Shown here piece after piece: positions 1-64,000 of a DNA stretch of 64,000 nucleotides. Where the stretch lies: positions 372,595 to 436,594 of the forward strand of contig JAWBAK010000001.1 of the NCBI GenBank assembly GCA_038997165.1. The letters run 5' to 3'. How positions within the stretch are numbered: the stretch's first letter is position 1; each line of letters starts with the position of its first letter. A program made the position numbers and the translations under genes. The notes under the pieces are model-generated. The model worked only from the letters and a program-made list of their open reading frames with translations, searched no databases and had not been told where the DNA came from. This DNA comes from Candidatus Aenigmatarchaeota archaeon (GTDB taxonomy: Archaea; Aenigmatarchaeota; Aenigmatarchaeia; CG10238-14; SpSt-28).

Positions 1-476
1 GGAATCATTTTTTCATTTGGCAAAGCCTCTCTATAGAAAATTTTTCCCTTTATTTTATCTAGATCATGAATTCCTATTGCAACTAATTTTCTATTTCTTC
101 CGACATATTTATGTAAAATTTCTTGAAATTCAATAATTTTTCTGAGAAGAGATTCATTCATAGATACATTTTTAACTACAAAACATGAAAAAAACTCTCT
201 ACATCTAACTTTATTACTATAATAAACTTTTACATTAGAATTTTCCATTTCAATTTTTTTAATACTTCCGCCAAAAACAAAATCTTTAATACCTTTTAAA
301 AATCCTTCTTCAAAAAATAAATCTATTCTATCAGAAGTTATTGTAATTTTAATTTTATTATCGCTAATTTCTTCTACTTCTGGCTTAAAATTTTCTATAA
401 TTTCTATTATTTTTTCGTTATTATCAATTTCCAATTCTTTTTTTATTTTTTGTAGATCAAATTCAAGTGTTGGCAT
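1..476 (-). CDS. pheT: Phenylalanyl-tRNA synthetase beta subunit, N-terminal part (runs off the window edge)
   Basis: Manual translation from ATG at 476 gives MPTLEFDL...TSDRIDLF...FQEILHKYVGRNRKLVAIGIHDLDKI, which matches archaeal PheT motifs; directly downstream of pheS. Confidence 0.93.
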   Translation of the reverse strand, partial: MPTLEFDLQKIKKELEIDNNEKIIEIIENFKPEVEEISDNKIKITITSDRIDLFFEEGFLKGIKDFVFGGSIKKIEMENSNVKVYYSNKVRCREFFSCFVVKNVSMNESLLRKIIEFQEILHKYVGRNRKLVAIGIHDLDKIKGKIFYREALPNEKMI

Positions 477-477
477 A

Positions 478-1932
478 TTACATATTTCTTAAAATATCAA
501 TATTTTGAGACATTATGTCTCTTATATCATTTATTCCTGTTTTTAGCATAACTAGTCTACCTATTCCAATTCCCCAAGCTAATACTGGCAAATCAATATT
601 AAATGGTTTTGTAACTTCTTCTCTAAATATTCCTGCACCACCAACTTCGATATATTTATTTCCAATTTTTACGAAAACTTCAACACTAGGTTCTGTAAAA
701 GGAAAATAAGCAGGTTTAAACTTAACTTCTTCGCTTCCAAAAATTTTAACTAATTCTTTTAAAATATAGAGTAGATTACTGAAGTTTAAATCTTTATCAA
801 CTATAATCCCTTCTAATTGATCGAATTCAACAAAATGTTTTGCATCAATAGTATCTGGTCTAAATACTCTATCAATTGCAAACATTTTTAATGGAATTTT
901 TACTTCTTTTTTACTTATTTTATATAAAACTCTAGCACTTATTGCTGTATTATGACTTCTTAATATGTATTTCTTAGCTAATTTTTCATCGAAATATTCC
1001 CAACTCTTAGAAAATTTCCCAAGATGAGATTCTTTAACATTTTCAAAAATTTCTTTATCTATTTCAGCTTCTTTGTCTGTATCAATATAATAAATGTCAT
1101 GAATATCTCTAGCTACATGTCTACTTGGCATAAATAGTGCGTCGCAATTCCAAAAGTTACATTCTATAATTTTTCCTTTAAATTCTTGAAATCCTAATGA
1201 AATTAAAAATTTTCTTACTTCATTCAAAATTCTATTATAGAAATGAATTTTTCCAGGATAAATTCTACCAGCGCTAACTAGTTCATATTTTTTAAATTTT
1301 TTGTTTTTCCATAATCCTTTCTTTAGAATTTCTGAAGTCAAAACAGTAATTTCTTCTTCAACTTCAAATTCTTGATTTTTTGCGAACTCTGTTAATTTTA
1401 TAAATCTTTTTTTAATAATCTTTTCTTCAACAATTTTCCTTTTTATAAATTCTGCTAAAATTTCTTTTTCCCCTTCTTTAATGTCTTCTTCATTCTTTTC
1501 AAATTTTAATTCTTCTAGAAATATTTCTTTTGGCATTTTTTTGTTTAAATATTCTATGGCATTTTCACTTAGTTGTATTTCCCCTCTTATAATAGAAATT
1601 AATTTATCATTTTTTAGCCAAATAATTCCTATTTCAGCGTTTTTATATTTTGTACTAAGTTCGCCTGCATTAGTAATACCTTTTGAAATTAATTCTAAAA
1701 CTTTTCTTTCTGGTAGCCCCTCTTCTAAATATTTTTTTCCTTCTTGAGATAGAGAAAAAACCTTTTTTTCTTCAATTTCTATTTCAATTAAGTTTTTTAA
1801 TTTTAAATTTTGTAATAATCTTTCAACTAAATCTTTATTTAATTTACATTTCTCTACTAAATCTTCAAAACTAATTTTTTCATTTTCTTTTAATACATTA
1901 ATTATTTCATATTCTTCTTTTGAAATCCTCAT
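478..1932 (-). CDS. pheS: Phenylalanyl-tRNA synthetase alpha subunit
   Basis: FWNCDALF, LRSHNT, RVFRPD, EFDQLEG, YFPFTEPS and GIGIGRL class II aaRS motifs. Confidence 0.97.
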   Translation of the reverse strand: MRISKEEYEIINVLKENEKISFEDLVEKCKLNKDLVERLLQNLKLKNLIEIEIEEKKVFSLSQEGKKYLEEGLPERKVLELISKGITNAGELSTKYKNAEIGIIWLKNDKLISIIRGEIQLSENAIEYLNKKMPKEIFLEELKFEKNEEDIKEGEKEILAEFIKRKIVEEKIIKKRFIKLTEFAKNQEFEVEEEITVLTSEILKKGLWKNKKFKKYELVSAGRIYPGKIHFYNRILNEVRKFLISLGFQEFKGKIIECNFWNCDALFMPSRHVARDIHDIYYIDTDKEAEIDKEIFENVKESHLGKFSKSWEYFDEKLAKKYILRSHNTAISARVLYKISKKEVKIPLKMFAIDRVFRPDTIDAKHFVEFDQLEGIIVDKDLNFSNLLYILKELVKIFGSEEVKFKPAYFPFTEPSVEVFVKIGNKYIEVGGAGIFREEVTKPFNIDLPVLAWGIGIGRLVMLKTGINDIRDIMSQNIDILRNM

Positions 1933-1971
1933 AAAAATTCTAAATTATAGACATAATTTTATTAATTTATT

Positions 1972-2045
1972 GGGGCCGTAGTCTAGCCTGGTAGCGACGC
2001 CGGCTTGGGGTGCCGGTAGCCCGAGTTCAAATCTCGGCGGCCCCA
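1972..2045 (+). tRNA. tRNA-Pro(GGG)
   Basis: Cloverleaf GGGGCCG...; anticodon arm CCGGC-TT GGG GT-GCCGG; T loop GTTCAAAT. Confidence 0.95.
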
Positions 2046-2094
2046 AGTATTATACTAAATGATTTTTCAAAAAGTCTTAGATTAATATTATTAT

Positions 2095-2243
2095 GCCGGG
2101 GTCGCCTAGTGGACATGGCGGCGGACTTGAGTGATAGATTGGCGTGAAACTGATAAGAGATATAAAAAATGATGTGGGTGTCGAAATAAGAAAGAAATCC
2201 GCTGGGCTCTAAGCCCGCGTGGGTTCGAATCCCACCCCCGGCG
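2095..2243 (+). tRNA. tRNA-Ser(TGA) with 65-nt intron at 37/38 (2132-2196)
   Basis: GCGGA-CT TGA G[intron]A-TCCGC; long variable arm GGGCTCTAAGCCC; G73. Confidence 0.93.
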
Positions 2244-2273
2244 AAATTCTTTGAATTTTTTAAAATTATTTTT

Positions 2274-2344
2274 TGGGCCCGCTGGGAGTTGAACCCAGCT
2301 CTCTGCCGCGTGAAGGCAGCGTCCTACCGCTAGACTACGGGCCC
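2274..2344 (-). tRNA. tRNA-Val(CAC)
   Basis: Reverse-complement cloverleaf; CTGCC-TT CAC GC-GGCAG. Confidence 0.93.
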
Positions 2345-2349
2345 AAAAA

Positions 2350-2763
2350 TTATTTTCTTATTTTTCTCCAATGAATGCTTGTATGAAGAAGTATTCTATC
2401 TTCAAAAAAATCAAAAATAAGATGAATTAAAAATGCTAAAAAAAGAAGAGATAAAAATAAATTTAGGAACATAATTATTGGCACTAATATTAAAAGAATT
2501 GTAATAAAATAAATATTATGAAATATTAAAAATCCTCTTCTTTCTCTATCACTTTTTATATTAAAAATTAAAAATTCTTTAAGTGACGTAAATTTAATAT
2601 ATTTTAAATAAATAAAATGATCTATATCAGGTAAAAAAGCTCCTATAAAAATAGCAACAATTCTTTCTATTAAAGATAATTCTTGAATGTATAGAAAAGA
2701 GAGAATAAAAAGTATTGTTGGAATTATAAAATGTAGTACTGTATGCAATTTCCAACTTTCCAT
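2350..2763 (-). CDS. Membrane-bound metal-dependent hydrolase (YdjM-like)
   Basis: Hydrophobic, with H..., PDIDH, FH and HLIFD motifs. Confidence 0.7.
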   Translation of the reverse strand: MESWKLHTVLHFIIPTILFILSFLYIQELSLIERIVAIFIGAFLPDIDHFIYLKYIKFTSLKEFLIFNIKSDRERRGFLIFHNIYFITILLILVPIIMFLNLFLSLLFLAFLIHLIFDFFEDRILLHTSIHWRKIRK

Positions 2764-2766
2764 AAG

Positions 2767-3327
2767 TTAAAAAAAGAAAAATAAAAATAATAAAGAAATT
2801 ATTAAAAAAATAATAGAAGATATGATAAAAAAAGATAGATATAGCGGCGAATAAAAAAATAAGATAGAACCAAAAGAGTTTTTATAAGGAAATAAAAAAG
2901 AAAGAATTAATATAGAAGGTAAAAATGTAAGTAAAAAGCTCTTAATTACTATTCCAAAAATTGCAAATATAAAAAGTGTTAATATAAAAATAAAGGATAC
3001 CTTTCCAATTTCTTTTGAAGTAATTTTGTTTTCAAAAATTTTTCTTGCTTTTGAATAATAATATATTTCTTCTAAAGATAATATTGGAAAAAAAGGAATT
3101 TTAAAAATTATAAATACTATAGAAATTAACATACCAAAAATATTTAGTTTAAAGATTGGTTTTATATAGATTTTTTCCGAATATAAAAAAGATGTTATAA
3201 AAGGAAAAAACAGAACTAAAAATGATGTTATTAATGAAATAAAATAATTGAAAGAAAAAATATAGGCTATTGAAATTCCACAAAATAAAGATGCAATAAT
3301 TATTGTTAAAAAATTTTGAATAAACAT
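2767..3327 (-). CDS. Hypothetical polytopic membrane protein
   Basis: 186 aa with several hydrophobic segments; coupled to its neighbours. Confidence 0.6.
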   Translation of the reverse strand: MFIQNFLTIIIASLFCGISIAYIFSFNYFISLITSFLVLFFPFITSFLYSEKIYIKPIFKLNIFGMLISIVFIIFKIPFFPILSLEEIYYYSKARKIFENKITSKEIGKVSFIFILTLFIFAIFGIVIKSFLLTFLPSILILSFLFPYKNSFGSILFFYSPLYLSFFIISSIIFLIISLLFLFFFF

Positions 3328-4115
3328 TAAGAAAAGAAATATTTTAGTGCATCCTCTATATTATAAACTTCTATAACTTTTATTCCAATTTCCTTTGAAA
3401 TATCTATTTCTTTTGTTTCAAAAGTTATTCTACAAAATTCAAAATTTCCGATTCTAGTACAATCTCTTTTTGGAATAAGTTCAAATTCTATTGATTGACC
3501 TTTTGGAACTAAACATATTTTTGCACCATAATTTTTTGCTGCTAAGCACTTTTCTTTTATAGCTCCAACTCTTCCTATATTTCCATTTTCATCTATAGTA
3601 CCTGTAATTACAACATCTTTTTTAAATTCTTTTTGAGTTAGTGCAGCTATAGTTGCAATAGTAATTGCTGAACCAGCAGATGGGCCACCAATTATTGAAG
3701 CATTAGCTTCTATAGTATAAATAATATCTAAATTCGATGTGTTAATTTTTGTAATTTTTTCAGCCAAATTTTTTGCTATTCTTATTGAGTTTTGTGTATC
3801 GATCCAAAACAATAAATTTTCAATATTTACTAAAATTTTTCCACTACCATTTTTAACCTCAACAATTAATTTTGTTATAACTCCATTTCCATTTTCATCA
3901 ACAGCTAATAATGGGAACTCTACTTTTGAATAATTAGAAAAATATTGAGAAACAAAATCAATTTTAGATGGTAAATTATTTGTGCTTTCAAGTTTAATTT
4001 TTTTGAAAATAATTTGAAGGTTATAATATATTGAAAAAACGCTTAAAATTATTACTAAGAATGAGAGTAACAAAATAATATTATTGTTATTTTTATTCTT
4101 CTTTTTTCCTCTCAT
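3327..4115 (-). CDS. Membrane-anchored Lon-type (S16) serine protease domain protein
   Basis: N-terminal TM; GGPSAG (catalytic Ser), ITGTI, VGAIKEK (catalytic Lys). Confidence 0.88.
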   Translation of the reverse strand: MRGKKKNKNNNNIILLLSFLVIILSVFSIYYNLQIIFKKIKLESTNNLPSKIDFVSQYFSNYSKVEFPLLAVDENGNGVITKLIVEVKNGSGKILVNIENLLFWIDTQNSIRIAKNLAEKITKINTSNLDIIYTIEANASIIGGPSAGSAITIATIAALTQKEFKKDVVITGTIDENGNIGRVGAIKEKCLAAKNYGAKICLVPKGQSIEFELIPKRDCTRIGNFEFCRITFETKEIDISKEIGIKVIEVYNIEDALKYFFS

Positions 4116-4148
4116 ATAAGATAATTAGCGGAAGAATTTAAAATAATT

Positions 4149-4431
4149 GGTGGGGGCACGCTTAGGGTCGATAGATTAACCCACTACGATTTACCCAACC
4201 CTCGGCTAATAAGCATATCCGTGAACGCAGATATTATAGCTTATGGCTGCTTCCTTTCGGACCTCACCAGGTTCGCTATAATATCTGCCCCACGGATATG
4301 CTTATTTCATAGCCTAAGGTTGGATCGTAGTGAGTTAATCTACCTTCCCTAAGCTACGGCGGCCGTTATGGACCGTTTGCCCTGGCATTTTGCCAGAGGG
4401 GAGGCCCAGCCCCCCGCCGGAGGCCCCCACC
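4149..4431 (-). ncRNA. ffs: Signal recognition particle (SRP/7S) RNA
   Basis: GC-rich 283-nt island; terminal helix GGUGGGGGC/GCCCCCACC; long helix 5; helix 8 GAGGUCCGAAAGGAAGCAGC. Confidence 0.93.
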
Positions 4432-4507
4432 TAATTATTTTATAGTTTTATTAAATAATAAACGAAAGCTTTAAATAATTTATTTATAGAAATAAATAGT
4501 AAGTAAT

Positions 4508-4636
4508 ATGAACTACTTACTTTTTGAAGAAGAGGAGGAAGAGGAAGAAGAAGAAGACTTTGAAGAAGAAGAAGAGTGGGAAGAAGAAGAGCTGGAAGAA
4601 GACTTTGAAGAAGAAGAAGAGTGGGAAGAAGAGTAA
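4508..4636 (+). CDS. 42-aa hyper-acidic (poly-Glu) microprotein, not in the ORF track
   Basis: ATG at 4508, TAA at 4634; MNYLLF(E10)DF(E5)W(E4)LEEDF(E5)WEEE; BRE/TATA-like GAAAGCTTTAAATA at about 4465-4478. Confidence 0.6.
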   Translation: MNYLLFEEEEEEEEEEDFEEEEEWEEEELEEDFEEEEEWEEE

Positions 4637-4640
4637 TAGA

Positions 4641-5468
4641 CTAAAAAACTTTAAAATCTATCCTTACTTTATATATTTTTGGTGCATAAGGCAAAACTTT
4701 TATTTTTTCAAGGATTTCATAATTAAAGTTAAATAGTTTAGTAGCTTCTTCAATATCATTTAACGCTTTTTCAAATAAATTATCTTCTTTACCCCAATTA
4801 TAGTAATGAATAATTGTATTTTCTTTAGCAAATTCTAATGCTTTAATTAAAAAATTTTCTGTAGAAATTGGTAATGTAACTAAAATTCTGTCAAATTTTT
4901 CTTTTAAATTTAAATATCTTACATCGCAAATTATATTAAATAATTTATTTTCCACCTTATTTATTTTTTTATTTTCTTCTGCATATTTTATTGCGTATTT
5001 ATTAATTTCTATACAATAAACTTTTACATTTTTTATTTTTTTAAAAATTGCAAATGCAAACGGAGCAATACCACTAAATAAATATAGTATCTTTTCGTTT
5101 TCTTTAACTTTTGATGCTATTCTTTGTCTTTCAGTTGATTCTCTCGGAGAAAAATAAACTTTTGTTGGATCTAATTTTAGAAAATAACCATATTCTTTAT
5201 GAATTACTTCAGTATTTTTATCTCCGATTATTTCAAATTCATATAATCTTAGATTACCTTTTCTTGGCGTTTTTTTAAATAATACAGATTTAACATTCTT
5301 ATTCAATTCCATTATAGCTTTTGCTATTTCGTTTTTATATCTATCATATATTTCATTCCAATCTATAATAGCAACAGCTTTTTCTTTATTACCAATTATA
5401 TCAAAACTTCTAGGTATTTTATCTAAAATTTCTTTAGGAATTTTATCCTTTAATTTCTCTTTTAACAT
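4641..5468 (-). CDS. trm5: tRNA (guanine-N1)-methyltransferase, Trm5/Taw2 family
   Basis: SFDIIG, HKEYG, KVYFSPRESTER and a SAM-binding region; start placed at MLKEKLK (5468). Confidence 0.85.
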   Translation of the reverse strand: MLKEKLKDKIPKEILDKIPRSFDIIGNKEKAVAIIDWNEIYDRYKNEIAKAIMELNKNVKSVLFKKTPRKGNLRLYEFEIIGDKNTEVIHKEYGYFLKLDPTKVYFSPRESTERQRIASKVKENEKILYLFSGIAPFAFAIFKKIKNVKVYCIEINKYAIKYAEENKKINKVENKLFNIICDVRYLNLKEKFDRILVTLPISTENFLIKALEFAKENTIIHYYNWGKEDNLFEKALNDIEEATKLFNFNYEILEKIKVLPYAPKIYKVRIDFKVF

Positions 5469-5472
5469 AATT

Positions 5473-6126
5473 ATGAATATGATAGTTGCACTAAATTTCA
5501 AAGCTTTTAAAGAATTGATTGGATATAATTCTATAAGAGTTATTAGAAAAATTGATAAAAAATTTAAAAATATAAGTATAATTGCTATAATAAATCCAGC
5601 CGATATATCTTTAGTTTCTAGATTTAAAAGAAAAAATTTAAAAATTTATGTATCTTTAAATAGATATTGCGAAACTTATGGTTCCTTTACAGGTTGTATT
5701 CCTTTGGATTATATAAAAGAAATAGGTATTGATGGCGTTCTGTTAAATCATTATGAAAATAGAATAGACTTAAAAACTATTAAACAATTTATCGAGTACT
5801 GTAAAAAAGTTAATTTAGAAACAATGGTTTGTGCAAAAAACTTAAAAGAAGCTAAAAAAATAGATAAATTAAATCCAAATAGTATAGCATATGAAGTACC
5901 AGAATTAATAGGTAGTGGAAAAGCAATTTCAAAATATAAAGCAGAAAGTTTAAAAAAATTTGTTAAAATTGTTAAAAATATTCCTATATGTGGTGCTGGA
6001 ATTTCTGAAGCTATTGATGTAAAAATTGCTAAAGAATTAGGAGTTAAAGGTGTATTAATTGCTAGTGCTTTTGCTAAAGCTAAAAATAAATTAGAATTTC
6101 TTAACCAAATAGACAAAATTTTATGA
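5473..6126 (+). CDS. tpiA: Triosephosphate isomerase (archaeal type)
   Basis: LNFK, GSFTG, LLNHYE, AYEVPELIG, CGAGIS and GVLIAS motifs. Confidence 0.92.
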   Translation: MNMIVALNFKAFKELIGYNSIRVIRKIDKKFKNISIIAIINPADISLVSRFKRKNLKIYVSLNRYCETYGSFTGCIPLDYIKEIGIDGVLLNHYENRIDLKTIKQFIEYCKKVNLETMVCAKNLKEAKKIDKLNPNSIAYEVPELIGSGKAISKYKAESLKKFVKIVKNIPICGAGISEAIDVKIAKELGVKGVLIASAFAKAKNKLEFLNQIDKIL

Positions 6127-7052
6127 GAGCACTAGTTGTTGGAAGTTCTTTAATAGATATAGTTTGTAGATTTGAAGATAAAATCATAACGAAGAAAAAT
6201 AATTTAATATTAAACTTGGGATCAAAATATAATTTAGATTTAATAGAATTTTCTGTAGGAGGTTCTGCTTTAAATATTGCTTGTGATCTAGCTAATTTGA
6301 ATAACGAAGTTAGTTTAATCTCTAGAATTGGAAAAGATATCTATGGAAACTATATATTAGAAACTTTGAAAAAATATAAGGTAAATCCTCTAATTAAAAT
6401 CGATAAAGAATCTACTGGTTTTTCAGTAATTTTGTTGAAAAATGGAGAAAAAATTGTTCTATCTAGCAAAGGAGCTTCTGAAAATTTAGAAGAAAATGAT
6501 ATAAATGAGGAAACGATAAAGAAAAATGATATAATAATCGCAACTAGTTGTGGAAAAAATTCTAAAAAAATTTATAAAAAAATTTTTAAATTATCAAAAA
6601 AATATAATAAATTTTTTGTTTTTAATCCAAGCATTTCAATAATAAGGAAAGAAAGAAATTTATTAGAGATATTTAGTGATGGCGAAATAATTATTTTAAA
6701 TGAAGAAGAAGCTAAAGAACTGACTAAAAAAAGAAATATTAATAAAGCTGCTAAAAAATTACTAAAACATTTTAGAAGAGTAATAATTACATTAGGAAAA
6801 AGAGGTTCGATTTATTTTGATTATAATAATAAAATTTATCAAAAAGCATATAAAGTAAGAGTTGTTAGCACAATAGGGGCAGGTGATAGTTTTACTGCAG
6901 GTTTTGTTCATTATTATTTTAAAACAAGAAATATAATTGATTCTTTAAAATTTGCAGCTGCATATGCAGCAATTAACGTTTCTAATTTTGGAAGTATAGT
7001 TGAGGCAAAAGAATTTGAAGTTTTAGATTTTATTAAAAAATTCAAAATTTAA
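6123..7052 (+). CDS. PfkB/ribokinase-family carbohydrate or nucleoside kinase
   Basis: GGSALN, NEEEA, ITLGKRG, STIGAGDSF. Confidence 0.92.
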   Translation: MRALVVGSSLIDIVCRFEDKIITKKNNLILNLGSKYNLDLIEFSVGGSALNIACDLANLNNEVSLISRIGKDIYGNYILETLKKYKVNPLIKIDKESTGFSVILLKNGEKIVLSSKGASENLEENDINEETIKKNDIIIATSCGKNSKKIYKKIFKLSKKYNKFFVFNPSISIIRKERNLLEIFSDGEIIILNEEEAKELTKKRNINKAAKKLLKHFRRVIITLGKRGSIYFDYNNKIYQKAYKVRVVSTIGAGDSFTAGFVHYYFKTRNIIDSLKFAAAYAAINVSNFGSIVEAKEFEVLDFIKKFKI

Positions 7053-7055
7053 ATC

Positions 7056-7316
7056 TTAGATGGTAAAAAACTTTTTAAATTCTTCTTGTATTTCAATTTT
7101 TTTAAAATGGAGACACGCATCAATATATGCCCAAGAAATCGTTATTGCTTCGAAAGAGTTTAAATAATCTTCCTTTTCAAAAAAATATTTTGCATCATAA
7201 AAATAACTTTTTGCTAACTCTATTAATTCATTATCTTCTAATATTTTTAAATTCTTCATAACTTCTTCAATAATTTTTATTTGCTTTTCTGCTAATTCTT
7301 TTAGTTTTTCCTTCAT
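7056..7316 (-). CDS. DUF357-like protein
   Basis: AKSYFYDAKYFFEKEDYLNSFEAITISWAYIDA pattern. Confidence 0.8.
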   Translation of the reverse strand: MKEKLKELAEKQIKIIEEVMKNLKILEDNELIELAKSYFYDAKYFFEKEDYLNSFEAITISWAYIDACLHFKKIEIQEEFKKFFTI

Positions 7317-8084
7317 TTAAATGTTTAAATTTAAAAGCTTTATTATATTTTCATCTATTGTTTTTTCCACAGTTTCTAAACTAATATTCTTTAATTTTGA
7401 GATATATTCTAAACAAATTTTTACATTCGTAGGTTCATTTATTTCTTTTCCAATTCCACACCAAGGAGAATCAGTTTCTGTAACTAAAAACTCTAGAGGA
7501 ATTTCTTTAGCTACATTCTGTATTGCAGGATTTTTATATATTTGATTGTTTATACTTATAAAGTAATTTTCCTTTATGGTTTCTTTTGCAATTTTGATTT
7601 TTCCATCAAAAAAATGAAAAACAGCACTTTTAACATCTTCATTAACAATAATTTTGAAAACATCCTCAATTGCTAATCTTGCATGCAATATTATAGGTTT
7701 TTTAATATCTTTAGAAATTTCAATAAATCTTTTAAAAACTTCTATAGATTTTTTAATTTTTTCACTTTCTTTTATCCAATAATAATCTAATCCAATTTCT
7801 CCAATTGCAACTATTTTATCTCTATTTTGATAAATAAATTCTAGATATTCATCTATCTCCCTTTCTGTATAGTTAATTGCTTCAATAGGGTGCAAACCTA
7901 AAGAACTAAATACAAAATTCTTATATTTTTCTGATAGTTGAATAGAATGTTTTGCATCTTCAAAATTAGTTGCAGAATCTATAATAGCTTTTAAGTGTTT
8001 TTTATATTCTTCAATTTTATTAACTAATGGGTTATAATTTTTATTAAATGTTTTAGTACTTAAATGACAATGTATATCTATCAT
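7317..8084 (-). CDS. tatD: TatD-family nuclease/hydrolase
   Basis: DIHCH, GLHP, AIGEIGLDY, ILHAR, ETDSP. Confidence 0.95.
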   Translation of the reverse strand: MIDIHCHLSTKTFNKNYNPLVNKIEEYKKHLKAIIDSATNFEDAKHSIQLSEKYKNFVFSSLGLHPIEAINYTEREIDEYLEFIYQNRDKIVAIGEIGLDYYWIKESEKIKKSIEVFKRFIEISKDIKKPIILHARLAIEDVFKIIVNEDVKSAVFHFFDGKIKIAKETIKENYFISINNQIYKNPAIQNVAKEIPLEFLVTETDSPWCGIGKEINEPTNVKICLEYISKLKNISLETVEKTIDENIIKLLNLNI

Positions 8085-9139
8085 AAATTTTTATTTGAAT
8101 GCTTTAAATAGTTTAAAAGCTTATCTATTTTTAGTTGAAATTCCTCGTATTCACTATTGTAATATTCTATGTTCATACTCATATCTAAATCAAAGATATA
8201 TAAATTACTTACTACTCTAACATTTTTTATTCCATTATTTTTTAAAATTTCTCTGATATTTTTTGCATGAGCCGCACCTACAATAACTAATATTCTATAT
8301 TTTCCAAACTCTCTTTTAAGCTCTTCAACAGATTTCATAATTTCGTAAGCCATTTCTCTTTCTCTCAGATTATTTATATATCTTATAAGTTCTATATTAT
8401 TTTCATTATATGCCTTATTAAGTTCTTCTCTCAGATGTTCATTATTGTCTATAATCTTTTCTTCAGACCCAACTTTGAGAATTGCTTCTTTTATATAAAA
8501 ATCTCTTATTGTAAGTCTATAAATTATTCTCGAAGGTATAAGAAGCTCTAAATATTTATATAGATCAGAAAGATATGTTAAATATTTTTCTATATCAGTA
8601 TCTAATTTTTCATAGATAAAAGAGTTTATTGATTCTTCTACAAACTTACGTAAATTATAAAATTCTTTGCCATTTAAATCAAACAAATTAGTATCGATAT
8701 TAATTTCATACTTTTTTCTTTTATTTTTTATTGAATATCTTTTCAAAATTTCTGATATAATATTTTCTAATTTTTGTCTTTCTTCTTCTGAAATTCTATC
8801 ACTAATAGTTTCTAGATAATATTTAATAGTTCCTATTTCTTTCATGTTTTCTATAAATTCCTTCTTAAAATCTTCTATACTACCTTCAACTTCTCTTAAA
8901 TCTTCCGATTTCAAAATATAACCTTCCGATAAAACTTTATAAGGTTTGAGTCTTTTTATTAACCAACTTATTATTTTTGCATCTAATTCTGATAAGTGAT
9001 TCTCGCCATATATTACGATTAGATCTCTATTAATTTTTTTATCAATTACAGATGAAACTATTTCTTTGATAGAGCTAATAGCAAACGGTACTTCAAATAG
9101 AATATTCAAAATCTTTTTTATTTCGTTTCTTACGTTCAT
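8081..9139 (-). CDS. Hypothetical protein with EreA/ChaN/TraB(Tiki)-like motifs
   Basis: YGENH near the N-terminus, VLSEG, R-E-R-E-M and IVGAAH. Confidence 0.5.
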   Translation of the reverse strand: MNVRNEIKKILNILFEVPFAISSIKEIVSSVIDKKINRDLIVIYGENHLSELDAKIISWLIKRLKPYKVLSEGYILKSEDLREVEGSIEDFKKEFIENMKEIGTIKYYLETISDRISEEERQKLENIISEILKRYSIKNKRKKYEINIDTNLFDLNGKEFYNLRKFVEESINSFIYEKLDTDIEKYLTYLSDLYKYLELLIPSRIIYRLTIRDFYIKEAILKVGSEEKIIDNNEHLREELNKAYNENNIELIRYINNLREREMAYEIMKSVEELKREFGKYRILVIVGAAHAKNIREILKNNGIKNVRVVSNLYIFDLDMSMNIEYYNSEYEEFQLKIDKLLNYLKHSNKNL

Positions 9140-9228
9140 AAATGATTACAAATACATCCTCTATTATGCTTTTTAATGATTAGCGTTATTATTTAGAACT
9201 AAAATTAAAAATATTATATATGAAGATT

Positions 9229-9328
9229 GCCGGGGTGGCGGAGCGGTTTCACGCGGCGGGCTGCAGGGTTTTGCGATTTATGAGCGATAGAAACCCGCAG
9301 ATCCCGGGTTCAAATCCCGGCCCCGGCT
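9229..9328 (+). tRNA. tRNA-Cys(GCA) with 26-nt intron (9267-9292)
   Basis: GCGGG-CT GCA G[intron]A-CCCGC; U73. Confidence 0.93.
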
Positions 9329-9533
9329 TTTTCCCTATTTAGATATTAAATTTTAAATACATACATTTTGTCGTGGATCTCCTAAGATCTATTTATTCCT
9401 AACTTTTTAAATTTGAATTTAGGTGTTTAGGTGTTTCAATTAGAATAAACAAAAGTTAAAAAATTGTAGACCCTTTATTATAGATTTTTTCATACGTTTG
9501 CAGCTTATAAACTTGTTCAAATGATTAAATTTT

Positions 9534-9749
9534 ATGAAGAAAATACGTAGCAACGAAGATATAAAAGAAATAGGAATAGCATTAATAATAGCAGTTATGG
9601 TTGTGGCTATAATAGGAATAATGTTTACTAGGGATTATCTTAAATTAGGAATATGTATCTTAGGTCTAATAATAGTAGCATATATAGTCTATAAAATGGT
9701 ATCTAAAACTAAAATCTATAGTAGAAAAAGTAAGAAAATAACTTTATAA
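9534..9749 (+). CDS. Small two-TM membrane protein
   Basis: 71 aa, two hydrophobic helices, basic tail. Confidence 0.6.
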   Translation: MKKIRSNEDIKEIGIALIIAVMVVAIIGIMFTRDYLKLGICILGLIIVAYIVYKMVSKTKIYSRKSKKITL

Positions 9750-9800
9750 TTTTTAACTGAGAAAATTTAATCAAATTTAAAAATCTCTTTTAATTTTATT

Positions 9801-11117
9801 ATGAGTAATAGCGAATTTTTAGTTCCTTTAAAAGGTTTAAGAGATTTTCCGCCAGAAATTGAAATTCTTAGAAGAAAAGTTTTTTCAAAAATAGAAAAAA
9901 TTTTTCAAATATATGGATTCGATCCTATAGAAACTCCAATAGTTGAAAAATGGGAAGTTTTAAAAGGTAAATATGGAGATGAAGCTGAAAATAGATTAAT
10001 TTGGAGATTTAAATTACCTTATAGCGAAAAAGAATTTGGATTAAGATATGATTTAACTGTTCCTTTAGCTAGATTTTATGCAAGATTTAGACCAAAATTA
10101 CCATTTAAGAGATATCAAATAGGTAGAGTTTTTAGATATGAAGAACCGCAAAAAGGAAGATATAGAGAATTTTGGCAGTGTGATTTTGATATTTTAGGTT
10201 CAAAAAGTTTTTTAGCTGATGTAGAAATTTTAAATGTAGTTATTGATGTATTTAAAAAATTTAATTTTAAAGATTATTTAATTAAAATTAACGATAGAAA
10301 TTTATTAACCCTTATTTTTGAGAAAAAAATTGGAATCGAAAAAGAAAAAATAATTAAGGTCTATAGAATTATTGATAAATTGGATAAAATAGGAATAGAA
10401 AATGTTATAAAAGAATTAGAAAAAGAGTTGAATAAGGAGCAATTAAATGAAATCAAGAAAATTATTAGTATTTCACAATTAAGAAACGAAGAAATATTTG
10501 TTGAATTAGAAAAACTTAATTTAAAAGAAATAGATGTTTATTTAGAGAATCTAAAAAATATAATAGATTTTGTAAAAGATAAAAACAGAATTAAGATAGA
10601 TTTATGTTTAGTTAGAGGTTTAGATTATTATACTTCAACAATATTCGAAGCTGTAGTTGAAAAACCAAAAATTGGAAGTTTAGCTGGTGGTGGTAGATAT
10701 GATAATTTGATTTCTAAGTTTATAAATCAAGATATTCCAGCTGTTGGAGGAAGTATAGGAATAGAAAGATTAATTGATGCTTGCTTAGAACTAGGAATTT
10801 TAAAAGTAGAAGAAAAAACTTATTCTGAAGTTGGTGTAATTTATTTAGAAAATGTAGATTTAAAAAAAGTACTAGAAGTTGTAAATAAATTGAGAGAAAA
10901 CGAAATTAATACTTATTTTCATTTTGAAGGTTTTAGGAATGTTTTGGAAGGAATAAAAGAATTAGAAAGAAGAGGAATAAAATATGCGTTAATAATAGGG
11001 GAAAAAGAAATTAATGAAAATGTTTTTACTTTACAAAATATTAGAACAAAAGAAAGAAAAAATTTAAGTTTGGAAGAAGTAATAAATTATCTAAAGCATC
11101 TAAAGCAAAAAGTTTAA
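9801..11117 (+). CDS. hisS: Histidyl-tRNA synthetase
   Basis: KGLRDF, LRYDLTVP, GRYREFWQCD, RGLDYY, GGGRYD, GIERL. Confidence 0.98.
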   Translation: MSNSEFLVPLKGLRDFPPEIEILRRKVFSKIEKIFQIYGFDPIETPIVEKWEVLKGKYGDEAENRLIWRFKLPYSEKEFGLRYDLTVPLARFYARFRPKLPFKRYQIGRVFRYEEPQKGRYREFWQCDFDILGSKSFLADVEILNVVIDVFKKFNFKDYLIKINDRNLLTLIFEKKIGIEKEKIIKVYRIIDKLDKIGIENVIKELEKELNKEQLNEIKKIISISQLRNEEIFVELEKLNLKEIDVYLENLKNIIDFVKDKNRIKIDLCLVRGLDYYTSTIFEAVVEKPKIGSLAGGGRYDNLISKFINQDIPAVGGSIGIERLIDACLELGILKVEEKTYSEVGVIYLENVDLKKVLEVVNKLRENEINTYFHFEGFRNVLEGIKELERRGIKYALIIGEKEINENVFTLQNIRTKERKNLSLEEVINYLKHLKQKV

Positions 11118-12116
11118 TTAATTATATCCTGTTATAACTATTTCTTTTATATTTGGTGGAATTATTATTTTTGGATTTCTAATCGCAAATCTAATCATAA
11201 TTAATCTCTTTTTGGGTCCTGGAACACTTCCTTCAATTAAAATATAATCACTTCTTACTAAACCATAATGAGAGAAACCACCTTTTGGATTAATTTCTTG
11301 TCCATTAGAGGAAATTTTTAAAATTCTTTTATTTAATTCTGTTCTTCTTTGAAATCCAAGTTGACCCTGCATAGGTACTCTACCTGGTAAAACTCTACCT
11401 ACACCTTGAGCTCCTAAAGATCCAACATGTCTAATTCTTTGTGTTGCTTTTCTTCTTTGCTCTTTTACACCAAATCTTTTTACAGGCCCAGCAGTACCTT
11501 TACCTTTAGTTACTGCTATTACATCTACCAATTGACCTTCTTTAAATATTTCGCTAACCTTTATCTCTTTTCCTAAAACATTAAAAGCATAATTTACAGC
11601 ATCTTCAACTTTTCCTCCAATTTCTATTTCAAAAACTTCTGGTTTTTTCTTTTTTATTCCAGCTAACCACGGTTGTGTAGCTACTACTATTCTAACCTTT
11701 TTTATTTTAGATTTGTCTAATTTTTCAAATTCTTTAATAGCTTCATCATAGTTGCTTTTAAAGTTAGTTATTTTTCTTTTCAAATATTTCGGAATGTTTT
11801 CATCTTTTGCGTAAATGTCCAAAATACTTCTATATCCTTTTGTTGTTAATTCGTAAAATCTTATCCCTATAACCTTTAATGGTGGAACTTCTATTACTGT
11901 AGCTGGAACAAAATATTCTTCTTCTATTTCCTTTTTTAGAACTTTTCTTTTTCTTATTTCTATAACATGAACCATACCAGCTTTATAGCCAGCAAACGCC
12001 AAAGGTATAGCTTTATCATAATTAGGATAAGATTTTATAGTTGGATAGATCCTTTTAGCTCTTTTTCTAGGCCAAAATGCTCTACTTCCTGCTAGTGGTT
12101 TTGAATCTTTTACCAT
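11118..12116 (-). CDS. rpl3: 50S ribosomal protein uL3
   Basis: GSRAFWPRKRA, FAGYKAGM, VTKGKG, GSVPGPKKR. Confidence 0.98.
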   Translation of the reverse strand: MVKDSKPLAGSRAFWPRKRAKRIYPTIKSYPNYDKAIPLAFAGYKAGMVHVIEIRKRKVLKKEIEEEYFVPATVIEVPPLKVIGIRFYELTTKGYRSILDIYAKDENIPKYLKRKITNFKSNYDEAIKEFEKLDKSKIKKVRIVVATQPWLAGIKKKKPEVFEIEIGGKVEDAVNYAFNVLGKEIKVSEIFKEGQLVDVIAVTKGKGTAGPVKRFGVKEQRRKATQRIRHVGSLGAQGVGRVLPGRVPMQGQLGFQRRTELNKRILKISSNGQEINPKGGFSHYGLVRSDYILIEGSVPGPKKRLIMIRFAIRNPKIIIPPNIKEIVITGYN

Positions 12117-12180
12117 AAATTATAAGAACTAAAAATTATTTAGCTTTTTATTTCTTAAATATAATGAAGCATTAATAACA

Positions 12181-12230
12181 TCTGATAAATAGTTTTTCTT
12201 CATCATCTCTGTTGACCGTCGTTTCTTCAT
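12181..12230 (-). ncRNA. Candidate C/D-box sRNA
   Basis: ATGAAGA - AACGACGGTCAA - CAGA - G - ATGATGA - AGAAAAACTATTTAT - CAGA (both D boxes are the CAGA variant). Confidence 0.65.
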
Positions 12231-12238
12231 TCATAAAT

Positions 12239-12811
12239 TTAATCTAAGATAGAAGAAATTATAAGATCTAATTTCTTATAGAATTCTTCTAGAGAAGAAT
12301 TGTTTTCAACTATAAAATCTGCTATTTCTTCTAATTTATCTAGACCTAATATCTCTTTATCTCTTTTATCCCTTTCTAAAAACTCTTCAAAACTTAGATT
12401 AAAATTTTTATCTTGTATTTTTCTTCTTTCATATCTTATTTTTGCGGGCGCAAAAATAAAAATTAAATAAAAATTTTTGTTAAACTCATTTTTGAATGCT
12501 TTAATTTCACTTAAGCTTCTTATTCCATCAACAATAATTTTGTTAGTTTTAATATCTTTTATTTTTTCAATAATTTTTAGTGCAAATATTTCTTCTTTTC
12601 CATATCTTTCTCTTATAATTTTTCCAACTTCACTCAATTTTCTTTTTTTCTCTTCTAAACTTAAATCTTCTTGAATTAAGTTTAATTTAATTGCTTCTTC
12701 TTCAATAATTTTGGAAAATTCAAAAATTTCAAAATTGTACTTTTCTTTTAAATATTTTGCAGCTTCACTTTTGCCGCTTGCTGCATATCCAGACAAACCT
12801 ATTATTAGCAT
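12239..12811 (-). CDS. P-loop nucleotide kinase (dephospho-CoA kinase-like, UPF0200)
   Basis: IIGLSGYAASGKS, VDGIRS, RYER, ADFIVEN. Confidence 0.8.
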   Translation of the reverse strand: MLIIGLSGYAASGKSEAAKYLKEKYNFEIFEFSKIIEEEAIKLNLIQEDLSLEEKKRKLSEVGKIIRERYGKEEIFALKIIEKIKDIKTNKIIVDGIRSLSEIKAFKNEFNKNFYLIFIFAPAKIRYERRKIQDKNFNLSFEEFLERDKRDKEILGLDKLEEIADFIVENNSSLEEFYKKLDLIISSILD

Positions 12812-12833
12812 AAATATTATTAAAGAATAAATT

Positions 12834-13526
12834 ATGAGACTAATAATATTTGGACCTCCAGGAAGCGGAAAAGGAACATATTCATCGATTCTAAAAGAAA
12901 AGCTAGGAATTGAGAAAATATCTACTGGAGATATCTTTAGAGCTGAGGTAAAAAAACAAAGTGAACTAGGGAAAAAAGTTGAAAACTATTTAAAGCAAGG
13001 ATTATTAGTACCTGATGAAATAGTTATAGAAATAGTTAAAAAGATTATAGATGAAAAAAAAGATAATTTTATTTTAGATGGTTTTCCAAGAACTGTTAAT
13101 CAGGCAGAATGGTTAATAAATTATATAAAAATAGATGCAATAATAAAAATTAATGTACATGATGAAATTTTGATTGAAAAAATTAGTGGAAGAAGAGTTT
13201 GTAGTAATCCTAACTGCGATGGAAATTATAATGTTGTTGATATAGATAAGGTAATTGATGGAATTCATTATAAATTACCTTCTATTTTACCAAAAAATGA
13301 TATGATTTGTGATAAATGTGGCTCTAAATTAATTCAAAGAGATGATGATAAACCAGAAATTATAAGAGAAAGACTCAAAATTTATTATCAGCAAACAAAA
13401 CCAGTAGAGGAATATTTACGTAAAAAAGAAATATTTTTTATTGAAGTTTGGATGAATAAAGAGCCAAAATTTGTTGTTGAAGAAATAATAAATAAATTAA
13501 ATAGTGCATACTTCAAAACATTCTAA
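12834..13526 (+). CDS. adk: Adenylate kinase (bacterial type with Zn lid)
   Basis: GPPGSGKGT, ISTGDIFR, LVPDE, LDGFPRT, Cys-rich lid, QRDDD. Confidence 0.95.
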   Translation: MRLIIFGPPGSGKGTYSSILKEKLGIEKISTGDIFRAEVKKQSELGKKVENYLKQGLLVPDEIVIEIVKKIIDEKKDNFILDGFPRTVNQAEWLINYIKIDAIIKINVHDEILIEKISGRRVCSNPNCDGNYNVVDIDKVIDGIHYKLPSILPKNDMICDKCGSKLIQRDDDKPEIIRERLKIYYQQTKPVEEYLRKKEIFFIEVWMNKEPKFVVEEIINKLNSAYFKTF

Positions 13527-14339
13527 AAGTAATTCTTTTATATTTTTTATTACAACTTTCTTGTTTTCTTCTGGTATTGACCTTATACATTCTTCTATAG
13601 TAGCTTTATTATAGGAGCAACAATAATTTTCATATGCTATTGGATAGATGCCTTCATCTATTTTTAATCCTAATGGCTTAAATACATATTTCTCCCAATA
13701 ATTATAAAATTCTTCGAGATTATATAATCTTATTCTATTTTTTACTCTAAGATGATTATAGTGTTCTCTAGGATAATGTTTTTTAATTTCTTCGAACTCA
13801 TTTCTAACTATTTTATAACTTTCAAATCCATCTTCATATTTTTTAATTACAATCCCCTCTATAACATTTTCAGTTTTACTTATTTTTATTTTATTTTCTT
13901 TTTTAATAAGTTTTATCAAATTTGGATTGATAGTATTTTTAAAAGCAGAATCTCTATTTAAAGATTCATCTATTATTTTTTTAGTTAGTGGACCTGCATA
14001 AAAAGTAGGTACAATAATCAGCCCCAAACATAAACACATTTTCGAAGTAACTTCTGGGGGAAGATAAATAAGTTTTCCATCCTCTAATATTGCTCCTTCA
14101 ATAACAATTCTATTTGCTGGAGCTTCATACATTATTACATGTAAATCTTTTATATTTACTAGTTCACCAAAGAGACATAGATATAACTTTTTTTCAATTT
14201 TTATACATGATTCTATAAAACTATCTGATAGTTTGCCATCAATTTTTTCTTGAATATAAATTTTTTTTATATTTTTTTCAAGTTCTTTTAATTCGTTAAT
14301 TTCTTTCGGTTTTTTATAAGAGATTTTTATTATTGACAT
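13497..14339 (-). CDS. RNA-ligase-like nucleotidyltransferase domain protein
   Basis: Motif I QEKIDG, LFGE, EGIVIKK and YKIV of the covalent nucleotidyltransferase superfamily. Confidence 0.72.
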   Translation of the reverse strand: MSIIKISYKKPKEINELKELEKNIKKIYIQEKIDGKLSDSFIESCIKIEKKLYLCLFGELVNIKDLHVIMYEAPANRIVIEGAILEDGKLIYLPPEVTSKMCLCLGLIIVPTFYAGPLTKKIIDESLNRDSAFKNTINPNLIKLIKKENKIKISKTENVIEGIVIKKYEDGFESYKIVRNEFEEIKKHYPREHYNHLRVKNRIRLYNLEEFYNYWEKYVFKPLGLKIDEGIYPIAYENYCCSYNKATIEECIRSIPEENKKVVIKNIKELLLECFEVCTI

Positions 14340-15118
14340 AATCTAGATGTTTTTCTTTTTCTTTTATTTTTATTTTTATTAATGGATTTGGATATATATC
14401 CATAACTTAAAATTTTCAGAATTTCATTTATATAATCATCTAGTTTTTTTTCGTTATTTGGTAATTTTTCCATTTTTTCTGAAAATCTATTAAGACCTTC
14501 TTGATCTAAAATATAAATCTTATTTCTTACATGTTCGTTAAATATAGTAGAAAAGTTTTTTATTATTCTTTCATCATTTGTTAGAAATATATATATTCCT
14601 CTTCCATTTTTTTCCTGAGAGTAAATTAATATCGTTTTAATGTAATCAGTATCATCTTTATCAACACTTTGAGAAAGAATTTCTGAAAGGTTTCTATATT
14701 TTCTATCAAAAATTTCCTGGTATTTTTTTTCATATTTCTCTCTAATTATATTTATAGGAATTCCATCAATTTTTATTACATATTCTTTTTGTTCAAGGTA
14801 TTTGGCCTTTCTTCTTTGAAGATATTTATGAAAATTTTCTATTTTTTTACTGTCTAAATATTTCCTATATTCTTTTTCTTTTATTTTTTTTAGTGCACCT
14901 TCCAAAGCTGATTCAAAAGAAATAAATTTAACTGGTATTTTATACATACTTTTTTCTAGAATATTACAAAAATTTTTCAAACTTTTAAAACTTTCAATAT
15001 ATGATCTCTGAGAATTATTTAAAAACTTTTCTTCTAAATTTTTCTTTTGAAAATTTTCTACTAATTTATCAACTAATATACATTCATCAAGAAATACATA
15101 TATCGTTTTTTGCTTCAT
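14330..15118 (-). CDS. Probable PIN-domain-like nuclease
   Basis: N-terminal VFLDECIL, later DDTDYI and IFLTNDERI acidic motifs typical of PIN folds. Confidence 0.5.
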   Translation of the reverse strand: MKQKTIYVFLDECILVDKLVENFQKKNLEEKFLNNSQRSYIESFKSLKNFCNILEKSMYKIPVKFISFESALEGALKKIKEKEYRKYLDSKKIENFHKYLQRRKAKYLEQKEYVIKIDGIPINIIREKYEKKYQEIFDRKYRNLSEILSQSVDKDDTDYIKTILIYSQEKNGRGIYIFLTNDERIIKNFSTIFNEHVRNKIYILDQEGLNRFSEKMEKLPNNEKKLDDYINEILKILSYGYISKSINKNKNKRKRKTSRLCQ

Positions 15119-15225
15119 AAAAATAACAATAAATTGAAAAATATATTTATATTAAACTTAACCATTAATATTTAAAATTATAATAAACTATTTATTATTA
15201 TATTTATTGTTTCAGAAAAATTTTT

Positions 15226-16194
15226 ATGATTTCTGAGTTTTTAAATATAATAAACAAATTAAAAGAAAGAAATATTAAAAAAATTTTTGTTCAAATTTCA
15301 GAAGGTTTAAAAATTAAAATAGAAGAAATACAAAAAATTTTTGAAGAAAATAATATAGAAGTTATTTTTAGTTTAGAACCTACTTATGGAGCTTGTGATG
15401 TAAGGGATGAAGAAGCAAAAAGATTAGGTTGTGAAGCATTAATTCATATTGGTCATTCTAATTTTGGAGTTAGGTCTTCTATACCAGTTTTTTATATTCA
15501 TTATATTTTTGATGCTGAAGAAGAAAAAATTGAAAAATTATTAGAAAAATATGAAAATATGTTTATTTACAATTCATATGCAATAGTTTCAAGCTTGCAA
15601 TATATTAACTATGTTAAATATGTAAAAAATTTTTTAGAAACAAAAAATAAGAAAGTTTATACTAAAAAAGTTTTAGAGTATGAAGCTCAAATATTAGGTT
15701 GTAATGTAAATGCTGCTAAAATAGACGAGGCAGAAGCAATAATAGTTATTTCTGAAGGATTTTTTTATCCTTTAGGCTTATTGCTAGAAATTGAAAACAA
15801 ACCAATAATATATATTGATCTTGAAAAACAAGAGGTTAGAGACATTAGTTTTTTAAGAGAAAAGTTTCGAAAGATAGTAGCGTGGAACTTAGTAAGATTT
15901 AAAGAGGCTAAAAAAATTGGATTGTTAGTTAGTTGGAAGAAAGGTCAAACATTTTATGATGTTTTTAAGATAAAAAAAGAAATTGAAAAAATTGGAAAAA
16001 AAGTATATATTTTTGCTTTTGATGAGATCGTACCTGAAAAATTAGAAGGTATAAATGTAGATTTTTTAATAAATTTAGCATGTCCAAGAATTTTTCCAGA
16101 TGATATAGAAAGATATAAAATTCCTTTGCTAAATTATTCAATCCTACTAAAAAGTTTTTATGAAGAAAAAAGAGTTAGAAATAATTCTATCTAA
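15226..16194 (+). CDS. dph2: Diphthamide biosynthesis protein Dph2
   Basis: QISEGLK, YGACD, HIGHS, QILGC, ACPR (three Fe-S cysteines). Confidence 0.95.
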   Translation: MISEFLNIINKLKERNIKKIFVQISEGLKIKIEEIQKIFEENNIEVIFSLEPTYGACDVRDEEAKRLGCEALIHIGHSNFGVRSSIPVFYIHYIFDAEEEKIEKLLEKYENMFIYNSYAIVSSLQYINYVKYVKNFLETKNKKVYTKKVLEYEAQILGCNVNAAKIDEAEAIIVISEGFFYPLGLLLEIENKPIIYIDLEKQEVRDISFLREKFRKIVAWNLVRFKEAKKIGLLVSWKKGQTFYDVFKIKKEIEKIGKKVYIFAFDEIVPEKLEGINVDFLINLACPRIFPDDIERYKIPLLNYSILLKSFYEEKRVRNNSI

Positions 16195-16798
16195 TTTAAA
16201 AGGTTTTGAAAAACCAAAGATAGAACTAGAACAATATGAAACTCCTAGCAATTTAATAAGCGAAATAGTTAATGAACTAAATTTAATGAATTTAATTGAA
16301 AATAAAAAAATTTTGGAGATTGCTTGTGGAACTGCTAAATTTTCAATAGCATTATCTTTTTTTAATCCAAAATTAATTTTTGCTTTCGATATAGATAAAG
16401 ATGCTATAAAAATTGCTAAAGAAAATTATGAAAAAATAAAAAATGAATACGAAAATTATAATATTTCAAAGATATTTTTTTGCATAGGCAATATAAAACA
16501 AATTAAATTCAAAGAGTATTTTGATTTATCGATAATGAATCCTCCATTTGGAATTCAGGGAAAAATTAAAGATTTGGAATTTTTAGAATTTGCTTTTAAT
16601 TATTCAAATTTTGTTGTTTCAATAAATCCGAATGGTAAAAACATAGAATTTTTTATAAAATTTTCAAAAAAATATAATTTTGAGCTAATAAAATATAAGA
16701 AATTTTTATTTCCTATTAAGAGAATTTTTTGGTTTCATAAGAAAAAAGAAAAAATGATAGAAACTTTAGTTTTGTTTTTTAGAAAATTATTTTCTTGA
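16160..16798 (+). CDS. METTL5-like RNA methyltransferase
   Basis: LEQYETP, EIACGT, MNPPFG, FHKKK. Confidence 0.88.
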   Translation: MKKKELEIILSNLKGFEKPKIELEQYETPSNLISEIVNELNLMNLIENKKILEIACGTAKFSIALSFFNPKLIFAFDIDKDAIKIAKENYEKIKNEYENYNISKIFFCIGNIKQIKFKEYFDLSIMNPPFGIQGKIKDLEFLEFAFNYSNFVVSINPNGKNIEFFIKFSKKYNFELIKYKKFLFPIKRIFWFHKKKEKMIETLVLFFRKLFS

Positions 16799-17329
16799 TA
16801 CGAACTTATTGTTTTTTATATAAAATCTCAAATTTTCTTCTAAATCTCTTTTTACACCAATTCTTTTTGAGCTCTCTATTTCAAATTTTTCTTCTTTACT
16901 CTTTGCTATATATAATAAGCCCTTTTTATAAACTTTTATTCCATTTAAACTTTTATCAATTTTTAATGCTTTCGTTAATTTTCCAGGACCATTAGTTTCA
17001 AAATTAATGTTTTTTATTGGTTCAATCGCTCTTATTAATACAGCACCTGCTTTATTTTTTTGATGCGCAACAATATTTAATAGCCAATTGGAATGAACCA
17101 TATAAATTAGAGTTATTCCTACATCTCCATATAAGGAATTTACAACATATTTTGGAAATCCCAAATAAGCTCTAGATGCAGGATCTTCTTTTCCATAGTA
17201 TGCTTCAACTTCAACAATCTTCCCAATTAATTTTTTATTATTAAATTCCCTAATTAAATACTTTCCTAATAAATTTTTTGCAATCTCTTTAGTATCTTTT
17301 TTATAAAAGCTTTTTTTCAAAATTTTCAT
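16787..17329 (-). CDS. mpg: 3-methyladenine DNA glycosylase (MPG/AAG family)
   Basis: IVEVEAY, DPASR, AVLIRAIEP, NGPGKLTKAL, RIGV. Confidence 0.93.
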   Translation of the reverse strand: MKILKKSFYKKDTKEIAKNLLGKYLIREFNNKKLIGKIVEVEAYYGKEDPASRAYLGFPKYVVNSLYGDVGITLIYMVHSNWLLNIVAHQKNKAGAVLIRAIEPIKNINFETNGPGKLTKALKIDKSLNGIKVYKKGLLYIAKSKEEKFEIESSKRIGVKRDLEENLRFYIKNNKFVSRK

Positions 17330-17336
17330 TTAAAGT

Positions 17337-17858
17337 TTAACAATATTTTTCTCCGCTCGATACTAATAAGCTATTCCTTATATAAATTGGAGCATCCAAT
17401 CTTAATGCTAGTGCAATTCCATCACTAGGTCTAATATCAATTTCTCTTATTTTATTTCCTTGAGAAATAAAAGCTCTTGCAATATAGGAATTATTTCTAA
17501 TTTCTTCAATTCTTACATCAATAAGCTTTATATTAAATTCTTTAAAAATATCAGAAGTTACATCATGCGTATTTGGTCTCCATTCTCTTCTTTTTTGTAA
17601 TGCATTACTAATTGATCTTATTTGGGCATCTTCTATATAACCAATTAATCTATAACATCCCGAATATAAAATTAATGCACCATTTTCTGGAATTACATCA
17701 ATTTTTTCAACTCTAGAATATTCTTCTGTTGAAAGTTGTGGAAAAATTTTTATTAATTCAGAAATATCTTGTAAAATTTCTTTTTGATAAAGAGATAAAA
17801 TTAATGATAAGATAGAAATAAATAATGCAATTATAACAGCGATTAATACTTTTTCCAT
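17337..17858 (-). CDS. Bifunctional nuclease (DUF151) family protein with N-terminal membrane anchor
   Basis: RPNTHD, DIRPSDGIALALRLDAPIYI. Confidence 0.88.
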   Translation of the reverse strand: MEKVLIAVIIALFISILSLILSLYQKEILQDISELIKIFPQLSTEEYSRVEKIDVIPENGALILYSGCYRLIGYIEDAQIRSISNALQKRREWRPNTHDVTSDIFKEFNIKLIDVRIEEIRNNSYIARAFISQGNKIREIDIRPSDGIALALRLDAPIYIRNSLLVSSGEKYC

Positions 17859-17869
17859 AAGAATTAATT

Positions 17870-18955
17870 TTAAAAATACTTTAAATATTCAATTAATCTT
17901 CTTTTTTCTTTCTTTATATCTAAATAATTTTCGAAAATTTCATTTTTAATTATATCAAAACATTCTTGTAAAACTTCTAAAAATTCTCTACCTTCTCTTA
18001 TTGTGACAAATCTATTCTTATAATCACTAAAGATTAAATGAACAGTATAAATATCTCTATGTTTTTCTATATGTAATTTCAAAAATCCTCGATTAAATAT
18101 TTTTCTTATTTTTTTAATAAAATTCTTTATATAGAAGTCAACGTAATCAGAATAATATTTCTTTATATTCTCTTTTCCAATAATTATTACATTTATTTTT
18201 TCTTTTCTCTCTTTTATTAAAACTTTTAATAAATCTTTTTTAGTTATTATTCCTTGTAAATTTTCATTAACAACACAAGAAATTTTATAATAAAACATTT
18301 TTTTAATTATATTAGAAATTTTTTCATCACTAGAATATGTTATAACATTTTTAGTTGCAATTGATATTATAGGATTTTCAAAGATTTTAAATTTTTTTCC
18401 TATTAGTTCTCCTAATGTTGTCTTTTCTTTAAATTCCTTTAGAATAAAATCTGTTATATCTTTAGATGAAACTATTCCAGCAAGTTTTTTATTTTCTATT
18501 AATGGAATATGAGAAATATTATATTTTGCCATATATTTTATCGCTTTATAAATTGGTTCTTTCGATTGTAAAATAATTATATTTTTTGTTTCAATCTCTT
18601 CTGCTTTAACATTTCCAAATTTTTCTTTTATTATTTCTAAAAGCGAATCGATCTTAATAATTCCTTTAACTTTATTTTCTTTGTCTAATAATGCAGCTAA
18701 ATAACAATCATTTTCTATCATTCTTTTAGCAATTTCAATTTCATTAATTTCATAAACTTTACAATCTCTCTTTTTAACTTTTTTCAATTTTTCTTTTAAA
18801 TTTTTTTCAGTAATTAAATCTCTTAGTCTTACTATTCCTTTATATTTATTTTCTTCATCTGTAACTACTATTTCTCTTAGATCTAGATCTTTAATCAATT
18901 TTAAAGCTTCTCCTATTGTCTTATTTTCATCTATTGTAATTGCTTCTGAAATCAT
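17870..18955 (-). CDS. Tandem CBS-domain protein with probable C-terminal HPF/RaiA-like domain
   Basis: Four CBS repeats (e.g. ISHIPLIENKKLAGIVSSKDI) plus a roughly 95-aa beta-alpha-beta-beta-beta-alpha-patterned tail. Confidence 0.75.
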   Translation of the reverse strand: MISEAITIDENKTIGEALKLIKDLDLREIVVTDEENKYKGIVRLRDLITEKNLKEKLKKVKKRDCKVYEINEIEIAKRMIENDCYLAALLDKENKVKGIIKIDSLLEIIKEKFGNVKAEEIETKNIIILQSKEPIYKAIKYMAKYNISHIPLIENKKLAGIVSSKDITDFILKEFKEKTTLGELIGKKFKIFENPIISIATKNVITYSSDEKISNIIKKMFYYKISCVVNENLQGIITKKDLLKVLIKERKEKINVIIIGKENIKKYYSDYVDFYIKNFIKKIRKIFNRGFLKLHIEKHRDIYTVHLIFSDYKNRFVTIREGREFLEVLQECFDIIKNEIFENYLDIKKEKRRLIEYLKYF

Positions 18956-19077
18956 CTTGCCCTTACTCTTATAATTTTTGAAGGTCTAATTTTTTCAAAA
19001 ATTCTACCACCACAATTTAAACAAACTAATCTATCTAATTTATCATAAACTCTTTTGCAATTAATACATCTGTACAT
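18952..19077 (-). CDS. rpoP: DNA-directed RNA polymerase subunit P (Rpo12), not in the ORF track
   Basis: MYRCINCKRVYDKLDRLVCLNCGGRIFEKIRPSKIIRVRAR; Zn ribbon; conserved position after rpl37ae. Confidence 0.93.
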   Translation of the reverse strand: MYRCINCKRVYDKLDRLVCLNCGGRIFEKIRPSKIIRVRAR

Positions 19078-19078
19078 A

Positions 19079-19303
19079 TTATTTAATTTTTACTCCAGGA
19101 GGTAAATATGCTGAAGATGCTACTTTTTTATTACATTTTTTGCAATACCATATACCTGTTGAAATTCTTTTTAACTTTTTAAAACCACAACTTGGACATT
19201 TATGGAATTTTCTTTGAATAATTTCTATTTCATCGATTTTTTCTCTTAATTTCATTCCATATCTTGCACCAAATCTTCCACTAGGTCCAACTTTTCTTAC
19301 CAT
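19079..19303 (-). CDS. rpl37ae: 50S ribosomal protein eL43 (L37ae)
   Basis: GRFGARYG, CPSC...TGIWYCKKC. Confidence 0.96.
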   Translation of the reverse strand: MVRKVGPSGRFGARYGMKLREKIDEIEIIQRKFHKCPSCGFKKLKRISTGIWYCKKCNKKVASSAYLPPGVKIK

Positions 19304-19489
19304 AGAGAATATATATTTTAATAAAAATTAATATATTTTTGAGTTATCATTTTGAGTTGTTTGTAGAAGAACTACGTCATCATTTTTATTTAAATCAATT
19401 ACTTAAAAATGTTAGAACTCCTAATTTTAACTTTAAAAAATTTCAAAATTCTATTTTTAGTGTTGAATTGCTAGCGATTTATAAATTGA

Positions 19490-19616
19490 TGCGGGGGGTG
19501 GGATTTGAACCCACGACGGCTCTACGCCATCGGGTTTCTTATCATTTATTCAAAGCTTAAGATTTTATATCTTTATCTTAAGCCCGACGCCCTTGGCCAG
19601 GCTAGGCGACCCCCGC
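19490..19616 (-). tRNA. tRNA-Leu(TAA) with 41-nt intron (19536-19576)
   Basis: TCGGG-CT TAA G[intron]A-CCCGA; long variable arm; A73. Confidence 0.93.
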
Positions 19617-19659
19617 TTATAATTTAAATTACATCAAATTAATTTAAATTAATTTAATT

Positions 19660-21069
19660 TTAAGCTTGATCTTGAATATACTTTTCTCCTCTTTTTAATT
19701 TTTCAAAAGCTTTTGTTATTTCTTTTCCTAAATATAAGGCATGATCATATAAACTAAAAAAACTTCCGCCTTTTAAGGAATTGTATATTTCCCAAAAATC
19801 TTTACTTTCGATTTTAAAATCTATTAAAGAATTATCTGGGGTTCTATGTTCTAAAACTATTTTATCATTCTCTTGATAAATTAAAAATAAACCTTTTGGA
19901 TCTTCTACAAATTCTTTCATTTTAAATGAATATTTGTTCAATATTTCTCTTACTAAATTCCAATCATGTTTATAAATATGTGCACTTGTAGAAATTGTTG
20001 TTATTGTTCCAATTTCAAAATTTGATTTAGTTTCTTTATTTATTTCATTAACGATATATTCTGCTAATTTTATTTGTGCTACAATATTTACTGGCCACGC
20101 TTTAACCATATCATTACTTCTAATCCAAACAGTATGATTATAATAATTTTCTGTTATTATTCCTTGAATACCTATTATGCATGGTGGATTTGAAGAATTT
20201 TGATCTATTAAATGATCCCAAGAAATAATTAAAGCTCTTCTTGAATAAGGAGCTTTAGATAATTTATCAATTAAATATTTAACTTGATTTTTTCCAAATC
20301 TATGTTCAAAAATTCTTTCTCCATATGTATATTCTACACTTTCTAATTTTTTTGGATATAGAACTTCATTAATGTGCCTTTCAAAATCTTCTCTTTTCAA
20401 AAATTCAAAAAATTCTTCTTCAATTTTATATTCTTTACCATATAGACCTATAGTAATCATTAAATTTAAAAATTCTTTTTGTGGTTCTTCGTATTCTGAA
20501 AATTTTATACTTCCAAATTTCATTATTAAATCTAAAATTTTTATCCATGCTCTAAAAATACTTGTATCATATATAAAGCTACCGCTTAATGGAATTGGCC
20601 AAGAAGTTAATTCTACTTTTTCTTCAACTATTATATCAATTTTTTCTCTAACTTTTTTTGCATTTATTTTAAAATTTTTTTCTATTTCTTCTTCGAGTTT
20701 TTTAATATTATTTCTTTTAAATTCTTCTCTTAAATCAATAATTTTAACTGTATTTAAAATATTTTCAATTTTATTTATTGGAAAAACTATTTTATAATCT
20801 TTAAAATTTTTGTTTTTAAAAACATCGATTAAAGCTTTTCCACTCAAAGATAAATCAGCACCGTAAATTATTAAAGTATCTATTTTTGGAAATTGTGCTA
20901 ATGTTTCTAAAATAAAATTAATTCCGTAAGTTGTATAAGTAGTTCCAATAATTCCAATTTTACTTCTTATTTTCTCTTGTAGTTGATTTAAAATTATTTC
21001 TTTTTTTGACCATAGAGTTGATATAGCAATATTACTATTTTCATTTAAGATTATTATATCTTTTTTCAT
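19660..21069 (-). CDS. thyA: Thymidylate synthase (ThyA) fused to an N-terminal MtrA-like and a C-terminal DUF4346-like domain
   Basis: TYGERI, SRRA, PPCI, RSND and SAHIY core; N-terminal TLWS...GADLSLSG; C-terminal DPKG...HALYLGKE...YIQD. Confidence 0.85.
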   Translation of the reverse strand: MKKDIIILNENSNIAISTLWSKKEIILNQLQEKIRSKIGIIGTTYTTYGINFILETLAQFPKIDTLIIYGADLSLSGKALIDVFKNKNFKDYKIVFPINKIENILNTVKIIDLREEFKRNNIKKLEEEIEKNFKINAKKVREKIDIIVEEKVELTSWPIPLSGSFIYDTSIFRAWIKILDLIMKFGSIKFSEYEEPQKEFLNLMITIGLYGKEYKIEEEFFEFLKREDFERHINEVLYPKKLESVEYTYGERIFEHRFGKNQVKYLIDKLSKAPYSRRALIISWDHLIDQNSSNPPCIIGIQGIITENYYNHTVWIRSNDMVKAWPVNIVAQIKLAEYIVNEINKETKSNFEIGTITTISTSAHIYKHDWNLVREILNKYSFKMKEFVEDPKGLFLIYQENDKIVLEHRTPDNSLIDFKIESKDFWEIYNSLKGGSFFSLYDHALYLGKEITKAFEKLKRGEKYIQDQA

Positions 21070-21105
21070 ATGTTTTTATTTGTTTGAATTAATAAATAGT
21101 TATAA

Positions 21106-22257
21106 ATGATTGAAATTGCATTAGTCGGAAAGCCAAACTCTGGAAAATCTACATTTTTTAAAGCAGCAACTCTAATGGATGTTAAAATTTCAAATATTCC
21201 TTTTACAACATTAAAACCAAACAAAGGAATTGCTTACGTATCAACTCAATGTGTTTGTAAAGAATTTAACGTTAAGTGTAATCCACAAGATGGATTTTGC
21301 ATAGATGGATTAAGATTTGTTCCAATAGTTCTTTGGGATGTTCCAGGATTAATTCCAGAAGCTCATAAAGGAAAAGGTTTAGGAATAGAATTTTTATCAG
21401 CTATAAATCATGTAGATGGAATTGTTTATATAATTGATATAAGTGGTAAAACTGATTTAGAAGGAAAAGAGATAGAATTTTTAAATCCAATAGAAGAAGT
21501 AAAATTTCTTATAAATGAATTGGTTCAATGGTATAAACAAAATATACAAAAACACATTCCTAAATTTTTTAAAGATAAAAAAGAATTAATAGATGTTTTA
21601 TCTCAAAAACTTAGTGGATTAAAAATTAAAAGGGAACATTTAGAAAAACATATTGATAAAATAGATGATTTAAATAATTTTTCTAAAGCGCTTTTGTTTG
21701 AAAGTAAAAAAATGATTATTGCTGCAAATAAAATTGATGAAAAAAATTCTGAAAAAAATTTAAAAGAATTAAAAGAATTTTTAGAGAAAGAAAATATTAA
21801 TATAAAAGTTGTTGAATGTAGTGCATTAAGTGAATTAATTTTAAGGACTTTAGATCAAAAAGGAATAATAAAATACAATTTTAAAGATTTTGAAATTTTA
21901 AAGAAAAATGAATTAAGTAATGAACAAATAAACGCATTAGAAAAAATTAGAGAATTGTTAAAAAAATATAATGGAAGTTTTATATTGAATGTTTTAAATA
22001 CTTTAGTTTTTGATGTTATGCAATATAAAGTTGTTTTTCCTGTTGAAAATGAAAATAAATTAAGCGATAAAAAGGGAAATATTTTACCAAATGCAATTTT
22101 ATTAGAAAAGGATGCAAAAACAATAGATTTAGCAGAAAAAATTCATTCTGAAATAGCTAAAAATTTCTTATATGCAATAGAGGTTAAAAGTAGAAAAAGA
22201 TTAGGTAAAGATTATATTTTAAATCATAGAGATATAATAAAAATATATCATGCATAG
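21106..22257 (+). CDS. ychF: YchF/Obg-family ATPase/GTPase with TGS domain
   Basis: GKPNSGKST, PFTT, DVPG, NKID, C-terminal TGS. Confidence 0.9.
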   Translation: MIEIALVGKPNSGKSTFFKAATLMDVKISNIPFTTLKPNKGIAYVSTQCVCKEFNVKCNPQDGFCIDGLRFVPIVLWDVPGLIPEAHKGKGLGIEFLSAINHVDGIVYIIDISGKTDLEGKEIEFLNPIEEVKFLINELVQWYKQNIQKHIPKFFKDKKELIDVLSQKLSGLKIKREHLEKHIDKIDDLNNFSKALLFESKKMIIAANKIDEKNSEKNLKELKEFLEKENINIKVVECSALSELILRTLDQKGIIKYNFKDFEILKKNELSNEQINALEKIRELLKKYNGSFILNVLNTLVFDVMQYKVVFPVENENKLSDKKGNILPNAILLEKDAKTIDLAEKIHSEIAKNFLYAIEVKSRKRLGKDYILNHRDIIKIYHA

Positions 22258-22306
22258 TCAGAAGTACTCCTTTTCATCATTATTCAGATGCGGCGGCATT
22301 CTTCAT
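22258..22306 (-). ncRNA. C/D-box sRNA
   Basis: ATGAAGA - ATGCCGCCGCAT - CTGA - ATA - ATGATGA - AAAGGAGTACTT - CTGA: canonical boxes with two 12-nt guides. Confidence 0.88.
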
Positions 22307-22340
22307 AAAGTAATTTAAATAATTTTTATAAATTTTTTAA

Positions 22341-23621
22341 TCAAATTAAATGTGTTGGAAGCTTTTTTATAAGTCCGTTATCATATAATAATTTTAAATA
22401 TTTACCTTCAAGAAGTTCGTTCAACACATCTTTTTGCTCTTTTCCTTCTTTTACTTCTCTTTTAATATAATCTAAAGTAAGCTTTAAAGATCTAAGAATA
22501 TCTGTACTATTTATTTTTTCTTTTTCACAGAGACTTAAAAGATCTTCATTTAAAAGTCTTTCTATTTCTTTACTTGTTAGATCACCTCCCAAAAAATGTA
22601 TTTTAATTATTTTTTGAAATATTAGATCTATACTTATTGCACTTTTAGAAAATAATAAACTATTAACAATATATTCAGTCAAGTTTTTAATCAATTTTGT
22701 TTTTGGTTTTATTCTACCGGAAATTACTAAGGGAGAAAAGGCTGCTAAAGTTAGTAAATCTTTTTCTTCTTTTGATAAAGAGTTTTCTCCATAAGCAAGT
22801 ACAATTGGTTCAGCATGAAAACATAAGGGTCCTTTCATTATTTGTTCTCCATCTTTTATTATAATAAATCCTTTTATTTCATTACAAAAAAGAAAGCAAG
22901 AATATTTATCTTTTTTATCTTCTTTATAAATGGAAATTGAAACTGAAGGATAATAATAATGAAGGTATTTTTTCATTTCCTCTTTATGTTTTAGTACGTC
23001 ATCCAATATAAGATAGCTATTTTGAGAAAGTAGATATTCTATTTTTTCCTTCAAAATAGAATAATGAAACCACAAAACAAAATTTTTAATATTAGAAATA
23101 CCATATATTTGAGCGATTTGAATTAGAAATTGTGGAAAAAGAGATAAAAAAAATATATTTTGAGAAATAAGTTCACCTATTTCTTTTATTTTTTCTTCTC
23201 CTATTTTTTCTTCTAATTCTAATCTTTTTGCTTCGAGATATTCTCTCATTTTTTTTTAATTTTTCTCTACTTTTCTCATCAATTTCTATTATGTTTTCCC
23301 TTATTTTATTTCTTATTGAAGATGTTAGCTCTTCCAATTCTTCTTGAATAGGTTTGCAAACTCTCATAAAAATTTCATAAGATACTAATGCGCTTGCAAA
23401 ATCACTAGTATCACATTTGGACGAAATAATAATTTCATTTGTTGGTACATAATAAAAACTACTGGGGGGGGGGGGAATTTTGCCAATATAATATTAAGAT
23501 TTATCCTTTCCCAATCAATATTTAATGAAAGATTTTCTTTTATTCTATAAAGTTCTTTTTCAAATCGATTTATAATTTCTTTGGAATTTTGAAAGTTATT
23601 GTATTCATTATGTTTATTCAT
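22341..23621 (-). pseudogene. Hypothetical gene of about 425 aa, split by frameshifts at a C12 and an A9 tract (pseudogene, phase-OFF allele or assembly error)
   Basis: ORFs 23385-23621, 23173-23367 and 22341-23249 join into one frame if C12 becomes C10/C13 and A9 becomes A8. Confidence 0.7.
23464..23475. repeat. G12/C12 homopolymer
   Basis: 12 consecutive G on the + strand in an extremely AT-rich sequence. Confidence 0.95.
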
Positions 23622-23684
23622 AATTTGTATAAGGATAGATTATTAAAATAAGTATTAGAAGTATCAAAGAACTATTTTTATTAT

Positions 23685-23824
23685 GCCGGGGTCGCCTAGC
23701 GGAAATGGCGCCGGCCTCGAGTTAAATGATAAGCTCTGGGGTAGCTGAAAGATAATGATGATTTTGTTATAAGAGAAAGCCGGTGGGCTCTAAGCCCGCG
23801 TGGGTTCAAATCCCACCCCCGGCG
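23685..23824 (+). tRNA. tRNA-Ser(CGA) with 56-nt intron (23722-23777)
   Basis: CCGGC-CT CGA G[intron]A-GCCGG; long variable arm; G73. Confidence 0.93.
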
Positions 23825-23940
23825 AAATTTTATTTTAGATTAATATTAGAAAAATTATTTAATTCATTTGATTTAAATGTTTAAAATTTAGTTTTAATTT
23901 TCTTTAAAAATAATCGATTTAAAAGAAATCAAAAAATGTT

Positions 23941-24918
23941 TTAAAGTTTCTCTATAATATTATCTTTAACTCTAAAAACTTTTCCTAAGAATTTTTCTAT
24001 AGTATAAATATTTGTGAGCGTATGATTTGTAATTTCTTCAACTTTTACTATAGACTTTTCTTCACATAATGCCAAATAAATTAAAATTTGATCTGCCATA
24101 TACTTATCTAAGCACGCATTAGAATTTTCAGCATTTTTTAAATTGTTAATAGCAATCTTTGAATTTTCTAAACTATCGCTTCCTAAAACGCAATTTTCAT
24201 AATAAGATGCAATAGTAACAGAAAAACCTTTACTTAATGTTTTTTCATTTCTTACATATAGTTCAACTTCTTTTAATTCGTTTTTTATGATTTCAGTTTC
24301 TTCCCTTATTCTTTTTTCATTTTCAAATGCAGATATTCTTGCTACATACTTTATAAAATTCTTTCTTTCAATCATTTCTACACCATTTAATTTTTTTATT
24401 GGGTAAATTTCTATTTCAACTATTCCTCCACCTTTTGGATAAAACCCATGTCTTACTATATTAATTTCTGGTTTTTCTATGCCTAAAAATTTTAAGTTTT
24501 CGAATTTAACTAAATCTATATAATCTATTGTTGGTGCATGTAATACACATGTACCACCAATTATTCTTAGTTTAACTTTTTTATTTGATAAAAAAGCTAT
24601 TATTGGATATATAGTTTGCAAAAATAGAGAAATGCTACCAGCAGTTCCAATATTAATTTCTTCAAAATTTGGAATATTTTCTTCTTTCGGAATAAATTCG
24701 ACTTCAGTACTTCCAATAAATAATCCTTTAACTTCCGCATTTAATAATTTAGCTGCAAATTTTGCTCCAGCCAAGTGCTGAGCTTTCAATCCTGGTTGTG
24801 GTCTATTTTTTCTAATATTATAAATTCTAAAAGGTTTTTTAAGAATGCAAGATAAAGCTATTGAAGTTCTTAAAATTTGACCACCACCTTCTAAATAGCT
24901 ACCATCGATTTCGATCAT
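23941..24918 (-). CDS. rtcA: RNA 3'-terminal phosphate cyclase
   Basis: IDGSYLEGGGQILR, PGLKAQH, GFYPKGGG, ADQI, TNHTLTN. Confidence 0.96.
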   Translation of the reverse strand: MIEIDGSYLEGGGQILRTSIALSCILKKPFRIYNIRKNRPQPGLKAQHLAGAKFAAKLLNAEVKGLFIGSTEVEFIPKEENIPNFEEINIGTAGSISLFLQTIYPIIAFLSNKKVKLRIIGGTCVLHAPTIDYIDLVKFENLKFLGIEKPEINIVRHGFYPKGGGIVEIEIYPIKKLNGVEMIERKNFIKYVARISAFENEKRIREETEIIKNELKEVELYVRNEKTLSKGFSVTIASYYENCVLGSDSLENSKIAINNLKNAENSNACLDKYMADQILIYLALCEEKSIVKVEEITNHTLTNIYTIEKFLGKVFRVKDNIIEKL

Positions 24919-24943
24919 AAAATAATTTTGATTTTTTAAAAAA

Positions 24944-25014
24944 TGGGTCCGCCCGGAGTCGAACCGGGATCTCCGCCTCGTAAGGGCGGCGTCCTACCGC
25001 TAGACTACGGACCC
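24944..25014 (-). tRNA. tRNA-Val(TAC)
   Basis: CCGCC-CT TAC GA-GGCGG on the reverse strand. Confidence 0.93.
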
Positions 25015-25064
25015 ATAAATTTATAAAAAAGATTAAAGTTAAATTCATCTTTATACAATATTGT

Positions 25065-25163
25065 TGGGGCCGCTGGGATTTGAACCCAGGTTAACGGGTT
25101 TCCTCATTTTATCGGTGCTCCATTTCTGGAGCCCGCCGTCCTACCTGGCTAGACTACGGCCCC
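25065..25163 (-). tRNA. tRNA-Trp(CCA) with 26-nt intron (25100-25125)
   Basis: GCGGG-CT CCA G[intron]A-CCCGT. Confidence 0.93.
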
Positions 25164-25202
25164 AATAATAAAAAATTTTTATATTTTTCGATATTAATTT
25201 AT

Positions 25203-25601
25203 ATGGCAGAATTTAGATTAAGAGGATATACATTAGAAGAATTGGAAAAGATGAGTATAGAAGATCTTGCAAAAAAAGTATTTGATTCTAGAACTAGAAG
25301 AAAAATTCTAAAAAGAGGATTTACTGAACAAGAAAAAAAGTTTTTGGAAAAAATTAAAGAAATAAAACAAAAGAATCCAAATAAATTTATAAAAACACAT
25401 TTAAGACAAATGGTAATTTTACCTATAATGGTTGGATTAACAATTGGAGTTCATAACGGAAAAGAATTTGTGCCAGTGAAGATTAAACCAGAAATGATAG
25501 GCAGAAGATTGGGCGAGTTTTCAATTCCTATAAAAGAGGTAAAACATGGTGGTCCAGGAATTGGAGCTACTAGAGGAACTAAATTCTTATCTGTTAAATG
25601 A
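25203..25601 (+). CDS. rps19: 30S ribosomal protein uS19
   Basis: [24 protein letters not shown]. Confidence 0.97.
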
Positions 25602-25951
25602 TTGCTTCAGCATATATTAAAAATCTTAGAATTTCTACTAAGCATGCAACATACATATCTAAAATTATTAGAGGCAAAAATGCGTTAAAAGCAAAAAAAT
25701 TTTTAGAATTAGTTGCTAAGCAAAAATTAACTTTAGATGGTAAAAAGTATTATTTAAAGGCTACTAAAGCTATACTTAAAGCTTTAGAAAGCGCATTAGC
25801 TAATGCAAAGCAAAAAGGTTTAGATGAAAATAAATTAAAAATAAAAATAATAGAAGCTCATAAAGGTTTTAAATTGAGAACTCCAAAAAGATGGAAATTT
25901 AGAGGTAGAGAAAAGAAAAATACACATATTAAAATTGTCTTATCATATTGA
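25598..25951 (+). CDS. rpl22: 50S ribosomal protein uL22
   Basis: [21 protein letters not shown]; operon position. Confidence 0.93.
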
Positions 25952-25952
25952 T

Positions 25953-26540
25953 ATGGGAGCAACAGAGAAAAAAATAATAGCTCAAAAAATTATTGAAGTT
26001 GAATTAGAAGATTATTTAAAAAGCATATTTGAAAGAGCTGAATATAGCAATTTAAAAGTAGAGAAAACCCCAATATTAACTAGAATAATAGTTTTTGTAG
26101 GAAAACCTGCTATAGCAATTGCTAAATTAAGGAAAAGAGAAGAGGAAATAAAAGAGATACTTATAAAAAAATATAATATTTTAAATCCACAAATTGTAAT
26201 TCAAGAAGTTCAAAATCCATATTTAGATGCAAGAATAGTTGCATATAGAATAAAAAGAGCTATAGAAAGGGGTATAAATTTTAAAAAAGCAGCTTTATTT
26301 TATATAGAGAAGTGTATGGAAAGTGGTGCTACTGGAATAGAAGTTAGAATCTCTGGAAAATTATTAGGTAAAGAAAGAAGTGCAGCTTACAAATTTAGTA
26401 AAGGATATATTTTACATACAGGATTTTTAAAGGAAGTTTATGTTGATGAAGCACTACAACAAGCAATAATACCTGTTGGTATTGTAGGAATAAGAGTTCG
26501 AATATTAAAATATTTACCACAAATAATTTCTGCAAAATAA
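25953..26540 (+). CDS. rps3: 30S ribosomal protein uS3
   Basis: KH domain, NPYLDAR, GIEVRISGK, GIRVRI; ATG start at 25953. Confidence 0.95.
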   Translation: MGATEKKIIAQKIIEVELEDYLKSIFERAEYSNLKVEKTPILTRIIVFVGKPAIAIAKLRKREEEIKEILIKKYNILNPQIVIQEVQNPYLDARIVAYRIKRAIERGINFKKAALFYIEKCMESGATGIEVRISGKLLGKERSAAYKFSKGYILHTGFLKEVYVDEALQQAIIPVGIVGIRVRILKYLPQIISAK

Positions 26541-26749
26541 TGGCAATTTTAAAAATTAAAGATATAAGAAATATGAAAACTGAAGAATTATTAGAAAAAT
26601 TAAAAAATTATAAGGAAGAACTTAGAAAATTAAAGATGCAGACAGAAATGAAAAGGCCTATAAAAAATACAAGTAGAATAAGAGAACTAAGAAAAACTAT
26701 TGCAAGAATTCTTACAGTTTTGAAAGAAAGAAATATAAAAATTAAATGA
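26540..26749 (+). CDS. rpl29: 50S ribosomal protein uL29
   Basis: MAILK...IRELRKTIARILT. Confidence 0.95.
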   Translation: MAILKIKDIRNMKTEELLEKLKNYKEELRKLKMQTEMKRPIKNTSRIRELRKTIARILTVLKERNIKIK

Positions 26750-27042
26750 GTGAAATTTGTCAAATTTGTGGTTTACCAAAGGATTTATGTATTTGCGAGA
26801 GGAAAATAGAGGAAAAAATTATTATTAGAACAGAAAAAAGGAGTTATGGAAAAGTTGTTACTTTAATTAATGGTATTCAAAGAGATAATAAAGAATTAAA
26901 AGAAATAGCAAGTAAGCTAAAAAGTAAGTTGGGTTGTGGGGGAACTATAAAAAATGGAATTATAGAATTACAAGGCGATCATAGGAGAAGAATTAAAGAG
27001 CTACTTATTGAATTAGGATTTAAAAATATTGAAATTTATTAA
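26746..27042 (+). CDS. sui1: Translation initiation factor SUI1/aIF1
   Basis: CGLPKDLC, LKSKLGCGGT, IELQGDH. Confidence 0.95.
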   Translation: MSEICQICGLPKDLCICERKIEEKIIIRTEKRSYGKVVTLINGIQRDNKELKEIASKLKSKLGCGGTIKNGIIELQGDHRRRIKELLIELGFKNIEIY

Positions 27043-28160
27043 CTAATGGCTTCAAAACAAATATTTTTTGATTTTGCATATTCATATGCTTTTTTAATTT
27101 CTTCATAATTTAGTTTTCTGGCAATTTCATCAAATTTTTCTGGAAATTTTAAAACTAAATATTCTGGATGATATTGATCCATAATGTTTACTAAAACATT
27201 TGGTATATTTTTTGAAATCCAATCCAAAACTTTATAGGTGCAACATTCTAAATGATTTGGTAAGACTAAATGTCTAACAATTATATTTTCTCCAAAATCG
27301 TAAATTATCTTATGATTTCTTGAGACAATTTCAAAGTAATTCTTTATTTTACTATATTTATATGCACATTTATTATTTCCATATTTAAAATCTGGTAACC
27401 AAATATCAATAACATCTAATAATAACTCTAGACTTTCTTTTGTCATATACATATTCGAATTCCAAAGCAACGCAATGTTTTCATTAAAATATTTTAAGCT
27501 TTCTAAGATTGTATGTAAATTTTGATCAGGATTACCACCTACAAAATTTATATTTATTGCTCCTTTATCATATAATTCTTTTTCTATTTCTGCAAGTTGT
27601 AAAGAATTTATTTCAAATCCATTTTTTGGATTTTGACTTATGTCCCAATTTTGACAATATACACATTTAAAACTACAGCCAGTAAAGAAAATTGTACCAG
27701 ATGGAATTAGTGGAGCTTCTTCTCCATAATGTAAAAAAGCAGATGCAACTCTAGCAATATTATCTAATCCACATTTTCCTTTTTTTCCTTCTAATCTTTT
27801 TGCTAAGCATAAATTTTCGCAAAATTTACAAGGAGATAGCATTTTATAAGCTAATTCTATTTTAACATCCAAAAAATTGTTTTTATTATTATTATTTTTA
27901 TCTATTTCCTTAATTTCGATATTTTTACCATTTTTTATTTTTTCAAATTTATCTAAAAATTCATTTCTTAATTCAGAATGAATTTTCCAAAGTTCTTTCT
28001 CTTCCAATTCTTTTAAATTTAAATTTTCTTTTAATTTTATGCTCTTTACAATTAAATATTTTGCTTTAACTTCATTTTTTAAAACTTTATAATACCAATT
28101 AAGTCTTTCTTTAACTTCTTTATTTTTCCAAATGTTTATTGCATCTAATCTAAAAATCAT
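27039..28160 (-). CDS. Radical SAM protein (PflX-like)
   Basis: GTIFFTGCSFKCVYCQN, DFKYGN, VRHLVLP; start placed at MIFRLDA. Confidence 0.9.
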   Translation of the reverse strand: MIFRLDAINIWKNKEVKERLNWYYKVLKNEVKAKYLIVKSIKLKENLNLKELEEKELWKIHSELRNEFLDKFEKIKNGKNIEIKEIDKNNNNKNNFLDVKIELAYKMLSPCKFCENLCLAKRLEGKKGKCGLDNIARVASAFLHYGEEAPLIPSGTIFFTGCSFKCVYCQNWDISQNPKNGFEINSLQLAEIEKELYDKGAININFVGGNPDQNLHTILESLKYFNENIALLWNSNMYMTKESLELLLDVIDIWLPDFKYGNNKCAYKYSKIKNYFEIVSRNHKIIYDFGENIIVRHLVLPNHLECCTYKVLDWISKNIPNVLVNIMDQYHPEYLVLKFPEKFDEIARKLNYEEIKKAYEYAKSKNICFEAIS

Positions 28161-28176
28161 AAAATTTAATATTTTT

Positions 28177-29307
28177 ATGAAATTTAGAGAAATTCCAAAA
28201 GAATTGATTAAAAATGTATATAAATGGAAAATTCTAATAGAAAATAAAAAAGATTTTGTTGGAAGTTCTCCTCCAAGCATTTTTATTTCTTCAGTTAATT
28301 ATCCAAATGTTAATTTGGGTGTTTTGTCTTTACCTATAATAGATGAAAGAAGTTATTATTTAGATTTTCCAGAATTATGGTATAAAGATAAATTAAGTTT
28401 TGAAAAGATAATTGAATTAAGAGCAAGTTTAATATATTCTTTTAAAAATGTTAATATAAAAAAACAATTTAGTTTATCAGAAAAAATTCAAGAATTGGCA
28501 TTAGCAAAAAATGTTGTAGATTTGGAAGTTAATTTAAAAAATTATCCTAAATTTAAATTTTTGTTTAATAAATATTTTGCTCCTATTGGAAATCCTGCAA
28601 AAATAGAAAATTTAAAAATTCAAAGCAATATAAAAATTGAAAATTTTGTTGAAAAAATTGTTAATGATGAAATTAAAGCTTCTGAGGCAACATTTTTATT
28701 ATATAAAAAAGGATTGGAAATATCTAGAATTCAAAAAATTTTTTCTGCTGGATTATTGGGTATCGAAAAGAAATTTGTTCCAACTAGATGGAGCATTACA
28801 GCTATAGATAGTATTATTAGCGAGAAATTAATCAAAAAAATTAGAGATTATAAAATCTTAGATAAATTTCAAATTTTTTATAATGAATATTTAGGAAACA
28901 AATTTTGGATTGTTCTATTACCATATGTTTTTGGTTTTGAAATGATAGAGTTTATTGGAAATAAATTTTATCAAGATTATGAAATATTTTTTGAGAGAAA
29001 AAAATATGCAGAAAGTGTTGCAGGTGGTTACTATGCAGCTCGATTAGCATGTTGCGAATATTTAGAAAGAATAAAAAGGCAAGCTGCTATAATTGTTTTT
29101 AGAAAAATAGAAGAGTTTTATACAATTCCTTTAGGTGTATGGAAAGTTAGAGAATGTATAAGAGATGCTCTTAACAAAAAACCTATTGAGTTAAATTCTT
29201 TAGAAGAATTGTTAAAATATTTAAGCAATACAAATTTAAATATAGAGTTAAGTAAGATTTTAAGAATTTATACTAAACAAAAAAGAGTAATTTATTTTAA
29301 TATTTAA
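28177..29307 (+). CDS. nreA: DNA repair protein Nre (NreA family)
   Basis: GSSPPSIF, VPTRWSITAID, GGYYAARL, PLGVWKVRE, C-terminal PIP-like KQKRVIYF. Confidence 0.9.
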   Translation: MKFREIPKELIKNVYKWKILIENKKDFVGSSPPSIFISSVNYPNVNLGVLSLPIIDERSYYLDFPELWYKDKLSFEKIIELRASLIYSFKNVNIKKQFSLSEKIQELALAKNVVDLEVNLKNYPKFKFLFNKYFAPIGNPAKIENLKIQSNIKIENFVEKIVNDEIKASEATFLLYKKGLEISRIQKIFSAGLLGIEKKFVPTRWSITAIDSIISEKLIKKIRDYKILDKFQIFYNEYLGNKFWIVLLPYVFGFEMIEFIGNKFYQDYEIFFERKKYAESVAGGYYAARLACCEYLERIKRQAAIIVFRKIEEFYTIPLGVWKVRECIRDALNKKPIELNSLEELLKYLSNTNLNIELSKILRIYTKQKRVIYFNI

Positions 29308-29327
29308 AAATATTTTAAAGGCAAATT

Positions 29328-29365
29328 ACAAAACAATTAAATGCATACCATTATGGAAATGGTTG
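29328..29365 (+). repeat. Orphan copy of the ATPase-gene 3' end; exact 38-bp direct repeat with 33455-33492
   Basis: ACAAAACAATTAAATGCATACCATTATGGAAATGGTTG occurs at both sites; near-copies end genes 1 and 2. Confidence 0.93.
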
Positions 29366-29407
29366 CTAGAAATTTAAAAGTTATTTTTTTCTGAAATTTT
29401 AATAAAC

Positions 29408-29425
29408 TTCCCTATATATAGGGAA
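29408..29425. promoter_or_regulatory. Perfect 18-bp palindrome, operator-like (half copy at about 29442)
   Basis: TTCCCTATATATAGGGAA just upstream of a TATA-like TTTATTTAAA and the ATG at 29456. Confidence 0.6.
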
Positions 29426-29455
29426 ATATTTATTTAAATCTTTCCCTATATATTT

Positions 29456-30742
29456 ATGGTAGGGGACTTAAAAAGATATTTTCTAAACAAAAAGGAAGAA
29501 ATAAAAAATTTGAAAGTTGAAAAAAGGTTAATACCTCATTCTTTTTCTATAGAGTTTATTTCTTGTATAATAGGTCCTAGAAGAGCTGGAAAAACTTATT
29601 TTTTATATGACTTAATTCTCAATAAATTACATTTGAAGGATTCCGATTATCTTTTTGTGAATTTTGAGGATTATGAAATCAAAGGAAGAAATAGAAAAGA
29701 AATTTTTAATATCATTCATTATCACAACGAAATATATGGAAAATATCCACAATATCTATTTTTTGATGAAATTCAAGCATTAGAAAATTGGCAGAGTTTT
29801 GTTTATTCACTCTATGAAAAGAAAAAGTATTTTATCTTTATTACCGGCTCTTCTTCAAAATTATCTAGTAGAGAAATTGCAACACAATTAAGGGGAAGAA
29901 CCTTTTCATTAAAAGTTCTTCCATTCAGCTTTAAGGAAATTTTATCTATTAAAAATTTTGAGTTAAACAAAAGTGTTTTTTCCTCTTACGAAGAGTCAGA
30001 AATTAAGCATATATTAAAAAATTATTTGGAGAAAGGCGGATTTCCGCAGCTATGGATAGAAAAAATTAATGAAAAAATATTTTTTGGAGATTATATAGAT
30101 GTTGTAGTTTTTAAAGATATAGTTGATAGATTTAAAATTAGGAACATAACAACAATAAAAATGTTAATTTCTTCTTGTATTTCATCTTTTTCAAAAGAGT
30201 TTTCAATCAAAAAAGTATATAATACTTTAAAGAGTATGGGAATTAAAATTAGTAAAAATTCTTTATATTCTTATTCTTCTATGTTAAGAGAAGTAATGTT
30301 TTGTTTTAACGTTTATAAATTTAGTTATTCTGAAAGGGAAATTTTGGGTTCAATTCCAAAGATATATATCTGCGATGTTGGTATTCCAAATTTTTATTTA
30401 TCCTCAAAAATAGATGAAAATATAGGCAGAATAATGGAAAATGTTGTTTTTTTGGAATTATATAGAAATGAAAATATTGATATTTTTTATTGGAAAGATT
30501 ATCAACAAAACGAAGTAGATTTTGTAATTAAAGAAGGATTAAATATTAAACAATTAATTCAAGTAACTTATGCATCTAATAAAGATGAAATTGAAAAAAG
30601 AGAAATAAAAGCATTAATTAAAGCAAGTGAATTGCTTAAATGCAAAGACTTATTAATAATTACTTGGGATTATGAAGATGAAATAAATTTTGAAAACAAA
30701 AAAATTAAATGCATTCCATTGTGGAAATGGTTGTTATTTTAG
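29456..30742 (+). CDS. AAA_14 + DUF4143-type ATPase, paralog 1
   Basis: GPRRAGKT, FFDEIQ, TGSSS, LRGR, GGFP, ENVV, EVDFV, IQV, PLWKWLL. Confidence 0.92.
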   Translation: MVGDLKRYFLNKKEEIKNLKVEKRLIPHSFSIEFISCIIGPRRAGKTYFLYDLILNKLHLKDSDYLFVNFEDYEIKGRNRKEIFNIIHYHNEIYGKYPQYLFFDEIQALENWQSFVYSLYEKKKYFIFITGSSSKLSSREIATQLRGRTFSLKVLPFSFKEILSIKNFELNKSVFSSYEESEIKHILKNYLEKGGFPQLWIEKINEKIFFGDYIDVVVFKDIVDRFKIRNITTIKMLISSCISSFSKEFSIKKVYNTLKSMGIKISKNSLYSYSSMLREVMFCFNVYKFSYSEREILGSIPKIYICDVGIPNFYLSSKIDENIGRIMENVVFLELYRNENIDIFYWKDYQQNEVDFVIKEGLNIKQLIQVTYASNKDEIEKREIKALIKASELLKCKDLLIITWDYEDEINFENKKIKCIPLWKWLLF

Positions 30743-30834
30743 CAATATAACTACAAGCCTTTTAAAATGTTCGTGATTATTAAAGTTTCATATTATGGGT
30801 AAACTTTTTAAATAATCTTTCCTAAATATATGAT

Positions 30835-32112
30835 ATGTTTGAGAAAGATTTTGTGCTTCAATATTTTGATAGAATTATTGAGAAAATTAAAGTCGAAAGA
30901 ATTTTTGAAAGAGAGTTAAAAGTAGATTTTCTTAAAAATAAGGCTATAGCAATAATTGGACCAAGAAGAGCTGGAAAAACTTATTTTTTACTTAATATTT
31001 TAAAAAATAATAAAAATGCTTTATACGTTGATTTAGAGCATTCTGCCTTCAAAGAAATTACACATAAAGAATTTTTTGAAATAATATCGATTTTTGAAGA
31101 ATATTTTAAAACTAGAGTTGAAAAAGTGATTATCGATGAAATACAAAATTTAAATAACTGGGAAAGTTTAGTTAGGAGTTTGCTTGATAGCGGATATTAT
31201 TTGATGATTTCAGGTTCTTCTTCAAAATTGTTAAGTAAAGAAGTTTCGACTCAATTAAGGGGAAGAAGCTTAAGTTATGTTTTATTGCCCTTAAGTTTTA
31301 GAGAGTATCTTAAATTTAAAAATATAGAAAGAAAAAAACTTATATCAATTTCTGAAAAAGTGAAGATAATTAAACTTTTAGAAGAGTTCCTAGAATGGGG
31401 TAGTTATCCAGAAATATTGGTTTATCCAGAAAAAAAGGAAAAAATTTTAAAAGAATACTTTGATACAATTTTTCAAAAAGATTTTATAGAAAGATTTGAA
31501 ATAGTTCATACTTATATTGCAAAATTACTCTTCGAATTTGTTATTCAAAACTTTTCAAAAGAAATAAGTTTAAACAAAATAGCTAATTTTATTTCTTCAA
31601 AAATAGGAAGAAATATTAAAAATATTGTTTATGATTATGCGGAAAAATTACCAGAAAGTTTAAGCGTATTTTTTGTAGAAAAACTTAGTAAAAGCATTTA
31701 TGAAAGAAAATCTTTAGGAAGAAAAATTTATGTTTGTGATTTGGGTTTAGTGTCGATGTTAAGCATGGAAAAAAATATAGGAAGAAGAATGGAAAACGCT
31801 GTTTTTCTTGAATTATTAAGAAACACTAATTTTAATCCCTTACAAGAAATCTATTATTTCAAAGATTATCAACAAAACGAAGTAGATTTTGTAATTAAAG
31901 AAGGATTAAATATTAAACAGTTAATTCAAGTAACTTATGCATCTAATAAAGATGAAATTGAAAAAAGAGAAATAAAAGCATTAATTAAAGCTTCAGAGCA
32001 ATTAAAATGCAAAGACTTATTAATAATTACTTGGGATTATGAAGATGAAATAAATTTTGAAAACAAAAAAATTAAATGCATACCATTATGGAAATGGTTA
32101 TTAAGAATTTAA
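30835..32112 (+). CDS. AAA_14 + DUF4143-type ATPase, paralog 2
   Basis: GPRRAGKT, IIDEIQ, SGSSS, GSYPE, ENAV, EVDFV. Confidence 0.92.
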   Translation: MFEKDFVLQYFDRIIEKIKVERIFERELKVDFLKNKAIAIIGPRRAGKTYFLLNILKNNKNALYVDLEHSAFKEITHKEFFEIISIFEEYFKTRVEKVIIDEIQNLNNWESLVRSLLDSGYYLMISGSSSKLLSKEVSTQLRGRSLSYVLLPLSFREYLKFKNIERKKLISISEKVKIIKLLEEFLEWGSYPEILVYPEKKEKILKEYFDTIFQKDFIERFEIVHTYIAKLLFEFVIQNFSKEISLNKIANFISSKIGRNIKNIVYDYAEKLPESLSVFFVEKLSKSIYERKSLGRKIYVCDLGLVSMLSMEKNIGRRMENAVFLELLRNTNFNPLQEIYYFKDYQQNEVDFVIKEGLNIKQLIQVTYASNKDEIEKREIKALIKASEQLKCKDLLIITWDYEDEINFENKKIKCIPLWKWLLRI

Positions 32113-32130
32113 AAGCTATATAATTTAGAA

Positions 32131-32180
32131 TATGTCACAAGTGACGTAAAATATTAATTTTTTATGTCATAAATGATATA
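32131..32180. promoter_or_regulatory. Pair of operator-like palindromes TATGTCA-N4-TGAYRTA (32131-32148 and 32163-32180)
   Basis: TATGTCACAAGTGACGTA and TATGTCATAAATGATATA, 32 bp apart, flanking an AT-rich TATA-like stretch. Confidence 0.6.
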
Positions 32181-33501
32181 TATGAAGAAAGAGGAAATAA
32201 TAAGTGTATTATCTTCGGTTAATTTTTGGGGAAGAGAAGATATAGATGTAGGAATAGAGAGAAAATTTTATAATTCTCAAATATTAAATTTTTTAAAAGG
32301 TGTTGAAAAAGTAATAACAATAACAGGAGTTAGAAGGAGTGGAAAGAGTTATATATTAAAGCAAATTGGAAAAAAGTTATCAGAAAAGTTTGGAAAAGAA
32401 AACGTTCTTTATGTTAATTTCGAAGAAGTTAAATTTTTTGAGGAGCTAAGCTTATCTTTTTTAATAAAAATATACGATGCTTTTAAAGAAATTGTGAGAC
32501 CAAAAACAAAACCTTTTTTAATTTTGGATGAAATTCAAGAGGTTCCAAAATGGGAAAAGTTTGTTAGAAGCTTGCATGAAAAAAAAGAAGCTTTTCTTAT
32601 AATTTCTGGCTCTTCTTCAAAGCTTTTTAGTGAAGAACTTGCTACTTTATTAGCTGGTAGAGAATTAGAAATAGAGGTATTTCCATTGGATTTTAAAGAG
32701 TTTCTCCAGTTTAAAAATTTTGAAATAGAAAAAGAAATAGATTTAATTATAAAAAAAGAAAAAATTATAAGATTTCTCAGAGAATTTTTAGAATTTGGTG
32801 GCTTTCCAGAGGTTGTTTTAGAAGAAAATGAAAACAAGAAAATTGGTATTATTAGAAAATATTTTGATACAATAGTATTAAAAGATGTTTTAAGAAGGTT
32901 TAAATTAAGAGAAAGTTATAAGTTAGAAGCGCTCTGTAATTATTACGTTTCAAACTTTTCAAACTTAATAACTTTTAATTCTGTTGCAAGATTTCTTAAA
33001 ATTTCTGAAAAGACTACTGAAAGATTTTCAAAGTATTTGCAAATTGCAAGAATTATATTTTTTGTTGAAAGATTTTCATATTCATTTAAATCAAGATATA
33101 AATCTGCTAGGAAAGTTTATGTTATAGATACTTCTTTTTCAAATTTATTAGGAATAAGGTTTTCAGAAAATATAGGTAGACTTATGGAAAATTTGGTTGC
33201 TATAGAACTATTAAGAAGATCGAAGAGAAGTTTAAAAGAAAATTTCTTTTATTTAAAAATTAATGATAGCGAGGTTGATTTTGTTATTAAAGAAGGCTTA
33301 AATATTAAGCAATTAATTCAAGTAACTTATGCATCAAATAAAGATGAAATTGAAAAAAGAGAAATAAAAGCATTATTAAAAGCAAGTGAATTATTAAAAT
33401 GCAAAGATTTATTAATAATTACTTGGGATTATGAGGATGAGATAAATTTTGAAAACAAAACAATTAAATGCATACCATTATGGAAATGGTTGTTAAGTTA
33501 A
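32173..33501 (+). CDS. AAA_14 + DUF4143-type ATPase, paralog 3
   Basis: GVRRSGKS, ILDEIQ, SGSSS, GGFPE, ENLV, EVDFV. Confidence 0.92.
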   Translation: MIYMKKEEIISVLSSVNFWGREDIDVGIERKFYNSQILNFLKGVEKVITITGVRRSGKSYILKQIGKKLSEKFGKENVLYVNFEEVKFFEELSLSFLIKIYDAFKEIVRPKTKPFLILDEIQEVPKWEKFVRSLHEKKEAFLIISGSSSKLFSEELATLLAGRELEIEVFPLDFKEFLQFKNFEIEKEIDLIIKKEKIIRFLREFLEFGGFPEVVLEENENKKIGIIRKYFDTIVLKDVLRRFKLRESYKLEALCNYYVSNFSNLITFNSVARFLKISEKTTERFSKYLQIARIIFFVERFSYSFKSRYKSARKVYVIDTSFSNLLGIRFSENIGRLMENLVAIELLRRSKRSLKENFFYLKINDSEVDFVIKEGLNIKQLIQVTYASNKDEIEKREIKALLKASELLKCKDLLIITWDYEDEINFENKTIKCIPLWKWLLS

Positions 33502-33505
33502 TTTT

Positions 33506-34264
33506 TTAAAATTTTTTTGAAAATATGTTTTGAAATATGTTTAAAAATTTTTTTAAAGTATTTTCTTTTTTTATTTCTATTCCAGCAATTTTTGAGATTA
33601 TAGAATTTATTTGATCTCTAAAATTTTTATCTAAGTTATATAGCATTTCTCTTCTTAAATCTGCATATTTTGCTTTTTTGCTTTCTTCAATTATTGATAA
33701 AATATTTGTATTAATTAAATTTTGAAAATCTTTTAGACTTAGCGGAGAATCTTTTTCGTATCTATTAATTATTATTCCTAAAACTTTTTTATTAAGTTTA
33801 TTTGCTAATTGAAAGCATTTTATTGAATCGAAAAGAGATGAAATTGTCGGGTTTGAAACAATAATTATTTCTTCGCTAAATTTTATAGCTGTTATAGCTT
33901 CTCTTCCAAATCCTGGTGCAGAATCTAATAAAACAAAATCAAAAAAGTTTAAATTTTCTTTTAATTTTTCTAAATTTTCTAATTTTAAGGAAGTTATTTC
34001 TTCTAAGTTTAAAGATGGAGAAATGTAGAAAAAGTTAAAAGTTGGATTTAATATTTCATAAAAGTCTGCTTCTTCGCTTAAGAATTCGTTTAAAGTAAAT
34101 TTTGGTTTTGAAGTTAAAAAAAGAGAAATGTGTGGAGTTGTAAAATTAAAATCTATTAATAAAGTTTTAAAACCAAAATTCGATAATGCATAAGATAAAT
34201 TTAAAGAAATTAATGTTTTTCCAACTCCTCCTTTTCCGCTTATTAATGAAATAATTCTTACCAT
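33506..34264 (-). CDS. minD: MinD/ParA-family ATPase
   Basis: SGKGGVGKT, LIDFN, LDSAPG, IIINR. Confidence 0.85.
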   Translation of the reverse strand: MVRIISLISGKGGVGKTLISLNLSYALSNFGFKTLLIDFNFTTPHISLFLTSKPKFTLNEFLSEEADFYEILNPTFNFFYISPSLNLEEITSLKLENLEKLKENLNFFDFVLLDSAPGFGREAITAIKFSEEIIIVSNPTISSLFDSIKCFQLANKLNKKVLGIIINRYEKDSPLSLKDFQNLINTNILSIIEESKKAKYADLRREMLYNLDKNFRDQINSIISKIAGIEIKKENTLKKFLNIFQNIFSKKF

Positions 34265-34545
34265 TTCTCTAATAGTCTAAAATATTTTTTCTTATTTTTT
34301 CTATAGAAAGTTATTTTTCCCTCTCTAAACAATTCGCTTAAATATTCGGAGGCTCTTTGAATCGATAAATTAAGTGCTTTTGCAACATCTTGTAAAGTTA
34401 GCTCCTTATTTTTTTGAAATAGTTCTATAATAAATTCTTTATTTTTTTCTTTTCTAGTTTTTTTAATTTCATAACTTCTTTCTTCTTTTTTTAATAAAGT
34501 TTGAATAAAAATTAGTTTATTATCTATTTCTTTTCTTTCTTCCAT
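34258..34545 (-). CDS. Small winged-HTH DNA-binding protein
   Basis: LTLQDVAKALNLSIQRASEYLSELFREGKI. Confidence 0.8.
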   Translation of the reverse strand: MEERKEIDNKLIFIQTLLKKEERSYEIKKTRKEKNKEFIIELFQKNKELTLQDVAKALNLSIQRASEYLSELFREGKITFYRKNKKKYFRLLEKW

Positions 34546-34719
34546 AAAAATACTTTTATTTTAAATTTATTTTTTCGATTTTCGAAGTTTATATAATTTT
34601 CGAAATTATTTTATTTGTTTTTGTTTTTTCTTAGTTTTTTAAATGAAATTATAGTGTTATTTATACTTGTTAACAATAATTGTTAAATCTATATATTAAT
34701 CGAAAATTGTAATATTAAA

Positions 34720-37700
34720 ATGAAAAGTTTAATTAATAAATTATTTTTTGTAGTTTTTTTAATTTTATTTATTTCTATTTCTTCAGATGTTATAATTGAA
34801 ATACCTCCTTTTTCTAATAGAAGTGTTCAGGCAAACGTTAGTTCTCAGCTATTTAATTTTACTATTAATAATACTGAAGAAAATTCTATAATTCAAGTTA
34901 ACATAACTTTACCTAATGGCTTTAATTATGTTTCGGATTCTGCAAATACTAATGCTTTGTTTGAAAGTTTTGAAGTTTATGAAAATACTTTAAGCTGGTA
35001 TAATTCTTCTGGATTAATTCTTGCTTTTGAAAATAGAAGTTTTTGGTTTAATAGTAGCGTTTCTGATATAGGAATTTATAATTTTACAATTAGTTTACTT
35101 TATTCTAACGGAAGCATTGAAATTAGGGAAGAAAGTGTTTATGTAAGAAAAGTTTTTGTTGAAGTAGATTTGGATAAATATCTTATTAATATTGGAGAAA
35201 ATATTACTATTTTTGGTAAATTGTATGATGAAAATAAAAATCCAATAGAAGGTGCTGAAATATATTTTTGGATTGATGAAATTTTTATCGGAAATAGTAT
35301 TACTTCTTTTAATGGTGATTTTTCTTATGTATTTAATTCCTCTATTTTAAATTTATTAAATAATAGATATGAAATAAAAGTTAATGGAACATATAATTAC
35401 TTTTATTTTGAAAATTTTACATATTTCAATACATCTACTAACATTACTATTCCTGGATATTATATTTTGGGTAACGATATAATTAATTCTTTATCTTTAG
35501 TAGGAATAAATATATCTGCTCCTAATGTTATATTGGATTGTAATGGAAAAAGAATTGATGGAAATTTTAGTGTTAATGATATTTCATCTAAAAATTTATA
35601 TGGAATTTTTGTTGATAACTTTAATGTTACTATAAGAAACTGTATAATTTCTAGATGGCAAACGGGAATATTTTTATCTTCTAGAGCTAATAATTGTATA
35701 ATCGAAAATAATACTATAAATAATATTTTTGGATCATCTAATGGTGGAAACGCTATTGGTATTATGATTTTATCTAATGGAAATATAATTACAAATAATT
35801 CAATATTTAATTTAACAGGAGGAACAGGAGGAACAGGTGGATATCAAGGTTCAGGTGGTTCAGGCGGCATTTCAACAGGAGTATATCTTTTAAATTCTTT
35901 CAACAATACATTTTTTTCAAACTCAATATTTAATTTAACAGGAGGAACAGGAGGAACAGGTGGATATGAAGGTTCAGGTGGTTCAGGCGGCATTTCAACA
36001 GGAATATATCTTTTAAATTCTTTCAATAATACATTTTATTCAAACTCAATATTTAATTTAACAGGAGGAACAGGAGGAACACGTGGAACAGGTGGATTCT
36101 ATGGTTCAGGTGGTTCAGGCGGTATTTCAACAGGAATATGGATAGGAGATTCAATATCATTAAACAACGAAATAACTCCAACTATTGATAATAATGTTGA
36201 TATATCAAAACTTAATTATTTTAATANNNNNNNNNNNNNNNNNNNNNNNNNNNNNNNNNNNNNNNNNNNNNNNNNNNNNNNNNNNNNNNNNNNNNNNNNN
36301 NNNNNNNNNNNNNNNNNNNNNNAGGTGGATATCGAGGTTCAGGTGGTTCAGGCGGCATTTCAACAGGAATATATCTTTTAAATTCTTTCAACAATACATT
36401 TTTTTCAAACTCAATATTTAATTTAACAGGAGGAACAGGAGGAACAGGTGGATACTATGGTTCAGGTGGTTCAGGCGGTATTTCAACAGGAATATATCTT
36501 TTAAATTCTTTCAACAATACATTTTTTTCAAACTCAATATTTAATTTAACAGGTGGAACAGGAGGAACACGTGGAACAGGTGGATTCTATGGTTCAGGCG
36601 GCATTTCAACAGGAATATATCTTTTAAATTCTTTCAATAATACATTTTTTTCAAACTCAATATTTATCTCTAATTTTTCTTTTTCAATCTACAATTCTTC
36701 AAATAATTTAATATATAATAATCTTTTAAGGAGTAGAAATATAGTACAATTTATTTCTCCAATTTTCCGAAACTTTTGGAATATAAGCAAAACCCTAATT
36801 GAAAATAAAAATATCGTAGAAGGAGACTATTTGGGTGGTAATGCTTATTTGGGTTTAATTGAAAATTATTCTTCTACCTGTATTGATGAGGATGAAGATT
36901 ATATTTGCGATTATCCATACGATTTAATAAATAGAAGATTTTGTGTAATTGGGGTTAATTGTTCGAATAATACGGATTTTCTTCCACTAAGGCCTAGAAT
37001 AGCTATTATAACCTATGAAGAAAATTTCCCAACTCTAAAGTATTTTTTAAATAAGAACACAACTCATATAATAAGATTTTCTGTAGAAAGTGTTATTGAA
37101 GATATTTTAAAAGTAGAAGTAAATTTACCTAATGAATTTGTTTTTATATCAGAATCTAATAGAACCTCAGCTGCTAATTCTATATTTTATAATATTTCTA
37201 ATAAACTGATATGGGAAAATAGTACACAATTACCATTAGTTCCTATAGGAAGGAAAGAGAGTTTTGAGTTTAGTATTATAACTCCATCTATTTTAGGAGA
37301 ATATTCTTTACTAATTACTGTATATTCTTCACAAGGATCATATATTAATCTATCTGTTCCTTTATATGTTAAAACAATTGCAATAAATTTCTCTATTGAC
37401 AAATATGTTTCTAATATTAACGATACAATAAAAATTTTTGGAAATCTTTTGTTATTACCAGATAATATACCTATAAATAATACAAAAGTTGTAATAAGTA
37501 TAGATGAGGAAATTATAAGTGATACATGTTTTTCAGATGAAAGTGGTATATTTGATTGCTATATAGAAATTTTTGATAAACCATTAGGTATACATAAAAT
37601 AAAAATAAATACAACAAACTATCAAGGAATTTATGGAGAAAACGAAACTTTTATAGAAATTAGAAATTTAACATTCTTTGATTTAGCTTTACTTGATTCT

Positions 37701-40700
37701 CATAATCAAATGGATAATATTTTAAATCCGAATGAAGTTTTTAAATTAACTTTAAGAATTAGAGAATTTAATGGTAGTAGTTATTTCGAAGTTACTGAAG
37801 GTAATTTTAACTTAACTATCGATGGAATTAATTATTCCTTAATTTATGATAACGATTTATCAAAGTGGAAGACTTTAGAAACTTTTAGATCTAATCTTAT
37901 TTTAGGAGATCATACAATTAACGCATATATTACTGGATATTCTTTACCAAATAAAGTAATTTCAGATAATATTTTACTAAGTTTTAACTATCAACTTAAA
38001 AAGATTTTTATCGAAATGTATCCAACAAATAAAATTTATAATACAAGTTATTTAATTGGAAAATCGATTTTACTGCCTGATAACTTATCTTTAGTTAATA
38101 ATTTAACTAATCTATACTTTAATGACAACCTTCTATTTCAAAATTATACAGATGAATATGGCAATTTTACATTTCAATTCAACACTCCTTTATTGGGTAT
38201 ACATAAAATAAAAATAAATACAACAAACTATCAAGGAATTTATGGAGAAAACGAAACTCTTATAGAAATTTGGGCACCAACAGAATTAACAGGATATTAT
38301 GAAATTATTCAAGATTTTATTTCAAATTCAAGTTGCACAATAGCAACTATAAGAGTTGGAAATTATACTAGAATTGATACAAATGAACTTATTGAAGGAG
38401 AAATAAAAATAACAATAGATTCAATAACAAAAAACTGTTTTAGCAATTATTACTGCGAAGTTAACTTTACAGTTGGAAGTAATTGTGAAATTAGTGGAGG
38501 AAATAAAACTATTTTAGTTGAAGCTTTTAATGAAAGTAGTTTTTATGAAAAAGCAAGTTTTACCTTTAATTATTATTTAGAAGAAATAACAACAACTGCA
38601 AGAATTGTTACTCATAATTTAACAGTTTATAATGTTACTCAAAATGAAGATAAAATAGAACAATTTAATATAACAATAATCAATACTGGAAAGGGAACTA
38701 TGCGTAATGTAATGATTTCAAAATATTCTGGACCATTTCAAGTAATTAACATAACTCCAATTCCAGATGTTTTGCCAGAAAGTGAAATTAATGTAACATT
38801 TAGCATTATAATTCCAGCGGGAACAACTCCAGGGAGCTATAATCAAGTTTATAATGTTTCATGGATTAATAATAATTTACAAAAATCAAGCCCAATTTAT
38901 TCTCCCATTCAAGTAATTACAGTTGTTGGAAATCCACAAATAGAGTTAAGTACTTACAATATAACTCGAGTTATTGAGCATAATCAAAGCTTTTCTTTAA
39001 ATGTATTAATAAATAATACTGGAAACGCTCCTTTACAAGATGTTTGGGTAAATTATACTGAAATAAATCTTCCAAAAGAATGGATAACAATAACTCCAAA
39101 TTATTGGGAAAGCATAGATAGTGGTTCAGCACAAAGTTTTTTAGTAACAATTAATATTCCATTAGCAACATCTCCAGGTTTATATAAAGGAATAATAAAT
39201 GTTACTTCTCATATAGGTTATCCTGATGAAAGATTTAAGGAAATTGAAGTTAACGTAATAGTTCCGATAGATTCTAGATGGGAAATGGAAATTTTTGCTA
39301 GAAATGGAAGTAAAGTAGATCGAATAGAAGAAACTTATGGTTTAAACGAAGCTGGTTTGTTAGGAATTATAGTTATTAAGAATTTAGGAAATATACCTTT
39401 AAACTTTACTTTATCTTATACTTCTGTTGAAGGTTTTAATGATCCAAAAACTCAAAACCCAACGGTATTTGAGGAAAATAAAATTGTTAATGATGAACTT
39501 TTCAACCCAACTTATTTGTTTGTTGATAAACAGGAAGAGAAAGAAATAAAACTCTGGCAAAATGGTTTTCATGTTGCAGTAAGTTTTGGTTTAAACCTAA
39601 CAATAGCTAACAATACCGCAACCCCCTCAACAAACTTCACAATTTTTATTTGGCATATTGTTGATCAACCACCATACATAACTAATTTAACATATAGCGA
39701 ATTTATTGAAATTAAAAAGTTGCAAATAATAAGAGCATTTTTTGATGATGATCAAGATCAACTAAATTTAATTTATTTAAATATAACATTACCAAATTCA
39801 ACAATCGATAATATAATTTGTAAAAGCGGAAAAAGTGGAAGCTTAACAGATGGTTATCATAGTTGCAGCTATTATCCACCAATTGAAGGAATTTATAATG
39901 TTAATTTAACAGCTTGCGATTCTGGAAATAAATGTAGAACAATAAGTTTTAATTTTACAGCTTTTGCAAAAACTCAATTATCAATTTCTCCAATCGATAA
40001 CTATTATTATGTATACAATATTACTCAAATAAATTCTGCTACAATTTCTTTAAACATTTATATTAGAAATTTAAACGATACAGTTAGTGCGTATAATGTA
40101 ACTTTAACATCTTCGCCACCAGCAGATACAAATTGGATAATTCATTCTATAAACATATCCCAAATTTTACCAAACACAACTATATATACAATGCTTAATA
40201 TAACAATTCCCCAAGGAACTAGTGCAAGGGAATATACTATTAAACCATATGTAACTTGGCAAAATCCAGATGAAAGTATAGGAATTGCTTATTCTTCTCA
40301 AACTATAACAATAAATGTTTTGCCAACAAGAATTTTAAATATTAGTGAATATCCAAATAGTTTATTAGTAAATCATAATTCTTCAATTTCTACAAACTTT
40401 ACTATTCAATCTATAGGTAATTCAGAAGTAAGAAATATAACATTCTTATGTCAAAGAGAAACAACTTTATGTAATTATATTAGTTTTTCTCCAAGCTTTA
40501 TTCCAAGTTTAAATGCAAACGAAACAATAAACATTACTTTAACTATAGATTTGCCATTAGGTTTTTCTAGTGGAAAATATTATCCAATAATAAATGTTAC
40601 TAGCATAGATGATATCAAACAATTTGAAATCGAAATTAATGTTCCAGAAGATTATAATTATTCGATAGATAAAGAAGAAATATTGTTAAAAATATTAGCT

Positions 40701-43700
40701 GGAAAAAATATAACTAAGGAAATTTTGAATATAACAAATATTGGAAATAAATTATTAACATTTAATATAAGCCTAGAAGGAAATGTAACAGAAATATTGA
40801 GCTTAGTTGAAAATTATAAAGAAATAAATCCAGCTCAAAGCTTTGTTCTTATTGCAAATATTAGTCCACCAAATTACTTATCGATTTACGAAGGAAACAT
40901 TTCAATAAATGAAATTAAACTAGGAATTAAAAAGGTACCAATAAGAATAGAAGTTTATCCTGCTGAAATAGTTATTAATTATCCAAATTCTGAAGCTCCA
41001 ATTATAGATGTTTTAGAGAATCAAAAAATAGAAATAAATTTAACTTTTAGAATAGGAGATGAAATAATAACTTCAAACACATCTTTTACAATTTTAATTT
41101 CTAATAATACATGCAATATAAGTAAAGTAGAAGTAATAAATGATAATTGGATAATTGAATGTAGCTTACCAAAAAATGAAGATGGAAAATGGCATGATTT
41201 AACTATAAAAGCTTATTATGAAACTTATGACATTTTAGTTGAAAAAACAGAAGTTAATGCAATATATTATAAAGATATTACTCCACCAAAATTAATTTCA
41301 AAAGAAATTCCAAGCGTAGAATTTCCAAATAACGTAACAATAAAATTAAATTTAAGCGATAATGTAGCTATAGATAAAGTTTTAATGTATATAAAGCAAT
41401 TAAACAAAACTTATGAATTATTAACAGAAAATAACATTACTTGGGAAATTACGATAGAAAATTTGGAGCCAAACGATTACGATTTAATATTTATAATAAA
41501 CGATACAACAAACAATACATTAATATTTGAAGATTATTTTGAAGTATACGTTTCTAAAAACATTTGGGTTAATATAACAAATAGCAGAGATGAATATGTT
41601 AGCATAAACTTTACGTTTTATAGAAATAATACAAATCAAATATTGCAAAAAGAATATGTATATGGATATAAAAACTTTACAGTTCATTTAAGAACTTACG
41701 ATTTATTAATAGAAAGTAATGAGGCAAAAATAAAATTATATAACTTATCTACTTTTGATTTACCAGACGATTTTATAAAATACGATAAAGTTTATCCAAC
41801 AGAAGTAAATCTTTATAAGCCTTTAGGAGGCTTTGCAATAATAACTCCAATAGAAATCGATTCAACAATAAGAATTTATTATGACATTTCAATAGCTCAG
41901 CAATATGGAGCAATAGAGGATAATTTAAAAATAATTTATTGTAATAGCTGGGACTTTTATCAAAAAACTTGCTCAGAATGGATTCAATTACCTTCTAGAG
42001 TAGATAAAAGATATAAATTTGTAGAAGCAGAGACTAAATTTAAACAAGGAGCATATTTAGTTGCTGAAGGAATAAGAAAAGAAGCAAGATTAGATATTTA
42101 TGATCCATTACCAATAGATGTTCATCATTGGCAAAAATATACTATTAGATTTACTATTCAATCGAGCGGAACAGATCCAGTAAGTAATATAAGAGTTGAA
42201 TGTTTATATGGAACTGTTTGCTATGAATTTAATCCAGAATATATTCCATTTGTAGGAACTTTAATGCCTGGAGAAAGCAGAGAAATAGAAATTAATGTAA
42301 CAATTCCAGCTGGTTATAATGCAGGAAATTATGTTGGAACATTAAGAATTATAAGCGCAGAAGGAATAGAAAGAATTACATATCTAAGAGTTAATGTTTT
42401 AAATAACTATAGTTTTATTACTAATGATTATTTCGAAGTTAAAAAAGGAAAAGGCTTTGGAGTTTTAACCAATTTAACAATAAAAAGCATTGCAAATAAC
42501 GATTTATTATTAAAAATAAATACTTCTCAAAACATTTCAACTCTAAGTGAATTTATTTTAAGGAAATTAGAAGAAAAAACAATTCCAATATATTATAATT
42601 TAGATAAGGAAGGAAATTATTTAGAAAAATTAATTTTACATAACGAGACTCTTAATATTTCAAAGGAAATTCAGTTTAATATAACAATTGTTAACTTTAC
42701 AATATTTTTATTAAATCCAACAAATCAAATAGAAATTTATCCAAACCAAACTCTAAACATTTCTTTAAAAACATTTTTTGAAGAAAAAGAAATTAAAGAA
42801 AATATTTCTTTTAGAGTTTTCTTAAACGAAAAAGAATGCAAAATAATTAATATTACTTATAATGGATCGTTTGAAATTTCTTGTATAGTTCCAATAACAA
42901 AAGTTTTTAACGATTTAATAATAGAAGCATCTTATGGAGAATTTACTTCTTATTTAAAGAGAGAAAATTTAATTAAAGTAATAGATAATATAGAACCAAC
43001 AGTTAAAATTCATACTCTTGATTTTGAAATAAACAAAATAAACGAAATAATTGCCGAAATAGATGATAACGATATTATAAAAGAAGTAACTTTTGTTTTA
43101 GTATTTCCAAATCAAACAGAAATAGTTTTAATTCCAGAAAAAATAGATAATTTATATAAATCTAGCGTTTTTATAGAAGAAAAAGGAGATTATTTAATAA
43201 AAGTTATTGCTATAGATAACTCTTCTAATTCGAAAATAGAGCAAAAGTTAATAAGAGCTGGGGAAAAAGTTAGAATTACTACAAAAGCTATCGATATAGA
43301 TAATAAAATTGTAAAAATGTATATAGATTTAATTAATCCAATTTCTAATCAAAAAGAGTATGAATTAAGACCAGATGAAAACGCAACAATAAATCAAACA
43401 ATATTTGCTGGAAAATATAATTTAAGAATAAAAATAGAAGATTCTGAAATAATTTATTTCGATGTTATTATTAACAAATCCATAGATGATATAGTTAAAA
43501 TAGATGTATTTAATGTTCATTTGGCAAACATTTCTAAATTAAGAAATAGATTTTTTGCGTTTGCAATTAAAGAAAATTTCGAATTTAATAATTATACATT
43601 AATTTTTGATATTTCTCAACATTCTCATTTAATTTTAAAGGTCGAAAATTTAAGAATTTATAAGTGTAAAGATTGGATATTAGAAAGTAGAGAATGTAAT

Positions 43701-46160
43701 TCAACTTGGATAGAAATAATTCCAAAAATTGATTTAAAAGCTTCAAAAATATTTTTCGAATTTAATTCAAGCTCAGCATATTTATTTGCAGAAGCAGTAA
43801 TATGTGGAGATGGAATTTGTGATATATTAGAGAATTGTAATAATTGTCCAATTGATTGCGGTCAATGTCCAACAACACCTTCTATACCTTCTATACCATA
43901 TACCTCGCCTATAAGAGAAGCTCCATTACCTTCTATTGATTATTCAAAAATGCAAGAAATTCTAAAACAAATTGCAGAAAAAATAGAGGTTAGAACAGAA
44001 GAATTGTATTTTGAGTTAAAGCAAGGAGAAAAAGAAATTAAGAAAATATACATAGCAAATAATAAAGAAAAGGATGTTTATGCAGAGATAGAGCTTTATG
44101 GTGATATTGTTAAGTTCTTGAGGTATGCAAACAAAAGGATTTTAATAAACAAAAAATCTACAAATTATTTTGAAGTTATTGCTGAGATTCCAAAAGATCA
44201 AGAAGCTGGAATTTATAGAGGATATGCTAAAATAATAATAGAAAATGAATCCTTTATAGTTCCTATAACTGTTAAAGTTATTCCAGCAGAAATGAAACTT
44301 TTAGATTTAAAAATGAGTTTATTAAGCGATAAAGTTAAGCCAGGGGATTATTTAAGAGCAGAAATAATATTATATAACTTAGGAAAAACAAAAAGAGTTG
44401 ATGTTAACTTAACTCTAAGTTTAATAGATAGTGAAAATCTAGTTGAAATTACAAGAGCAGAAGAAAGTTTAGCAGTTGAGACATCTTTAACAAAAATATT
44501 TTCACTAAAAATTCCTAAGGATATAATAGAAAAAAGATATTTAGTTAAAGCAATAGCGACATATTTAACAGAAAATATTAAGCAAGAAGCAGTAGCAAGC
44601 GCATTTGTAACTATTGAAACTCCATTATTGGAAAAAGAAATTTTAGGTATGCAATTAAAAACTTTATTAACTTATTTCTTAATATTTAGCTTTGGTTCAG
44701 CAATTTCTTATATAGCTATAATTTCATACATTAAAAAGAAAGAAAAAGAAAAAAGGTTTAAAGTAACTATAGATTTTTCAACCTTACCACAACCTTCTGA
44801 AAATTCTGCATTTATTGGAAATATTGCGGAAACAGCGAGAAGAGCATTTATTTATTTAGATGATTTAAAAATGCATACTTTAATAGCTGGAGCAACAGGT
44901 AGCGGAAAAACTATTAGTGCAATGGTAATTGCAGAAGAAGCTTTATTAAAAAATAAAAATGTAATTGTTTTTGATCCAACCGCACAATGGACAGGTTTCC
45001 TAAGAAAATGTAAAGAAAAATATATGCTTAAAGAATACTCTAAGTTTGGAATGAGTATTAAGCAAGCAAGAGGTTTTCCAGGAAAAATAAAAATAATTAC
45101 TTCGCCATATCAAAAAATTAGATTAAAAGAAATTATTGAAAATCCAAAGGGAAATATTTATATATTTGTTCTTAATAGATTAAGGCCAGAAGAAATAGAT
45201 ATATTTGTTGCAAACACTATTCAAGAAATATTTAATTCTAGATTAGAAGAAAGTAAAGATTTAAGATGTTTAATAGTTTACGATGAAGTTCATAGATTAT
45301 TGCCAAAATTTGGTGGTAGTGGAAAAGGATTTTTAGCCTTAGAAAGAGGGGTAAGAGAATTTAGAAAGTGGGGAATAGGTTTGGTACTAATTTCTCAAGT
45401 TTTAAGTGATTTTGTTGGAGAAATTAGAGCAAACATAGGAACAGAAATACAATTAAGAACAAGATATGAAGGAGATTTAGATAGAATAAAAATGAAGTAT
45501 GGAGAGGAATTTGTTTCTCAAATAGTTAAAGCAAATATTGGTACAGGAATGATTGTTAATAGCGAATATAATAAAGGAAGACCTTATTTTGTTACTTTTA
45601 GACCAATATTACATCAAGTAACAAGATTAAGCGAAAAAGATTTAGATGAATATGATAAAAGAGATAGAAAAATTGAAGAATTAAAGTTCTATATAGAAGA
45701 ATTAAAGAAGCATGGAATAGACGTTTTTGATATTGAAACAGAATTAAATTTAGCAGAAAGTAAATTAATGCAAGGAGCTTTTGATATTGTTGACATATAT
45801 CTAGAGGGAATAGAACCAAGAATTAAAAAAGAGTTTGAAAAAAGAAAAATTAAAATTCCAAAGTATGAGGAATTAACAATAGAAAAGAAAGAGATAGAAG
45901 AAATAGTTGAAAAAGCTAAAAAAGAAAGAGAAAGAGTAGCTGAAAAAGAGAAGAAAAATTATGAAGAAATACTTAAAGAAATTAACGATATAGAGGAAAT
46001 GATAAAAAACCTTAGAAGAGAGGGAAAAGATACATTTGATTTGGAAATAGATTTAGAAAGGATAAAATCAAGAATAAAAATATATGAAAAAACTAAAGAA
46101 GAAAAAATATTAAATGAAATAGAAGAGATGCTTAATAATATAAAAAGTTTGAAAAAATAA
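34720..46160 (+). CDS. Giant surface protein (signal peptide, beta-helix with Gly-rich repeats, many Ig-like domains, Cys-rich motif, TM) fused to a C-terminal HerA/VirB4-like ATPase; spans an assembly gap
   Basis: Frame is open from 34720 to the gap (36227) and from 36324 to the stop at 46160, in frame with the 3109-aa ORF; the same repeat unit lies on both sides of the gap; HTLIAGATGSGKT, VFDPT, VYDEVHR, RKWGIGLVLISQ. Confidence 0.82.
35797..36664 (+). repeat. Tandem roughly 123-bp (41-aa) Gly-rich beta-helix repeats, at least 6 units around the gap
   Basis: Unit NSIFNLTGGTGGTGG-xx-GSGGSGGISTG(V/I)YLLNSFNNTFFS. Confidence 0.92.
36227..36322. other. Assembly gap (96 N) inside the repeat region
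   Basis: Run of N. Confidence 1.
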
Positions 46161-46166
46161 ACAAAT

Positions 46167-47777
46167 TTATTCAACAACTAAAAAATCTTTATCTTTAATC
46201 GCTTCTTCAATTTGTTTTTTCATAATCTTTATCTTTAATAGCTCTTTTTTTATTTCGCTATCTTCCCCTCTAAATTCTCTTATAACTTCAGATATAGTTT
46301 TTAAGCTATTTCCAAGTTCTTTAAGTACTTTTATAAGATTAAGCCAATAAATATTAACTTTTATTTGAGTTTTTTCTTGAGCTTTCTTTAATGTTTCTAT
46401 TTCTTCTAACAAATTATTAATAATTTTCTTAGTATTTTCTAATTCATTTTTAAAATTGTTTATTTCGTTTAAATTTAAATTAGACATATTTTTTATTCTT
46501 TCTATTTCTTTATTAATTTCTTCAGAATTTTTTTCAAAATTATCCAAATATCTTTGAATTTCCACAACTCTTTCTAATAAATTTTCTATTCTTTTTTGAT
46601 CTATTTCTTTTTTTTGTTTTTCTAAGACAAAATTTTTTAGTTTTTCTATTTCAGAATTTATTTCTAAAAAATTTTTTGAAAAGGTATTTAAGGAATTTTC
46701 TAAGGAAGTATACATATTTAAAATGTTGCTTATTTTATTTTCTACTTCAATATTTAAGTTATTTTTTAAAGAGTTTATTAAATCAAATAAAATTTTAATA
46801 TCTTTTTCTGTTTTTTCAAAAAAGCCTTTTATTTTTTCAATTTCTGTATTGAACGTTTCAATTTTTTCAAAAAAATTTTTTTCTTTTATTATACTATTAT
46901 TTTTGATTTCTTCAATAGTTGTTCTAATTTCATTAAAATTATTTTTAAGATATTCTATATTTGAAAATAAATCCTTTATTTTTTCAATTTCGACTATTTT
47001 TTCTTCTATATTTTCTATTTTACTCTTTAAAGAATGTTGATTAATTTCTAAATTTTTTACAGTATTTTCAATTTTTAAAAAATTTGAAAAAGTCTCAAAT
47101 TGAGGTTTAATTTCTTTTTCTACATAATTTTTTAAAATTTTTATTTCCTCTTTTATGTTTTCAAAAATTTTATCAAATTCTTCAACTTTTTTAATTTTTT
47201 CTAAAACTTCTTCTATCTTTTTTTCTTGATAGGATATAAATATATCTATTTCGTTAATTTTGTTTTCGAATTTGCTAATATCTAAACTATTAATTCTATT
47301 TTTTAATTCATTAATTTTGTTTTCCAAATTTTCTATATATTCTTTTTTTAAATTTTCTATTTTATTAAAAACTTCATTTTTTAAATTTTCAAAATTTTGA
47401 AGATTTTGAGATAACTGATTTTTAATCTGATTTATATCTTTTAATTCATTTTTTAATTTATTTATTTCGTTTAAAATTTCTTTAACAGTATTGAAATATT
47501 CTTTTAATTTTTCAGAAATTTCTTCTACTTTTTCGTATTTTCTTTCTAATTTGGAAAGCTCCAAATTCCTAATTTTTATAATTTCATCTTCCAAATTCCT
47601 AATTTTTAGAGGTAAGTTTTCAAAATTTATTAAAAAGTTTTTAACTTTTTTATCGAATTCATCAATTTTTTTCTCAACCTCTTTTAATTCTTCTTTTAAA
47701 TTTTCAAACTCTTTTTTTTCTGATTTTTTTATTAGGAATTTTTTCTTTATCTCTTCTAATTCTTTTGAAAAATCCAT
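46167..47777 (-). CDS. Long coiled-coil protein
   Basis: 536 aa, E/K/I/L heptad composition, no catalytic motifs seen. Confidence 0.75.
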   Translation of the reverse strand: MDFSKELEEIKKKFLIKKSEKKEFENLKEELKEVEKKIDEFDKKVKNFLINFENLPLKIRNLEDEIIKIRNLELSKLERKYEKVEEISEKLKEYFNTVKEILNEINKLKNELKDINQIKNQLSQNLQNFENLKNEVFNKIENLKKEYIENLENKINELKNRINSLDISKFENKINEIDIFISYQEKKIEEVLEKIKKVEEFDKIFENIKEEIKILKNYVEKEIKPQFETFSNFLKIENTVKNLEINQHSLKSKIENIEEKIVEIEKIKDLFSNIEYLKNNFNEIRTTIEEIKNNSIIKEKNFFEKIETFNTEIEKIKGFFEKTEKDIKILFDLINSLKNNLNIEVENKISNILNMYTSLENSLNTFSKNFLEINSEIEKLKNFVLEKQKKEIDQKRIENLLERVVEIQRYLDNFEKNSEEINKEIERIKNMSNLNLNEINNFKNELENTKKIINNLLEEIETLKKAQEKTQIKVNIYWLNLIKVLKELGNSLKTISEVIREFRGEDSEIKKELLKIKIMKKQIEEAIKDKDFLVVE

Positions 47778-47778
47778 T

Positions 47779-48825
47779 TTAACTTTCAGCTAAAATTTTT
47801 AAAAAATTTAATATTTCAGAAATATTTTTGATAACTTCATTATATTTTTTTTCTAACTCGTTTATTCTTATATTTAAGTCTTTGTATTCTAATTTTGAGA
47901 ATTCCTCAATTTTTTTATTAATTTCATTTTTCATTTTATCGATTTCTGTTATTTGTTTAAATACTACATTTTTTAATTTTTCTATTTCACTTTTTTTAAC
48001 AAAATCGTTTAAATTTATATTTTCTATTTTATTTTCCAAATTCCTAATTTTTAAAATATAATCTTCTAAAATTTTTAACTTTTCAAAAATTATTTCTCTT
48101 TCTTCTTTTAATTTATTTAATGTTTCTCCAAAAATTTTCAGGTCTTGAGAAATTTGAATTGCTTCTATTTTTTTTCTTAATTCTTCTTCATATTCTTTTA
48201 TTTTCTTTAATCTATCTTTAAGTTCGTTTATCTCTTCTTTTCTTATAAAACTACTTGATAAAACTTTTAGCTCGTTTACATCTTTAACAAATTCTTTAAA
48301 TTTTTCTTTTAGTAAAGATATTTCTTTTTTTAATTCTAAAAATTCTTCAAATCTCTTATTCATTTCTAAAAAAATTGCCTCAATTTTAGAAGATGTTGAA
48401 AAAATTTTTGTTTCTGATTTTTTAATTTCACTTAAATCTTTTTTAATATCTTTTTCAATTTTATCAAATTCTTCAAAATCTTTAAATCTAATATAAACTT
48501 TTCTTATTTCTTTTAATTCTTCAATAATTTTGTTTAAAAGAGTTTCATTACTTTCTATTTTTGCATTTATAACTTCTATTTTTGCATAAAACTCATTAAA
48601 TTTTTTAATAATTTCTTCAGGTTTTAATTCTTCAACAATTTTAATAGTTTTTTCAAAGGAAGTTTTTAATTCAGCAATTTCTCTTTCTTTATCTACTAAA
48701 GAGTTTTTAATTTCTCCAATGCGTTCATTTAAAAAAGAAATTCTATTATTCAATTCTTCTTTAATTTTTATTAGAACATCAACTTTGGCTTTTAATTTTT
48801 CTATGTCAACTTCCAAATTTTTCAT
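47779..48825 (-). CDS. Long coiled-coil protein
   Basis: 348 aa, heptad pattern; 1-bp gap to the next gene. Confidence 0.75.
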   Translation of the reverse strand: MKNLEVDIEKLKAKVDVLIKIKEELNNRISFLNERIGEIKNSLVDKEREIAELKTSFEKTIKIVEELKPEEIIKKFNEFYAKIEVINAKIESNETLLNKIIEELKEIRKVYIRFKDFEEFDKIEKDIKKDLSEIKKSETKIFSTSSKIEAIFLEMNKRFEEFLELKKEISLLKEKFKEFVKDVNELKVLSSSFIRKEEINELKDRLKKIKEYEEELRKKIEAIQISQDLKIFGETLNKLKEEREIIFEKLKILEDYILKIRNLENKIENINLNDFVKKSEIEKLKNVVFKQITEIDKMKNEINKKIEEFSKLEYKDLNIRINELEKKYNEVIKNISEILNFLKILAES

Positions 48826-48935
48826 AATATTAATACTATTAGTTATCTATTTTTATTTATTTTAATGTTAAAAATTTTCATTTTATTTTAACATTTTAAC
48901 AAAATCTTTATATATTTATTTAAAAATTAAATATT

Positions 48936-49445
48936 ATGGAATTAATTAGAATAATAATTCTTTCAGCGGCTTTTTTAGTTGTAGTAGGTGTTGGGGGTTT
49001 AATATATAATGCTAATTTTGTTCAAATAGAAGCTGCTACTTCTAATTTTGTATTAGTTTTAGTTGCGTTATTACTTTTAATTTTTGCGGCTTATTTGCTA
49101 TTAAAACAGGATATAAAACTTCAATTCAAAAGATTATTTTTAGAAAAAAGCGATGAAGCAACATTGCTATATGTTAAAAACGAATTAAAAAAATTAAAAA
49201 ATACTTTAGATGAAATTAAAAAAATAAATAAGAGGAATGCAAATAAGGTTTTAAAAAACGTAAAATTAGGCTTAGAAAAGTTAACTCCATATAAACCATA
49301 TTTATCAAATATTTTTATCGAAGGAAAATTCTTGGAAAATATGAATAAAATACTTTCCTTCAATAAAATTACTTCTAACAATCTTTCTGAATTTTCTGTT
49401 GCAATTAAAGAATTAAAAGAAGAATTAAAAGAACTCAATTTATAA
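48936..49445 (+). CDS. Hypothetical membrane protein (two N-terminal TMs plus helical domain)
   Basis: Hydrophobicity pattern. Confidence 0.65.
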   Translation: MELIRIIILSAAFLVVVGVGGLIYNANFVQIEAATSNFVLVLVALLLLIFAAYLLLKQDIKLQFKRLFLEKSDEATLLYVKNELKKLKNTLDEIKKINKRNANKVLKNVKLGLEKLTPYKPYLSNIFIEGKFLENMNKILSFNKITSNNLSEFSVAIKELKEELKELNL

Positions 49446-49480
49446 TTTTTTGAATATTATTGAGTTTTTATTTTATTTAT

Positions 49481-49581
49481 GCCGGGGTAGTTTAGTGGTA
49501 GAACGCCGCGCTCATATTTAATGAGCTTTGAATCGATGATAAGAAACGCGGAGGTCGTGGGTTCAAATCCCACCCCCGGCA
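49481..49581 (+). tRNA. tRNA-Met(CAT), elongator type, with 29-nt intron (49517-49545)
   Basis: CCGCG-CT CAT A[intron]A-CGCGG; acceptor stem GCCGGGG favours elongator Met over initiator Met or Ile2. Confidence 0.9.
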
Positions 49582-49944
49582 TTGTAGTCAATTTTTATTT
49601 AAATCTAAATAAAACAAAGATGTTAGATTTGTGTTTTGTTTTTGTTAATGATGTGCGAAATTTTTATTAATGAAAAATATTTGGGTATCAATTAAAGAAT
49701 AGTGACATAAGTTTTTAAATTATTTTATGATTTCAATTAGATTAGTTTTATTTCTTTTGATGATAACTATAGGATTTATTGTATTAATTTCTGGAACTAT
49801 CCTTTACTTTACGATTGATGGAAAAGTCTGGAAAAAATAGAGATTTTTGGAATTAGCAAAAAGGATTGGAAATAAATTCATTCTAATATCTTAATAGAAG
49901 GATTATTCTTCAATATTTTAGAAGCTTAATAAGAAATAAATCAT

Positions 49945-50533
49945 ATGAAAAATAAGAATTTTTTCAAAAAAGTTGCAAGGATTTATGAATACAGAGATAA
50001 AAAGAAGAAATTCAAGAAGAATAAAAAGACTATAAAAAGAAAACTAATTGAATTGTGTTTTTATATATTGGTTGCTGGTAATAATTTGGAAAAAACTTTA
50101 GAAATTTGAGAAAAAATCTAAAAATTTAGGTAAAGATGAGTTAAGTAGAACCTAAAAAACTTAGAATATAGATTTTATAACATTAGGTCTAAATACATAG
50201 TAGAAAATCGAGAAAAATTAATTTATTAGAAGATTTTAAATGTGATGGGAATTTTAGAAAAATTTTGATAGAAAATTTCTATGAGATTAGGTATAAGAAG
50301 GCTATCGTTTTTTTAGAAATATAGACTGCAATAACTTTTCTATAATTGATAGACATGTCTTAAATTTTTTAAAGAGTTTTAATTTTAAAAAGGAAGTTCT
50401 AAAAAGTTTAAATGAAAAACTTATCTAGAATTAGAAAAAATACTTAAAAAATAGTACACGAAATTGGAATTACATTGGCTAAGTTAGATTTTTGTATTTT
50501 TTATTATCAAGCAAATAGAATTCATAAAAAATA
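49945..50533 (+). pseudogene. ogg: Decayed 8-oxoguanine DNA glycosylase/N-glycosylase-lyase (Ogg2-type)
   Basis: Fragments in mixed frames with stops: ELCFYILVA, YRFYNIRSKYI, a GLG(Y)K-..FLRN-like stretch, IIDRHVL, TYLELEKILKK, GITLAKLD. Confidence 0.75.
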
Positions 50534-50937
50534 AATATTAAATTAGTTATCGTGGTCTATGATTTTCGATATTTTACTAATTTTCATTTTTTGTTTCTTT
50601 TAATTACTCAATATTTTATTAAATTAATTCTTTCAAGAGTTTTGTATCAATTTTAAACATGTTTCTAGTTCTGTGATTTGAAATAAATATCACTGCTAAT
50701 ATTTCGAATAATAATGTCGAATACATAATAATATAATAGATGAAGAAAAACATTTCTCAATATTTTAAGCAAATTTTGAAATTTTGATAGATAGCTTATA
50801 TTTTCTTTTTATTATAAGATTTAAATATTTTCTTCTTTATATGTTTTTCTCTCGTATAGAATATACATACATACACTACCTCTTTTTATTGATATCTTCT
50901 TTTTATTTTAATAAATTATTTTGGTTCCATTTTTACT

Positions 50938-52548
50938 TTAGAATTCTGTTTTTATTTCAAAATTTTTATATTTTTCTTCAAATTCTTTATCTAATATATC
51001 ACGCTTTAAATAATAAGGTTTAAGATCTTCAAGTATAGTAGTTGGACGTTTATCCATGATTGCTACCATCCTATAAATAGCATCTACTATAAATTCTCTA
51101 TACTCTGGATTAGTCAACAGTAAAGTAGCTAATTTTTTAATTCTATCGGTATGTTCTCTACTTGTGTCATTTGTGTTGAAAATAGCATGAGTTAACTCTT
51201 CCAAGAGAGCTTCAATAAGATGAGCACACCAATTATCAGTATTACAAGATTTGAGTAGAGATCTTCTTATACCAATTTCTCCTTTAAGAAGAGATAATAA
51301 AGCATATCCATATTCATTTTTTAATTGCTCATCTAATGGTTCATAGATTACAACTTCCCAAGTAGGAATAGTGTAAGGAAGAAATTTTTTTACAATTGTA
51401 TTTAAAATATTATAAATTTTTCTTTCATCCTCATCTAATTCTTCATACTTAAATTTTCTTCTTTTTAAATTTTTGTGTTTTTCTATAAATTCTAAACAAG
51501 AAGGCAAAATTCCTAAAGAGGCTAAACTTTCTAAGAGTGGTGTCGATTTTATAACTTTTGCACCTTTATATGATGCTTCTTCTCCTAGATGATCTGGAAA
51601 TTTAACAACCGCATTTTCTCCAAATACTAATAACCATGCATTTCTAATAGTTTGAATAGTTTGGTTTATTTGTTCATTCATTTCTTCTATGGATTGAATT
51701 TTAATCATAGATTCAAATGTGTTTTTATTATCCCTAATATCTTCAAATATTTTTTTCCAATATTCTAAGCTATTTATTTTTAGCATATAACTAAGTAGAG
51801 ACGTTTTTACATCTATTATGTTAACTACATTTCTTCCTTCTGATATTCTTACTAAATTAGGATTAAAATTATATCCCCAAGAGAGTGGTTCTTCTATTTT
51901 AGAAATAAATAAACCACCCACAAAAATTTTTCCTTCATCTCTAACAATTTGCATTTCATAATTAAAAATATTGTTTGATGTATCTCTAGAAATCTCGTAA
52001 ACAATTCTATTATCATTAGGTTTTATTAAATTCTTCTCCAAAATTTCTTTTATTTCACTTTCCTTAATATCCTCTCCTTTAAGTATTACTTTTGTACCAT
52101 TAATTTCATTTTTAGTTCTATAAAAATTAATTTTAAAAGTTCTAACTCCATCTTTTTCAACTATTTCTGGCTTAGCAGAATAATTCTTAAAATAAATTTC
52201 TACCTCATAACCATTTCTTAATGCAACTACTATTGCTAGTTTCATACCTTCGTTAAATCTGCCTATATATCCTTTATCAATTGATTTGTTTTGTGAGCTA
52301 TATCCAAAATAAAAATCTTTTATATTTATTGATTTACCTTTGTTATATATTTCTACTCTTTCCGAAGAGATGTTTATTTCAATGTTTTTCCAATTACCAT
52401 TTTCTGCATCTATTGCATTAGATATAAATTCTCTAATTATATCCCACAAACCCCAATAAGATCTATATCCTTCTATATTTATTGGATAGTGGATTTCTTT
52501 CTTTTCTTCAAATAATTTTTTAATAAAAGATTTTAATTTACTGATCAT
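50938..52548 (-). CDS. GHKL/HATPase-like ATPase with a C-terminal zincin-like motif
   Basis: IIREFISNAIDA, YNKG, GRFNEGMKLA and GTKV (Bergerat motifs); LLEELTHA. Confidence 0.65.
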   Translation of the reverse strand: MISKLKSFIKKLFEEKKEIHYPINIEGYRSYWGLWDIIREFISNAIDAENGNWKNIEINISSERVEIYNKGKSINIKDFYFGYSSQNKSIDKGYIGRFNEGMKLAIVVALRNGYEVEIYFKNYSAKPEIVEKDGVRTFKINFYRTKNEINGTKVILKGEDIKESEIKEILEKNLIKPNDNRIVYEISRDTSNNIFNYEMQIVRDEGKIFVGGLFISKIEEPLSWGYNFNPNLVRISEGRNVVNIIDVKTSLLSYMLKINSLEYWKKIFEDIRDNKNTFESMIKIQSIEEMNEQINQTIQTIRNAWLLVFGENAVVKFPDHLGEEASYKGAKVIKSTPLLESLASLGILPSCLEFIEKHKNLKRRKFKYEELDEDERKIYNILNTIVKKFLPYTIPTWEVVIYEPLDEQLKNEYGYALLSLLKGEIGIRRSLLKSCNTDNWCAHLIEALLEELTHAIFNTNDTSREHTDRIKKLATLLLTNPEYREFIVDAIYRMVAIMDKRPTTILEDLKPYYLKRDILDKEFEEKYKNFEIKTEF

Positions 52549-52629
52549 TATTATATAGTAGTTATTACCCTTTATGTAGTTTATAATGTTAATCTACGTT
52601 GTTTACCATTTATATTTGTTTTTAAATAA

Positions 52630-55209
52630 TTATTCGATAAAGTGTCTAATTTTTAAAAACTCCTTTTCTTTTTCAAAAATTTCTCGAATAAGTTCTTCTT
52701 CATTTTCATATATTTTTCTTATATTTAATATCTTTTTAGCTGTTTCTATTCCAATACCTTTACCAGCTAAAACTAATGCAGCTTTTTTTCCAAAGCTAAT
52801 GAATAAAGATGCGCTTTCATAAAGTTTTTGATATATTTCTTCTTCTTCCTTAGATAAAGAAAGACCTTTAATTTTTTTATTTACAATTTTTAAATTTTTT
52901 TCCAAGTCATGTTTAACAATTGATAAAAAATAAGAGTTACATTTAATACATTTAGAAAAGTTTATATCTTTAACTTTACTTTCAAAATAGTTTCCACAGT
53001 TTAAACAAATAAAAAATAATTTTTTATTTAGCAATCTATTTTTAATATTTTCTAAAATAGTAGCTGTTAATATTGGAATTTCTCCAAAACTAAAAACTCT
53101 TTTTAATAATAGCTCAGAAAATTTTGAAAATTTTTCTTTTGTTTCAAATTTTAAATTTTTTATTTCACTTAGAATTTTTTTGGCATTTTCAAAATCTAGC
53201 TTTTCAAAAATTATTTCATTTAAAACTTCTTTTTCTATAATCGAATTTCTATAAAATTCGGCAAGTTTTTTAATTTTCGAAAAATTTATTTCTGCATCCT
53301 TAGAAATAATTCCAAATCTTTTTGCAATTTGATAAAATTTGTAATAAAATAATTTTGAATTTTTAATACTTTCGATAACGAACACTTCAAAATTTTTATC
53401 TAAATTTTCTAATGCAAATTTAAATATTTCATCATTTCTTTTATTAACTCTAAAAATTATTCCATATTGTAAGGATTTATAAAAAATTTCAGAATAAACT
53501 CTAGAAATAAAATATAAAATAGCATACATTAAAGTTTCATTAACTTTATTTCCATAAGGTAAATGAAAAATATAGTAAAAATATTTATTATCAAAAACAA
53601 TTTCGACCTTTTCTCCTTCAAATATATTTGAATTTTTAATTTCTTTTGCAACTTCAAAACTTACCGGTATTAATTCTCCCTCCCAATAAGGAATTATTGC
53701 TTCTTCCTCACTAGGTTCAACAAAAATTTTTTCTTTAATATCAACAACTTTCCAAGAAGTTCCTTTAATTAAATAAGATTTTCCAATTTCTAATTCTGTT
53801 GCTACAAAATTTTCATCAAAATTAGCAATTAATTTATTAGATGTTATATCAATAACATCATATTGTTTAGTAGAAGGAATAAAAGAAAGATTTTCTATAT
53901 AGTATTTCAAACCTTTTTTACTTGCTCTATATCTTTTGTTTTCATCCTCAAAAATTAATTTATGATCTTTCAAAAATTTTATTGTTTCTTTTAATGTTTC
54001 GTCGCTTAAACTTTTATAGACATATGAATTTTTAAAAATTTCTTTAAACTCTTCAAAACTTTTTCTTTCTTTTAGGCAAATTGAAATTATTTGATTTGCT
54101 AAAACATCTAGACAATTTTCCATATTTTTAATTTTTTCTATTTTTCCTTCTTTTGCAAGCTTAACTATATTTTTAGATTCTTCAAACTCTAATTCATCGC
54201 TACATATAATATAGCCAATAGGTTTTTTATTTTCCCTATGACCGCTTCTTCCAACTCTTTGGATTAATTGAATAACTTCTCTAGCACTATTATATTGAAT
54301 TACAGCATCTACATTTCCAATATCAATTCCTAATTGTAAGCTAGATGTTGCAACGATAGCTTTTATATTACCTCTTTTAAATTCTCTTTCTATTTCAATT
54401 CTGATTTCTTTACTTAAGCTTGAATGATGAACTTCAACATTTTCATATTTTTTTAAATTGTATGCTAAAAATTCTGCTTCTTCTCTCGTATTTGTAAAAA
54501 TTAAAACTTGTTTATGTTCTTTTAAGATTTCCAATATTTTTTTAATTCTATTTTCAAAATCTTTTTCTAAAAATATATGATATTCATATTCTTTTAATTT
54601 TTCTATAGCAACAACTTCATAATCTTTGCAAAAAATTCTTCCAACTTCATAATTACTAATTGTTGCAGAAATCATTATTGTTTGGAATTTTGCAATTTTT
54701 CTTAATCTTTCTAAGCAAACTGATAATAAAACACCCCTTTTATTATCTACAATTTCATGAATTTCATCTATTATTACGAATTTTACATTTTTTAAATAAT
54801 CTTTCAAATTTTTTGAAATTAATAGTAATTGAAAAGTTTCTGGAGTTGTTATAAAGATATGCGGTGGAAATAAAGTTTGTTTTCTTCTTTCATATTTTGT
54901 TATATCACTATGTCTAACAGCAATTTCCAAATCTAAATTTTTACAAAAATATGAAAGTCTTTCTAATAAATCTCTATTCAAAGATCTTAATGGAGTAACA
55001 TAAATAATAGAAATAGGTAACGGATTCTCTATTATTTTATTTAAAGCTGGTAAAAAAGCCGCCTCTGTTTTTCCATAGCCTGTGGGAGCAACTATTAAAA
55101 CATTTTTTCCTTCTAAAATTTTTGGAATCGAAAGTATTTGAATTTCTGTAGGTTTTTCAAATTTATTTTCAACTAATTTTCTTAGTTTTTCATTAAGTAA
55201 GCTAAACAT
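52630..55209 (-). CDS. lhr: Lhr-family SF2 DEAD/H helicase
   Basis: APTGYGKT, PLRSLNRD, TTPET, DEIH, SAT, HHSSLS, QRVGRSGH, C-terminal Zn finger. Confidence 0.93.
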   Translation of the reverse strand: MFSLLNEKLRKLVENKFEKPTEIQILSIPKILEGKNVLIVAPTGYGKTEAAFLPALNKIIENPLPISIIYVTPLRSLNRDLLERLSYFCKNLDLEIAVRHSDITKYERRKQTLFPPHIFITTPETFQLLLISKNLKDYLKNVKFVIIDEIHEIVDNKRGVLLSVCLERLRKIAKFQTIMISATISNYEVGRIFCKDYEVVAIEKLKEYEYHIFLEKDFENRIKKILEILKEHKQVLIFTNTREEAEFLAYNLKKYENVEVHHSSLSKEIRIEIEREFKRGNIKAIVATSSLQLGIDIGNVDAVIQYNSAREVIQLIQRVGRSGHRENKKPIGYIICSDELEFEESKNIVKLAKEGKIEKIKNMENCLDVLANQIISICLKERKSFEEFKEIFKNSYVYKSLSDETLKETIKFLKDHKLIFEDENKRYRASKKGLKYYIENLSFIPSTKQYDVIDITSNKLIANFDENFVATELEIGKSYLIKGTSWKVVDIKEKIFVEPSEEEAIIPYWEGELIPVSFEVAKEIKNSNIFEGEKVEIVFDNKYFYYIFHLPYGNKVNETLMYAILYFISRVYSEIFYKSLQYGIIFRVNKRNDEIFKFALENLDKNFEVFVIESIKNSKLFYYKFYQIAKRFGIISKDAEINFSKIKKLAEFYRNSIIEKEVLNEIIFEKLDFENAKKILSEIKNLKFETKEKFSKFSELLLKRVFSFGEIPILTATILENIKNRLLNKKLFFICLNCGNYFESKVKDINFSKCIKCNSYFLSIVKHDLEKNLKIVNKKIKGLSLSKEEEEIYQKLYESASLFISFGKKAALVLAGKGIGIETAKKILNIRKIYENEEELIREIFEKEKEFLKIRHFIE

Positions 55210-55250
55210 AAAAAGTTAAAGGAATAAATAGATTTTTCTTTAATTATTTT

Positions 55251-55529
55251 ATGCATCCTTTAGTAAAATCTATTGCAGGAATAATAATAGCAGTTTTAGG
55301 AATATACTATATATTCAAAGGAATTCCTTTCTTAGGAGTAAATCCAGCACTAGAACACGTAAAAATAGTATTAAATGGAGCAATACCAATATTAGCAATA
55401 TGTTTAGGAATATTTATAGCATGGCTTTATTATGACGAGTGGAAAATAGAAAAAGAATTAAAGAGAGAATTAGAAAAAGAAGAAAAAGAAGCTGAAGAAA
55501 AGAAAAAACCAAAAAAGAAAAAGGAATAA
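55251..55529 (+). CDS. Small two-TM membrane protein with charged tail
   Basis: 92 aa; abuts fen. Confidence 0.65.
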   Translation: MHPLVKSIAGIIIAVLGIYYIFKGIPFLGVNPALEHVKIVLNGAIPILAICLGIFIAWLYYDEWKIEKELKRELEKEEKEAEEKKKPKKKKE

Positions 55530-56555
55530 ATGGGAGTAAATATAAAGGATTTAGTTGAAGATATAAAGCAAGAAGTAGAATTAAATTCACTATCGAATAA
55601 AATAATAGCAATTGATGCTTACAACACTCTTTATCAATTTTTATCTATAATAAGAGATAAAGATACTGGCGAGCCATTAAGGGATTCTAAAGGTAGAATA
55701 ACTTCTCATATTTCTGGAATTTTTTATAGAACTATAAATTTATTAGAAAATGGTATTAAACCAATATATGTATTTGATGGTGAGCCACCAAAATTTAAAT
55801 TAAAAGAAATTGAAAAAAGGCAAAAAATGAAAGAAGAAGCATTTAAGAAATGGCAAGAAGCATTAGAAAAAGGGGAAGAAGCAATAACATATGCTCAAGC
55901 AGCTAGCATATTGACTAAGGAAATGGTTGAAGAAACAAAAGAATTGCTAAATTATATGGGTTTACCATATGTTCAAGCAAAAAGCGAGGGAGAGGCTCAA
56001 ACAGCTTATTTAGTTAATAAAGGTTATGCTTATGCATCTGCATCTCAAGATTATGATTCTTTACTTTTTGGATCAACAAGATTAATAAGAAATTTAAATC
56101 TTACTGGAAAAAGAAAGTTACCAAAAAAAGAAATTTATGTAGAAATAAAACCAGAAATAATAGAACTTAATACTTTACTTCAAAAATATAGAATAACAAG
56201 AGAACAATTAATTCTTATTGGAATAATTGTTGGTTGCGATTATTTTGAAGGTGTTAAAGGTTATGGACCAAAAAAAGCATTGGAATTAGTTAGGGAATTA
56301 AAGACTTTTGAAAGAATTAAAAATTATTTAAAATTGCCAGACGAAGTTGAAGAGATTTATAATTTCTTTTTAAATCCTGAAGTAGAAGAAAAATTTGAAA
56401 TTACTTTTAAACCTATGGATAAAGAAAAAATAATTAAGTTTATGGTAGAAGAAAGAAATTTTAGTGAAGAAAGAGTTTTAAATGCATTAGAAAAATTAGA
56501 AGAAGCCTCTAAAAAATCAAGGCAAACATCATTATCTTTATGGTTTAAAAAGTAA
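55530..56555 (+). CDS. fen: Flap endonuclease 1
   Basis: MGV, IDAYNTLYQFL, VFDG, EGEAQ, SQDYD, GCDY, PIP box QTSLSLWF. Confidence 0.98.
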   Translation: MGVNIKDLVEDIKQEVELNSLSNKIIAIDAYNTLYQFLSIIRDKDTGEPLRDSKGRITSHISGIFYRTINLLENGIKPIYVFDGEPPKFKLKEIEKRQKMKEEAFKKWQEALEKGEEAITYAQAASILTKEMVEETKELLNYMGLPYVQAKSEGEAQTAYLVNKGYAYASASQDYDSLLFGSTRLIRNLNLTGKRKLPKKEIYVEIKPEIIELNTLLQKYRITREQLILIGIIVGCDYFEGVKGYGPKKALELVRELKTFERIKNYLKLPDEVEEIYNFFLNPEVEEKFEITFKPMDKEKIIKFMVEERNFSEERVLNALEKLEEASKKSRQTSLSLWFKK

Positions 56556-56611
56556 GTAATCAATAAAGATAAACCAAAAAGTATAAATATATATTTTAAC
56601 ATATATGAATT

Positions 56612-57133
56612 ATGGATGAGGAATTCGAACTTTTACCTTCTACACCATTAAGAAGATTAGAAAGAAGATTAGAAAGATTAGAGCAGGAAATTAATAAAAA
56701 AAGTGGAGAAACATTTCTAAAAGAAATAGTTGATATAATAAAAGTTAATCAACTAATAATTGATGAAGTTGTAAAATCTAACGAAGCTTTAAAATTAGAA
56801 ATTTCTAAGTTATATCCAAAATTAGATTCTTTAGTAGTTCAAATGAATGAATTATTGAACTTTATAAAATCTTCCGTTTTTCAGGAAACAATAGGTACAG
56901 AAGCGTTTAGACCATTGATAAAGAAAATGTCAGAAATTTCTGAAGGAATTAAAACATTGGTTGAAGTGAATAAACAAACAACAGAACAATTAAAAAGTCT
57001 AGAAAATAAAATAGATAAAAAATTAACTTTATTAACATCTTCTGAAGAAAAACCAAAACCTTCTATGCCTTTAGAACTTCAGCAAATTAAAATACCTATA
57101 AAGAAAGAATCTTTAATACCTCTAGAAAAATAA
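56612..57133 (+). CDS. Coiled-coil protein heading the pilus locus
   Basis: Heptad pattern, Pro-rich tail. Confidence 0.65.
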   Translation: MDEEFELLPSTPLRRLERRLERLEQEINKKSGETFLKEIVDIIKVNQLIIDEVVKSNEALKLEISKLYPKLDSLVVQMNELLNFIKSSVFQETIGTEAFRPLIKKMSEISEGIKTLVEVNKQTTEQLKSLENKIDKKLTLLTSSEEKPKPSMPLELQQIKIPIKKESLIPLEK

Positions 57134-57154
57134 TTATTTAATATTTAATATTTT

Positions 57155-57769
57155 ATGAAAACAATTTCAGAAATTATTTCCTATCTTTTAATTATTTTAC
57201 TAATTTTTTCTTTAATTTCTCTAATTCTTTTTTGGGGATTGCCTTATTTACAAAAAAGACAGGATGAAATGAAAGTAAATTTAATTTTTAATGATTTATT
57301 TAGCGAGGAATCTTCAAATTCCATAGTAAACAAAATGAAAAACTCTCTATTTAGAAAAACAGAAGAAAAAATTGGTGGTTATGATGGTTCTTGGAATATT
57401 ACTGTTGCTAATTTTGTAATTAATGATCCAAGTAGTATAATTTTTTATTTTGTTTCGAAGGTTTCTCCTGTAAATTCTGGAGAATGGATTACAATTTATG
57501 GTTGTGGAAAAGAAATATGCGAAATTCATGAAGGTTTTTATGATGTAAAAATATCTTCTGAAAGAATAGGAGATAGTTTTATAGTAAAGTATGGTGTTTT
57601 CTTAAAAAAGTTAAGAATGAAAGATAAAATATATAATATAACATTTAATGTTACAAATTTCAATCCTAATATTAGATCATATTATTTTCCGACAAAATTT
57701 ATTTATTTATCTAGTGAAATAAGAGATATAAATGAAAAAGAAGGAATAATTATTTTTTGGGTTAGATAA
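57155..57769 (+). CDS. Pilin-like protein (class III signal-like N-terminus)
   Basis: MKTISEIISY followed by a hydrophobic helix; upstream of the T4P ATPase. Confidence 0.65.
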   Translation: MKTISEIISYLLIILLIFSLISLILFWGLPYLQKRQDEMKVNLIFNDLFSEESSNSIVNKMKNSLFRKTEEKIGGYDGSWNITVANFVINDPSSIIFYFVSKVSPVNSGEWITIYGCGKEICEIHEGFYDVKISSERIGDSFIVKYGVFLKKLRMKDKIYNITFNVTNFNPNIRSYYFPTKFIYLSSEIRDINEKEGIIIFWVR

Positions 57770-57772
57770 AAA

Positions 57773-58201
57773 ATGAAATTTCAAGCCGAAATAATTTCCT
57801 ATTTATTTTTTGTTCTTCTTATATTTACTATTTCATCCTTTTTAATATATTACTTTTCTTTTTTAAGCGGTTTTATTTCTAAAAGTTTTAACAAATTAAA
57901 CTTGTATTCAATATTAAATGTTTTCGAATCTCCTATATTAATTTTTAATTCTATTTGTGATTATTGTAAAGTTAACTATATTTTTAATATTAATACTTCT
58001 AGAGCTCATAATTTTCTTATTTTAATTTCTTCAAATAATTCTGAAATAAAATATGAAGAACTATATTCTTCTTCTATTATTTCTTCAAAACTTTTTAATT
58101 ATTCTAAAAATTTTACATACGATATTTATGCAACTTCGACAAAAAGAATTTTTTTTGAAATTAACAAAATAAATAATATTATAACTGTAAAAAATATATA
58201 A
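57773..58201 (+). CDS. Pilin-like protein
   Basis: MKFQAEIISY followed by a hydrophobic helix. Confidence 0.6.
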   Translation: MKFQAEIISYLFFVLLIFTISSFLIYYFSFLSGFISKSFNKLNLYSILNVFESPILIFNSICDYCKVNYIFNINTSRAHNFLILISSNNSEIKYEELYSSSIISSKLFNYSKNFTYDIYATSTKRIFFEINKINNIITVKNI

Positions 58202-58241
58202 AAAAGATTAATATTAAAGTTAAACTAATAAATTAATATTT

Positions 58242-59927
58242 ATGGTAATTGGAAAAAAATTATTAAGAGGTGTAAAAACATATTTTGAATTGCAAACACC
58301 AGTTATTCTTTCTCGAATGAATGCTATGATAGAGGCAAAAATGAAAGCAAAAATTAAGGCATTAAGAAAAAGAATAGAAAAAAAATCTATAGAAAAAAAG
58401 AAAGAAGCAGAGTATCCAGGTATAGAAGTTCCATATTATTTTTTTGAATTTCTGGAGGAAGAAATAAAAAAAGAAGGAATAATAGAAGAATATCCAATAG
58501 TAGTTAGAGATGGAAAGACTTTAGCTTTAGTAAGAATATTTTTTGAAAAAGGAAAGTATATTTATAATGTTATTGAACCAGAATTAAATGAAAAAGAAAA
58601 ACAAATTCTTAAGGAATTAAAAGAAAAAATTTTAATCTTTTTGGGAGAAAAATTTGAATTACCATATGAGCAAGAAGTTAAAGAAATATTCTCAGCTTTA
58701 ATAAAGAATTATTCATTATCTAAAGAGGAAATTGATAAAATATGGTATTATATAGAAAGGGATTTAATTGGTTATGGAGTTATAGATGTCTTAATGAAAG
58801 ATCCTAATATAGAAGATATTAGTTGTGACGGTTTATCAATTCCAATATTTATAGTTCATAAAAATCCGAAACTAGGAAGTATTCAAACGAATATAATTAT
58901 CAATAATAGAGAGGAATTAGATTCGCTAGTAATTAGATTAGCACAAAAATGTGGAAAGGCAATAAATTTAGCTCAACCTTTAGTTGATGGGATATTACCA
59001 GATGGAAGTAGATTACAAGCAACTTTAGAAACTGATATAGCTATAAGAGGTTCTAATTTTACAATTAGAAAATTTCCAAAAAAAGTTCTAACACCAATAG
59101 ATTTAATTAAATCAAAAACAATAGACGCATTATCATTAGCTTATTTATGGTTTTGTATAGATTATGGAAGAAATATATTAATTTCTGGTGGTACTGGTAC
59201 TGGTAAAACTACATTATTAAATGTAATTTCATCTTTTATAAAATATGAAAAGAAAATAGTTTCTATAGAAGATACTCCAGAAATTAAATTACCACATACT
59301 CATTGGATTCAACATGTTGCAAGAGTTTCTATTTCTACTGGAAAAGAAGGTGAAGTAGATTTGTTTGAATTAATAAGAGCTGCTTTAAGACAAAGACCAG
59401 ATTACATAATAGTTGGAGAAGTTAGAGGAGCAGAGGCAAATGTTCTATTTCAAGGAATGGCAACTGGTCATACAGGCTTAGCTACTATACATGCAGAAGA
59501 TATGATTAAATTAATAGATAGATTAAAAACAAAACCAATAGAGTTAAGCCCTTCTTTAATAGAAATTTTAGATTTAGTTATTTTTGTAAAAAGATTATTT
59601 TATAAAGATAAAATTACAAGAAGAGTTTCTGATATAGTAGAAATTTTAGCCGCAGATGAAAAAAAAGTTTATTATAGAAATGTTTTTAGATGGGATCCAT
59701 TTGAGGATAAATTTAAAATAACTTCTAAAAGTTATACTCTTTATAAAATTTCTCAAAGCTTTGGTTTATCAGAAAGTGAAATTAAAGAAGAAATACTAAA
59801 TAGAGCTAAAGTATTAGATTTTATGTATAAAAACGATATAAGAGATTTAGAAAGTTTCTATAAAATAGTTAATCTTTATCATATAAATAAAGAAGCCTTA
59901 TTAGAATATATTTCTACATTTCTATGA
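58242..59927 (+). CDS. Type II/IV secretion / pilus assembly ATPase (VirB11/TadA/FlaI-like)
   Basis: DPNIEDISCDG, FTIRKF, GGTGTGKTT, IEDTPE, LRQRPDYIIVGEVRG, TGH...TIHA. Confidence 0.95.
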   Translation: MVIGKKLLRGVKTYFELQTPVILSRMNAMIEAKMKAKIKALRKRIEKKSIEKKKEAEYPGIEVPYYFFEFLEEEIKKEGIIEEYPIVVRDGKTLALVRIFFEKGKYIYNVIEPELNEKEKQILKELKEKILIFLGEKFELPYEQEVKEIFSALIKNYSLSKEEIDKIWYYIERDLIGYGVIDVLMKDPNIEDISCDGLSIPIFIVHKNPKLGSIQTNIIINNREELDSLVIRLAQKCGKAINLAQPLVDGILPDGSRLQATLETDIAIRGSNFTIRKFPKKVLTPIDLIKSKTIDALSLAYLWFCIDYGRNILISGGTGTGKTTLLNVISSFIKYEKKIVSIEDTPEIKLPHTHWIQHVARVSISTGKEGEVDLFELIRAALRQRPDYIIVGEVRGAEANVLFQGMATGHTGLATIHAEDMIKLIDRLKTKPIELSPSLIEILDLVIFVKRLFYKDKITRRVSDIVEILAADEKKVYYRNVFRWDPFEDKFKITSKSYTLYKISQSFGLSESEIKEEILNRAKVLDFMYKNDIRDLESFYKIVNLYHINKEALLEYISTFL

Positions 59928-60784
59928 TTACTCAATCTGCATCACTTTTTTATGAATCTTTTCCAGGTTTAATCGATTTTGTAAAGAGTTATTTTGAAAA
60001 TTTACCAAGAGAATTAAAGGTTTTAAGATATAAAGAATCAGCTGAGTTTTATATAGCTAAAAGTATAGCTATTGCATTTTTAACTTTTTCTTTTTCAATA
60101 ACTTTTTTAACAATATTTCTAAATGTATTAATTAAAGACATTATTTCATCTCTTTCTATATCTTTTTTATTTTCATCTATTTTGGGTGTTTTTATTTTTT
60201 TAATTTATATAAAATTACCATCTATAAAAATAAGTAATTTATCGAGAGCTATAGATAGAGAATTACATGAATCTCTTTATACTTTTAGTATTTTTGTAAA
60301 TGACAAAACTCCATTACATATATCAATAAACAACTTTATTAGATCAAATCCACAATATAAACTTTCTAAAGAACTTAACGATATAATAAAACTAATGGAA
60401 TTTGGAGGCTTAGATATTTTATCAGCAATAGATAAAAAAATAGAATTAACTCCTTCTACAAAATTAACAAGATTTTTGTTTGGATTATCATCGACAATAA
60501 AAAGCGGTGGAAGTATTAAAAATTATGTATCTACATTTGCAAAAGATGAAATTGAAGAATATAGAAATAAAATAAGAGAAAGTGGAAGAAAGGCTGCTAT
60601 GATTATTCAAATTTATTTGATAGCTTTAGTAATGGGGGGAATGTTTGTTAATCTTATTATTTCTATTTTTTCATTGGTTCAACCAATGGAAGGAATTATA
60701 GAAATTCAATTTTTCTTGAGTTTTATTCTTATACCTTTAGTTAGTTTAATGATAGCTCAATTAATTAAAACAATAGTAATATGA
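59924..60784 (+). CDS. T2SS-F/TadB-like membrane platform protein
   Basis: TMs plus a T2SSF-like segment (LSSTIKSGGSI); coupled to the ATPase. Confidence 0.82.
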   Translation: MITQSASLFYESFPGLIDFVKSYFENLPRELKVLRYKESAEFYIAKSIAIAFLTFSFSITFLTIFLNVLIKDIISSLSISFLFSSILGVFIFLIYIKLPSIKISNLSRAIDRELHESLYTFSIFVNDKTPLHISINNFIRSNPQYKLSKELNDIIKLMEFGGLDILSAIDKKIELTPSTKLTRFLFGLSSTIKSGGSIKNYVSTFAKDEIEEYRNKIRESGRKAAMIIQIYLIALVMGGMFVNLIISIFSLVQPMEGIIEIQFFLSFILIPLVSLMIAQLIKTIVI

Positions 60785-61686
60785 TAACAAAAATTTTAAA
60801 ATTTTCGATACCAATATTTTTAGTAATTGCGATTATTATTTACTTTTTCGATCCAACTTCTATTATACCGCTCTTTTTAGTATTTTTATTTTTTCATTTA
60901 ATTTTATTAGGATATGATATATTAAAAAAAGAGCTTGAAATATCTTTAGCTGATAGATATTTTCCGGTTTTTTTTAAGAATTTGTCAAGAAGTGTAGAAG
61001 TTGGTATTGCACCAATTAAAGCTATAATAGAAATATGTAAAGAAAGATATGGAGAAATAACAAAATATTTTAGAGTTTTTAAAAGAAAGTTAGAAGCGGG
61101 AATAGATATAGATAATGCCTTTAATTATTTAATAAATATTTTTAAAAAGAATAGAAAAATTTCAAATTCTCTTCAAATTTTAAAGTATGAATTAAAAAGT
61201 GGTTATGGATTAAAAGAAGCTATAGACTCTATCTATGATTATATATTAAAAATTGTTGAAGTTGAAAGAGAAAGAAAAGTTATTGTTTCACAATTTACAA
61301 TAATGTTTTATGCAATATCATTTATTTTTGCAGTAATAATTTTTGTTTTAATAAAAGTTCTTACTCCAATATATTCTCAATTCTTAGAAACTTCTGAGTC
61401 TGCACAACCTATATGTTTATTTTATGAGGAAATTATGTCTTTTAGAGATTTTATATGTAGCTTATATATTTCTGAAGCTAGAATATTCAAAAAAGAATTT
61501 AAAGTATCTGAAGCTTATATTTTTTCTGTTTTATTAAATATTTCATTATTACAAGCAATTTTTTCTGGTATAATAATAGGTTATGGAGCTGAAAGAAGTA
61601 TTGCAAAATCTATTTTACATTCTTCAATCCTTTTTATTATAATCTTTTTATTCTTTTTTACTTTAGGAAAAATAGGAATGTTATGA
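60781..61686 (+). CDS. T2SS-F/TadC-like membrane platform protein
   Basis: FPVFFKNLSRSVEVGI...YGEIT, QAIFSGIIIG. Confidence 0.85.
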   Translation: MITKILKFSIPIFLVIAIIIYFFDPTSIIPLFLVFLFFHLILLGYDILKKELEISLADRYFPVFFKNLSRSVEVGIAPIKAIIEICKERYGEITKYFRVFKRKLEAGIDIDNAFNYLINIFKKNRKISNSLQILKYELKSGYGLKEAIDSIYDYILKIVEVERERKVIVSQFTIMFYAISFIFAVIIFVLIKVLTPIYSQFLETSESAQPICLFYEEIMSFRDFICSLYISEARIFKKEFKVSEAYIFSVLLNISLLQAIFSGIIIGYGAERSIAKSILHSSILFIIIFLFFFTLGKIGML

Positions 61687-62111
61687 AACTTCAAAGCTTT
61701 ATAGATTATTTAATTTCAATCTCAACATTTTTCATAGTTCTTTTTGTTGTTTTATTTTTTTCAATCTCAACATTTTTTAATATAATAGATAAATATTCTT
61801 TTGAATTATCTCTTTTAAGATCTTTTACAATTTCTCAGCAACTAATTTTTTATAATGGCTCTTCTGATTTAAAAGATATTATTGGTTTAAGTACAGGAAG
61901 ATATAATGAAATAAATTATTCGAAGTTGCAATCTTTTATAAATAATTGCAACAATAATAAAAAAGTTATAAATGAATTATTTTTATCTTCTGATTTTTAT
62001 ATAAGTATAGATAATTTTAAATGTAATACTATTACAGGGATACCAACTATAAAAAGAATTGTTGTAATTAATAATCAAATTAAAATTTTTGAAATAGGAA
62101 TAAAAATATGA
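61683..62111 (+). CDS. Pilin-like protein
   Basis: MKLQSFIDYLIS followed by a hydrophobic helix. Confidence 0.6.
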   Translation: MKLQSFIDYLISISTFFIVLFVVLFFSISTFFNIIDKYSFELSLLRSFTISQQLIFYNGSSDLKDIIGLSTGRYNEINYSKLQSFINNCNNNKKVINELFLSSDFYISIDNFKCNTITGIPTIKRIVVINNQIKIFEIGIKI

Positions 62112-63130
62112 AAATGAAATTACAATTTTCAACATATGATGCTATTCTTGCATCTTCGATTCTTATCGTATTTTTTATAGTTTTATATTTTTCTATTCCT
62201 AAAATAGAGTTTTCTAGGGAAAAATACTTAAAATTTATTTCTTATGATATTTTATTTGCAATAGATAAAATATATAAAATCGATATAAGGTATGAAAATT
62301 TGAAAAGTATAATTTATCAAATTTTATTTATTAATTTATCAATTCCTCCAGATTTTTTAATTGCTGATTATGGTTTATGGAAGAGTGAAATTAATATTTC
62401 ATGCATTTGTGATCAAGAAATAATTCTTTTACTTAATAACATTTATAGAAACATAGAAATTAATGGAAGAAATATTAGTATAAATTTTTTTCCAACAGAT
62501 TTTCCTTTAACAAAAACAGATTTTGAGAGGCACGGATTGTTAATTTTTGGATGCAACGAAAGATTATCTGATTATTTAACAGATTTAAAAATGTATTCAA
62601 CTGTAAATGGAATTTTATTTATTTGCGATATTAATAGTACTTATTTTTCTAGGCATCAAATTGCACTTTCTTCTCTTTTTAACTTAACTATAGGAAATAA
62701 TAATGGAAATGTAAATGCCATTCTAATAAAACCTCCTTATGGTTATTCAGCTTCTTATAAGGCATATAAAATTTTAAAATATCAATATGGATTTTCTGAA
62801 AATGCTCAATTAACTCTTTTGAATTCAAATATAGTAGTTGCTCCAAACGAAAATAATATGTATCTTTTTAGACAACAAAATTCTAATATAGCAGCAATTA
62901 CTTTAACATATTTTGGAAAAAATATTATTGGATGGTCCGTTAACTTTTATAGAGATAAATATTTAGATGAAAATGAAACTAAAATTTTATTATCTCTTAT
63001 TCTTTCAATAGTTTCTCTTAAAGAACCAATTATAATAGAAAGATATAGAACAAATTTAATACCTTACGTATCTTTTCACTATAATAAATTTTTAGAACCT
63101 TTTATATTATATTTTAGTATTGCTTCTTAA
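62108..63130 (+). CDS. Large pilin-like/accessory protein
   Basis: MK(MK)LQFSTYDAILA followed by a hydrophobic helix. Confidence 0.6.
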   Translation: MKMKLQFSTYDAILASSILIVFFIVLYFSIPKIEFSREKYLKFISYDILFAIDKIYKIDIRYENLKSIIYQILFINLSIPPDFLIADYGLWKSEINISCICDQEIILLLNNIYRNIEINGRNISINFFPTDFPLTKTDFERHGLLIFGCNERLSDYLTDLKMYSTVNGILFICDINSTYFSRHQIALSSLFNLTIGNNNGNVNAILIKPPYGYSASYKAYKILKYQYGFSENAQLTLLNSNIVVAPNENNMYLFRQQNSNIAAITLTYFGKNIIGWSVNFYRDKYLDENETKILLSLILSIVSLKEPIIIERYRTNLIPYVSFHYNKFLEPFILYFSIAS

Positions 63131-64000
63131 AGAATTCTTAAAGTTTCTAAATTTCTTGGTGCATAACTTTCTATTCCAAAAATTTTTTGATAAGTATTTG
63201 CTAAACTAATTGTTTTTGATTCTTCTCCATGAACGACAAAAATTCTTTTTGGTTTAGATGCTAAATTATTTACGTAAGCCAATAATTGTCTTCTATCAGA
63301 ATGTCCGCTTAATCCCTTTAAATATTTTATTTGCATATTAATTTTAAAAGTTCTAAAGCTTCCATTATCTTCTAGCTGAATTTCTTTAGATCCTTCTAAA
63401 ATTTTTCTTCCTAATGTTCCTTGTGCTTGGAAACCTACAAATAATAAAACATTTCTTTCATCTTCGCATAATCTTTTAAAATATTCGATACTTGGTCCAC
63501 CAGTTAACATTCCGCTTGTTGAAATTATAACAGCTGGTCTTTCTTCTAATATTTTTTCTCTTTCAGATTTTGTTGAAACTCTTCTAAATATATCTTTATT
63601 AAAAATTTTATCTTTTAAAATTAATTTTCTTCCATGTTTTCCTAGGTATTCTGGATATATCGTATATATACTTGTTGCATCCCAAATCATTCCATCAACA
63701 AATACTGGATATTCAAAATTTTCTCTTGCAAGTATTGCCATAATATCTTGTGCTCTTTCTACTGCAAAACTAGGAATTAATACTATTCCATTGTTTTTCA
63801 TTGTTTCATTTATAATATTTATTAGCTCTTTTTCACTTTCTTTTCTTTTTGGCATTATATCTTCTTTCGCTCCATATGTAGATTCTATTATTAATGTTTC
63901 TGCTCTTTTAAAATTAGTAAATGCGGGATCTAATAAAGTTGTTTTATCAAATTTCTGATCTAGTGCATATATAATGTTATGTAATCCATCTCCTATATGC
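63127..64000 (-). CDS. Beta-CASP ribonuclease aCPSF1/FttA, C-terminal part (starts beyond the window)
   Basis: Open frame to the window edge with IIESTYG, IPSFAVERAQ, STSGMLTGG, GFQAQGTLG, LSGHSD, VHGE. Confidence 0.92.
   Translation of the reverse strand, partial: HIGDGLHNIIYALDQKFDKTTLLDPAFTNFKRAETLIIESTYGAKEDIMPKRKESEKELINIINETMKNNGIVLIPSFAVERAQDIMAILARENFEYPVFVDGMIWDATSIYTIYPEYLGKHGRKLILKDKIFNKDIFRRVSTKSEREKILEERPAVIISTSGMLTGGPSIEYFKRLCEDERNVLLFVGFQAQGTLGRKILEGSKEIQLEDNGSFRTFKINMQIKYLKGLSGHSDRRQLLAYVNNLASKPKRIFVVHGEESKTISLANTYQKIFGIESYAPRNLETLRIL

Follow-up and report, generated by a model that had tools for sequence, protein, structure and literature searches.

We asked whether the short intron of a tRNA-Leu(UAA) gene encodes a guide RNA that directs ribose methylation to the wobble nucleotide, U34, of the very tRNA that it interrupts. 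The gene lies in the window, by which we mean the whole 64,000-nucleotide stretch of DNA that was analysed. The genome of the window measures 652 kb in four contigs, has 24% G+C and includes an archaeal SRP RNA, and the DNA runs that contain the tRNA-Leu(UAA) locus are hot-spring metagenomes, with no RNA run listed for window 18000-21500. The Rfam tRNA model RF00005 covers window positions 19490-19616 on the minus strand with 43.9 bits. ARAGORN in intron mode reported the same interval as tRNA-Leu(taa), i(39,41), with an intron of 41 nt, and a default ARAGORN run returned no call for tRNA-Leu(UAA) at 19490-19616. This is the sole UAA-anticodon gene detected genome-wide. The original prediction had placed the intron of tRNA-Leu(UAA) at 19536..19576, in agreement with the intron mode of ARAGORN and with our parse of the anticodon arm, and the minus-strand intron string that it gave was identical to the one obtained when we re-read the minus strand. 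The gene and the intron are made up of the following parts.

19490..19616, minus strand: tRNA-Leu(UAA) gene with intron (Rfam RF00005, ARAGORN intron mode)
19577..19587, minus strand: 5' half of the anticodon arm, nt 27-37 (sequence reading and arm parse)
19580, minus strand: U34, with the anticodon UAA at 19580-19578 and G37 at 19577
19584-19577, minus strand: target strand, G30 to G37
19536..19576, minus strand: intron, 41 nt, at the canonical 37/38 site between G37 (19577) and A38 (19535) (ARAGORN and arm parse)
19564..19576, minus strand: 5' spacer of the intron, 13 nt, the first two nt of which pair with the guide (comparison with congeners)
19554..19563, minus strand: guide (antisense) element AUCUUAAGCU, 10 bp with G30 to intron nt 2 (register analysis)
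19550..19553, minus strand: D' box variant UUGA (box covariation; the same variant in a stand-alone sRNA)
19546..19549, minus strand: closing loop AUAA of the kink-loop, 4 nt (sequence reading)
19539..19545, minus strand: C' box variant AUGAUAA (box covariation)
19490..19535, minus strand: 3' exon, A38 to the discriminator base (Rfam, ARAGORN)

Read 5' to 3', the intron consists of the 13-nt spacer, AUCUUAAGCU, UUGA, AUAA, AUGAUAA and GAA. AUCUUAAGCU forms 10 contiguous pairs with G30 to G37 and the first two intron nucleotides, with one G.U at G30. The complementarity originally claimed for this stretch is real, and it is one pair longer than the nine claimed, because it takes in intron nt 2. 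A19558, the fifth guide base upstream of UUGA, stands opposite U34 (19580), exactly as had been predicted, and the antisense elements of archaeal box C/D guides have their fifth base facing the target nucleotide in the same way. When registers 31-38 of the Leu(UAA) arm were scanned, a helix of 10 bp was found at 34 alone, with 0-5 bp at the other registers; the intron has one guide only, and the scan found none aimed at nt 39. In 20,000 mononucleotide shuffles of the intron, an in-register helix of at least 10 bp adjoining N[U/C]GA never occurred. Formation of the guide helix breaks the two lowest pairs of the anticodon stem. The loop sequence CUUAAG is a palindrome, and a direct repeat of the loop would therefore also appear complementary. 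The complementarity goes 2 nt past the palindrome at both ends, however, and a direct-repeat origin is for that reason insufficient.

AUGAUAA (19545-19539) follows UUGA past the four nucleotides AUAA, which is where the C-like box had been placed. Both of the boxes described are thus present, and what had to be revised was their type: the order guide-D'-loop-C' makes them a D'/C' kink-loop and not a C...D pair. Both are degenerate in Leu(UAA) (UUGA versus CUGA; UGAUAA versus UGAUGA). The 41-nt intron has one box set where archaeal guides have both C/D and C'/D', separated by about 12 nt. Lacking this bipartite architecture, it does not fully belong to the box C/D family. Rfam run at a permissive threshold matched the intron to the C/D family sR52 at chance level only (11.5 bits, E 8.6). 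The intron folded alone showed no significant structure (z = -0.02), and a 5-bp hairpin seen in that fold was discarded, being missing in congeners with shorter spacers. In the congeners L002, L003 and L004 the spacer is 13, 9 or 5 nt long by indels, and guide, D' box, loop, C' box and tail are all kept.

A BLAST search of the Leu(UAA) gene against 60 relatives, together with a second fetch, retrieved Leu(UAA) and Leu(CAA) genes from many genomes. These genes have the same layout, and many of them carry the canonical CUGA and UGAUGA. From them we built an alignment (A1) of 45 distinct arms, admitting only those with 6 or more in-register pairs and an intron no longer than 45 nt. In the 8-pair guide helix of A1, 94.2% of cells were paired versus 17-64% with the partners slid by 1-3 columns, a percentage that is inflated by the selection for in-register pairing, so that the weight rests on two-sided changes. 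Five of the eight pairs vary on both sides. The pair 34:k5 is C-G in 26 arms and U-A in 19, the pair 31:k2 is G-C in 40, A-U in 4 and C-G in 1, and not one unpaired cell occurs across nt 31-36. These substitutions indicate that the guide covaries with the anticodon.

The register was also checked without presupposing it, in 42 distinct intron-bearing Leu(UAA/CAA) genes that had been reached by BLAST of the gene and not by motif. The longest Watson-Crick helix beside a D'-like box and UGA fell uniquely in register 34 in 39 of the 42. Two of the three exceptions were artefacts of the filter, which rejected a UGA directly after D', and the third had UAGA as D'. A looser version of the test (any NNGA, G.U allowed) had put 27 of the 42 at register 34; it was noisy because the CAA guide itself contains UUGA, and it was replaced by the Watson-Crick version. 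In three of the relatives' tRNA-Leu genes (L028, L031, L048) there is an extra intron in the anticodon stem or elsewhere, besides the guide-bearing intron at 37/38.

The layout is shared by other tRNAs of the same genome. Fifteen tRNAs have a canonical 37/38 intron, and seven of these introns, in Leu(UAA), Leu(CAA), Gln(UUG), Glu(UUC), Lys(UUU), Trp(CCA) and a CAU tRNA resembling elongator Met, consist of a spacer, an antisense stretch, N[U/C]GA, 3-6 nt, a UGA-type box and a short tail ending in AA. In each of the seven, counting upstream from the D'-like box, base five stands opposite nt 34. Two of them are as follows.

25100..25125, minus strand: tRNA-Trp(CCA) intron, 26 nt; guide UGGAGCA, D' CCGA, C' UGAGG, aimed at C34
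49517..49545, plus strand: intron of the CAU tRNA (elongator-Met-like), 29 nt; guide AUGAGCU, D' UUGA, C' UGAUAA, aimed at C34

The guide layout is absent from the short introns of Asp, a CGC tRNA, Cys, Thr(UGU) and Ile(UAU). The last of these, a UAU (Ile-type) tRNA outside the window (C1:544646-544744, minus strand), has a 25-nt intron without guide; a UAU isoleucine tRNA is unusual in archaea, where a modified CAU is mostly used instead. The introns of Ser(UGA), Ser(CGA) and Tyr are longer (56-70 nt) and have fuller box sets, none aimed at nt 34. The tRNA-Ser(UGA) gene (window 2095-2243, plus strand) has a 65-nt intron at about 2131-2196 with the C/D-like elements GUGAUAG, CUGA and AUGAUGU, and this intron does not aim at its own nt 34. 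The tRNA-Ser(CGA) gene (window 23685-23824, plus strand) has a 56-nt intron at about 23722-23777 with AAUGAUAA, CUGA and AUGAUGA boxes, which looks like a double-guide sRNA. The tRNA-Tyr gene, outside the window (C2:11128-11269, plus strand), has a 70-nt intron in which a GC-rich hairpin is followed by AAUGAUAAGAUGAU, with no in-register guide for nt 34.

We then examined how widely such introns occur, with a covariance model (R1) built from A1 and a match threshold of E <= 0.001. On its own genome R1 found exactly the seven introns, plus one weak match in Ser(UGA) (E = 0.34). The census gave the following counts.

Order of the window's genome: 110 of 118 genomes, with 1-9 matches each
Even sample of the phylum (all listed as one class): 97 of 151 genomes
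Phylum of a Desulfurococcaceae MAG: 1 of 151 genomes
Phylum of a Thermoplasmata MAG: 0 of 151 genomes
Phylum of a Geoglobus MAG: 0 of 151 genomes

The lone match outside the phylum was a tRNA-Leu(UAA) whose 20-nt intron lacks both a guide and a D' box. Parsing of all loci, 60 newly fetched R1 matches included, yielded 123 distinct candidates in which 6 or more pairs were in register. Requiring a host anticodon among the seven and no fewer than 3 G/C in the 5' half of the stem left 115 and dropped 5 AT-rich non-tRNA matches and 3 apparently genuine arms with AT-rich stems; 4 more, in which a second intron had upset the parse, were dropped to leave 111. The real tRNAs in the parsed candidate set were limited to those seven anticodons. 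Because the R1 census and the set of 111 introns were selected with the register built in, they are no independent test of it. A collection-wide scan with a pattern of the Leu(UAA) layout returned at least 120 stretches, was swamped by chance matches in bacteria and on its own says little on distribution; among the matches listed were 12 archaeal-labelled loci, 5 of them in real tRNAs (four from Candidatus Aenigmatarchaeota and one from an 'uncultured archaeon'). The other 7 lay outside tRNAs and were rejected (MAGs of Geoglobus, Desulfurococcaceae, Desulfurococcales, Nitrososphaeria and Thermoplasmata, and two further archaeal ones). Taken together, the genome and the census point to one-motif guide introns as a phylum-wide family and not a special case of Leu(UAA).

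The two boxes were compared across the 111 introns, with D' defined as the four bases that follow the guide and C' as the final UGA in the intron plus the next two bases. In 103 of the 111, nucleotide 1 of D' has a pairing partner in the second base beyond this UGA, against 91.7 +/- 1.6 with shuffled partners, which is a high baseline, UGA-type words being common at 24% G+C; 0 of 5000 shuffles reached 103. A C at nt 1 of D' is matched by G in 15 of 18 introns, and a U there by A in 86 of 89. At nt 2 of D', C has G as partner in 5 of 5, and U is faced by U (47), A (43), G (14) or C (1). The combination CUGA/AG occurs in four host tRNA types, UCGA/GA in three and CCGA/GG in two, and this recurrence across host types implies repeated events. 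We take the pattern to be that of the non-canonical stem of a kink-turn, namely G.A, A.G, then U.U or a pair, then a pair. For UUGA and UGAUAA of Leu(UAA) we propose sheared G19543.A and A19542.G pairs, followed by U19541.U and by A19540-U with nt 1 of D'. Archaeal box C/D guides have a C-type and a D-type box with tandem G.A pairs, and here UUGA, AUGAUAA and the covariation of the flanking positions follow the same plan. The two boxes covary as a kink-loop, and with its one kink motif the intron would be a half-mer. In none of the 111 introns does the spacer contain a second C or D box.

The genome encodes fibrillarin (269 bits; C1:130593-131249), Nop5 (155 bits; region of C1:131270-131890) and L7Ae (106 bits; C1:230491-230766), all above the Pfam cut-offs. 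It also encodes a splicing endonuclease, as one 398-residue ORF with two catalytic-type domains. The ORF lies outside the window at C2:3278-3769 on the minus strand, with two endonuclease-domain matches, and presumably specifies a fused multi-unit enzyme, as in other ultrasmall archaea. A strict pattern for double-guide sRNAs matched two loci in the genome and none in the reversed sequence.

C2:17980-18029, minus strand: canonical double-guide C/D sRNA; D' guide with a 10-nt pairing to the 16S rRNA gene, C1:490970
C1:263694-263743, plus strand: canonical double-guide C/D sRNA; D' guide with a 10-nt pairing to the 16S rRNA gene, C1:490717

The 16S rRNA target site at C1:490970 lies inside C1:490232-491710. 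The sRNA at C2:17980-18029 has UUGA as D' and UGAUAA as C', which are the same variants as in the Leu(UAA) intron, and its D guide is complementary to pre-tRNA-Ser(UGA) over the stretch A31 to intron nt 3, which puts the fifth base opposite U34. It seems, on this pairing, that a conventional guide in this organism is also aimed at the wobble base of an unspliced precursor. As to protein-only 2'-O-methylases, an FtsJ-like ORF barely above the cut-off (27.4 bits) could be one, and a SpoU match was below the cut-off (19.6 bits). We also considered that Um34 might replace xm5U-type wobble chemistry in a reduced genome, and rejected this because Elp3 is present (571 bits).

The guide helix has to share the anticodon arm with the splicing motif. 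In the canonical bulge-helix-bulge (BHB), the central helix joins nt 32-35 to intron bases n-5 to n-2, and the 3' splice site lies in a three-base bulge. In the Leu(UAA) arm the corresponding elements are the following.

19538..19541, minus strand: UAAG, 3' strand of the 4-bp central BHB helix, which pairs with C32-A35 (splicing-motif fold)
19535..19537, minus strand: AA/A, 3-nt bulge with the 3' splice site between 19536 and 19535 (splicing-motif fold; bulge geometry as in the canonical motif)

All four pairs of the central helix, C32-A35 with UAAG, can form, and a 37/38 intron able to fold into the BHB as well is a feature of cis guides of the pre-tRNA-Trp type. At least 3 of the 4 central pairs are possible in 91 of the 111 introns. 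The outer helix is weak: 64 of the 111 have only 0-1 pair there. The BHB strand overlaps the core of C' by at least 1 nt in 90 of the 111 introns and by 3 nt in Leu(UAA), and the guide conformer encloses the 5' splice site in its helix. For the Leu(UAA) arm we calculated -10.4 kcal/mol for the guide helix alone, -11.4 kcal/mol for the minimum and -8.8 kcal/mol for the best BHB-constrained fold. Since the C' box overlaps the strand that the splicing motif requires, the guide and splicing conformers would exclude each other, and the folding model gives them similar stability. The loop that connects target and guide is never shorter than 3 nt and is 3-5 nt long in 79 of the 111 introns. The guide helices range from 6 to 12 bp and are 6-8 bp in 69 of the 111, with 6-7 bp in some relatives. 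Both the loop lengths and the helix sizes fit an intramolecular hairpin.

We consider it highly probable that the Leu(UAA) intron is a box-dependent guide for methylation of nt 34, acting most likely in cis on the precursor. The original prediction of an intron-encoded Nm34 guide is borne out to the extent that the register, the two covariations, the three sRNP proteins and the conservation all fit it. In the unspliced pre-tRNA, the antisense stretch would pair with nt 30-37 and the first two intron bases, and UUGA (D') and AUGAUAA (C') would fold together as a kink-loop. L7Ae would bind the kink-loop, Nop5-fibrillarin would dock, and fibrillarin would methylate the 2'-OH of U34 opposite the fifth guide base, giving a Um34-type wobble nucleotide on the intron's own precursor. 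The arm would then have to refold to the bulge-helix-bulge before the endonuclease could cut. Methylation would precede splicing, because the 5' splice site is buried in the guide helix and the C' box uses bases of the BHB. A further possibility, which we put forward tentatively and think rather less likely than not to be right in full, is that a single-kink-loop particle acts strictly in cis on the hairpin-closed duplex as a quality-control switch, such that a precursor with an unmodified wobble nucleotide could not be spliced.

The same RNP might instead work in trans, with the excised (probably circularised) intron or a second pre-tRNA guiding Um34 on another pre-tRNA or on mature tRNA-Leu(UAA), and with two half-mers bridged by a Nop5 dimer into a two-site particle. 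In vitro work on pre-tRNA-Trp favours action in trans, in the parts of those reports used here (PMC2584109, PMC7994747). Coupling two half-mers would help, moreover, as hemi-complexes are reported to lose site specificity, and the spliced tRNA would keep 9 of the 10 pairs, intron nt 1 and nt 38 being the same base, A. The helices of the relatives are, however, often too short at 6-8 bp to be anything but weak as intermolecular duplexes in a hot-spring organism, intron bases take part in the pairing in many relatives, and a connecting loop that never falls below 3 nt and is mostly 3-5 nt is what selection for an intramolecular hairpin would be expected to leave. Action in trans is on balance unlikely.

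Less probable again, to a degree that we give it little weight, is a structural or chaperone device without methylation, in which the helix and an L7Ae-bound kink-loop shape the precursor (protecting the anticodon loop or timing splicing) and fibrillarin is unused. The burial of the 5' splice site by the guide conformer, the overlap of C' with the BHB strand in most introns and a guide conformer at least as stable as the BHB would all suit such a device. It leaves unexplained, however, why the spacing of helix and D' is fixed with the fifth base always facing nt 34, why the hosts are limited to seven anticodons with C34 or U34, and why a genuine double-guide sRNA of this genome is directed to nt 34 of a different pre-tRNA. 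The likeness might also have arisen by chance in an AT-rich intron, or be the remnant of a duplicated palindromic anticodon loop; the self-complementary CUUAAG and the frequent UGA words would favour this, but we regard it as refuted by the shuffles, by complementarity that runs beyond the palindrome, by the matching guides of the CAA, CCA, CAU, UUG, UUC and UUU hosts, whose loops are not palindromic, and by the compensatory changes in A1 and the order-wide conservation in the census.

A guide for nt 34 that acts in cis would matter in several ways. RNA-guided ribose methylation is thought to require a bipartite guide with two kink motifs, and here an archaeal phylum appears to keep one-motif guides of about 20 functional nt in the introns of seven tRNA species, with the wobble register exact. 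If functional, they would be minimal natural guides; they would mean that tethering a guide to its target can substitute for the second motif, and they would give many short tRNA introns of DPANN archaea a role and a reason for their retention. Should the quality-control switch also be true, there would be a selective reason for introns in exactly those tRNAs that read purine-ending split-box codons, and the guide would be the smallest known for an RNA-guided methyltransferase. The host set (Leu-UUR, Gln, Glu, Lys, Trp, Met) overlaps the tRNAs whose wobble ribose is methylated by TrmL and Trm7 in bacteria and eukaryotes, and this overlap, if right, would indicate a conserved decoding need met by different machinery.

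The target itself has precedents. In Pyrococcus, according to the sections of the report drawn on here, four C/D sRNAs are predicted for nt 34 of Leu(CAA), Leu(UAA), Met and Trp, and only the Trp one is intronic (PMC7994747), so that nt 34 makes biological sense as a target. Four of the seven hosts found here (Leu-UAA, Leu-CAA, Met and Trp) are this Pyrococcus set, with the same target nucleotide and tRNA species; the Pyrococcus trans sRNAs are separate genes with two kink motifs, whereas here the guide is in the target's own intron and has one kink-loop. Um34 and related nucleosides are described in thermophilic archaea, and a Sulfolobus sRNA is predicted for U34 of Gln(UUG), in the portions of PMC7668247 consulted. 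The original prediction had called tRNA-Leu not the textbook host for intronic guides. As a host Leu(UAA) is one of seven, with a nt 34 that was already a predicted target; what remains unusual is the intronic, minimal form. A full-text search of the published literature found no one-motif intronic guide described for tRNA-Leu or DPANN.

The closest counterpart is the euryarchaeal pre-tRNA-Trp intron (Haloferax volcanii; sR50 of Pyrococcus), as the available excerpts describe it. Like the Leu(UAA) intron it sits at the 37/38 site and has a D' guide to its own nt 34, its guide and BHB conformers are alternative, and there methylation precedes splicing because the pairing includes the intron (PMC2584109, PMC7994747). 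That intron, however, is about 100 nt long, has the full C, D', C' and D boxes and targets both 34 and 39, whereas the Leu(UAA) intron has 41 nt (22-44 nt in relatives), guide-D'-loop-C' only and one target. By this analogy the Leu(UAA) intron would work like the D' half of the tRNA-Trp intron. Pre-tRNA-Trp is called 'unique' in carrying boxes and the Met guide 'always exonic' in the passages of PMC2584109 at hand, and the predicted guides of this lineage contradict both statements as they stand there.

Nanoarchaeum equitans, also a DPANN archaeon, has a stable C/D-like RNA in the 66-nt intron of its elongator tRNA-Met (Randau 2012, PMC3491384). It is like the introns described here in belonging to a non-Trp tRNA and in having one C-like and one D box, a likeness drawn without regard to the order of boxes and guide; it differs in its length and in a GC hairpin, and the passages on it give no target, register or family across tRNAs. 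Synthetic half-mer C/D RNPs resemble the introns in having one kink motif and one guide. Hardin and Batey (2006) report that the single-motif hemi-complex was active in vitro and lost site specificity, which needs both motifs (PMC1635284). The natural introns, in contrast, keep a strict N+5 register, and by analogy with the synthetic particles this suggests that tethering in cis, or dimerisation, replaces the role of the second motif.

Follow-up and report, generated by a model that had tools for sequence, protein, structure and literature searches.

What short archaeal tRNA introns do has long been an open question, and the locus studied here raises it in a specific form: could such an intron serve as a methylation guide for the very tRNA that carries it? 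The window, the whole stretch of 64,000 nucleotides that was analyzed, contains nine tRNAs according to Rfam, six of which have an insertion in the anticodon loop. The source organism is a tiny archaeon from a hot spring. The original prediction held that the Trp, Met and Leu(UAA) introns share one grammar, in which an antisense to the own anticodon loop is followed by a D-like and a C-like box. Using the Rfam alignment and a custom parser, introns were placed at the 37/38 site, with the anticodon stem on either side; their boundaries were inferred from the tRNA fold. ARAGORN run with introns mislabeled 6 of the 15 intron-containing tRNAs of the genome (Met as Ser; Gln and Lys as 'Stop'; Ala as Phe; Thr and Ile as Ser), and these were re-parsed. 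The intron-containing tRNA genes and the free-standing C/D sRNA of the window are as follows.

2095–2243, plus strand: tRNA-Ser(UGA) gene; 65-nt intron at 2132–2196 with a full two-guide C/D layout, (G37)UGAUAG-12 nt-CUGA-15 nt-AUGAUGU-12 nt-AAGA.
9229–9328, plus strand: tRNA-Cys(GCA) gene; 26-nt intron at 9267–9292, outside the guide family, with a K-loop-like hairpin GCGA (9273–9276)-UUU-AUGAGCG (9280–9286).
19490–19616, minus strand: tRNA-Leu(UAA) gene; 41-nt intron at 19536–19576, CUUAAGCU-UUGA-AUAA-AUGAUAA; guide positions 8–1 at 19554–19561, position 5 (19558) opposite U34 (19580); D'-like UUGA at 19550–19553, C'-like AUGAUAA at 19539–19545.
22258–22306, minus strand: free-standing canonical two-guide C/D sRNA, AUGAAGA-12-CUGA-AUA-AUGAUGA-12-CUGA.
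23685–23824, plus strand: tRNA-Ser(CGA) gene; 56-nt intron at 23722–23777, AUGAUAA-12 nt-CUGA-6 nt-AUGAUGA-12 nt-AGAA.
25065–25163, minus strand: tRNA-Trp(CCA) gene; 26-nt intron at 25100–25125, AUGGAGCA-CCGA-UAAA-AUGAGGA; guide at 25116–25123, position 5 (25120) opposite C34 (25129); D'-like CCGA at 25112–25115, C'-like AUGAGGA at 25101–25107.
49481–49581, plus strand: elongator tRNA-Met(CAU) gene; 29-nt intron at 49517–49545, AAUGAGCU-UUGA-AUCG-AUGAUAA; guide at 49520–49527, position 5 (49523) opposite C34 (49513); D'-like UUGA at 49528–49531, C'-like AUGAUAA at 49536–49542.

The three strings quoted in the original prediction were present as written and the shared grammar was confirmed. As had been claimed, the base five positions upstream of the D-like box pairs with position 34 in all three introns, and guide bases 2–7 pair with nt 31–36. 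That all six introns of the window have box-like motifs was right at the level of motifs; the Cys intron showed no antisense to its own anticodon loop, and both Ser introns have the full C-12 nt-D'-spacer-C'-12 nt layout. A Cys intron of the same type, with a K-loop and no guide, was present in a relative (G006, locus L218). The sRNA at 22258–22306 represents the normal form of the C/D system in this genome. Genome-wide complement searches for targets of its guides and of those in the two Ser introns returned only their own antisense or scattered matches.

The complete genome (652 kb) contains 15 tRNA introns, and seven of them, in Trp, Met, Leu-UAA, Leu-CAA, Gln, Glu and Lys tRNAs, belong to the family. 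These have the layout [antisense to nt 31-36/37]-1 nt-NNGA-3 to 5 nt-RUGANN, and wobble nt 34 is opposite the fifth base upstream of NNGA in 7/7. With all 15 introns taken as an unbiased set, the grammar occurred at this register (register 0) in 7 and at other registers in none. The seven guides form 6 or 7 of 7 Watson-Crick pairs at the register, and none of six shifted registers gives more than 4. The further suggestion that tRNA introns are a general host for guide RNAs was overstated, because the Ala, Asp, Thr and Ile introns (4/15) have no box motif.

Search models detected the family in 92 genomes out of a phylum sample of 151. The analysis used 82 of the matching regions (20 + 20 + 22, the latter from 30 loci, + 20). 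Six of the 40 loci of the first two sets gave no parse and were dropped. Also left out were L029, L037, L038 and L046 (weak matches), L015 and L028 (tRNA-Lys with an extra insertion) and L061 (a non-member). Across the relatives 89 distinct anticodon arms could be parsed, and 76 of these, from 10 tRNA species, are family members. The guide covaries with the anticodon at the predicted fixed 5-nt register to the D-like box, and the register to NNGA is kept in 76 of the 89 arms. Base 5 is opposite nt 34 in all 76 members, 73 of which have 6/6 Watson-Crick pairs at nt 31–36 and at most 4 at shifted registers. The spacing between guide and D' is invariant in all 76, and every other spacer is variable: the linker is 0–15 nt (first 60 members), the D'-C' spacer 2–10 nt and the tail −2 to 6 nt (76 members each). 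Family introns are 22–46 nt long and their guide duplex comprises 6–9 bp, compared to 12-nt guides in the canonical sRNAs of the same genome; the usual archaeal C/D guide duplex is 10–12 bp. The members may all descend from one intron, in which case the fixed register is partly inherited and does not represent 76 independent events.

In an alignment of 54 sequences, 98.0% of the cells pair, compared to 69.5% in shuffles, and none of 500 shuffles reached 98.0%; sliding the partner by 1–3 columns left 22–51% pairing. The pair between nt 31 and guide base 2, which is not scored by the search model, was G:C in 53 of the 76 members, C:G in 15, A:U in 5, U:A in 1 and mismatched in 2, and switches occurred inside Glu, Trp, Met and Leu-UAA. 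Model R3, which contains no guide pair, recovered the same family. Among 20 regions fetched from its matches none had a guide at a shifted register, and the exceptions comprised an intron lacking C', a guideless Cys K-loop and a degenerate guide. Guides were decayed in L048 and L219, and L206 has no C'.

The box motifs were analyzed with D' placed from the guide only and with the first UGA further downstream serving as C'. Under this definition D'1:C'6 was U:A in 56, C:G in 15, A:U in 2 and U.G in 3 members, so that it is able to pair in 76/76, with three Watson-Crick types. This covariation is consistent with that of a K-loop. The 76 members showed neither a C-type box upstream of the guide nor a further D box downstream, whereas the canonical sRNAs of the same genome have both terminal boxes; each RNA thus has a single K-motif. 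This speaks against activity as a guide, as does the short duplex: C/D RNPs of archaea naturally have two K-motifs, bridged by a Nop5 dimer, and isolated C'/D' halves are poorly active in vitro.

The same K-loop variant, UUGA-N4-AUGAUAA, is common to family introns such as those of Leu(UAA) and Met and to a second canonical sRNA of the host genome, which also bears on the wobble base.

G000:C2:17980–18029, host genome: canonical two-guide C/D sRNA with internal motif UUGA-UUUA-AUGAUAA.
2124–2134, plus strand, window: its target in tRNA-Ser(UGA), with U34 (2128) opposite guide position 5.

The D' guide of this sRNA matches 16S rRNA, and its D guide matches nt 30–37 plus the first three intron bases of pre-tRNA-Ser(UGA), 11 bp in total, in the same register as the intron family. 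G001, G004 and G005 conserve this trans guide to Ser U34, whereas in G007 tRNA-Ser(UGA) carries a mini-intron with its own guide (L010). The tRNA-Ser intron of G006 shares a 12-nt rRNA guide with a free sRNA of the host genome. When all 47 tRNAs were searched for further trans guides to nt 34 (antisense 6-mer + NN + NUGA), the Ser(UGA) sRNA was the one clear match, and the other 6-mer matches were at chance level for an AT-rich genome. A locus at about C2:18061 that nearly matches Leu(UAA) turned out to hold an rRNA guide.

The bulge-helix-bulge (BHB) splicing fold consists of two 3-nt bulges around a 4-bp helix, formed by nt 32–35 with the intron 3' end, and an inner helix h'. Every intron, inside the family or outside it, has G-AA as its last bases before nt 38, and the G is opposite C32. 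Scored on this geometry, the central helix had 4/4 pairs in 28 of 60 members, 3/4 in 26 and 2/4 in 6; the inner helix was weak as judged by eye. Helix h is the anticodon stem, in agreement with this geometry (PMC2584109). The splicing endonuclease is encoded by one 398-aa open frame with two PF01974 matches (C2:3278–3769).

The protein components expected by the original prediction are all encoded: fibrillarin (PF01269, 269.5 bits; G000:C1:130593–131249) and Nop5 (PF01798, 155.3 bits; G000:C1:131270–131890) in adjacent genes, and L7Ae (PF01248, 106.3 bits; G000:C1:230491–230766). Judged from the sequences, the family introns probably serve as minimal methylation guides, each of which acts on the pre-tRNA that carries it before splicing. 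Each intron would provide one C'/D'-type K-loop (NNGA, a 3–8 nt loop, RUGANN) and, directly upstream of it, 6–9 nt antisense to nt 31–36/37. The K-loop would be bound by L7Ae, which would recruit Nop5-fibrillarin; the guide would pair with the anticodon loop, with the 31:39 pair opened, and fibrillarin would 2'-O-methylate the nucleotide opposite the fifth guide base, the wobble nt 34. The predicted targets are C34 in Trp, Met and Leu-CAA, and U34 in Leu-UAA, Gln, Glu, Lys, Arg-UCU, Ser-UGA and Gly-UCC. As the last step the precursor would refold, nt 32–35 pairing with the intron 3' end (...G-AA/A38) to yield the BHB form that is cut by the endonuclease. For this archaeon, which has a reduced genome and retains Elp3, the prediction includes ribose methylation at U34 of its Gln, Glu, Lys, Arg, Ser and Gly tRNAs. 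None is predicted for the C34 isoacceptors Gln-CUG, Glu-CUC and Lys-CUU, which lack an intron. The idea that Nm34 replaces xm5U in this reduced genome was rejected because Elp3 is present (571 bits).

A broader proposal, for and against which we see about equal grounds, is that of a natural 'half-mer' RNP throughout the Aenigmatarchaeota: one C'/D' K-loop in a 22–46 nt intron would suffice for wobble-ribose methylation of the own precursor by L7Ae, Nop5 and fibrillarin, and guides would move between introns and free sRNA genes.

In 46 of 60 members the minimum-free-energy structure of the arm, folded in isolation, has the guide hairpin, and none of 13 folds inspected has the BHB central helix, which indicates that the guide competes with splicing. 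The same folds would also suit an L7Ae-binding or purely structural pre-tRNA module that serves folding, splicing order or stability and involves no methylation; the antisense would mask the anticodon loop and prevent the BHB form from arising until the precursor is remodeled by a protein. The single K-motif fits such a module, as do the Cys introns, which retain a covarying K-loop without a guide and suggest that the K-loop may have a role of its own. We nevertheless consider this reading unlikely. A mask could sit anywhere, which leaves the exact placement of base 5 on nt 34 unexplained, as well as the canonical trans sRNA that hits Ser U34 in the same register. Moreover, the family tRNAs include Leu(CAA), Leu(UAA), Met and Trp, exactly the four in which nt 34 is targeted by Pyrococcus C/D sRNAs (PMC7994747).

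For a guide, the original prediction had offered three modes: action on the pre-tRNA, as a circle after splicing or as a dimer. In 8 of the 76 members the C' box extends across the splice site and needs exon nt 38/39, and beyond nt 37 the duplex is longer with intron bases in 25 of 60 members and with mature-tRNA bases in 3. Both observations favor the unspliced pre-tRNA, so that the first mode is preferred over the free circle. It is accordingly quite improbable that the active guide is the intron after its excision, in linear or circular form and as a monomer or dimer, working in trans on mature tRNA or its precursor, since the 3' splice site would cut the C' box in those eight members and the pairing past nt 37 suits intron bases better than nt 38–40. 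An intron might still act in trans on another precursor molecule. In favor of a trans guide, a Nop5 dimer could join two one-kink RNAs, crystals of a half-mer C/D RNA with the proteins have been obtained (PMC6239191), archaea have circular tRNA introns (PMC7994747), and the Haloferax tRNA-Trp intron was reported to act in trans (PMC4090602, PMC11408192, PMC7994747). Three metatranscriptome runs of the same study yielded 0, 0 and 8 reads against window positions 9200–25200; the 8 fitted only partly, on conserved tRNA parts, and are too few to judge. Least credible of all is that the complementarity is ordinary BHB exon-intron pairing, with box-like letters arising by chance or shared descent: the G-AA ends and the pairing of the tail with nt 32–35 at ≥3/4 in 54/60 members indicate that BHB-type pairing exists in these introns, but it lies at the intron 3' end, apart from the guide in the 5' part, it cannot explain a guide that pairs and covaries with nt 31, inside the anticodon stem and needed by the BHB form for nt 39, and neither the D'1:C'6 covariation nor the identity with the sRNA K-loop is due to chance.

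The family has two published precedents, the two-guide tRNA-Trp intron and the 66-nt C/D-like intron of Nanoarchaeum tRNA-Met. The former is a box C/D RNA in Haloferax volcanii and Pyrococcus (sR50) (Clouet d'Orval 2001; Singh 2004; via PMC4090602, PMC11408192, PMC7994747, PMC2584109), and reviews of 2014 and 2024 name it as the only intron that itself encodes a modification guide (PMC4090602, PMC11408192). As in the family, its guide lies inside the 37/38 intron and is antisense to the own anticodon loop, C34 is 5 nt from a D-type box, and guide pairing and BHB fold are mutually exclusive; it acts before splicing. The euryarchaeal Trp intron is, however, about 60–100 nt long with C/D'/C'/D boxes and two guides (C34, U39), whereas the introns described here have 22–46 nt, one K-loop and one guide. 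It is also reported for no tRNA but tRNA-Trp (a 'unique example' in the 2014 review), whereas the family extends to up to 10 tRNA species, seven of them with U34. In Nanoarchaeum equitans a stable C/D-like RNA derives from the 66-nt intron of elongator tRNA-Met (Randau 2012, PMC3491384). The likeness lies in a DPANN host, a non-Trp tRNA and box C-/D-like elements in the intron; that intron has one variant box C, one box D and a GC hairpin, and was described for a single tRNA in a single genome, with no family.

Free-standing guides to nt 34 comprise Pyrococcus sR49 and others (Met, Leu(CAA), Leu(UAA)) and a Haloferax sRNA for Cm34 of pre-tRNA-Met (PMC7994747, PMC2584109). They share the target nucleotide, some of the tRNAs and the exon-intron-spanning pairing with the family; unlike family introns, they are separate genes with two box pairs and 10–12 nt guides. 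The Trp and Met guides pair with intron bases, which implies action before splicing (PMC2584109). The Met guide is described there as 'always exonic', i.e., outside the intron, whereas it is intronic in this lineage. A ribose-methylated U34 is known from Sulfolobus tRNA-Gln(UUG), which has Um34/s2Um34 (PMC7668247). Synthetic half-mer C/D RNAs (Xue 2010, cited in PMC6239191) likewise combine one K-motif and one guide with L7Ae, Nop5 and fibrillarin, but they are laboratory constructs on the terminal C/D K-turn rather than a C'/D' K-loop. In the searchable literature no description of a natural half-mer on a C'/D' K-loop in cis with its target was found, and no paper on a minimal multi-tRNA guide-intron family.

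The design bears on the view that archaeal C/D RNPs need two K-motifs, and for roughly half the introns of one genome, as for a whole phylum, it yields a predicted function that can be tested. If a one-kink guide does act in cis, the lower limit for an RNA-guided methyltransferase would be about 25 nt, and such a guide could offer a compact engineering scaffold. If the half-mer RNP is real, delivery of the own modification guide would be the main reason why family tRNAs keep the 37/38 intron.

A pattern scan of all species genomes gave at least 119 loci. Among the matches listed, 19 loci are tRNA-Met introns with the grammar and a T-loop; by record title, the taxonomy being unchecked, nine of these are Aenigmatarchaeota, six 'uncultured archaeon', and one each Micrarchaeota, Woesearchaeota, Nanoarchaeia and Nanobdellati. 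Model R2 was applied to five genomes with a Met locus: it returned no further member in G176, G177 and G180, one in G178 and two in G179.

Nine tRNAs lie in the window, six of which carry an insertion in the anticodon loop according to Rfam: Ser(UGA), Cys, Leu(UAA), Ser(CGA), Trp and elongator Met. The three intron strings quoted in the original prediction, which had proposed self-guiding introns in tRNA-Trp, tRNA-Met and tRNA-Leu, were found exactly as given. With insertion at nt 37/38 presupposed, the Leu(UAA), Trp and Met introns are 41, 26 and 29 nt long. They share one order of elements: an antisense to the tRNA's own nt 31-36 or 31-37 (the guide), one unpaired base, NNGA (the D' box; UUGA, CCGA and UUGA, respectively), 4 nt, and AUGAUAA or AUGAGGA (with the C' box). 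Counted upstream from NNGA, guide base 5 pairs with the wobble nt 34 (register 0), base 3 with C32 and base 2 with nt 31. An archaeal SRP RNA is also present in the window (4150-4430, minus strand, 115.5 bits).

The whole 652-kb assembly that holds the window, four contigs in all, served as an unbiased sample. ARAGORN, run with introns, gave 47 tRNA genes, and because its labels were wrong for six intron-bearing tRNAs, the intron-bearing tRNAs were re-parsed. A 37/38 intron is present in 15 of the 47 genes, and seven of these 15 introns follow the grammar (guide, 1 nt, NNGA, short spacer, RUGANN): Trp, Met, Leu(UAA), Leu(CAA), Gln(UUG), Glu(UUC) and Lys(UUU). All seven form six or seven of seven Watson-Crick pairs at register 0 and at most four at any of six shifted registers. 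The Cys intron has the hairpin GCGA-UUU-AUGAGCG and no antisense to its own tRNA, the two Ser introns have a full C-12-D'-spacer-C'-12-D-like layout, the Tyr intron shows C-like letters only, and boxes were absent from the Ala, Asp, Thr and Ile introns in the comparison of all 15. The boxless intron of tRNA-Ile, with anticodon UAU (G000:C1:544646-544744, minus strand; called Ser by ARAGORN), measures 25 nt. In 15/15 introns G-A-A directly precedes nt 38, its G opposite C32.

Within the genus, a model of the seven arms (R1; anticodon stem and five guide pairs) gave 6-9 matches in every one of six genomes. Counts were lower in genomes from its family and order, and a class-level sample of 101 genomes contained 18 with matches. 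Rebuilt from 54 matches, the model (R2) detected the family in 92/151 sampled genomes of the phylum and 61/96 genera (E up to 1e-4). After parsing, 82 fetched match regions and the 15 arms of this genome yielded 89 distinct arm sequences. Membership was set at a K-loop-like motif and at least 5/6 Watson-Crick pairs to nt 31-36 at register 0, which holds for 76 of the 89 (Met 16, Leu(CAA) 12, Gln 10, Trp 10, Glu 9, Lys 7, Leu(UAA) 6, Arg(UCU) 4, Ser(UGA) 1, Gly(UCC) 1); 73 of these have 6/6 pairs and no more than four at other registers. The 13 non-members are eight introns of this genome, L048 and L219 with decayed guides, L206 without a C' box, L218 (Cys) and L061 (unrelated). The observation is confirmed and reaches a family across the phylum. 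L206 (G011:C11:6071-6227) is a tRNA-Trp whose 20-nt intron has a guide and UUGA; a second insertion just 5' of its anticodon stem contains CCGAUGAGAA. In two tRNA-Lys(UUU) loci that the arm parser did not resolve (L015, G007:C9; L028, G011:C5), a guide-CUGA-AUGA module is present and the anticodon arm has an extra insertion. The mini-intron tRNAs L051, L054, L057, L058 and L064, from other families of the class, seem to hold a second insertion in the T-arm.

Because R1 and R2 both reward pairs 32-36, features that neither model scores were examined. Among the 76 members, nt 31 and guide base 2 form G:C in 53, C:G in 15, A:U in 5, U:A in 1 and a mismatch in 2, and the pair switches within Glu, Trp, Met and Leu(UAA). 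In the 54-row alignment the share of cells that pair is 98.0%, as against 69.5% in shuffles (0/500 reach 98.0%; given the relatedness of the rows, the figure cannot serve as a probability) and 22-51% for slid partners. A further model built without any guide pair (R3) listed 82 matches in 13 genomes, mostly at places already known; 20 were fetched (each of the ten that were new in the more distant genomes, six short matches of the relative G006 and four others), and none of the 20 had a guide in a shifted register. The distance from guide to D' is constant in the 76 members, while the D'-C' spacer varies from 2 to 10 nt, the tail from -2 to 6 nt and, in the first 60 members, the linker between 5' splice site and guide from 0 to 15 nt. 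The guide was expected to track the anticodon at a fixed 5-nt register to the D-like box, and it does so in 76 of the 89 distinct arms.

To avoid circularity, D' was set from the guide alone, and the nearest UGA following at a distance of 3 nt or more was taken as C'. Of the 76 members, 56 then combine D' base 1 with C' base 6 as U:A, 15 as C:G, 2 as A:U and 3 as U.G; for D' base 2 with C' base 5 the combination is U.U, U:A, C:G or U.G in 73/76. The positions were assigned by the box C'/D' scheme (tandem G.A, variable pair, Watson-Crick pair), and at sequence level the pairing pattern matches that motif. K-loop modules are closer between different tRNAs of one genome than between orthologous tRNAs of the genus (L213-L217 compared with the window introns): this genome has UUGA-N3/4-AUGAUAAGAA, and all five modules of G006 (L213-L217) are UUGA-UUG/UUUG-RUGAA and tail-less. 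Such likeness suggests concerted change or intron spread.

In the bulge-helix-bulge (BHB) splicing form, the four intron bases just ahead of the final two pair with nt 32-35, and the anticodon stem stays closed, its 31:39 pair included. PMC2584109 identifies helix h with the anticodon stem. BHB pairing alone, named at the outset as an explanation that would undo the proposal, does not account for the complementarity: the tails do pair with nt 32-35 (4/4 in 28, 3/4 in 26 and 2/4 in 6 of 60 members), but the guide is a separate second partner upstream of the tail, and takes up nt 31, which the BHB form keeps paired with nt 39. The two folds are mutually exclusive, and in the shorter members the C' box and the tail helix overlap. 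When the arm is folded in isolation, the predicted minimum-energy structure includes the guide hairpin in 46/60.

The genome also encodes canonical two-guide C/D sRNAs with 12-nt guides:

C1:263694-263742, C/D sRNA, both guides matching 16S rRNA
C2:~18040-18090, C/D sRNA, both guides matching 16S rRNA
C2:17980-18029, C/D sRNA with the internal motif UUGA-UUUA-AUGAUAA
Window 22258-22306, minus strand, canonical two-guide C/D sRNA, no target detected for either guide in a genome-wide complement search

The third shares its internal motif variant with the Met and Leu introns. Its D' guide finds a match in 16S rRNA, in the GGAUUAGAUAC stretch, and its D guide in pre-tRNA-Ser(UGA), where ten Watson-Crick pairs and one G.U cover nt 30-37 plus the first three intron bases and place U34 opposite base 5 and A31 opposite base 2. 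A genuine C/D RNP would thus be aimed at a precursor wobble uridine, exactly in the mini-intron register. Three genomes of the genus retain this D guide, and six have an unaltered Ser target; the relative G007 differs, its tRNA-Ser(UGA) carrying a 33-nt intron that brings a guide of its own (L010). In G006 the Ser(UGA) intron (L241, G006:C12:653-812) contains AACCCUUAAGUG-UUGA, whose guide is the same 12 nt as the D guide of the free sRNA at G000:C2:~18040-18090 and matches 16S rRNA at C1:491097. Within one genus, a guide module seems to have been transferred between an sRNA gene and a tRNA intron. The 5' half of the Ser(UGA) intron (window 2132-2196; L236-L241), (G37)UGAUAG-AUUGGCGUGA-CUGA, is kept in six genomes of the genus and the 3' half is variable; no target for the conserved guide was found in the genome.

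On this evidence, the introns are probably minimal cis-carried C/D-type guides for a predicted 2'-O-methylation of nt 34 (Nm34). The main rival is a guide-independent role of the motif, structural or in L7Ae binding. The C' box spans the 3' splice site in 8/76 members (five 22-23 nt introns of G006, L026, L047 and L078), where nt 38 pairs with D' base 1, and past nt 37 the duplex is better extended by intron bases in 25 of 60 members, by mature-tRNA bases in 3 and equally in 32. Action in cis on the pre-tRNA, as a circle or as a dimer had been envisaged; these two features favour the unspliced pre-tRNA as substrate and as bearer of the intact motif. Action in trans, from one precursor molecule on another, is possible.

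Two reviews (PMC4090602, PMC11408192) give the euryarchaeal tRNA-Trp intron as the single case of an intron encoding its own C/D guide, as PMC3218864 also does in passing. PMC2584109 reports that the Trp guide lies in the intron in all cases and that the Met guide has, in all cases, a gene to itself. In Nanoarchaeum equitans the 66-nt intron of tRNA-Met contains a stable C/D-like RNA (PMC3491384), Pyrococcus has sRNAs targeting nt 34 of Leu(CAA), Leu(UAA), Met and Trp (PMC7994747), and Um34/s2Um34 is reported in Sulfolobus tRNA-Gln(UUG) (PMC7668247). A full-text literature search, with subscription journals outside its coverage, found no published report of one-kink guide introns in several tRNAs.

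The original prediction looked to fibrillarin, Nop5 and L7Ae, and all three are encoded, the fibrillarin and Nop5 genes adjoining. Elp3 is encoded as well, so the predicted ribose methylation would come on top of U34 base modification rather than take its place. The splicing endonuclease (G000:C2:3278-3769, minus strand) consists of one 398-aa frame in which PF01974 (a catalytic-type domain) matches twice. A second, weaker L7Ae-family match lies at G000:C1:486636-486890 (plus strand, 50.5 bits) and has one TGA in the matched frame.

Follow-up and report, generated by a model that had tools for sequence, protein, structure and literature searches.

The intron of a tRNA-Ser(CGA) gene as a putative box C/D guide for 23S rRNA 2'-O-methylation in a Candidatus Aenigmatarchaeota archaeon

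In animals, intron-hosted methylation guides are the rule, and in archaea the accepted intron-hosted example is the intron of tRNA-Trp, whose guide modifies the tRNA that carries it. The tRNA-Ser(CGA) gene described here, located in a 64,000-nucleotide stretch of genome G000 (the window, G000:C1:372595-436594), raises the question of whether a tRNA intron can also carry a guide for ribosomal RNA. We suggest that it probably does, and that the intron is a tRNA-hosted box C/D guide for 2'-O-methylation of the 23S rRNA at the equivalent of E. coli position 2441. An rRNA-targeting guide in this intron had been proposed in the initial annotation, and the proposal gained support from the complement in the organism's own 23S rRNA, conservation in five families of the order and a joint U/C change in target and guide.

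Host gene, intron anatomy and splicing motif

Genome G000 comprises 652 kb in 4 contigs with 24.5% G+C, and the 17 sequencing runs found to contain this stretch were all hot-spring DNA metagenomes. The Rfam tRNA model scored the host gene at 42.5 bits (gathering score 29), and ARAGORN typed it as tRNA-Ser(cga) i(37,56) when introns were allowed, missing the gene without the intron mode. At the Rfam gathering thresholds, tRNA was the sole match at the locus, with no snoRNA or sRNA family. The coordinates of the gene, the parts of its intron and the related loci are collected in Table 1.

Table 1. Features of the tRNA-Ser(CGA) locus and related loci (plain numbers, window positions; G000 prefixes, contig positions)
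Feature	Position	Strand	Remark
tRNA-Ser(CGA) gene with intron	23685-23824	+	Rfam tRNA, ARAGORN; long variable arm present
5' exon, tRNA positions 1-37, anticodon CGA at 23718-23720	23685-23721	+	
Candidate box C/D sRNA: 56-nt intron, canonical 37/38 site	23722-23777	+	ARAGORN and orthologous introns
C box variant AUGAUAA	23726-23732	+	
D' guide GCUCUGGGGUAG, 12 nt	23733-23744	+	pairs with LSU rRNA 2550-2560
D' box CUGA	23745-23748	+	
Spacer AAGAUA, 6 nt	23749-23754	+	length and sequence vary among relatives
C' box AUGAUGA	23755-23761	+	
D-guide stretch UUUUGUUAU, 9 nt, AU-rich	23762-23770	+	not conserved in the genus
Degenerate D box AAGA	23771-23774	+	its G and A also lie within the splicing-motif GAG
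Intron tail GAA	23775-23777	+	
3' exon	23778-23824	+	
tRNA-Ser(UGA) sister gene, 65-nt intron at 2132-2196	2095-2243	+	same layout; both guides complementary to SSU rRNA
Short-intron tRNA genes in the window	9229-9328; 19490-19616; 25065-25163; 49481-49581	+; -; -; +	
Short-intron tRNA genes elsewhere	G000:C1:136196, 245970, 475885, 549078		
LSU rRNA	G000:C1:322485-325518		reads AAAAGCUACCCCGGGGAUAAU at LSU 2545-2565
Free-standing C/D sRNA, canonical boxes	G000:C1:263695-263742	+	beside tRNA-Pro(CGG)
Free-standing sRNA, boxes UGAUAU/AUGA/UGAUUA/UUGA	G000:C1:~270101-270158	+	
Two tandem sRNAs, AAGA as D' box, UGAUAA as C' box	G000:C2:~17960-18100	-	

The intron string reported earlier is identical to the window in all its parts, and the box C/D architecture claimed for it can be read at 23726-23774 with a canonical inner pair. 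The archaeal consensus is RUGAUGA for the C-type and CUGA for the D-type boxes (PMC5539422). The intron opens with UUAA directly before a C box that agrees with six of the seven consensus positions and keeps the first GA. The inner boxes are arranged as CUGA - 6 nt - AUGAUGA, the layout of a D'/C' kink-loop, and the D box retains GA alone from the consensus. The guide slots measure 12 nt from C to D' and 9 nt from C' to D.

The canonical-position introns of G000 all close on a complement of tRNA positions 32-35, four bases long, with AA between it and A38. Reading the tRNA-Ser(CGA) splicing motif by hand, we found C32-G, U33-A and C34-G paired, G35 facing A, and the bulges A36-G37-U and A-A-A38 around this 3-bp helix, compared with two 3-nt bulges and 4 bp in the canonical form. 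The precursor, judged by these predicted pairs, would have a relaxed bulge-helix-bulge motif. The AAGA given earlier as the last element of the string is a degenerate candidate D box and needs the correction that it overlaps the GAG required for pairing with C32-U33-C34. Because its G and A are within the splicing helix, the outer kink-turn would have to await excision or else compete with the splicing motif. No such constraint applies to the inner CUGA/AUGAUGA kink-loop at any stage. In a ligated circle, 8 nt would separate AAGA from UGAUAA, and the two might then make up a second kink-loop.

Complementarity to the 23S rRNA and conservation of the guide

The organism's own 23S rRNA, which the initial annotation had named as the place to look, does contain the complement of the D' guide. 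The sequence CUACCCCGGGG at LSU 2550-2560 (G000:C1:325034-325044, outside the window) forms 11 pairs with the guide, nine Watson-Crick and two G-U (pattern WWWWWWWUWUW), running from the D' box as seven Watson-Crick pairs followed by G-U, G-C, G-U and G-C. We aligned the LSU to the annotated 2904-nt E. coli 23S record for numbering; LSU 2550-2560 corresponds to E. coli 2437-2447, and the fifth paired nucleotide, LSU 2554, falls on E. coli 2441, the position near which a methylation site had been anticipated. This nucleotide is C in G000 and U in E. coli. The fifth-nucleotide rule predicts 2'-O-methylation there. The target stretch, which we take to be the 3' strand of helix 74, adjoins G2447-A2451 of the peptidyl-transferase loop on the 5' side.

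The significance of this match was estimated with a weighted score for contiguous pairing through position 5 and 1000 composition-preserving shuffles of the guide, of which 37 reached the best observed score in G000. The site with that score (28) is LSU 2118, whereas LSU 2550 scores 27 with the same weights applied by hand. Within G000 alone, the D' guide match is only modestly above chance, and the genome holds 880 stretches with at least 11 pairs to rRNA when G-U is allowed; the case therefore rests on the relatives and not on the single match. The D guide of G000 gave no credible target in the rRNA scan, its best hits being AU-rich 8-mers that 546 of 1000 shuffles equal.

Two other candidate targets of the D' guide were rejected. 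The order-wide core GAGGUAU cannot pair at LSU 2118-2129 (E. coli 1990-2001; 12 pairs, 3 G-U), as checked by hand, and SSU 106 is a weaker match with one mismatch and three G-U pairs.

The orthologous gene was detected in all six other genomes of the genus, at 81-99% identity. The guide segment UGGGGUA is invariant in the seven introns of the genus, as is the AGAGAA that precedes the 3' splice site. Six introns have UGAUAA as the C box and one has UGAUUA; the D' box is CUGA and the C' box UGAUGA in all members except G006 (AUGA and UGAAUA); and the D box is AAGA or GAGA. Length and sequence vary freely in the spacer (3-6 nt) and in the D-guide stretch (9-12 nt). This pattern of a fixed D' guide and inner boxes with a variable spacer and D guide is as expected for a guide RNA with one working guide, and by this comparison the D' guide alone looks functional in the genus.

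We scanned 118 genomes of the order with a pattern of C box, guide core and D' box, using the reversed pattern as the control. Matches were found in 47 genomes, 63 in total by our count versus 22 for the backwards control, and about half of them share the guide NCCNGAGGUAU followed by CUGA. Thirty copies with the conserved guide were examined, and 29 of these are located in the anticodon-loop intron of a tRNA-Ser gene, spanning five families of the order (f1, f2, f3, f5, f7). ARAGORN assigned 24 of the 29 hosts to Ser(CGA) and one, in G028, to Ser(UGA), and mis-typed four, in which the anticodon loop CTCGAG could be recognised by eye. When 371 genomes of the phylum were scanned with a strict version of the unit, 16 matched, every one of them from this order, and the control gave 0 matches.

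The thirtieth copy, L114 (G113:C1:33530-33800), is a bare anticodon-arm-like hairpin without a tRNA body, and a Ser-like tRNA 5' half begins ~60 nt downstream of the C/D unit. The locus may be a split or permuted gene.

The boxes and the D' guide are conserved across the order, with a variable spacer and D guide. Of the 29 parsed introns, 27 have CUGA as the D' box and all have a UGANNN C' box, while the D box is CAGA in 12, CUGA in 8, CGGA in 2 and AAGA or GAGA in the seven genus members. Outside the genus the C box is mostly UGAUGA or UGAAGA and the C'-D spacing is 10-12 nt; the spacer between the inner boxes measures 3-7 nt among the relatives. Since the boxes outside the genus are closer to the consensus, the G000 copy is, on this comparison, a somewhat degenerate version of an element that is old and conserved. 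For the D guides conserved in other families (e.g. G020, G026, G028, G060), no targets were found in the rRNAs of G000. In six relatives (G010, G018, G019, G023, G035, G039) the intron of tRNA-Ser(CGA) is short or absent and the guide is missing; the guide is therefore dispensable in parts of the order.

The target-stretch pattern was found in 57 of the 118 genomes. Its 58 rows read CUACCUCGGGG (42), CUACCCCGGGG (13), CUACCUCAGGG (2) and CUACUCCGGGG (1), and the CUACCCCGGGG rows include all four genus genomes that have an LSU. In 14 genomes both the guide and the organism's own LSU are known. Guide positions 2-7 are all Watson-Crick paired in every one of them, with 9-11 of the 12 positions pairing in total. 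Guide position 6 and its partner, E. coli 2442, are A/U in 10 genomes and G/C in the four genomes of this genus, a change that, by its distribution, is compensatory and a single clade-level event. Guide position 8 has an uncompensated mismatch in three of the 14 genomes (G020, G036, G054). Little more can be obtained from covariation because the target is a highly conserved rRNA stretch. In G028, the guide in the Ser(UGA) intron makes 10 contiguous Watson-Crick pairs with the order's usual LSU sequence, so that the guide follows the rRNA target rather than a particular host anticodon.

The peptidyl-transferase loop at LSU 2557-2568 (C1:325041-325052) reads GGGGAUAAUGG, versus GGGGAUAACAGG in the E. 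coli record, and E. coli C2452 is U in G000, a variant common to most relatives examined (loci L035-L062). In four genomes the 23S gene is interrupted directly after GGGGAUA by an AT-rich insert (L050 in G032, L054 in G013, L055 in G040 and L058 in G009), and these inserts are probably rRNA introns in the peptidyl-transferase loop. C/D-like units with a guide ending in GGAGGUAG or CGAGGUAG and then CUGA were observed within or beside 23S gene pieces (L099, G068:C9:836-857; G028:C8:25346-25367; G090:C10:47050-47071). The G068 unit lies ~190 nt upstream of the CUACCUCGGGG site and the G028 unit abuts a 23S gene piece; such units may be rRNA-insertion-borne guides for the same strand.

Alternative readings, sister introns and free-standing sRNAs

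The element could be active in other families and a decaying relic in this genus, inactivated by its outer boxes, the 9-nt D spacer and the loss of the D guide. The genus is the furthest from the consensus boxes among the 29 parsed introns, and G006 has lost the inner CUGA and UGAUGA as well. We consider such decay unlikely, given that the D' guide core and the inner boxes stayed unchanged in six of the seven genus members while the flanking intron turned over, that the guide followed the LSU change, and that other G000 sRNAs with equally degenerate boxes still aim at the equivalent of E. coli G2251.

One of the latter is the sRNA at C1:~270101-270158, whose D' guide has the G2251 equivalent (P-loop) at its fifth position and whose set of boxes shows that degenerate boxes are normal in G000. 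Its D guide makes ten Watson-Crick pairs with LSU 2547-2556, which begins 3 nt upstream of the intron target and overlaps it, and methylation is predicted at E. coli 2438; the same rRNA strand would thus be addressed twice, by this guide and by the D' guide of the intron. The G2251 position is among the predicted methyl-guide targets in three other archaea, according to PMC4644070. Fully canonical boxes were detected in one free-standing sRNA only, C1:263695-263742, both guides of which have 10 Watson-Crick pairs and one G-U pair to SSU rRNA. The genome-wide lists of rRNA-complementary 9-mers and 11-mers were noisy and served only to spot the free-standing sRNAs.

The guide could instead act on its own pre-tRNA in the manner of the tRNA-Trp intron, with GAG placed on C32-U33-C34 to direct Cm32 and the rRNA match being secondary or shared. 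When the G000 precursor was folded without constraints, the minimum-free-energy structure paired the guide with exon positions 30-37 plus the first base of the intron, in a helix of 10 pairs (three G-U) interrupted by one bulged U; guide position 5 faces C32. The GAG opposite C32-U33-C34 is kept in all introns outside the genus and is also compatible with C32-U33-U34 of the G028 host, Ser(UGA). However, this bulged helix is not conserved outside the genus, where a hand check found 4-5 possible exon pairs, fewer than a guide duplex needs. The order-wide constancy of AUG at guide positions 2-4 and of CCC at positions 9-11 follows from the LSU and not from the exon, and the genus guide changed from A to G alongside the LSU change from U to C, with exon U33 unchanged. 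The scan of all 47 ARAGORN tRNA calls, the host included, gave no hit for the D' guide with more than 7 Watson-Crick pairs, and of the complementarity to the host tRNA around positions 34 and 39 that marks the Trp type, the Ser(CGA) intron of G000 offers only the bulged helix. Taken together, self-targeting appears quite improbable, and guidance of rRNA methylation is the reading that we prefer.

The sister gene, tRNA-Ser(UGA), provides a second intron of the same layout. The two Ser genes had been described as near-identical in exons with different intron guides, and both the sequences and the ARAGORN calls agree with this description. The D' guide core of the Ser(UGA) intron, UUGGCGUGA, is invariant in all seven genus members. 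It matches SSU 1364-1372 with nine Watson-Crick pairs, and its fifth position corresponds to the A at 1409 of the 1543-nt E. coli 16S copy, presumably A1408 in standard numbering. The D slot pairs with SSU 923-931 in G000, G001 and G005. In G003 it is complementary to SSU 360-368, overlapping SSU 357-367, the target of the D guide of the free-standing G000 sRNA C1:263695-263742, and in G006, with UUGA as the box, the slot contains the same guide as the free-standing sRNA at C2:~18050. Such movement of guides between an intron and a free-standing gene would be difficult to account for if the introns were not working C/D RNAs.

Eight short tRNA introns of G000 (Cys, Leu-UAA, Trp, Met, Leu-CAA, Gln, Glu, Lys) have another composition, with NNGA, a 4-6-nt loop and UGANN directly before the 3' splice site and no methylation guide. 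The flanks of this motif covary (UUGA/UGAUAA, CCGA/UGAGG, GCGA/UGAGCG, CUGA/UGAAG), and a stretch of 5-7 nt in each intron is complementary to the anticodon loop. These motifs look like L7Ae-type kink-loops, and most other tRNA introns would appear to carry a bare kink-loop of this type. The short tRNA-Ser(UGA) introns of a sister genus keep only the NNGA-loop-UGANN motif. The tRNA-Tyr gene at G000:C2:11128-11269 (+) has a 70-nt intron with two G+C-rich hairpins and UGAUAAG/AUGAUUA/CAGA near its 3' end.

A purely structural role of the Ser(CGA) intron, as an L7Ae-binding aid to pre-tRNA folding or splicing that guides no methylation and matches the rRNA by coincidence, would fit the eight guide-less introns with their covarying flanks, the kink-loops retained in the sister genus and the weak shuffle test in G000 alone, but we regard it as very improbable, as it leaves unexplained the two complete box pairs at 12-nt spacing, the 10-11-nt stretch that five families conserve and that matches the LSU of each genome, including one compensatory change, and the swapping of rRNA-complementary guides into the second slot.

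Proposed pathway, known systems and significance

The protein genes required for a guide of this kind are present in G000. We detected the adjacent genes of fibrillarin (269.5 bits) and Nop5 (155.3 bits), as well as L7Ae (106.3 bits), RtcB (579.4 bits) and a splicing endonuclease whose two catalytic-family domains share one 398-aa frame.

By analogy with known archaeal pathways, four steps are proposed. The pre-tRNA would be cut by the splicing endonuclease at the relaxed bulge-helix-bulge, with C32-U33-C34 paired to GAG. The exons would then be joined by RtcB, and the intron would probably be circularised. On the freed intron, L7Ae would bind two kink motifs, the inner CUGA/AUGAUGA and the degenerate outer UGAUAA/AAGA, and Nop5 and fibrillarin would be recruited to the L7Ae-bound RNA. 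The D' guide would finally pair with the LSU at E. coli 2437-2447, and fibrillarin would methylate the ribose at E. coli 2441 (C here). What the sequences show is the architecture, complementarity, conservation, compensatory change and protein genes described above; a stable excised intron, its assembly with L7Ae, Nop5 and fibrillarin, and methylation of the site are inferred.

A broader hypothesis is put forward tentatively and as a whole, namely that tRNA genes in this order are an expression and maturation platform for some ribosome-methylation guides, and that the Ser(CGA) guide arose from the anticodon-complementary element of a short intron. This origin is suggested because tRNA positions 31-35 and LSU 2440-2444 share five bases in most of the order. 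If the hypothesis is true, the order would have a prokaryotic counterpart of intronic snoRNA biogenesis, with tRNA splicing tied to ribosome maturation.

The euryarchaeal pre-tRNA-Trp intron sRNA (Haloferax volcanii; Pyrococcus sR50) is likewise a complete C/D guide in a canonical-position tRNA intron. This intron is released by the splicing endonuclease and forms a stable circle in H. volcanii (PMC4090602, PMC7994747, PMC3326292); PMC4090602 calls it a 'unique example' of an intron modifying its own tRNA, and PMC3326292 and PMC7994747 repeat the statement and add circular introns and circular C/D RNAs. It differs from the Ser(CGA) intron in that it guides modification of its own tRNA (C34, U39), whereas the Ser(CGA) guide sits in another host and matches the large rRNA, and conservation does not extend to any similar match with its host tRNA.

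In Nanoarchaeum equitans, the elongator tRNA-Met's intron is a 66-nt stable, abundant RNA, proposed to be a C/D box sRNA in the accessible part of PMC3491384. This case is similar in being a long tRNA intron with C/D elements in the reduced genome of a DPANN archaeon; it differs in its host tRNA and one deviating box, and the same part of the source names no target. The RNA itself was seen in N. equitans, while for the Ser(CGA) intron there is an order-wide relation of guide and target in the sequences.

Free-standing archaeal C/D sRNAs share with the intron the layout of two box pairs, of which the outer one is degenerate in G000, guides of ~12 nt, the fifth-nucleotide rule and targets in the ribosome core, and the rRNA target hotspots of archaeal C/D sRNAs lie around the peptidyl-transferase centre, according to PMC4644070 and PMC7994747. 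The intron, in contrast, is without its own promoter, so that its expression and ends would come from tRNA transcription and splicing, and its outer boxes are constrained by the splice-site helix. Eukaryotic intronic snoRNAs and the plant tRNA-snoRNA dicistrons, as described in PMC7994747, are comparable in that the guide rides on a host transcript and is freed by host processing. The likeness is an analogy only, since the eukaryotic intron is spliceosomal and trimmed by exonucleases, whereas the tRNA intron is cut by the tRNA endonuclease.

A literature search, with most subscription journals outside its scope, returned no description of a tRNA-Ser intron guide or of a tRNA-intron guide targeting rRNA, and within the same scope kink-turns of tRNA introns were described for the Trp and N. 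equitans Met cases only. The locus would supply a defined pair for experiments, a 56-nt RNA and one predicted methylated nucleotide, and it is a warning for annotation that C/D sRNAs with degenerate outer boxes can be hidden inside tRNA introns.

If the proposed function is true, the splicing of this tRNA would at once free an RNA that modifies the ribosome, and long tRNA introns would gain a selectable function. Archaea with reduced genomes would then make trans-acting rRNA guides for the catalytic core of the ribosome by way of tRNA splicing.

Follow-up and report, generated by a model that had tools for sequence, protein, structure and literature searches.

How do neighboring genes come to end in almost the same sequence when the rest of their coding regions are far apart? 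The question is raised by the nreA-minD locus of the window, a stretch of 64,000 nucleotides from the genome (G000; ~650 kb, 24% G+C) of a Candidatus Aenigmatarchaeota archaeon. A sequence-only reading had described three tandem AAA_14/DUF4143 paralogs with divergent bodies and a common 3' end, and open reading frames, Pfam matches, and binned identity confirmed this layout (g1 to g3; Table 1). The bodies, of ~350 codons, are ~50% identical in DNA (35-80%, mostly 45-60%, in 25-codon bins), whereas the last ~76 codons, hereafter the tail, are 91-94% identical (87-99% in the last three bins). The earlier count of 14 differences in ~243 nt between g1 and g2, 10 of them in one patch, was essentially right: without gaps, we counted 16 mismatches in 247 nt, 10 of which fall within positions 30625-30637, and the g1/g3 and g2/g3 tails differ at 17 and 21 of 226 nt, respectively. 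G000 carries a second array of PDC-S01-type genes, outside the window (G000:C1:503.8-506.3 kb), in which one gene is intact and the other frameshifted; the two end in the same tail.

Table 1. Features of the array site (positions in the window)
Feature	Position	Strand	Basis
nreA, left anchor of the array site	28132..29307	+	Pfam Nre_N E 3.7e-74, Nre_C E 1.5e-29
Orphan tail remnant (..NKTIKCIPLWKWLLEI, stop) and following spacer	29328..29395	+	Exact 38 nt in common with g3 end
Spacer preceding g1; holds palindrome TTCCCTATATATAGGGAA as well as a second TTCCCTATATAT	29396..29455	+	Sequence inspection
g1, body type 10, AAA_14 ATPase + wHTH + DUF4143, 428 aa	29456..30742	+	ORF, Pfam, PADLOC
g1 shared tail (repeat family D1), EVDF... 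to stop	30512..30742	+	Repeat family, binned identity, ungapped counts
g2, body type 1, 425 aa	30835..32112	+	ORF, Pfam, PADLOC
g2 shared tail	31879..32112	+	Repeat family, binned identity, ungapped counts
g3, body type 5, 442 aa	32173..33501	+	ORF, Pfam, PADLOC, AlphaFold2 model
g3 shared tail, second half of PD-(D/E)xK-like fold	33271..33501	+	Repeat family, AlphaFold2 model
MinD/ParA-type ATPase, right anchor of the site	33506..34264	-	Pfam ParA + CbiA
Small wHTH protein, overlaps minD	34258..34545	-	Pfam HTH_24

The three proteins have the COG1373 architecture, AAA_14 (PF13173; 115-121 bits against a cut-off of 27; E 2e-33 to 4e-35) followed by DUF4143 (PF13635; 54-82 bits against a cut-off of 28.1; E 2e-14 to 6e-23), both above the curated cut-offs. 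Together with the intact gene of the second array, they match PADLOC PDC-S01 over the full length (E 1e-87 to 2e-113; for the model PDLC04787, E 1.1e-86 to 1.6e-112 over positions ~9-408 of 412). PADLOC lists PDC-S01 (COG1373; AAA_14 + DUF4143) as a one-gene candidate for phage defence (Payne et al. preprint 10.1101/2024.01.29.577857; PMC12988326), in which an ATPase is fused to a PD-(D/E)xK domain, as in the array proteins; it is abundant and enriched in Archaea and, as a single-gene system, enriched in DPANN, and most PDCs await validation (PMC12988326). The descriptions consulted treat PDC-S01 as a single gene, and the words tandem, paralog, and gene conversion are absent from PMC12988326, whereas the arrays described here hold 2-9 paralogs that have a recombining tail in common.

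Walker A (GxxxxGK[ST]) and Walker B (hhhhDE) motifs are conserved, with G52, G57, K58, D119, and E120 invariant in 49 sequences, and these motifs and the fold matches place the proteins among AAA+/STAND-like P-loop ATPases. In fold searches, the ATPase and winged-helix part best matched the "archaeal ATPase" proteins SSO1545 (2fna) and PABY2304 (2qen) and archaeal Orc1/Cdc6 (Foldseek E 1.6e-8 to 1.7e-7), which share 13-15% sequence identity with the array proteins and, unlike them, have no PD-(D/E)xK-like C-terminal domain; Apaf-1, CED-4, plant NLRs, and Avs were also among the fold matches, and at the sequence level no solved structure matched beyond the P-loop. The AlphaFold2 model of g3 (mean pLDDT, 89.7) shows the alpha-beta-beta-beta-alpha-beta core topology of PD-(D/E)xK proteins, to which the g3 tail contributes strands 366-374 and 377-384, helix 395-408, and strand 413-417, and it ends in a hairpin and the PLWKWLL helix. 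Residues E339 and D369 do not vary, but the third nuclease motif reads Q383-V-T385 (QVT or QVC across the array clade) where canonical DUF4143 relatives of the same phylum have EVK. The E ... D ... (D/E)xK triad of an active nuclease thus appears to be incomplete, and the "constant nuclease-like tail" of the earlier reading, which lacks the canonical ExK catalytic motif, is not supported.

The content of the nreA-minD site varies. Among three genomes of one genus, the site holds 0 (G001), 3 (G000), and 9 (G005) genes, in keeping with the earlier proposal that units are gained, lost, or moved within the conserved 3' segment. Synteny at nreA is kept in G001 and G005; MinD is 98.4% identical in amino acids between G000 and G005, against 79% for nreA, and the small wHTH protein beside it is 97.9% identical. 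In G001, in which MinD is a 140-aa C-terminal piece, the nreA flank is followed by a single decayed ~40-nt tail remnant and then by the downstream flank of g3, the product that would be expected from a crossover between the 38-nt orphan copy and the g3 tail.

All five junctions between the G000 and G005 arrays, the second locus included, are located in tails, and at each of them the last codons and the downstream spacer go with the downstream unit. The body of g1 is 91.5% identical in nucleotides to that of its ortholog in G005 (G005a.3), and its last codons and downstream spacer match those of G005a.4 instead. The bodies of g2 and g3 are each 97.9% identical to those of their orthologs (G005a.5 and G005a.8), compared with 84.8% and 86.8% for the tails; the g2 tail is best matched by that of G005a.7 (94.4%), the gene preceding the g3 ortholog, and the end and downstream spacer of g3 match those of G005a.9, the last gene before minD.

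The orphan copy noticed earlier, at positions 29328-29365, is indeed an exact direct repeat of 33455-33492, with weaker similarity to the tail continuing to 29395. Its tail end and spacer correspond to those of G005a.2, which lies upstream of the g1 ortholog, and no orphan copy follows nreA in the nine-gene relative; we therefore read it as the deletion scar of a lost upstream gene, not as an attachment site. The left end of that deletion falls outside any tail. The palindrome of the g1 spacer is also found upstream of the g1 ortholog in G005, suggesting that this spacer, a probable promoter or operator, moves together with the g1 body.

More broadly, the 232-nt tail was detected in 21 of the 61 genomes searched, G000 included, at E <= 1e-20 and in 32 at E <= 1e-3, many of the latter matches being short and AT-rich; a 30-nt core of the tail gave no chance match in 200 shuffles (run on the second locus). 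Arrays in relatives reach 9, 7, and 6 genes, and no relative was found on viral contigs. Body and tail trees are incongruent. In a comparison drawn from 52 full-length genes, 50 of 50 had their nearest body in a different genome, and 32 of 50 had their nearest tail within their own. Along the tail tree, genome labels change 16 times, against a minimum of 26 and a mean of 31.6 in 500 shuffles, whereas body-type labels change 36 times (shuffle mean, 37.9). Tails thus group by genome and have a history decoupled from that of the bodies, as under concerted evolution or recombination among paralogs, with a strength that varies by genome. Between the closest orthologs, dS is 0.005-0.12 in the bodies and 0.48-1.6 in the tails of 8 of 10 pairs. 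The 5' third of the tail tracks its own body and the 3' third tracks the downstream unit, which indicates that crossovers are distributed along the tail.

A similar picture emerges from G012 and G014, whose flanks are 97.6% identical and whose body types are ordered scar-9-7-3-2b-4-8 in G012 and scar-3-9-7... and ...2b-4-8-2a in G014. Ortholog pairs with the same downstream neighbor (n=2) have tails 96.6-99.6% identical, whereas those with different neighbors (n=2) have tails 83-89% identical despite bodies at least 99.1% identical; at least one array difference, that in the 2a unit, has its junction outside a tail. The bodies themselves fall into many old types that recur in different genera; between genera they are 84-94% identical in nucleotides, whereas housekeeping DNA either reaches 65-76% identity or does not align. 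Their omega of 0.05-0.14 points to purifying and not diversifying selection, which does not fit sensors that diversify rapidly.

From these observations, we consider it probable that units of this PDC-S01-type candidate-defence family turn over as cassettes through homologous recombination and that the arrays are not an integron. Each body (~350 codons) encodes the AAA+/STAND-like ATPase and the winged helix together with half of the PD-(D/E)xK-like fold, and the tail (~76 codons) encodes the second half, with QVT in place of EVK. Because the protein sequence of the tail is conserved and G+C is 24%, tails are ~80-95% identical in DNA among all paralogs; the bodies are too diverged to recombine, so that homologous recombination can act on the tail alone. 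Exchange between tails, by crossover or conversion, would delete, duplicate, relocate, or replace whole units, each running from the 3' part of one tail through a spacer and its promoter and the following body to the 5' portion of that body's own tail. Some lineages would also have partly homogenised tails, and bodies would spread between genomes, also between genera. Rad51/RadA is present in G000 (E 6.5e-93), and tail recombination presumably depends on it.

Could the tails be alike without recombination, through very strong purifying selection on a C-terminal module in an AT-rich genome? An identical protein written in the AT-rich codons of G000 already gives 86% DNA identity (range, 82-90%), and the tail motif QLIQVT...ITWDYE...PLWKWLL is conserved class-wide. 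Tail homogenisation is also partial: the within-genome synonymous difference is 0.05-0.40 in G051, G028, G000, and G005, and it reaches saturation (0.60-0.66, equal to the between-genome value of 0.63) in G009 and G053, whose tail similarity would require no more than protein conservation and codon bias (the 86% null). In G000, 25-38% of synonymous sites differ between tails, so that "nearly identical", as the tails had been called, overstates recency. Yet 64% would be expected at saturation (45-81%), and the observed pS of 0.25-0.38 lies under the 2.5% bound of the null, 0.45. Moreover, the dN/dS of the G000 tails is about 0.1, like that of the bodies, while their divergence is far lower (pN 0.03-0.06, against 0.27-0.46 for paralogous bodies), indicating that the tails are younger and not merely more constrained. 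Selection alone also conflicts with the clustering of tails by genome, with orthologs whose bodies are 97-99.5% and whose tails are 79-89% identical, and with tail ends that track the downstream neighbor at five of five junctions, and it leaves the empty site of G001 unexplained; we regard it as very improbable. We give somewhat more weight, while still judging it unlikely, to the possibility that short-read assemblers collapsed or mis-joined the repeats, in which case the mosaic tails and the differences between arrays would be only apparent. The genomes compared are all assemblies of metagenome type, with many arrays at contig ends (among them G005, G009, G014, and G001), public unitigs break at every tail, many database matches to the tail are fragments, and exact runs between tails, the longest ~77 nt, could lead an assembler to mis-join units; the order of some arrays and some of the chimeric tails may thus be artefactual. 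Against this, the same architecture with intact reading frames recurs in 11 independently assembled genomes, the same pairings of tail end and spacer recur in G000 and G005, paralogs share genome-specific tail substitutions in G051, G028, and G053, and the G001 remnant has substitutions of its own and is thus not a collapsed copy.

The sequence-only reading had likened the locus to an integron, in which case the tail end would be an attachment site for an unrecognised recombinase that moves cassettes in and out as circles. The locus does share features with integron cassette arrays: a fixed chromosomal site, a variable number of units that act as cassettes, a repeat between units, and empty and filled states in relatives. 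The type 3 unit occupies different array positions in G014 and G012, a difference for which a circle that was excised and then re-inserted would account; the 3' end of the tail holds a small hairpin (CCATT..AATGG), and the tail as single-stranded DNA has a slightly better fold than shuffled sequence (z -2.05; equalled by 7 of 200 shuffles). However, no tyrosine (PF00589) or serine (PF00239) recombinase and no TnpB (PF07282) was found in the whole of G000 (94.5% complete) by searches that matched 14, 12, and 8 of 14 control genomes, respectively, so that no IntI-type integrase adjoins the array, and no attC-type site or fold marks each cassette boundary. The repeat is coding sequence and part of each gene, linkage decays gradually along the tail with junctions spread over ~230 nt instead of at one point, the units are all paralogs of one family that bring their own upstream spacers, and the array of G005 starts without the orphan, which is better read as a scar. 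Contigs of four runs contained no circle-supporting joint, a weak test with contigs only. A site-specific system of this kind is therefore quite improbable. Least probable of all is programmed variation within one lineage, by which conversion from silent donors would switch a single expressed gene as in antigenic variation. Pilin and vls-type donor arrays likewise join a common recombinogenic segment to a variable remainder, but here all three window genes are full-length, as are 52 of the 69 family pieces in relatives, and these genes have a start of their own and a conserved upstream spacer; the variable part is a whole ATPase body and not a surface epitope, and no within-sample switching was seen, although contigs cannot show switching.

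What stands of the earlier interpretation is the turnover of units through their tails; an integron mechanism and a nuclease-like tail are not supported. Turnover by homologous recombination has parallels elsewhere. Plant NLR resistance clusters, which also encode STAND ATPases, evolve by unequal crossing-over, gene conversion, and birth-and-death, and the arrays resemble them as tandem putative immune ATPases whose copy number varies between relatives and whose paralogs exchange sequence; they differ in being prokaryotic and far more compact, with exchange limited to a short C-terminal segment and bodies that are conserved types across genera and not rapidly diversifying repeats. Polymorphic toxin loci (CDI cdiA-CT/cdiI, Rhs, and Neisseria Maf) combine a constant N-terminal part with a variable C-terminal toxin and an immunity gene. 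There too, a constant coding segment provides homology for swapping modules and truncated orphan copies lie beside the array, but in our case it is the C-terminal part that stays constant and the ATPase/wHTH body that varies, and there is no immunity gene.

We infer that the arrays may form a repertoire of sensors of differing specificity, joined to a common C-terminal module, for defence against viruses or other mobile DNA. More tentatively, the tail could be a built-in, integrase-free capture device: since each member of this PDC-S01 clade has the same final ~230 nt, a foreign body lying between two tails on incoming DNA would enter a resident array by homologous recombination, genome-reduced archaea without site-specific recombinases could in this way share a cross-genus pan-immune pool of specificity modules, and the tail might be kept partly for evolvability besides its role in the protein, perhaps that of a shared effector or assembly module that lets different paralogs work together. 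In this tiny hot-spring archaeon, a shared gene ending would serve as a recombination handle for the loss and movement of whole units and for their exchange with related genomes.

The array genes g1 to g3 share 35–80% DNA identity across their first ∼350 codons (the body, encoding an ATPase and a winged helix-turn-helix, wHTH) and 87–99% in the last three 25-codon bins, which lie in a common tail of ∼76 codons, as expected from the tandem paralogs with divergent bodies and near-identical 3' ends described in the sequence-only reading. Compared without gaps, the tails of g1 and g2 differ at 16 of 247 nt, 10 of them within 30625–30637, those of g1 and g3 at 17 of 226 nt, and those of g2 and g3 at 21 of 226 nt. 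The very 3' end occurs a fourth time as an orphan without a gene, 20 nt past the nreA stop codon, and the first 38 nt of this copy (29328–29365) are indeed an exact repeat of the end of g3 (33455–33492). The source genome, G000 (652 kb in 4 contigs, 94.5% complete; the window is G000:C1:372595–436594), has a G+C content of 24%, and under a codon-usage null for this genome, 76 identical codons give 86% DNA identity (range, 82–90%). Between its tails, 25–38% of the synonymous sites differ, for a saturation expectation of 64% (45–81%); synonymous difference is below saturation yet far from zero, which qualifies the similarity of the tails.

Features of the nreA-minD site and its right flank
Feature	Position	Orientation	Remarks
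nreA	28132–29307		left neighbor of the g1–g3 array
Orphan tail remnant and following spacer	29328–29395		upstream of g1
Palindromes TTCCCTATATATAGGGAA (perfect) and TTCCCTATATAT	29409–29455		directly upstream of g1
g1	29456–30742	co-oriented with g2, g3	AAA_14 and DUF4143 above Pfam cutoffs
g2	30835–32112	co-oriented with g1, g3	AAA_14 and DUF4143 above Pfam cutoffs
g3	32173–33501	co-oriented with g1, g2	AAA_14 and DUF4143 above Pfam cutoffs
minD/ParA gene	33506–34264	convergent to g1–g3	right neighbor of the array
minD/ParA and small wHTH pair	33506–34545		
Predicted secreted beta-helix protein	34720–36381		ORF broken by a run of N

The palindrome TTCCCTATATATAGGGAA also precedes the g1 ortholog in G005, a genome of the same genus, and is possibly a TATA-box or operator element specific to the g1 unit. 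No Rfam match was obtained in 28000–35000 at an E value of ≤0.1. The beta-helix protein carries N-glycosylation-like motifs and tandem 123-nt repeats, 98% identical (family D7), which encode GGTGGTGG...GSGGSGG.

Three genomes of one genus share the nreA-[array]-minD-wHTH site in synteny and differ in its content, with three genes in G000, nine in G005, and none in G001. The G001 site runs from the nreA flank through one decayed tail remnant of ∼40 nt into the sequence found 3' of the g3 stop codon in G000, the product expected of a crossover between orphan and g3 tail. At five of five junctions compared between G000 and G005, the last codons and the downstream spacer match not the gene's own ortholog but the G005 gene preceding the equivalent downstream unit: in the G005 array at this site (a), the orphan end matches the second gene (a.2), the g1 end a.4, the g2 end a.7, and the g3 end a.9, and the end of the G000 second-array gene matches b.3 at the other G005 locus. 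In G005, nreA is followed by the first array gene with no tail fragment in between. The G000 orphan is therefore a deletion scar, the left end of the deletion lying outside any tail; for the same reason, we rejected the idea that the orphan marks a constitutive start of the array. In another, closely related pair, G012 and G014, the flanks are 97.6% identical and the units, denoted by body type, are ordered scar-9-7-3-2b-4-8 versus scar-3-9-7... and ...2b-4-8-2a; the shared block around unit 3 begins within the 3' half of the tail upstream of it, and the 2a difference has one junction that falls outside a tail. G005a.3 and G005a.6 are followed by the same 45 nt (region L017), so the units that come next, of types 12 and 19, share their upstream spacer and differ in their bodies.

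The minD/ParA and wHTH pair is 98% identical in amino acid sequence between G000 and G005 (minD, 98.4%), and nreA is 79% identical. Beside the empty site of G001 (region L026), minD is a 140-amino-acid C-terminal piece without a P-loop and the wHTH gene is absent, and the second array of G000 has no such pair adjoining it. This pair may move together with the array or function alongside it.

To compare the histories of the two parts, we split 52 full-length genes at the EVDF motif; they come from 69 family pieces in 20 fetched regions, the 17 partial or broken pieces being excluded. At ≥60% amino acid identity, 21 body types are distinguished. Mean nucleotide identity is 53% for bodies and 84% for tails in pairs from the same genome with different types (193 pairs), and 83% and 81%, respectively, in pairs from different genomes with the same type (53 pairs). 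When two genes of single-gene genomes are set aside, all 50 remaining genes have their closest body in another genome, and 32 of the 50 have their closest tail in their own genome. On the maximum-likelihood tail tree, the genome label requires 16 changes (500 shuffles: minimum, 26; mean, 31.6) and the body-type label 36 (shuffle mean, 37.9); on the body tree, where the type label would be circular and was excluded, the genome label requires 36 (shuffle mean, 31.5). The N- and C-terminal histories thus differ, the tails grouping by genome. Among the 10 closest ortholog pairs, dS is 0.005–0.12 in the bodies and reaches 0.48–1.6 in the tails of 8; the two exceptions are G012/G014 pairs with an unchanged downstream neighbor. 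Divided into thirds, the tail tracks its own body at the 5' end (for example, 0.93/0.88/0.81 and 0.95/0.85/0.82) and the downstream unit at the 3' end (0.89/0.91/0.96 and 0.80/0.84/0.95), a gradient from which it follows that junctions are spread along the tail. A concentration of crossovers at the body/tail boundary was rejected by the same analysis.

The similarity of the tails could be thought to reflect constraint, and dN/dS speaks to this point: it is ∼0.1 for G000 tails and 0.05–0.14 for orthologous bodies, yet divergence between paralogs is far lower in tails than in bodies, which argues that the tails are younger and not merely more constrained, on small counts of 5.5–10.8 nonsynonymous and 10–15 synonymous differences per pair. 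Homogenization is uneven between genomes, the median within-genome tail pS being 0.05 in G051, 0.18 in G028, 0.33 in G000, 0.40 in G005, 0.45 in G014, 0.53 in G012, 0.60 in G009, and 0.66 in G053, with 0.63 between genomes. Tandem pairs elsewhere in the class (G074, G083, and G028) also show raised 3' identity, 67–93% per 40-codon bin, mostly within the expectation from protein conservation, and for this reason we confine the claim of DNA-level homogenization to the order. In region L073 (G028:C32), ∼3 kb separates two family genes whose DNA is 100% identical nearly throughout and diverges only in the last ∼40 codons (85%), as if a very recent duplication had given rise to copies with tails that already differ.

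Neither a tyrosine recombinase, a serine recombinase, nor a TnpB-type protein was found in G000, whereas 14, 12, and 8 of 14 control genomes, respectively, were matched; the lack of a nearby integrase reported earlier extends to the whole 94.5%-complete genome. The tyrosine recombinase search (PF00589), which matched 14/14 control genomes, did not find even a XerA-type protein in G000. It does have a RadA/Rad51 gene. The simplest account is that homologous recombination would be limited to the tail, the sole segment still similar enough, and that tail similarity would be kept by a conserved protein and narrow codon choice. Of the cassette model proposed from the sequence, the turnover of units by recombination inside the 3' segment stands, with 0, 3, and 9 genes at one site and five of five junctions in tails; the integron-style mechanism is not supported, given the spread of junctions and the recombinases sought and not found. 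As single-stranded DNA, the tail folds slightly better than shuffles (z = −2.05).

All the genomes are metagenome-type assemblies, and misjoins at tails could produce some of the apparent unit orders or chimeras. Part of the stretch is contained in 20 public hot-spring metagenome runs, with no RNA runs listed. In four of these, Logan contigs break at each tail (run X1 gives pieces 29336–30535, 30685–31875, and 32052–33366), tails are not spanned by any piece, and the sides of the listed joints measure 21–34 nt. Summed depth is higher over the tails in the four runs, depth not being copy number. In runs X1 to X3, a contig joint links 32402 back to 30056 across 7 letters (summed depth in X1 very high, 959); its source is probably an abundant paralog or a different organism.

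A second array lies in G000 at C1:503.8–506.3 kb, ∼100 kb from the window, with one intact and one frameshift-broken gene whose common tail is also that of g1 to g3. Its flanks, both syntenic in G005, encode a 93-amino-acid PD-(D/E)XK (PDDEXK_1) fragment and a 98-amino-acid protein with a weak SWIM zinc-finger match (region L009, 5322–5603 and 8664–8960, outside the window). A 232-nt tail query matched 21 of 61 genomes of the order, G000 included, at an E value of ≤1e-20, and 32 of 61 at ≤1e-3, many of the latter being short AT-rich matches. The largest arrays have nine genes (G005), seven and five to six (G009), and six (G012); G009 holds up to ∼15 family genes, ∼2.5% of that genome by our arithmetic, and contig ends coincide with many of the arrays. 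Across the phylum, 43 of 81 sampled genomes carry DUF4143 genes. A search of 1.84 billion cluster representatives, which were made at 50% identity and are useless for counting body types, gave 1,680 tail matches at ≤1e-3, of which 329 reach ≤1e-10 and 4 reach ≤1e-30; many are fragments. Viral contigs gave no exact match to a 23-nt tail pattern and no relative by protein alignment.

Between G000 and G005, identity is 84% in the 5.3-kb block left of the array, 90–96% in array units, and 94% on the minD side. G000 and G009 belong to different genera, and their units are 84–90% identical where housekeeping DNA aligns at 65–68%; bodies of G009 and G012 reach 97–98%, and the 2-kb flank of the G009 array has no match at ≤1e-30 in G000, G005, G012, or G014. 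The bodies exist in many types that are old, conserved, and shared horizontally.

PADLOC assigns the array genes to PDC-S01, an ATPase fused to a PD-(D/E)xK-superfamily domain, which PMC12988326 ranks as the fourth most common defense candidate in prokaryotes, especially abundant in Archaea, adding that DPANN are enriched in single-gene candidates and that most PDCs still await experimental validation. PDCs were defined through embedding in known systems (10.1101/2024.01.29.577857), and DUF4143/COG1373 was listed as a PD-(D/E)XK family of unknown function (PMC3424549). NCBIfam has a family for none of the four genes (g1 to g3 and the intact second-array gene), and sequence searches of the PDB gave P-loop-level matches only. 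In an AlphaFold2 model of g3 (pLDDT, 89.7; pTM, 0.90), the ATPase and winged-helix part matches Orc1/Cdc6 and the archaeal ATPases 2fna and 2qen, as well as the STAND proteins Apaf-1, CED-4, plant NLRs, and Avs. The Walker A and B residues do not vary in an alignment of 49 sequences, from which three of the 52 genes, with ORFs that do not start with M, were excluded. The C-terminal domain of the model has the alpha-beta-beta-beta-alpha-beta order of PD-(D/E)xK nucleases, with E339 and D369 invariant; at the third motif it has Q383-V-T385, and canonical DUF4143 relatives of the same phylum have EVK there. The tail starts at the D-bearing strand, within this PD-(D/E)xK-like domain. A g3 homodimer prediction, run without controls, scored 0.00, a value that counts neither for nor against assembly through the tail.

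Concerted evolution, unequal crossing-over in immune-gene clusters, and orphan modules in polymorphic toxin loci are each known separately. Among the matches listed, the DUF4143, PDC-S01, and COG1373/AAA_14 literature (main texts) does not describe any array whose genes share a recombining tail, and the words tandem, paralog, and gene conversion are absent from the main text of PMC12988326. As far as these searches go, the combination seen in PDC-S01-type arrays is new. The array genes are candidate defense genes, and the arrays amount to a natural domain-swap experiment for PDC-S01, suggesting that specificity sits in the ATPase/wHTH body of ∼350 residues and that the C-terminal 76 residues are a common module, from which the canonical nuclease motif appears to have been lost. 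They also present, in genomes of ∼0.6–0.8 Mb, a fixed site at which genes turn over like cassettes without a detectable site-specific recombinase.

Follow-up and report, generated by a model that had tools for sequence, protein, structure and literature searches.

The 29-nt intron within the gene for elongator tRNA-Met in this archaeal genome is probably a natural one-sided guide of the box C/D type, which would act in cis on the unspliced tRNA and bring about 2'-O-methylation of its own wobble base (Cm34). The initial annotation had read the intron as a self-guide for C34, and this reading gains support from the anatomy of the intron, its recurrence in other tRNA genes, the covariation of its boxes, a test of its register, and the presence of the methylation proteins, with the methylation step itself putative.

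The gene lies in the window, by which we mean the whole 64,000-nt stretch of DNA that was analyzed, in a genome of 651,930 bp in four contigs with a GC content of 24.5%. The stretch is matched by 13 DNA and 0 RNA sequencing runs from 5 studies, labelled as hot-spring metagenomes. Positions 49481 to 49581 of the plus strand match the Rfam tRNA model end to end (model positions 1 to 71, 65.6 bits, E value of 5.2e-12). The gene was missed by ARAGORN with default settings, and the Ser(cga) tRNA that ARAGORN called when introns were allowed was rejected as a miscall of it. The anticodon stem is formed by 49506-10 and 49547-51, and the loop reads CU-CAU-A, 29 nt, A, with the intron placed between nt 37 (49516) and nt 38 (49546), the usual 37/38 site; nt 37 is A, as is the final base of the intron, so that placement at 36/37 would give an identical mature tRNA-Met. 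The second CAU tRNA of the genome is, as judged from its A1-U72 pair and GGG/CCC anticodon stem, the initiator, and genes for both Ile(UAU) and Ile(GAU) are present; on these grounds the intron-bearing CAU gene is assigned to elongator tRNA-Met. It is intergenic, the preceding open reading frame ending at 49445. Downstream, about 1.3 kb (49582-50937) is free of open reading frames of at least 80 amino acids, and a C-box-like AATGATG occurs near 49647.

The intron string given in the initial annotation for 49517-49545 matches the sequence letter for letter. The parts of the gene are as follows:
49481..49581, plus strand: elongator tRNA-Met(CAU) gene with intron (Rfam tRNA; G1-C72, T54)
49517..49545, plus strand: intron of 29 nt at 37/38 (sequence, Rfam, parsed tRNAs)
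49510..49515, plus strand: target strand, nt 31-36 (GCUCAU), with C34 at 49513 (sequence; numbering from the stems)
49517..49520, plus strand: leader UUUA, which with A37 makes up the 5-nt loop of the predicted cis hairpin (RNAfold minimum-energy structure)
49521..49526, plus strand: guide AUGAGC, antisense to nt 36-31 (matches the reverse complement of G31-U36 at 49510-15 exactly)
49527, plus strand: N+1 (U), not paired with the target but able to pair with C' position 7 (N+1:C'7 paired in 28-31 of 44 arms)
49528..49531, plus strand: D'-like box UUGA (GA invariant; the two preceding bases covary with C' positions 5 and 6)
49532..49535, plus strand: K-loop spacer AUCG (sequence and length vary among relatives)
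49536..49542, plus strand: C'-like box AUGAUAA (covariation; CUGA-N4-UGAUGA layout in the ordinary sRNAs of the genome)
49540..49543, plus strand: UAAG, central-helix strand of the BHB splice motif, pairing nt 35-32 (3 of 4 pairs; C34 opposite A is a mismatch)

Counted upstream from UUGA, the fifth base (N+5) is G49523, which pairs with C34 (49513). In the putative K-loop, G49538 and A49539 would form sheared pairs with A49531 and G49530, U49540 would lie opposite U49529, and A49541 would pair with U49528. The boxes depart from consensus (UUGA rather than CUGA, AUGAUAA rather than UGAUGA), and the departures compensate each other, U replacing C in D' and A replacing G in C'. The guide is kept in 25 of the 26 unique tRNA-Met arms found by BLAST in relatives, the exception being L010 with TCGAGC, and a fixed offset of the GA together with the downstream UGA is kept in all 26. 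The leader is more variable (0 to 13 nt across 45 tRNA-Met arms of relatives). The guide-target duplex has 6 bp here; in certain relatives the leader pairs as well and lengthens it to 7-10 bp. The Met intron holds a guide for nt 34 only, with a duplex that is wholly exonic on the target side, and it has no second box that could define a 12-nt spacer. No second GA/UGA motif pair that could make a terminal C/D K-turn is present in the 101-nt gene; the only other K candidate in the gene is built on the guide's own AUGA and lacks a self-target. Since the element is without a terminal C/D motif, a 12-nt spacer, or a duplex of 8-12 bp, we regard it as a new variant rather than a strict member of the C/D class.

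The same module recurs in the genome. A strict test was applied to introns of at least 10 nt among 47 ARAGORN tRNAs parsed with an intron at 37/38. Its box part called for NNGA and, downstream, a UGA followed by two bases able to pair with the two that precede GA. The nt-34 class further called for 5 or more of the 6 possible pairs when N+2..N+7 are set against nt 31-36, N+5:nt 34 among them, and the nt-39 class for 6 or more of 7 pairs with nt 39 placed at N+5. Nine of the 15 introns of this genome passed, against 0.035 expected from 200 shuffles: seven in the nt-34 class [Leu(CAA), Leu(UAA), Gln(UUG), Lys(UUU), Glu(UUC), Met, and Trp] and two in the nt-39 class [Cys(GCA) and Tyr(GUA)]. The other six, Ala(CGC), Asp(GUC), Thr(UGU), Ile(UAU), Ser(UGA), and Ser(CGA), failed. 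Among the other introns of three relatives (G012, G025, and G027), 14 of 26 passed, with 0.04 expected from shuffles. The boxes of the paralogs compensate each other, as in UUGA/UGAUA, UUGA/UGAAA, CUGA/UGAAG (Lys), CCGA/UGAGG (Trp), and GCGA/UGAGC (Cys). Four of the sister modules that passed the strict test are placed as follows:
19536..19576, minus strand: tRNA-Leu(UAA) intron, 41 nt, guide UUAAGC, toward U34
25100..25125, minus strand: tRNA-Trp intron, 26 nt, boxes CCGA/UGAGG, toward C34
9267..9292, plus strand: tRNA-Cys(GCA) intron, boxes GCGA/UGAGC, N+5 opposite C39 (nt-39 class)
G000 C2:11128-11269: tRNA-Tyr(GUA), nt-39 class

Two introns that failed are longer and resemble full two-sided C/D RNAs, namely, those of tRNA-Ser(UGA) (65 nt, window positions ~2131-2196, plus strand) and tRNA-Ser(CGA) (56 nt, ~23722-23777, plus strand); neither had a self-target in the module or register test.

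From GC to its 3' end, the tail of the Met intron is identical to that of the Leu(UAA) intron at 19 of 21 positions, a likeness that the initial annotation took to suggest transfer of the module from one tRNA gene to another, followed by retargeting. The likeness does not establish such a transfer. All of the shared tail bases are equally constrained in Met and Leu, by the pairing with G31-C32, by both boxes, and by the pairing of UAAG with C32-U33-N34-A35 for splicing. The box spacer differs between Met and Leu(UAA), and at 4-5 nt it holds little signal. In G025, the Leu(UAA) intron has CUGA/UGAAG and the Met intron still has UUGA/UGAUA. Transfer of the module between tRNA genes is possible.

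The tRNA-Met gene served as a BLAST query for 40 relatives spread over seven families of the order and yielded loci L005 to L034. With the window's own copy (L006) left out, 27 of the 29 intron-bearing tRNAs at these loci passed the strict test, against 0.05 expected. One of the two failures, L010, has a guide that pairs with nt 31-34 only; the other, L024, is an ARAGORN misparse, and direct reading shows the module to be present. Together with pattern-found arms of distant families, these made a set of 45 unique Met arms, 44 of them with an intron of at most 50 nt. A MAFFT alignment of the 44 whole arms misaligned the bases after the UGA of C', and covariation was therefore scripted under two fixed rules, using either the last or the first UGA. 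D'1:C'6 was paired in 40 of 44 arms under the last-UGA rule (U-A 30, A-U 7, C-G 2, and G-C 1) and in 41 under the first-UGA rule. D'2:C'5 was paired or U-U in 42 arms under both rules (by last UGA, U-U 23, U-A 9, C-G 7, U-G 2, and G-C 1). When the C' boxes were permuted among the sequences, none of 5,000 permutations matched the observed pair total, a comparison in which related genomes do not count as independent samples. To judge from these arms, the four Watson-Crick pair types at D'1:C'6 need repeated double changes. Covarying box pairs include UUGA/UGAUA, AUGA/UGAUU, UCGA/UGAGA, and GCGA/UGAGC, and the boxes covary in the manner of a K-loop or K-turn; in distant families, the box spacer is a covarying hairpin, indicating a true K-turn rather than a K-loop. 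The guide also tracks nt 31, with A31 accompanied by AUGAGU in L027, L030, and the L192-206 group.

A Met-specific pattern was found in 146 of the 371 genomes of the phylum, and its reversed control gave 8 matches in 7 genomes; this count and the family counts that follow are lower bounds, as variants like L010 are missed and many genomes are incomplete. In the organism's own order the pattern was present in 85 of 117 relatives, spread over its families f1 (12/18), f2 (48/70), f3 (3/3), f4 (1/1), f5 (20/23), f6 (0/1), and f7 (1/1), and it was rarer outside the order (e.g., 9/21 in f8, 11/44 in f21, and 0/9 in f25). In two introns of relatives, a 23-nt tRNA-Met intron (L009 in G006) and a 28-nt tRNA-Trp intron (L055 in G025), the C' box crosses the 3' splice site and uses exon A38.

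The register of the module was examined in all 38 K-loop candidates of 41 introns from G000, G012, G025, and G027. For each candidate, the best pairing of N+2..N+8 was sought anywhere in the same pre-tRNA (at least 6 of 7 pairs), with no preset register. N+5 fell opposite nt 34 in 15 of the 38 candidates and opposite nt 39 in 7, and any other position received at most 3. Perfect 7/7 matches numbered 8 at nt 34 and 4 at nt 39, with 4 single ones elsewhere. The members of the nt-39 class are Thr and Cys in G012 and G025, Thr in G027, and Cys and Tyr here. In this class, the duplex takes in the last two bases of the intron, which change along with the guide, and these guides must therefore act on the unspliced pre-tRNA. 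The nt-39-class K-loop loci include L035, L044, L048, L054, and L059.

The genome encodes fibrillarin (269.5 bits), an adjoining Nop5 (155.3 bits), and L7Ae (106.3 bits), all above the Pfam cutoffs. A second L7Ae-family match, at G000 C1:486636-486890 on the plus strand (50.5 bits), contains one in-frame TGA. Fibrillarin is present in 356 of the 371 genomes of the phylum, so that its co-occurrence with the module is nondiscriminating. Two-sided sRNAs are also present, with the order C box, 12 nt, CUGA, 4 nt, UGAUGA, 12 nt, CUGA; their C boxes are AUGAUGA and, in the second, AUGAAGA:
G000 C1:263694, plus strand: stand-alone box C/D sRNA with the CUGA-N4-UGAUGA K-loop layout
~22250-22306 of the window, minus strand: stand-alone box C/D sRNA with the CUGA-N4-UGAUGA K-loop layout

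A separate guide for C34 was sought in the genome; of its nine ATGAGC-N-NNGA sites, all but that of the Met intron lack a partner box, and no such guide was found by this pattern. Beside the 3' end of tRNA-Thr(CGU), an 11-nt copy of the guide and D' box (ATGAGCTTTGA; G000 C1:30759, minus strand) lacks a C' partner and may be either a chance occurrence (~0.3 expected) or a relic.

We propose the following scheme for how proteins would bind, how methylation would take place in cis, and in what order the steps would occur. In the unspliced transcript, nt 31-36 would fold back on AUGAGC in a 6-bp hairpin, and the adjoining UUGA and AUGAUAA would form a K-loop with two sheared G-A pairs, a U-U, and a U-A. 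The K-loop would be bound by L7Ae, which would recruit Nop5-fibrillarin, and fibrillarin would methylate the 2'-OH of the base opposite the guide nucleotide that lies five positions upstream of the D'-like box. The resulting Cm34 would stop tRNA-Met from reading AUA. After methylation, the RNA would refold into the splice motif and the intron would be removed. Against this scheme stand the single K motif of the Met intron, the shortness of its duplex (6 bp), the departure of its boxes from consensus, and the need for G31 to give up its pairing with C39 in favor of the guide. We know of no structural precedent for a target tethered to its own guide by a 5-nt loop.

Folding energies were predicted for the anticodon arm. 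The RNAfold minimum for 49506-49551 combines the stem 27-30/40-43 with the hairpin of nt 31-36 and the guide, closed by the 5-nt loop (-10.8 kcal/mol), and the guide hairpin is the predicted ground state in six of the seven nt-34 arms of the genome, Glu being the exception. When the splice-motif fold was enforced on the Met arm, its energy was -5.6 kcal/mol, about 5 kcal/mol costlier than the guide fold. The helix between nt 32-35 and UAAG has 3 of 4 pairs in Met and 4 of 4 in U34 tRNAs, and the outer helix has about 3 bp. UAAG overlaps C' positions 5-7, as it does in 30 of 45 tRNA-Met arms, and the K-loop and the splice helix are therefore mutually exclusive, the 3' strand of the K-loop serving as a strand of the splice helix, so that an arm folded for methylation could not at the same time be folded for splicing. 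The same overlap means that conservation of the C' box does not come from the K-loop alone, part of it being constrained by the splice-motif helix as well. A broader reading, which we put forward only tentatively and regard as possible but rather doubtful, is that the tRNA introns of the phylum are kept as one-sided self-guides that mark nt 34 or nt 39 before splicing. L7Ae would block splicing until methylation had occurred, because it would hold the strand that the splice motif needs; the introns would act as a quality checkpoint and would represent a living example of the simple "primordial" guide whose existence was proposed on the basis of engineered RNAs.

Other explanations of the module were weighed. 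It may be that the K-loop is an L7Ae-binding or folding element concerned with the folding, stability, or splicing timing of the pre-tRNA, and that the antisense stretch hides the anticodon loop with no methylation at all. L7Ae binds K-turns of many non-guide RNAs, according to published abstracts; there is only one K motif; and the shared use of one strand by C' and the splice helix in 30 of 45 arms makes a switch plausible. However, we consider this explanation unlikely, for it does not account for a duplex that starts at N+2 and places nt 34 or 39 opposite N+5, for a G31 that is pulled from its stem and covaries with the guide, or for the inclusion of tRNAs with known guided wobble methylation.

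Alternatively, the excised 29-nt intron, linear or circularized by the ligase, could serve as a mini guide that methylates C34 of the precursor or mature tRNA-Met in trans. Reviews report that later work demonstrated trans action of the tRNA-Trp intron guide in Haloferax (Singh 2004, as cited there) and that archaeal tRNA introns and C/D sRNAs circularize, and the Nanoarchaeum tRNA-Met intron is described as accumulating as a stable RNA (Randau 2012, PMC3491384). The nt-34 target is also wholly exonic, which makes the mature tRNA a possible substrate. However, 6 bp is weak between separate molecules; the predicted ground state is the cis hairpin, and leaders in relatives lengthen it (e.g., 9 bp with a 4-nt loop in L193); and the nt-39 class, at least, needs the unspliced pre-tRNA, given the covarying last two intron bases. 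A ruler running through the circular intron was tried and rejected as too variable, the box-to-guide distance in the circle ranging from ~9 to 26 nt, so that the ruler is lost. Action in trans seems quite improbable to us. That the module reflects chance or plain splice-motif complementarity, its boxes being accidents of AT-rich sequence, is very hard to credit: pairing with the anticodon loop is common among 37/38 introns, and UGA and GA are frequent at this GC content, but shuffles gave 0.035 to 0.05 passing introns per set against the 9, 27, and 14 observed, the reversed pattern reached 7 of 371 genomes against 146 with the real one, the splice-motif helix comes from a different, 3'-proximal strand, and the boxes covary.

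Guides for nt 34 of tRNA-Met exist elsewhere as separate RNAs. In Haloferax, sR-tMet is a stand-alone C/D sRNA for this position. The initial annotation had stated that a separate sRNA usually serves in other archaea, in agreement with a review in which nt 34 of Pyrococcus Met, Leu(CAA), Leu(UAA), and Trp is sRNA guided; all four of these tRNAs fall among the seven nt-34 tRNAs here. In humans, SNORD97/SCARNA97 is described as a stand-alone guide for nt 34 of tRNA-Met. Such sRNAs share with the introns their target, nt 34, in the same Met, Leu, and Trp tRNAs. Unlike the Met intron, they are separate, two-sided RNAs that act in trans with guides of ~10-12 nt.

The closest known intronic counterpart in target and position is that of euryarchaeal pre-tRNA-Trp (Pyrococcus sR50; Haloferax volcanii), where reviews describe the 37/38 intron as a two-sided C/D RNA with two guides, which in Haloferax direct modification of its own nt 34 and nt 39. 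In the passages of the 2014, 2021, and 2024 reviews that deal with intron-embedded guides, tRNA-Trp alone is given, termed a "unique example." The elements described here resemble it, as far as the reviews go, in lying at 37/38, in addressing their own nt 34 (and nt 39), in obeying the N+5 rule, and in the exclusivity of guide and splice folds. They differ in that the Met element fits a single K-loop and a single 6-nt guide into 29 nt, and in occurring in tRNA-Met and eight other tRNAs. Duplexes of the pre-tRNA-Trp type span the exon-intron junctions, which is the case here only for the nt-39 guides (Cys and Tyr, and Thr of relatives).

The elongator tRNA-Met intron of Nanoarchaeum equitans is reported to be 66 nt long, to carry a GC hairpin besides boxes C and D, and to form a stable RNA (Randau 2012, PMC3491384). 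Like the present one, it interrupts an elongator tRNA-Met gene of a DPANN archaeon and shows features of box C/D RNAs, and it was proposed there to be a methylation guide; it is, however, more than twice as long as the 29-nt intron, and the parts of that report drawn on here name no target. The 69-nt tRNA-Met intron of a relative (L203 in G082) has the guide and AUGA followed by UGAUGA, a 19-nt stretch, and CUGA; on its motif order it looks like an intermediate between the Met-type and Nanoarchaeum forms, and it may be a fuller C/D-like form that links the 29-nt and 66-nt types.

In architecture, the nearest likeness is to engineered one-sided guides. MMG5, with a K-loop, and MMG4, with a K-turn, are reported to be specific and efficient once L7Ae is bound, and the same account describes guides in nature as two-sided (Wang, Yang and Ye 2022, PMC9670817). 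As described there, both have a 5' guide, a D box, a loop, and a C box, with the target opposite guide position 5, as here. In contrast to the Met intron, they are synthetic and were assayed with Sulfolobus proteins at 70°C, with 12-nt guides, trans substrates of 8-11 bp, and consensus boxes; the half-mers were tested in vitro at 8-11 bp, and shorter substrates were poorer (PMC9670817). A fully single-site Methanocaldococcus RNP is reported to have been active with its site specificity lost (Hardin and Batey 2006). A full-text literature search, covering the articles proper, returned no account of short tRNA introns that harbor a K-loop guide of the one-sided kind.

To our knowledge, one-sided guides are otherwise only engineered RNAs. 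If the proposed scheme is true, the module would be a conserved natural one-sided guide, found in nine tRNAs of a 0.65-Mb genome and widespread in the phylum, and it would mean that the minimal guide architecture functions in cells. It would also supply a concrete selective reason for the retention of tRNA introns, as well as a tiny model, consisting of a ~100-nt pre-tRNA and three proteins, for the choice of site and the order of modification and splicing. Cm34 has been described as locking C34 to G, thereby preventing the misreading of AUA or UGA (Wolff 2020), and a putative Cm34 on tRNA-Met is a plausible defense against misreading of AUA codons, which are abundant at 24.5% GC.

A loose pattern scan was also made of other genomes. 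Among the matches listed, 1 of 120 loci was a tRNA, and the rest, mostly bacterial, were rejected as chance; the scan carries no weight for the distribution of the module beyond the phylum. The one tRNA, L165 from Candidatus Micrarchaeota, another DPANN phylum, carries a tRNA-Met intron whose elements are arranged as in the module (AUGAGU, AUGA, a GC hairpin, and AUGA), the bases flanking its boxes being unpaired by the rule.
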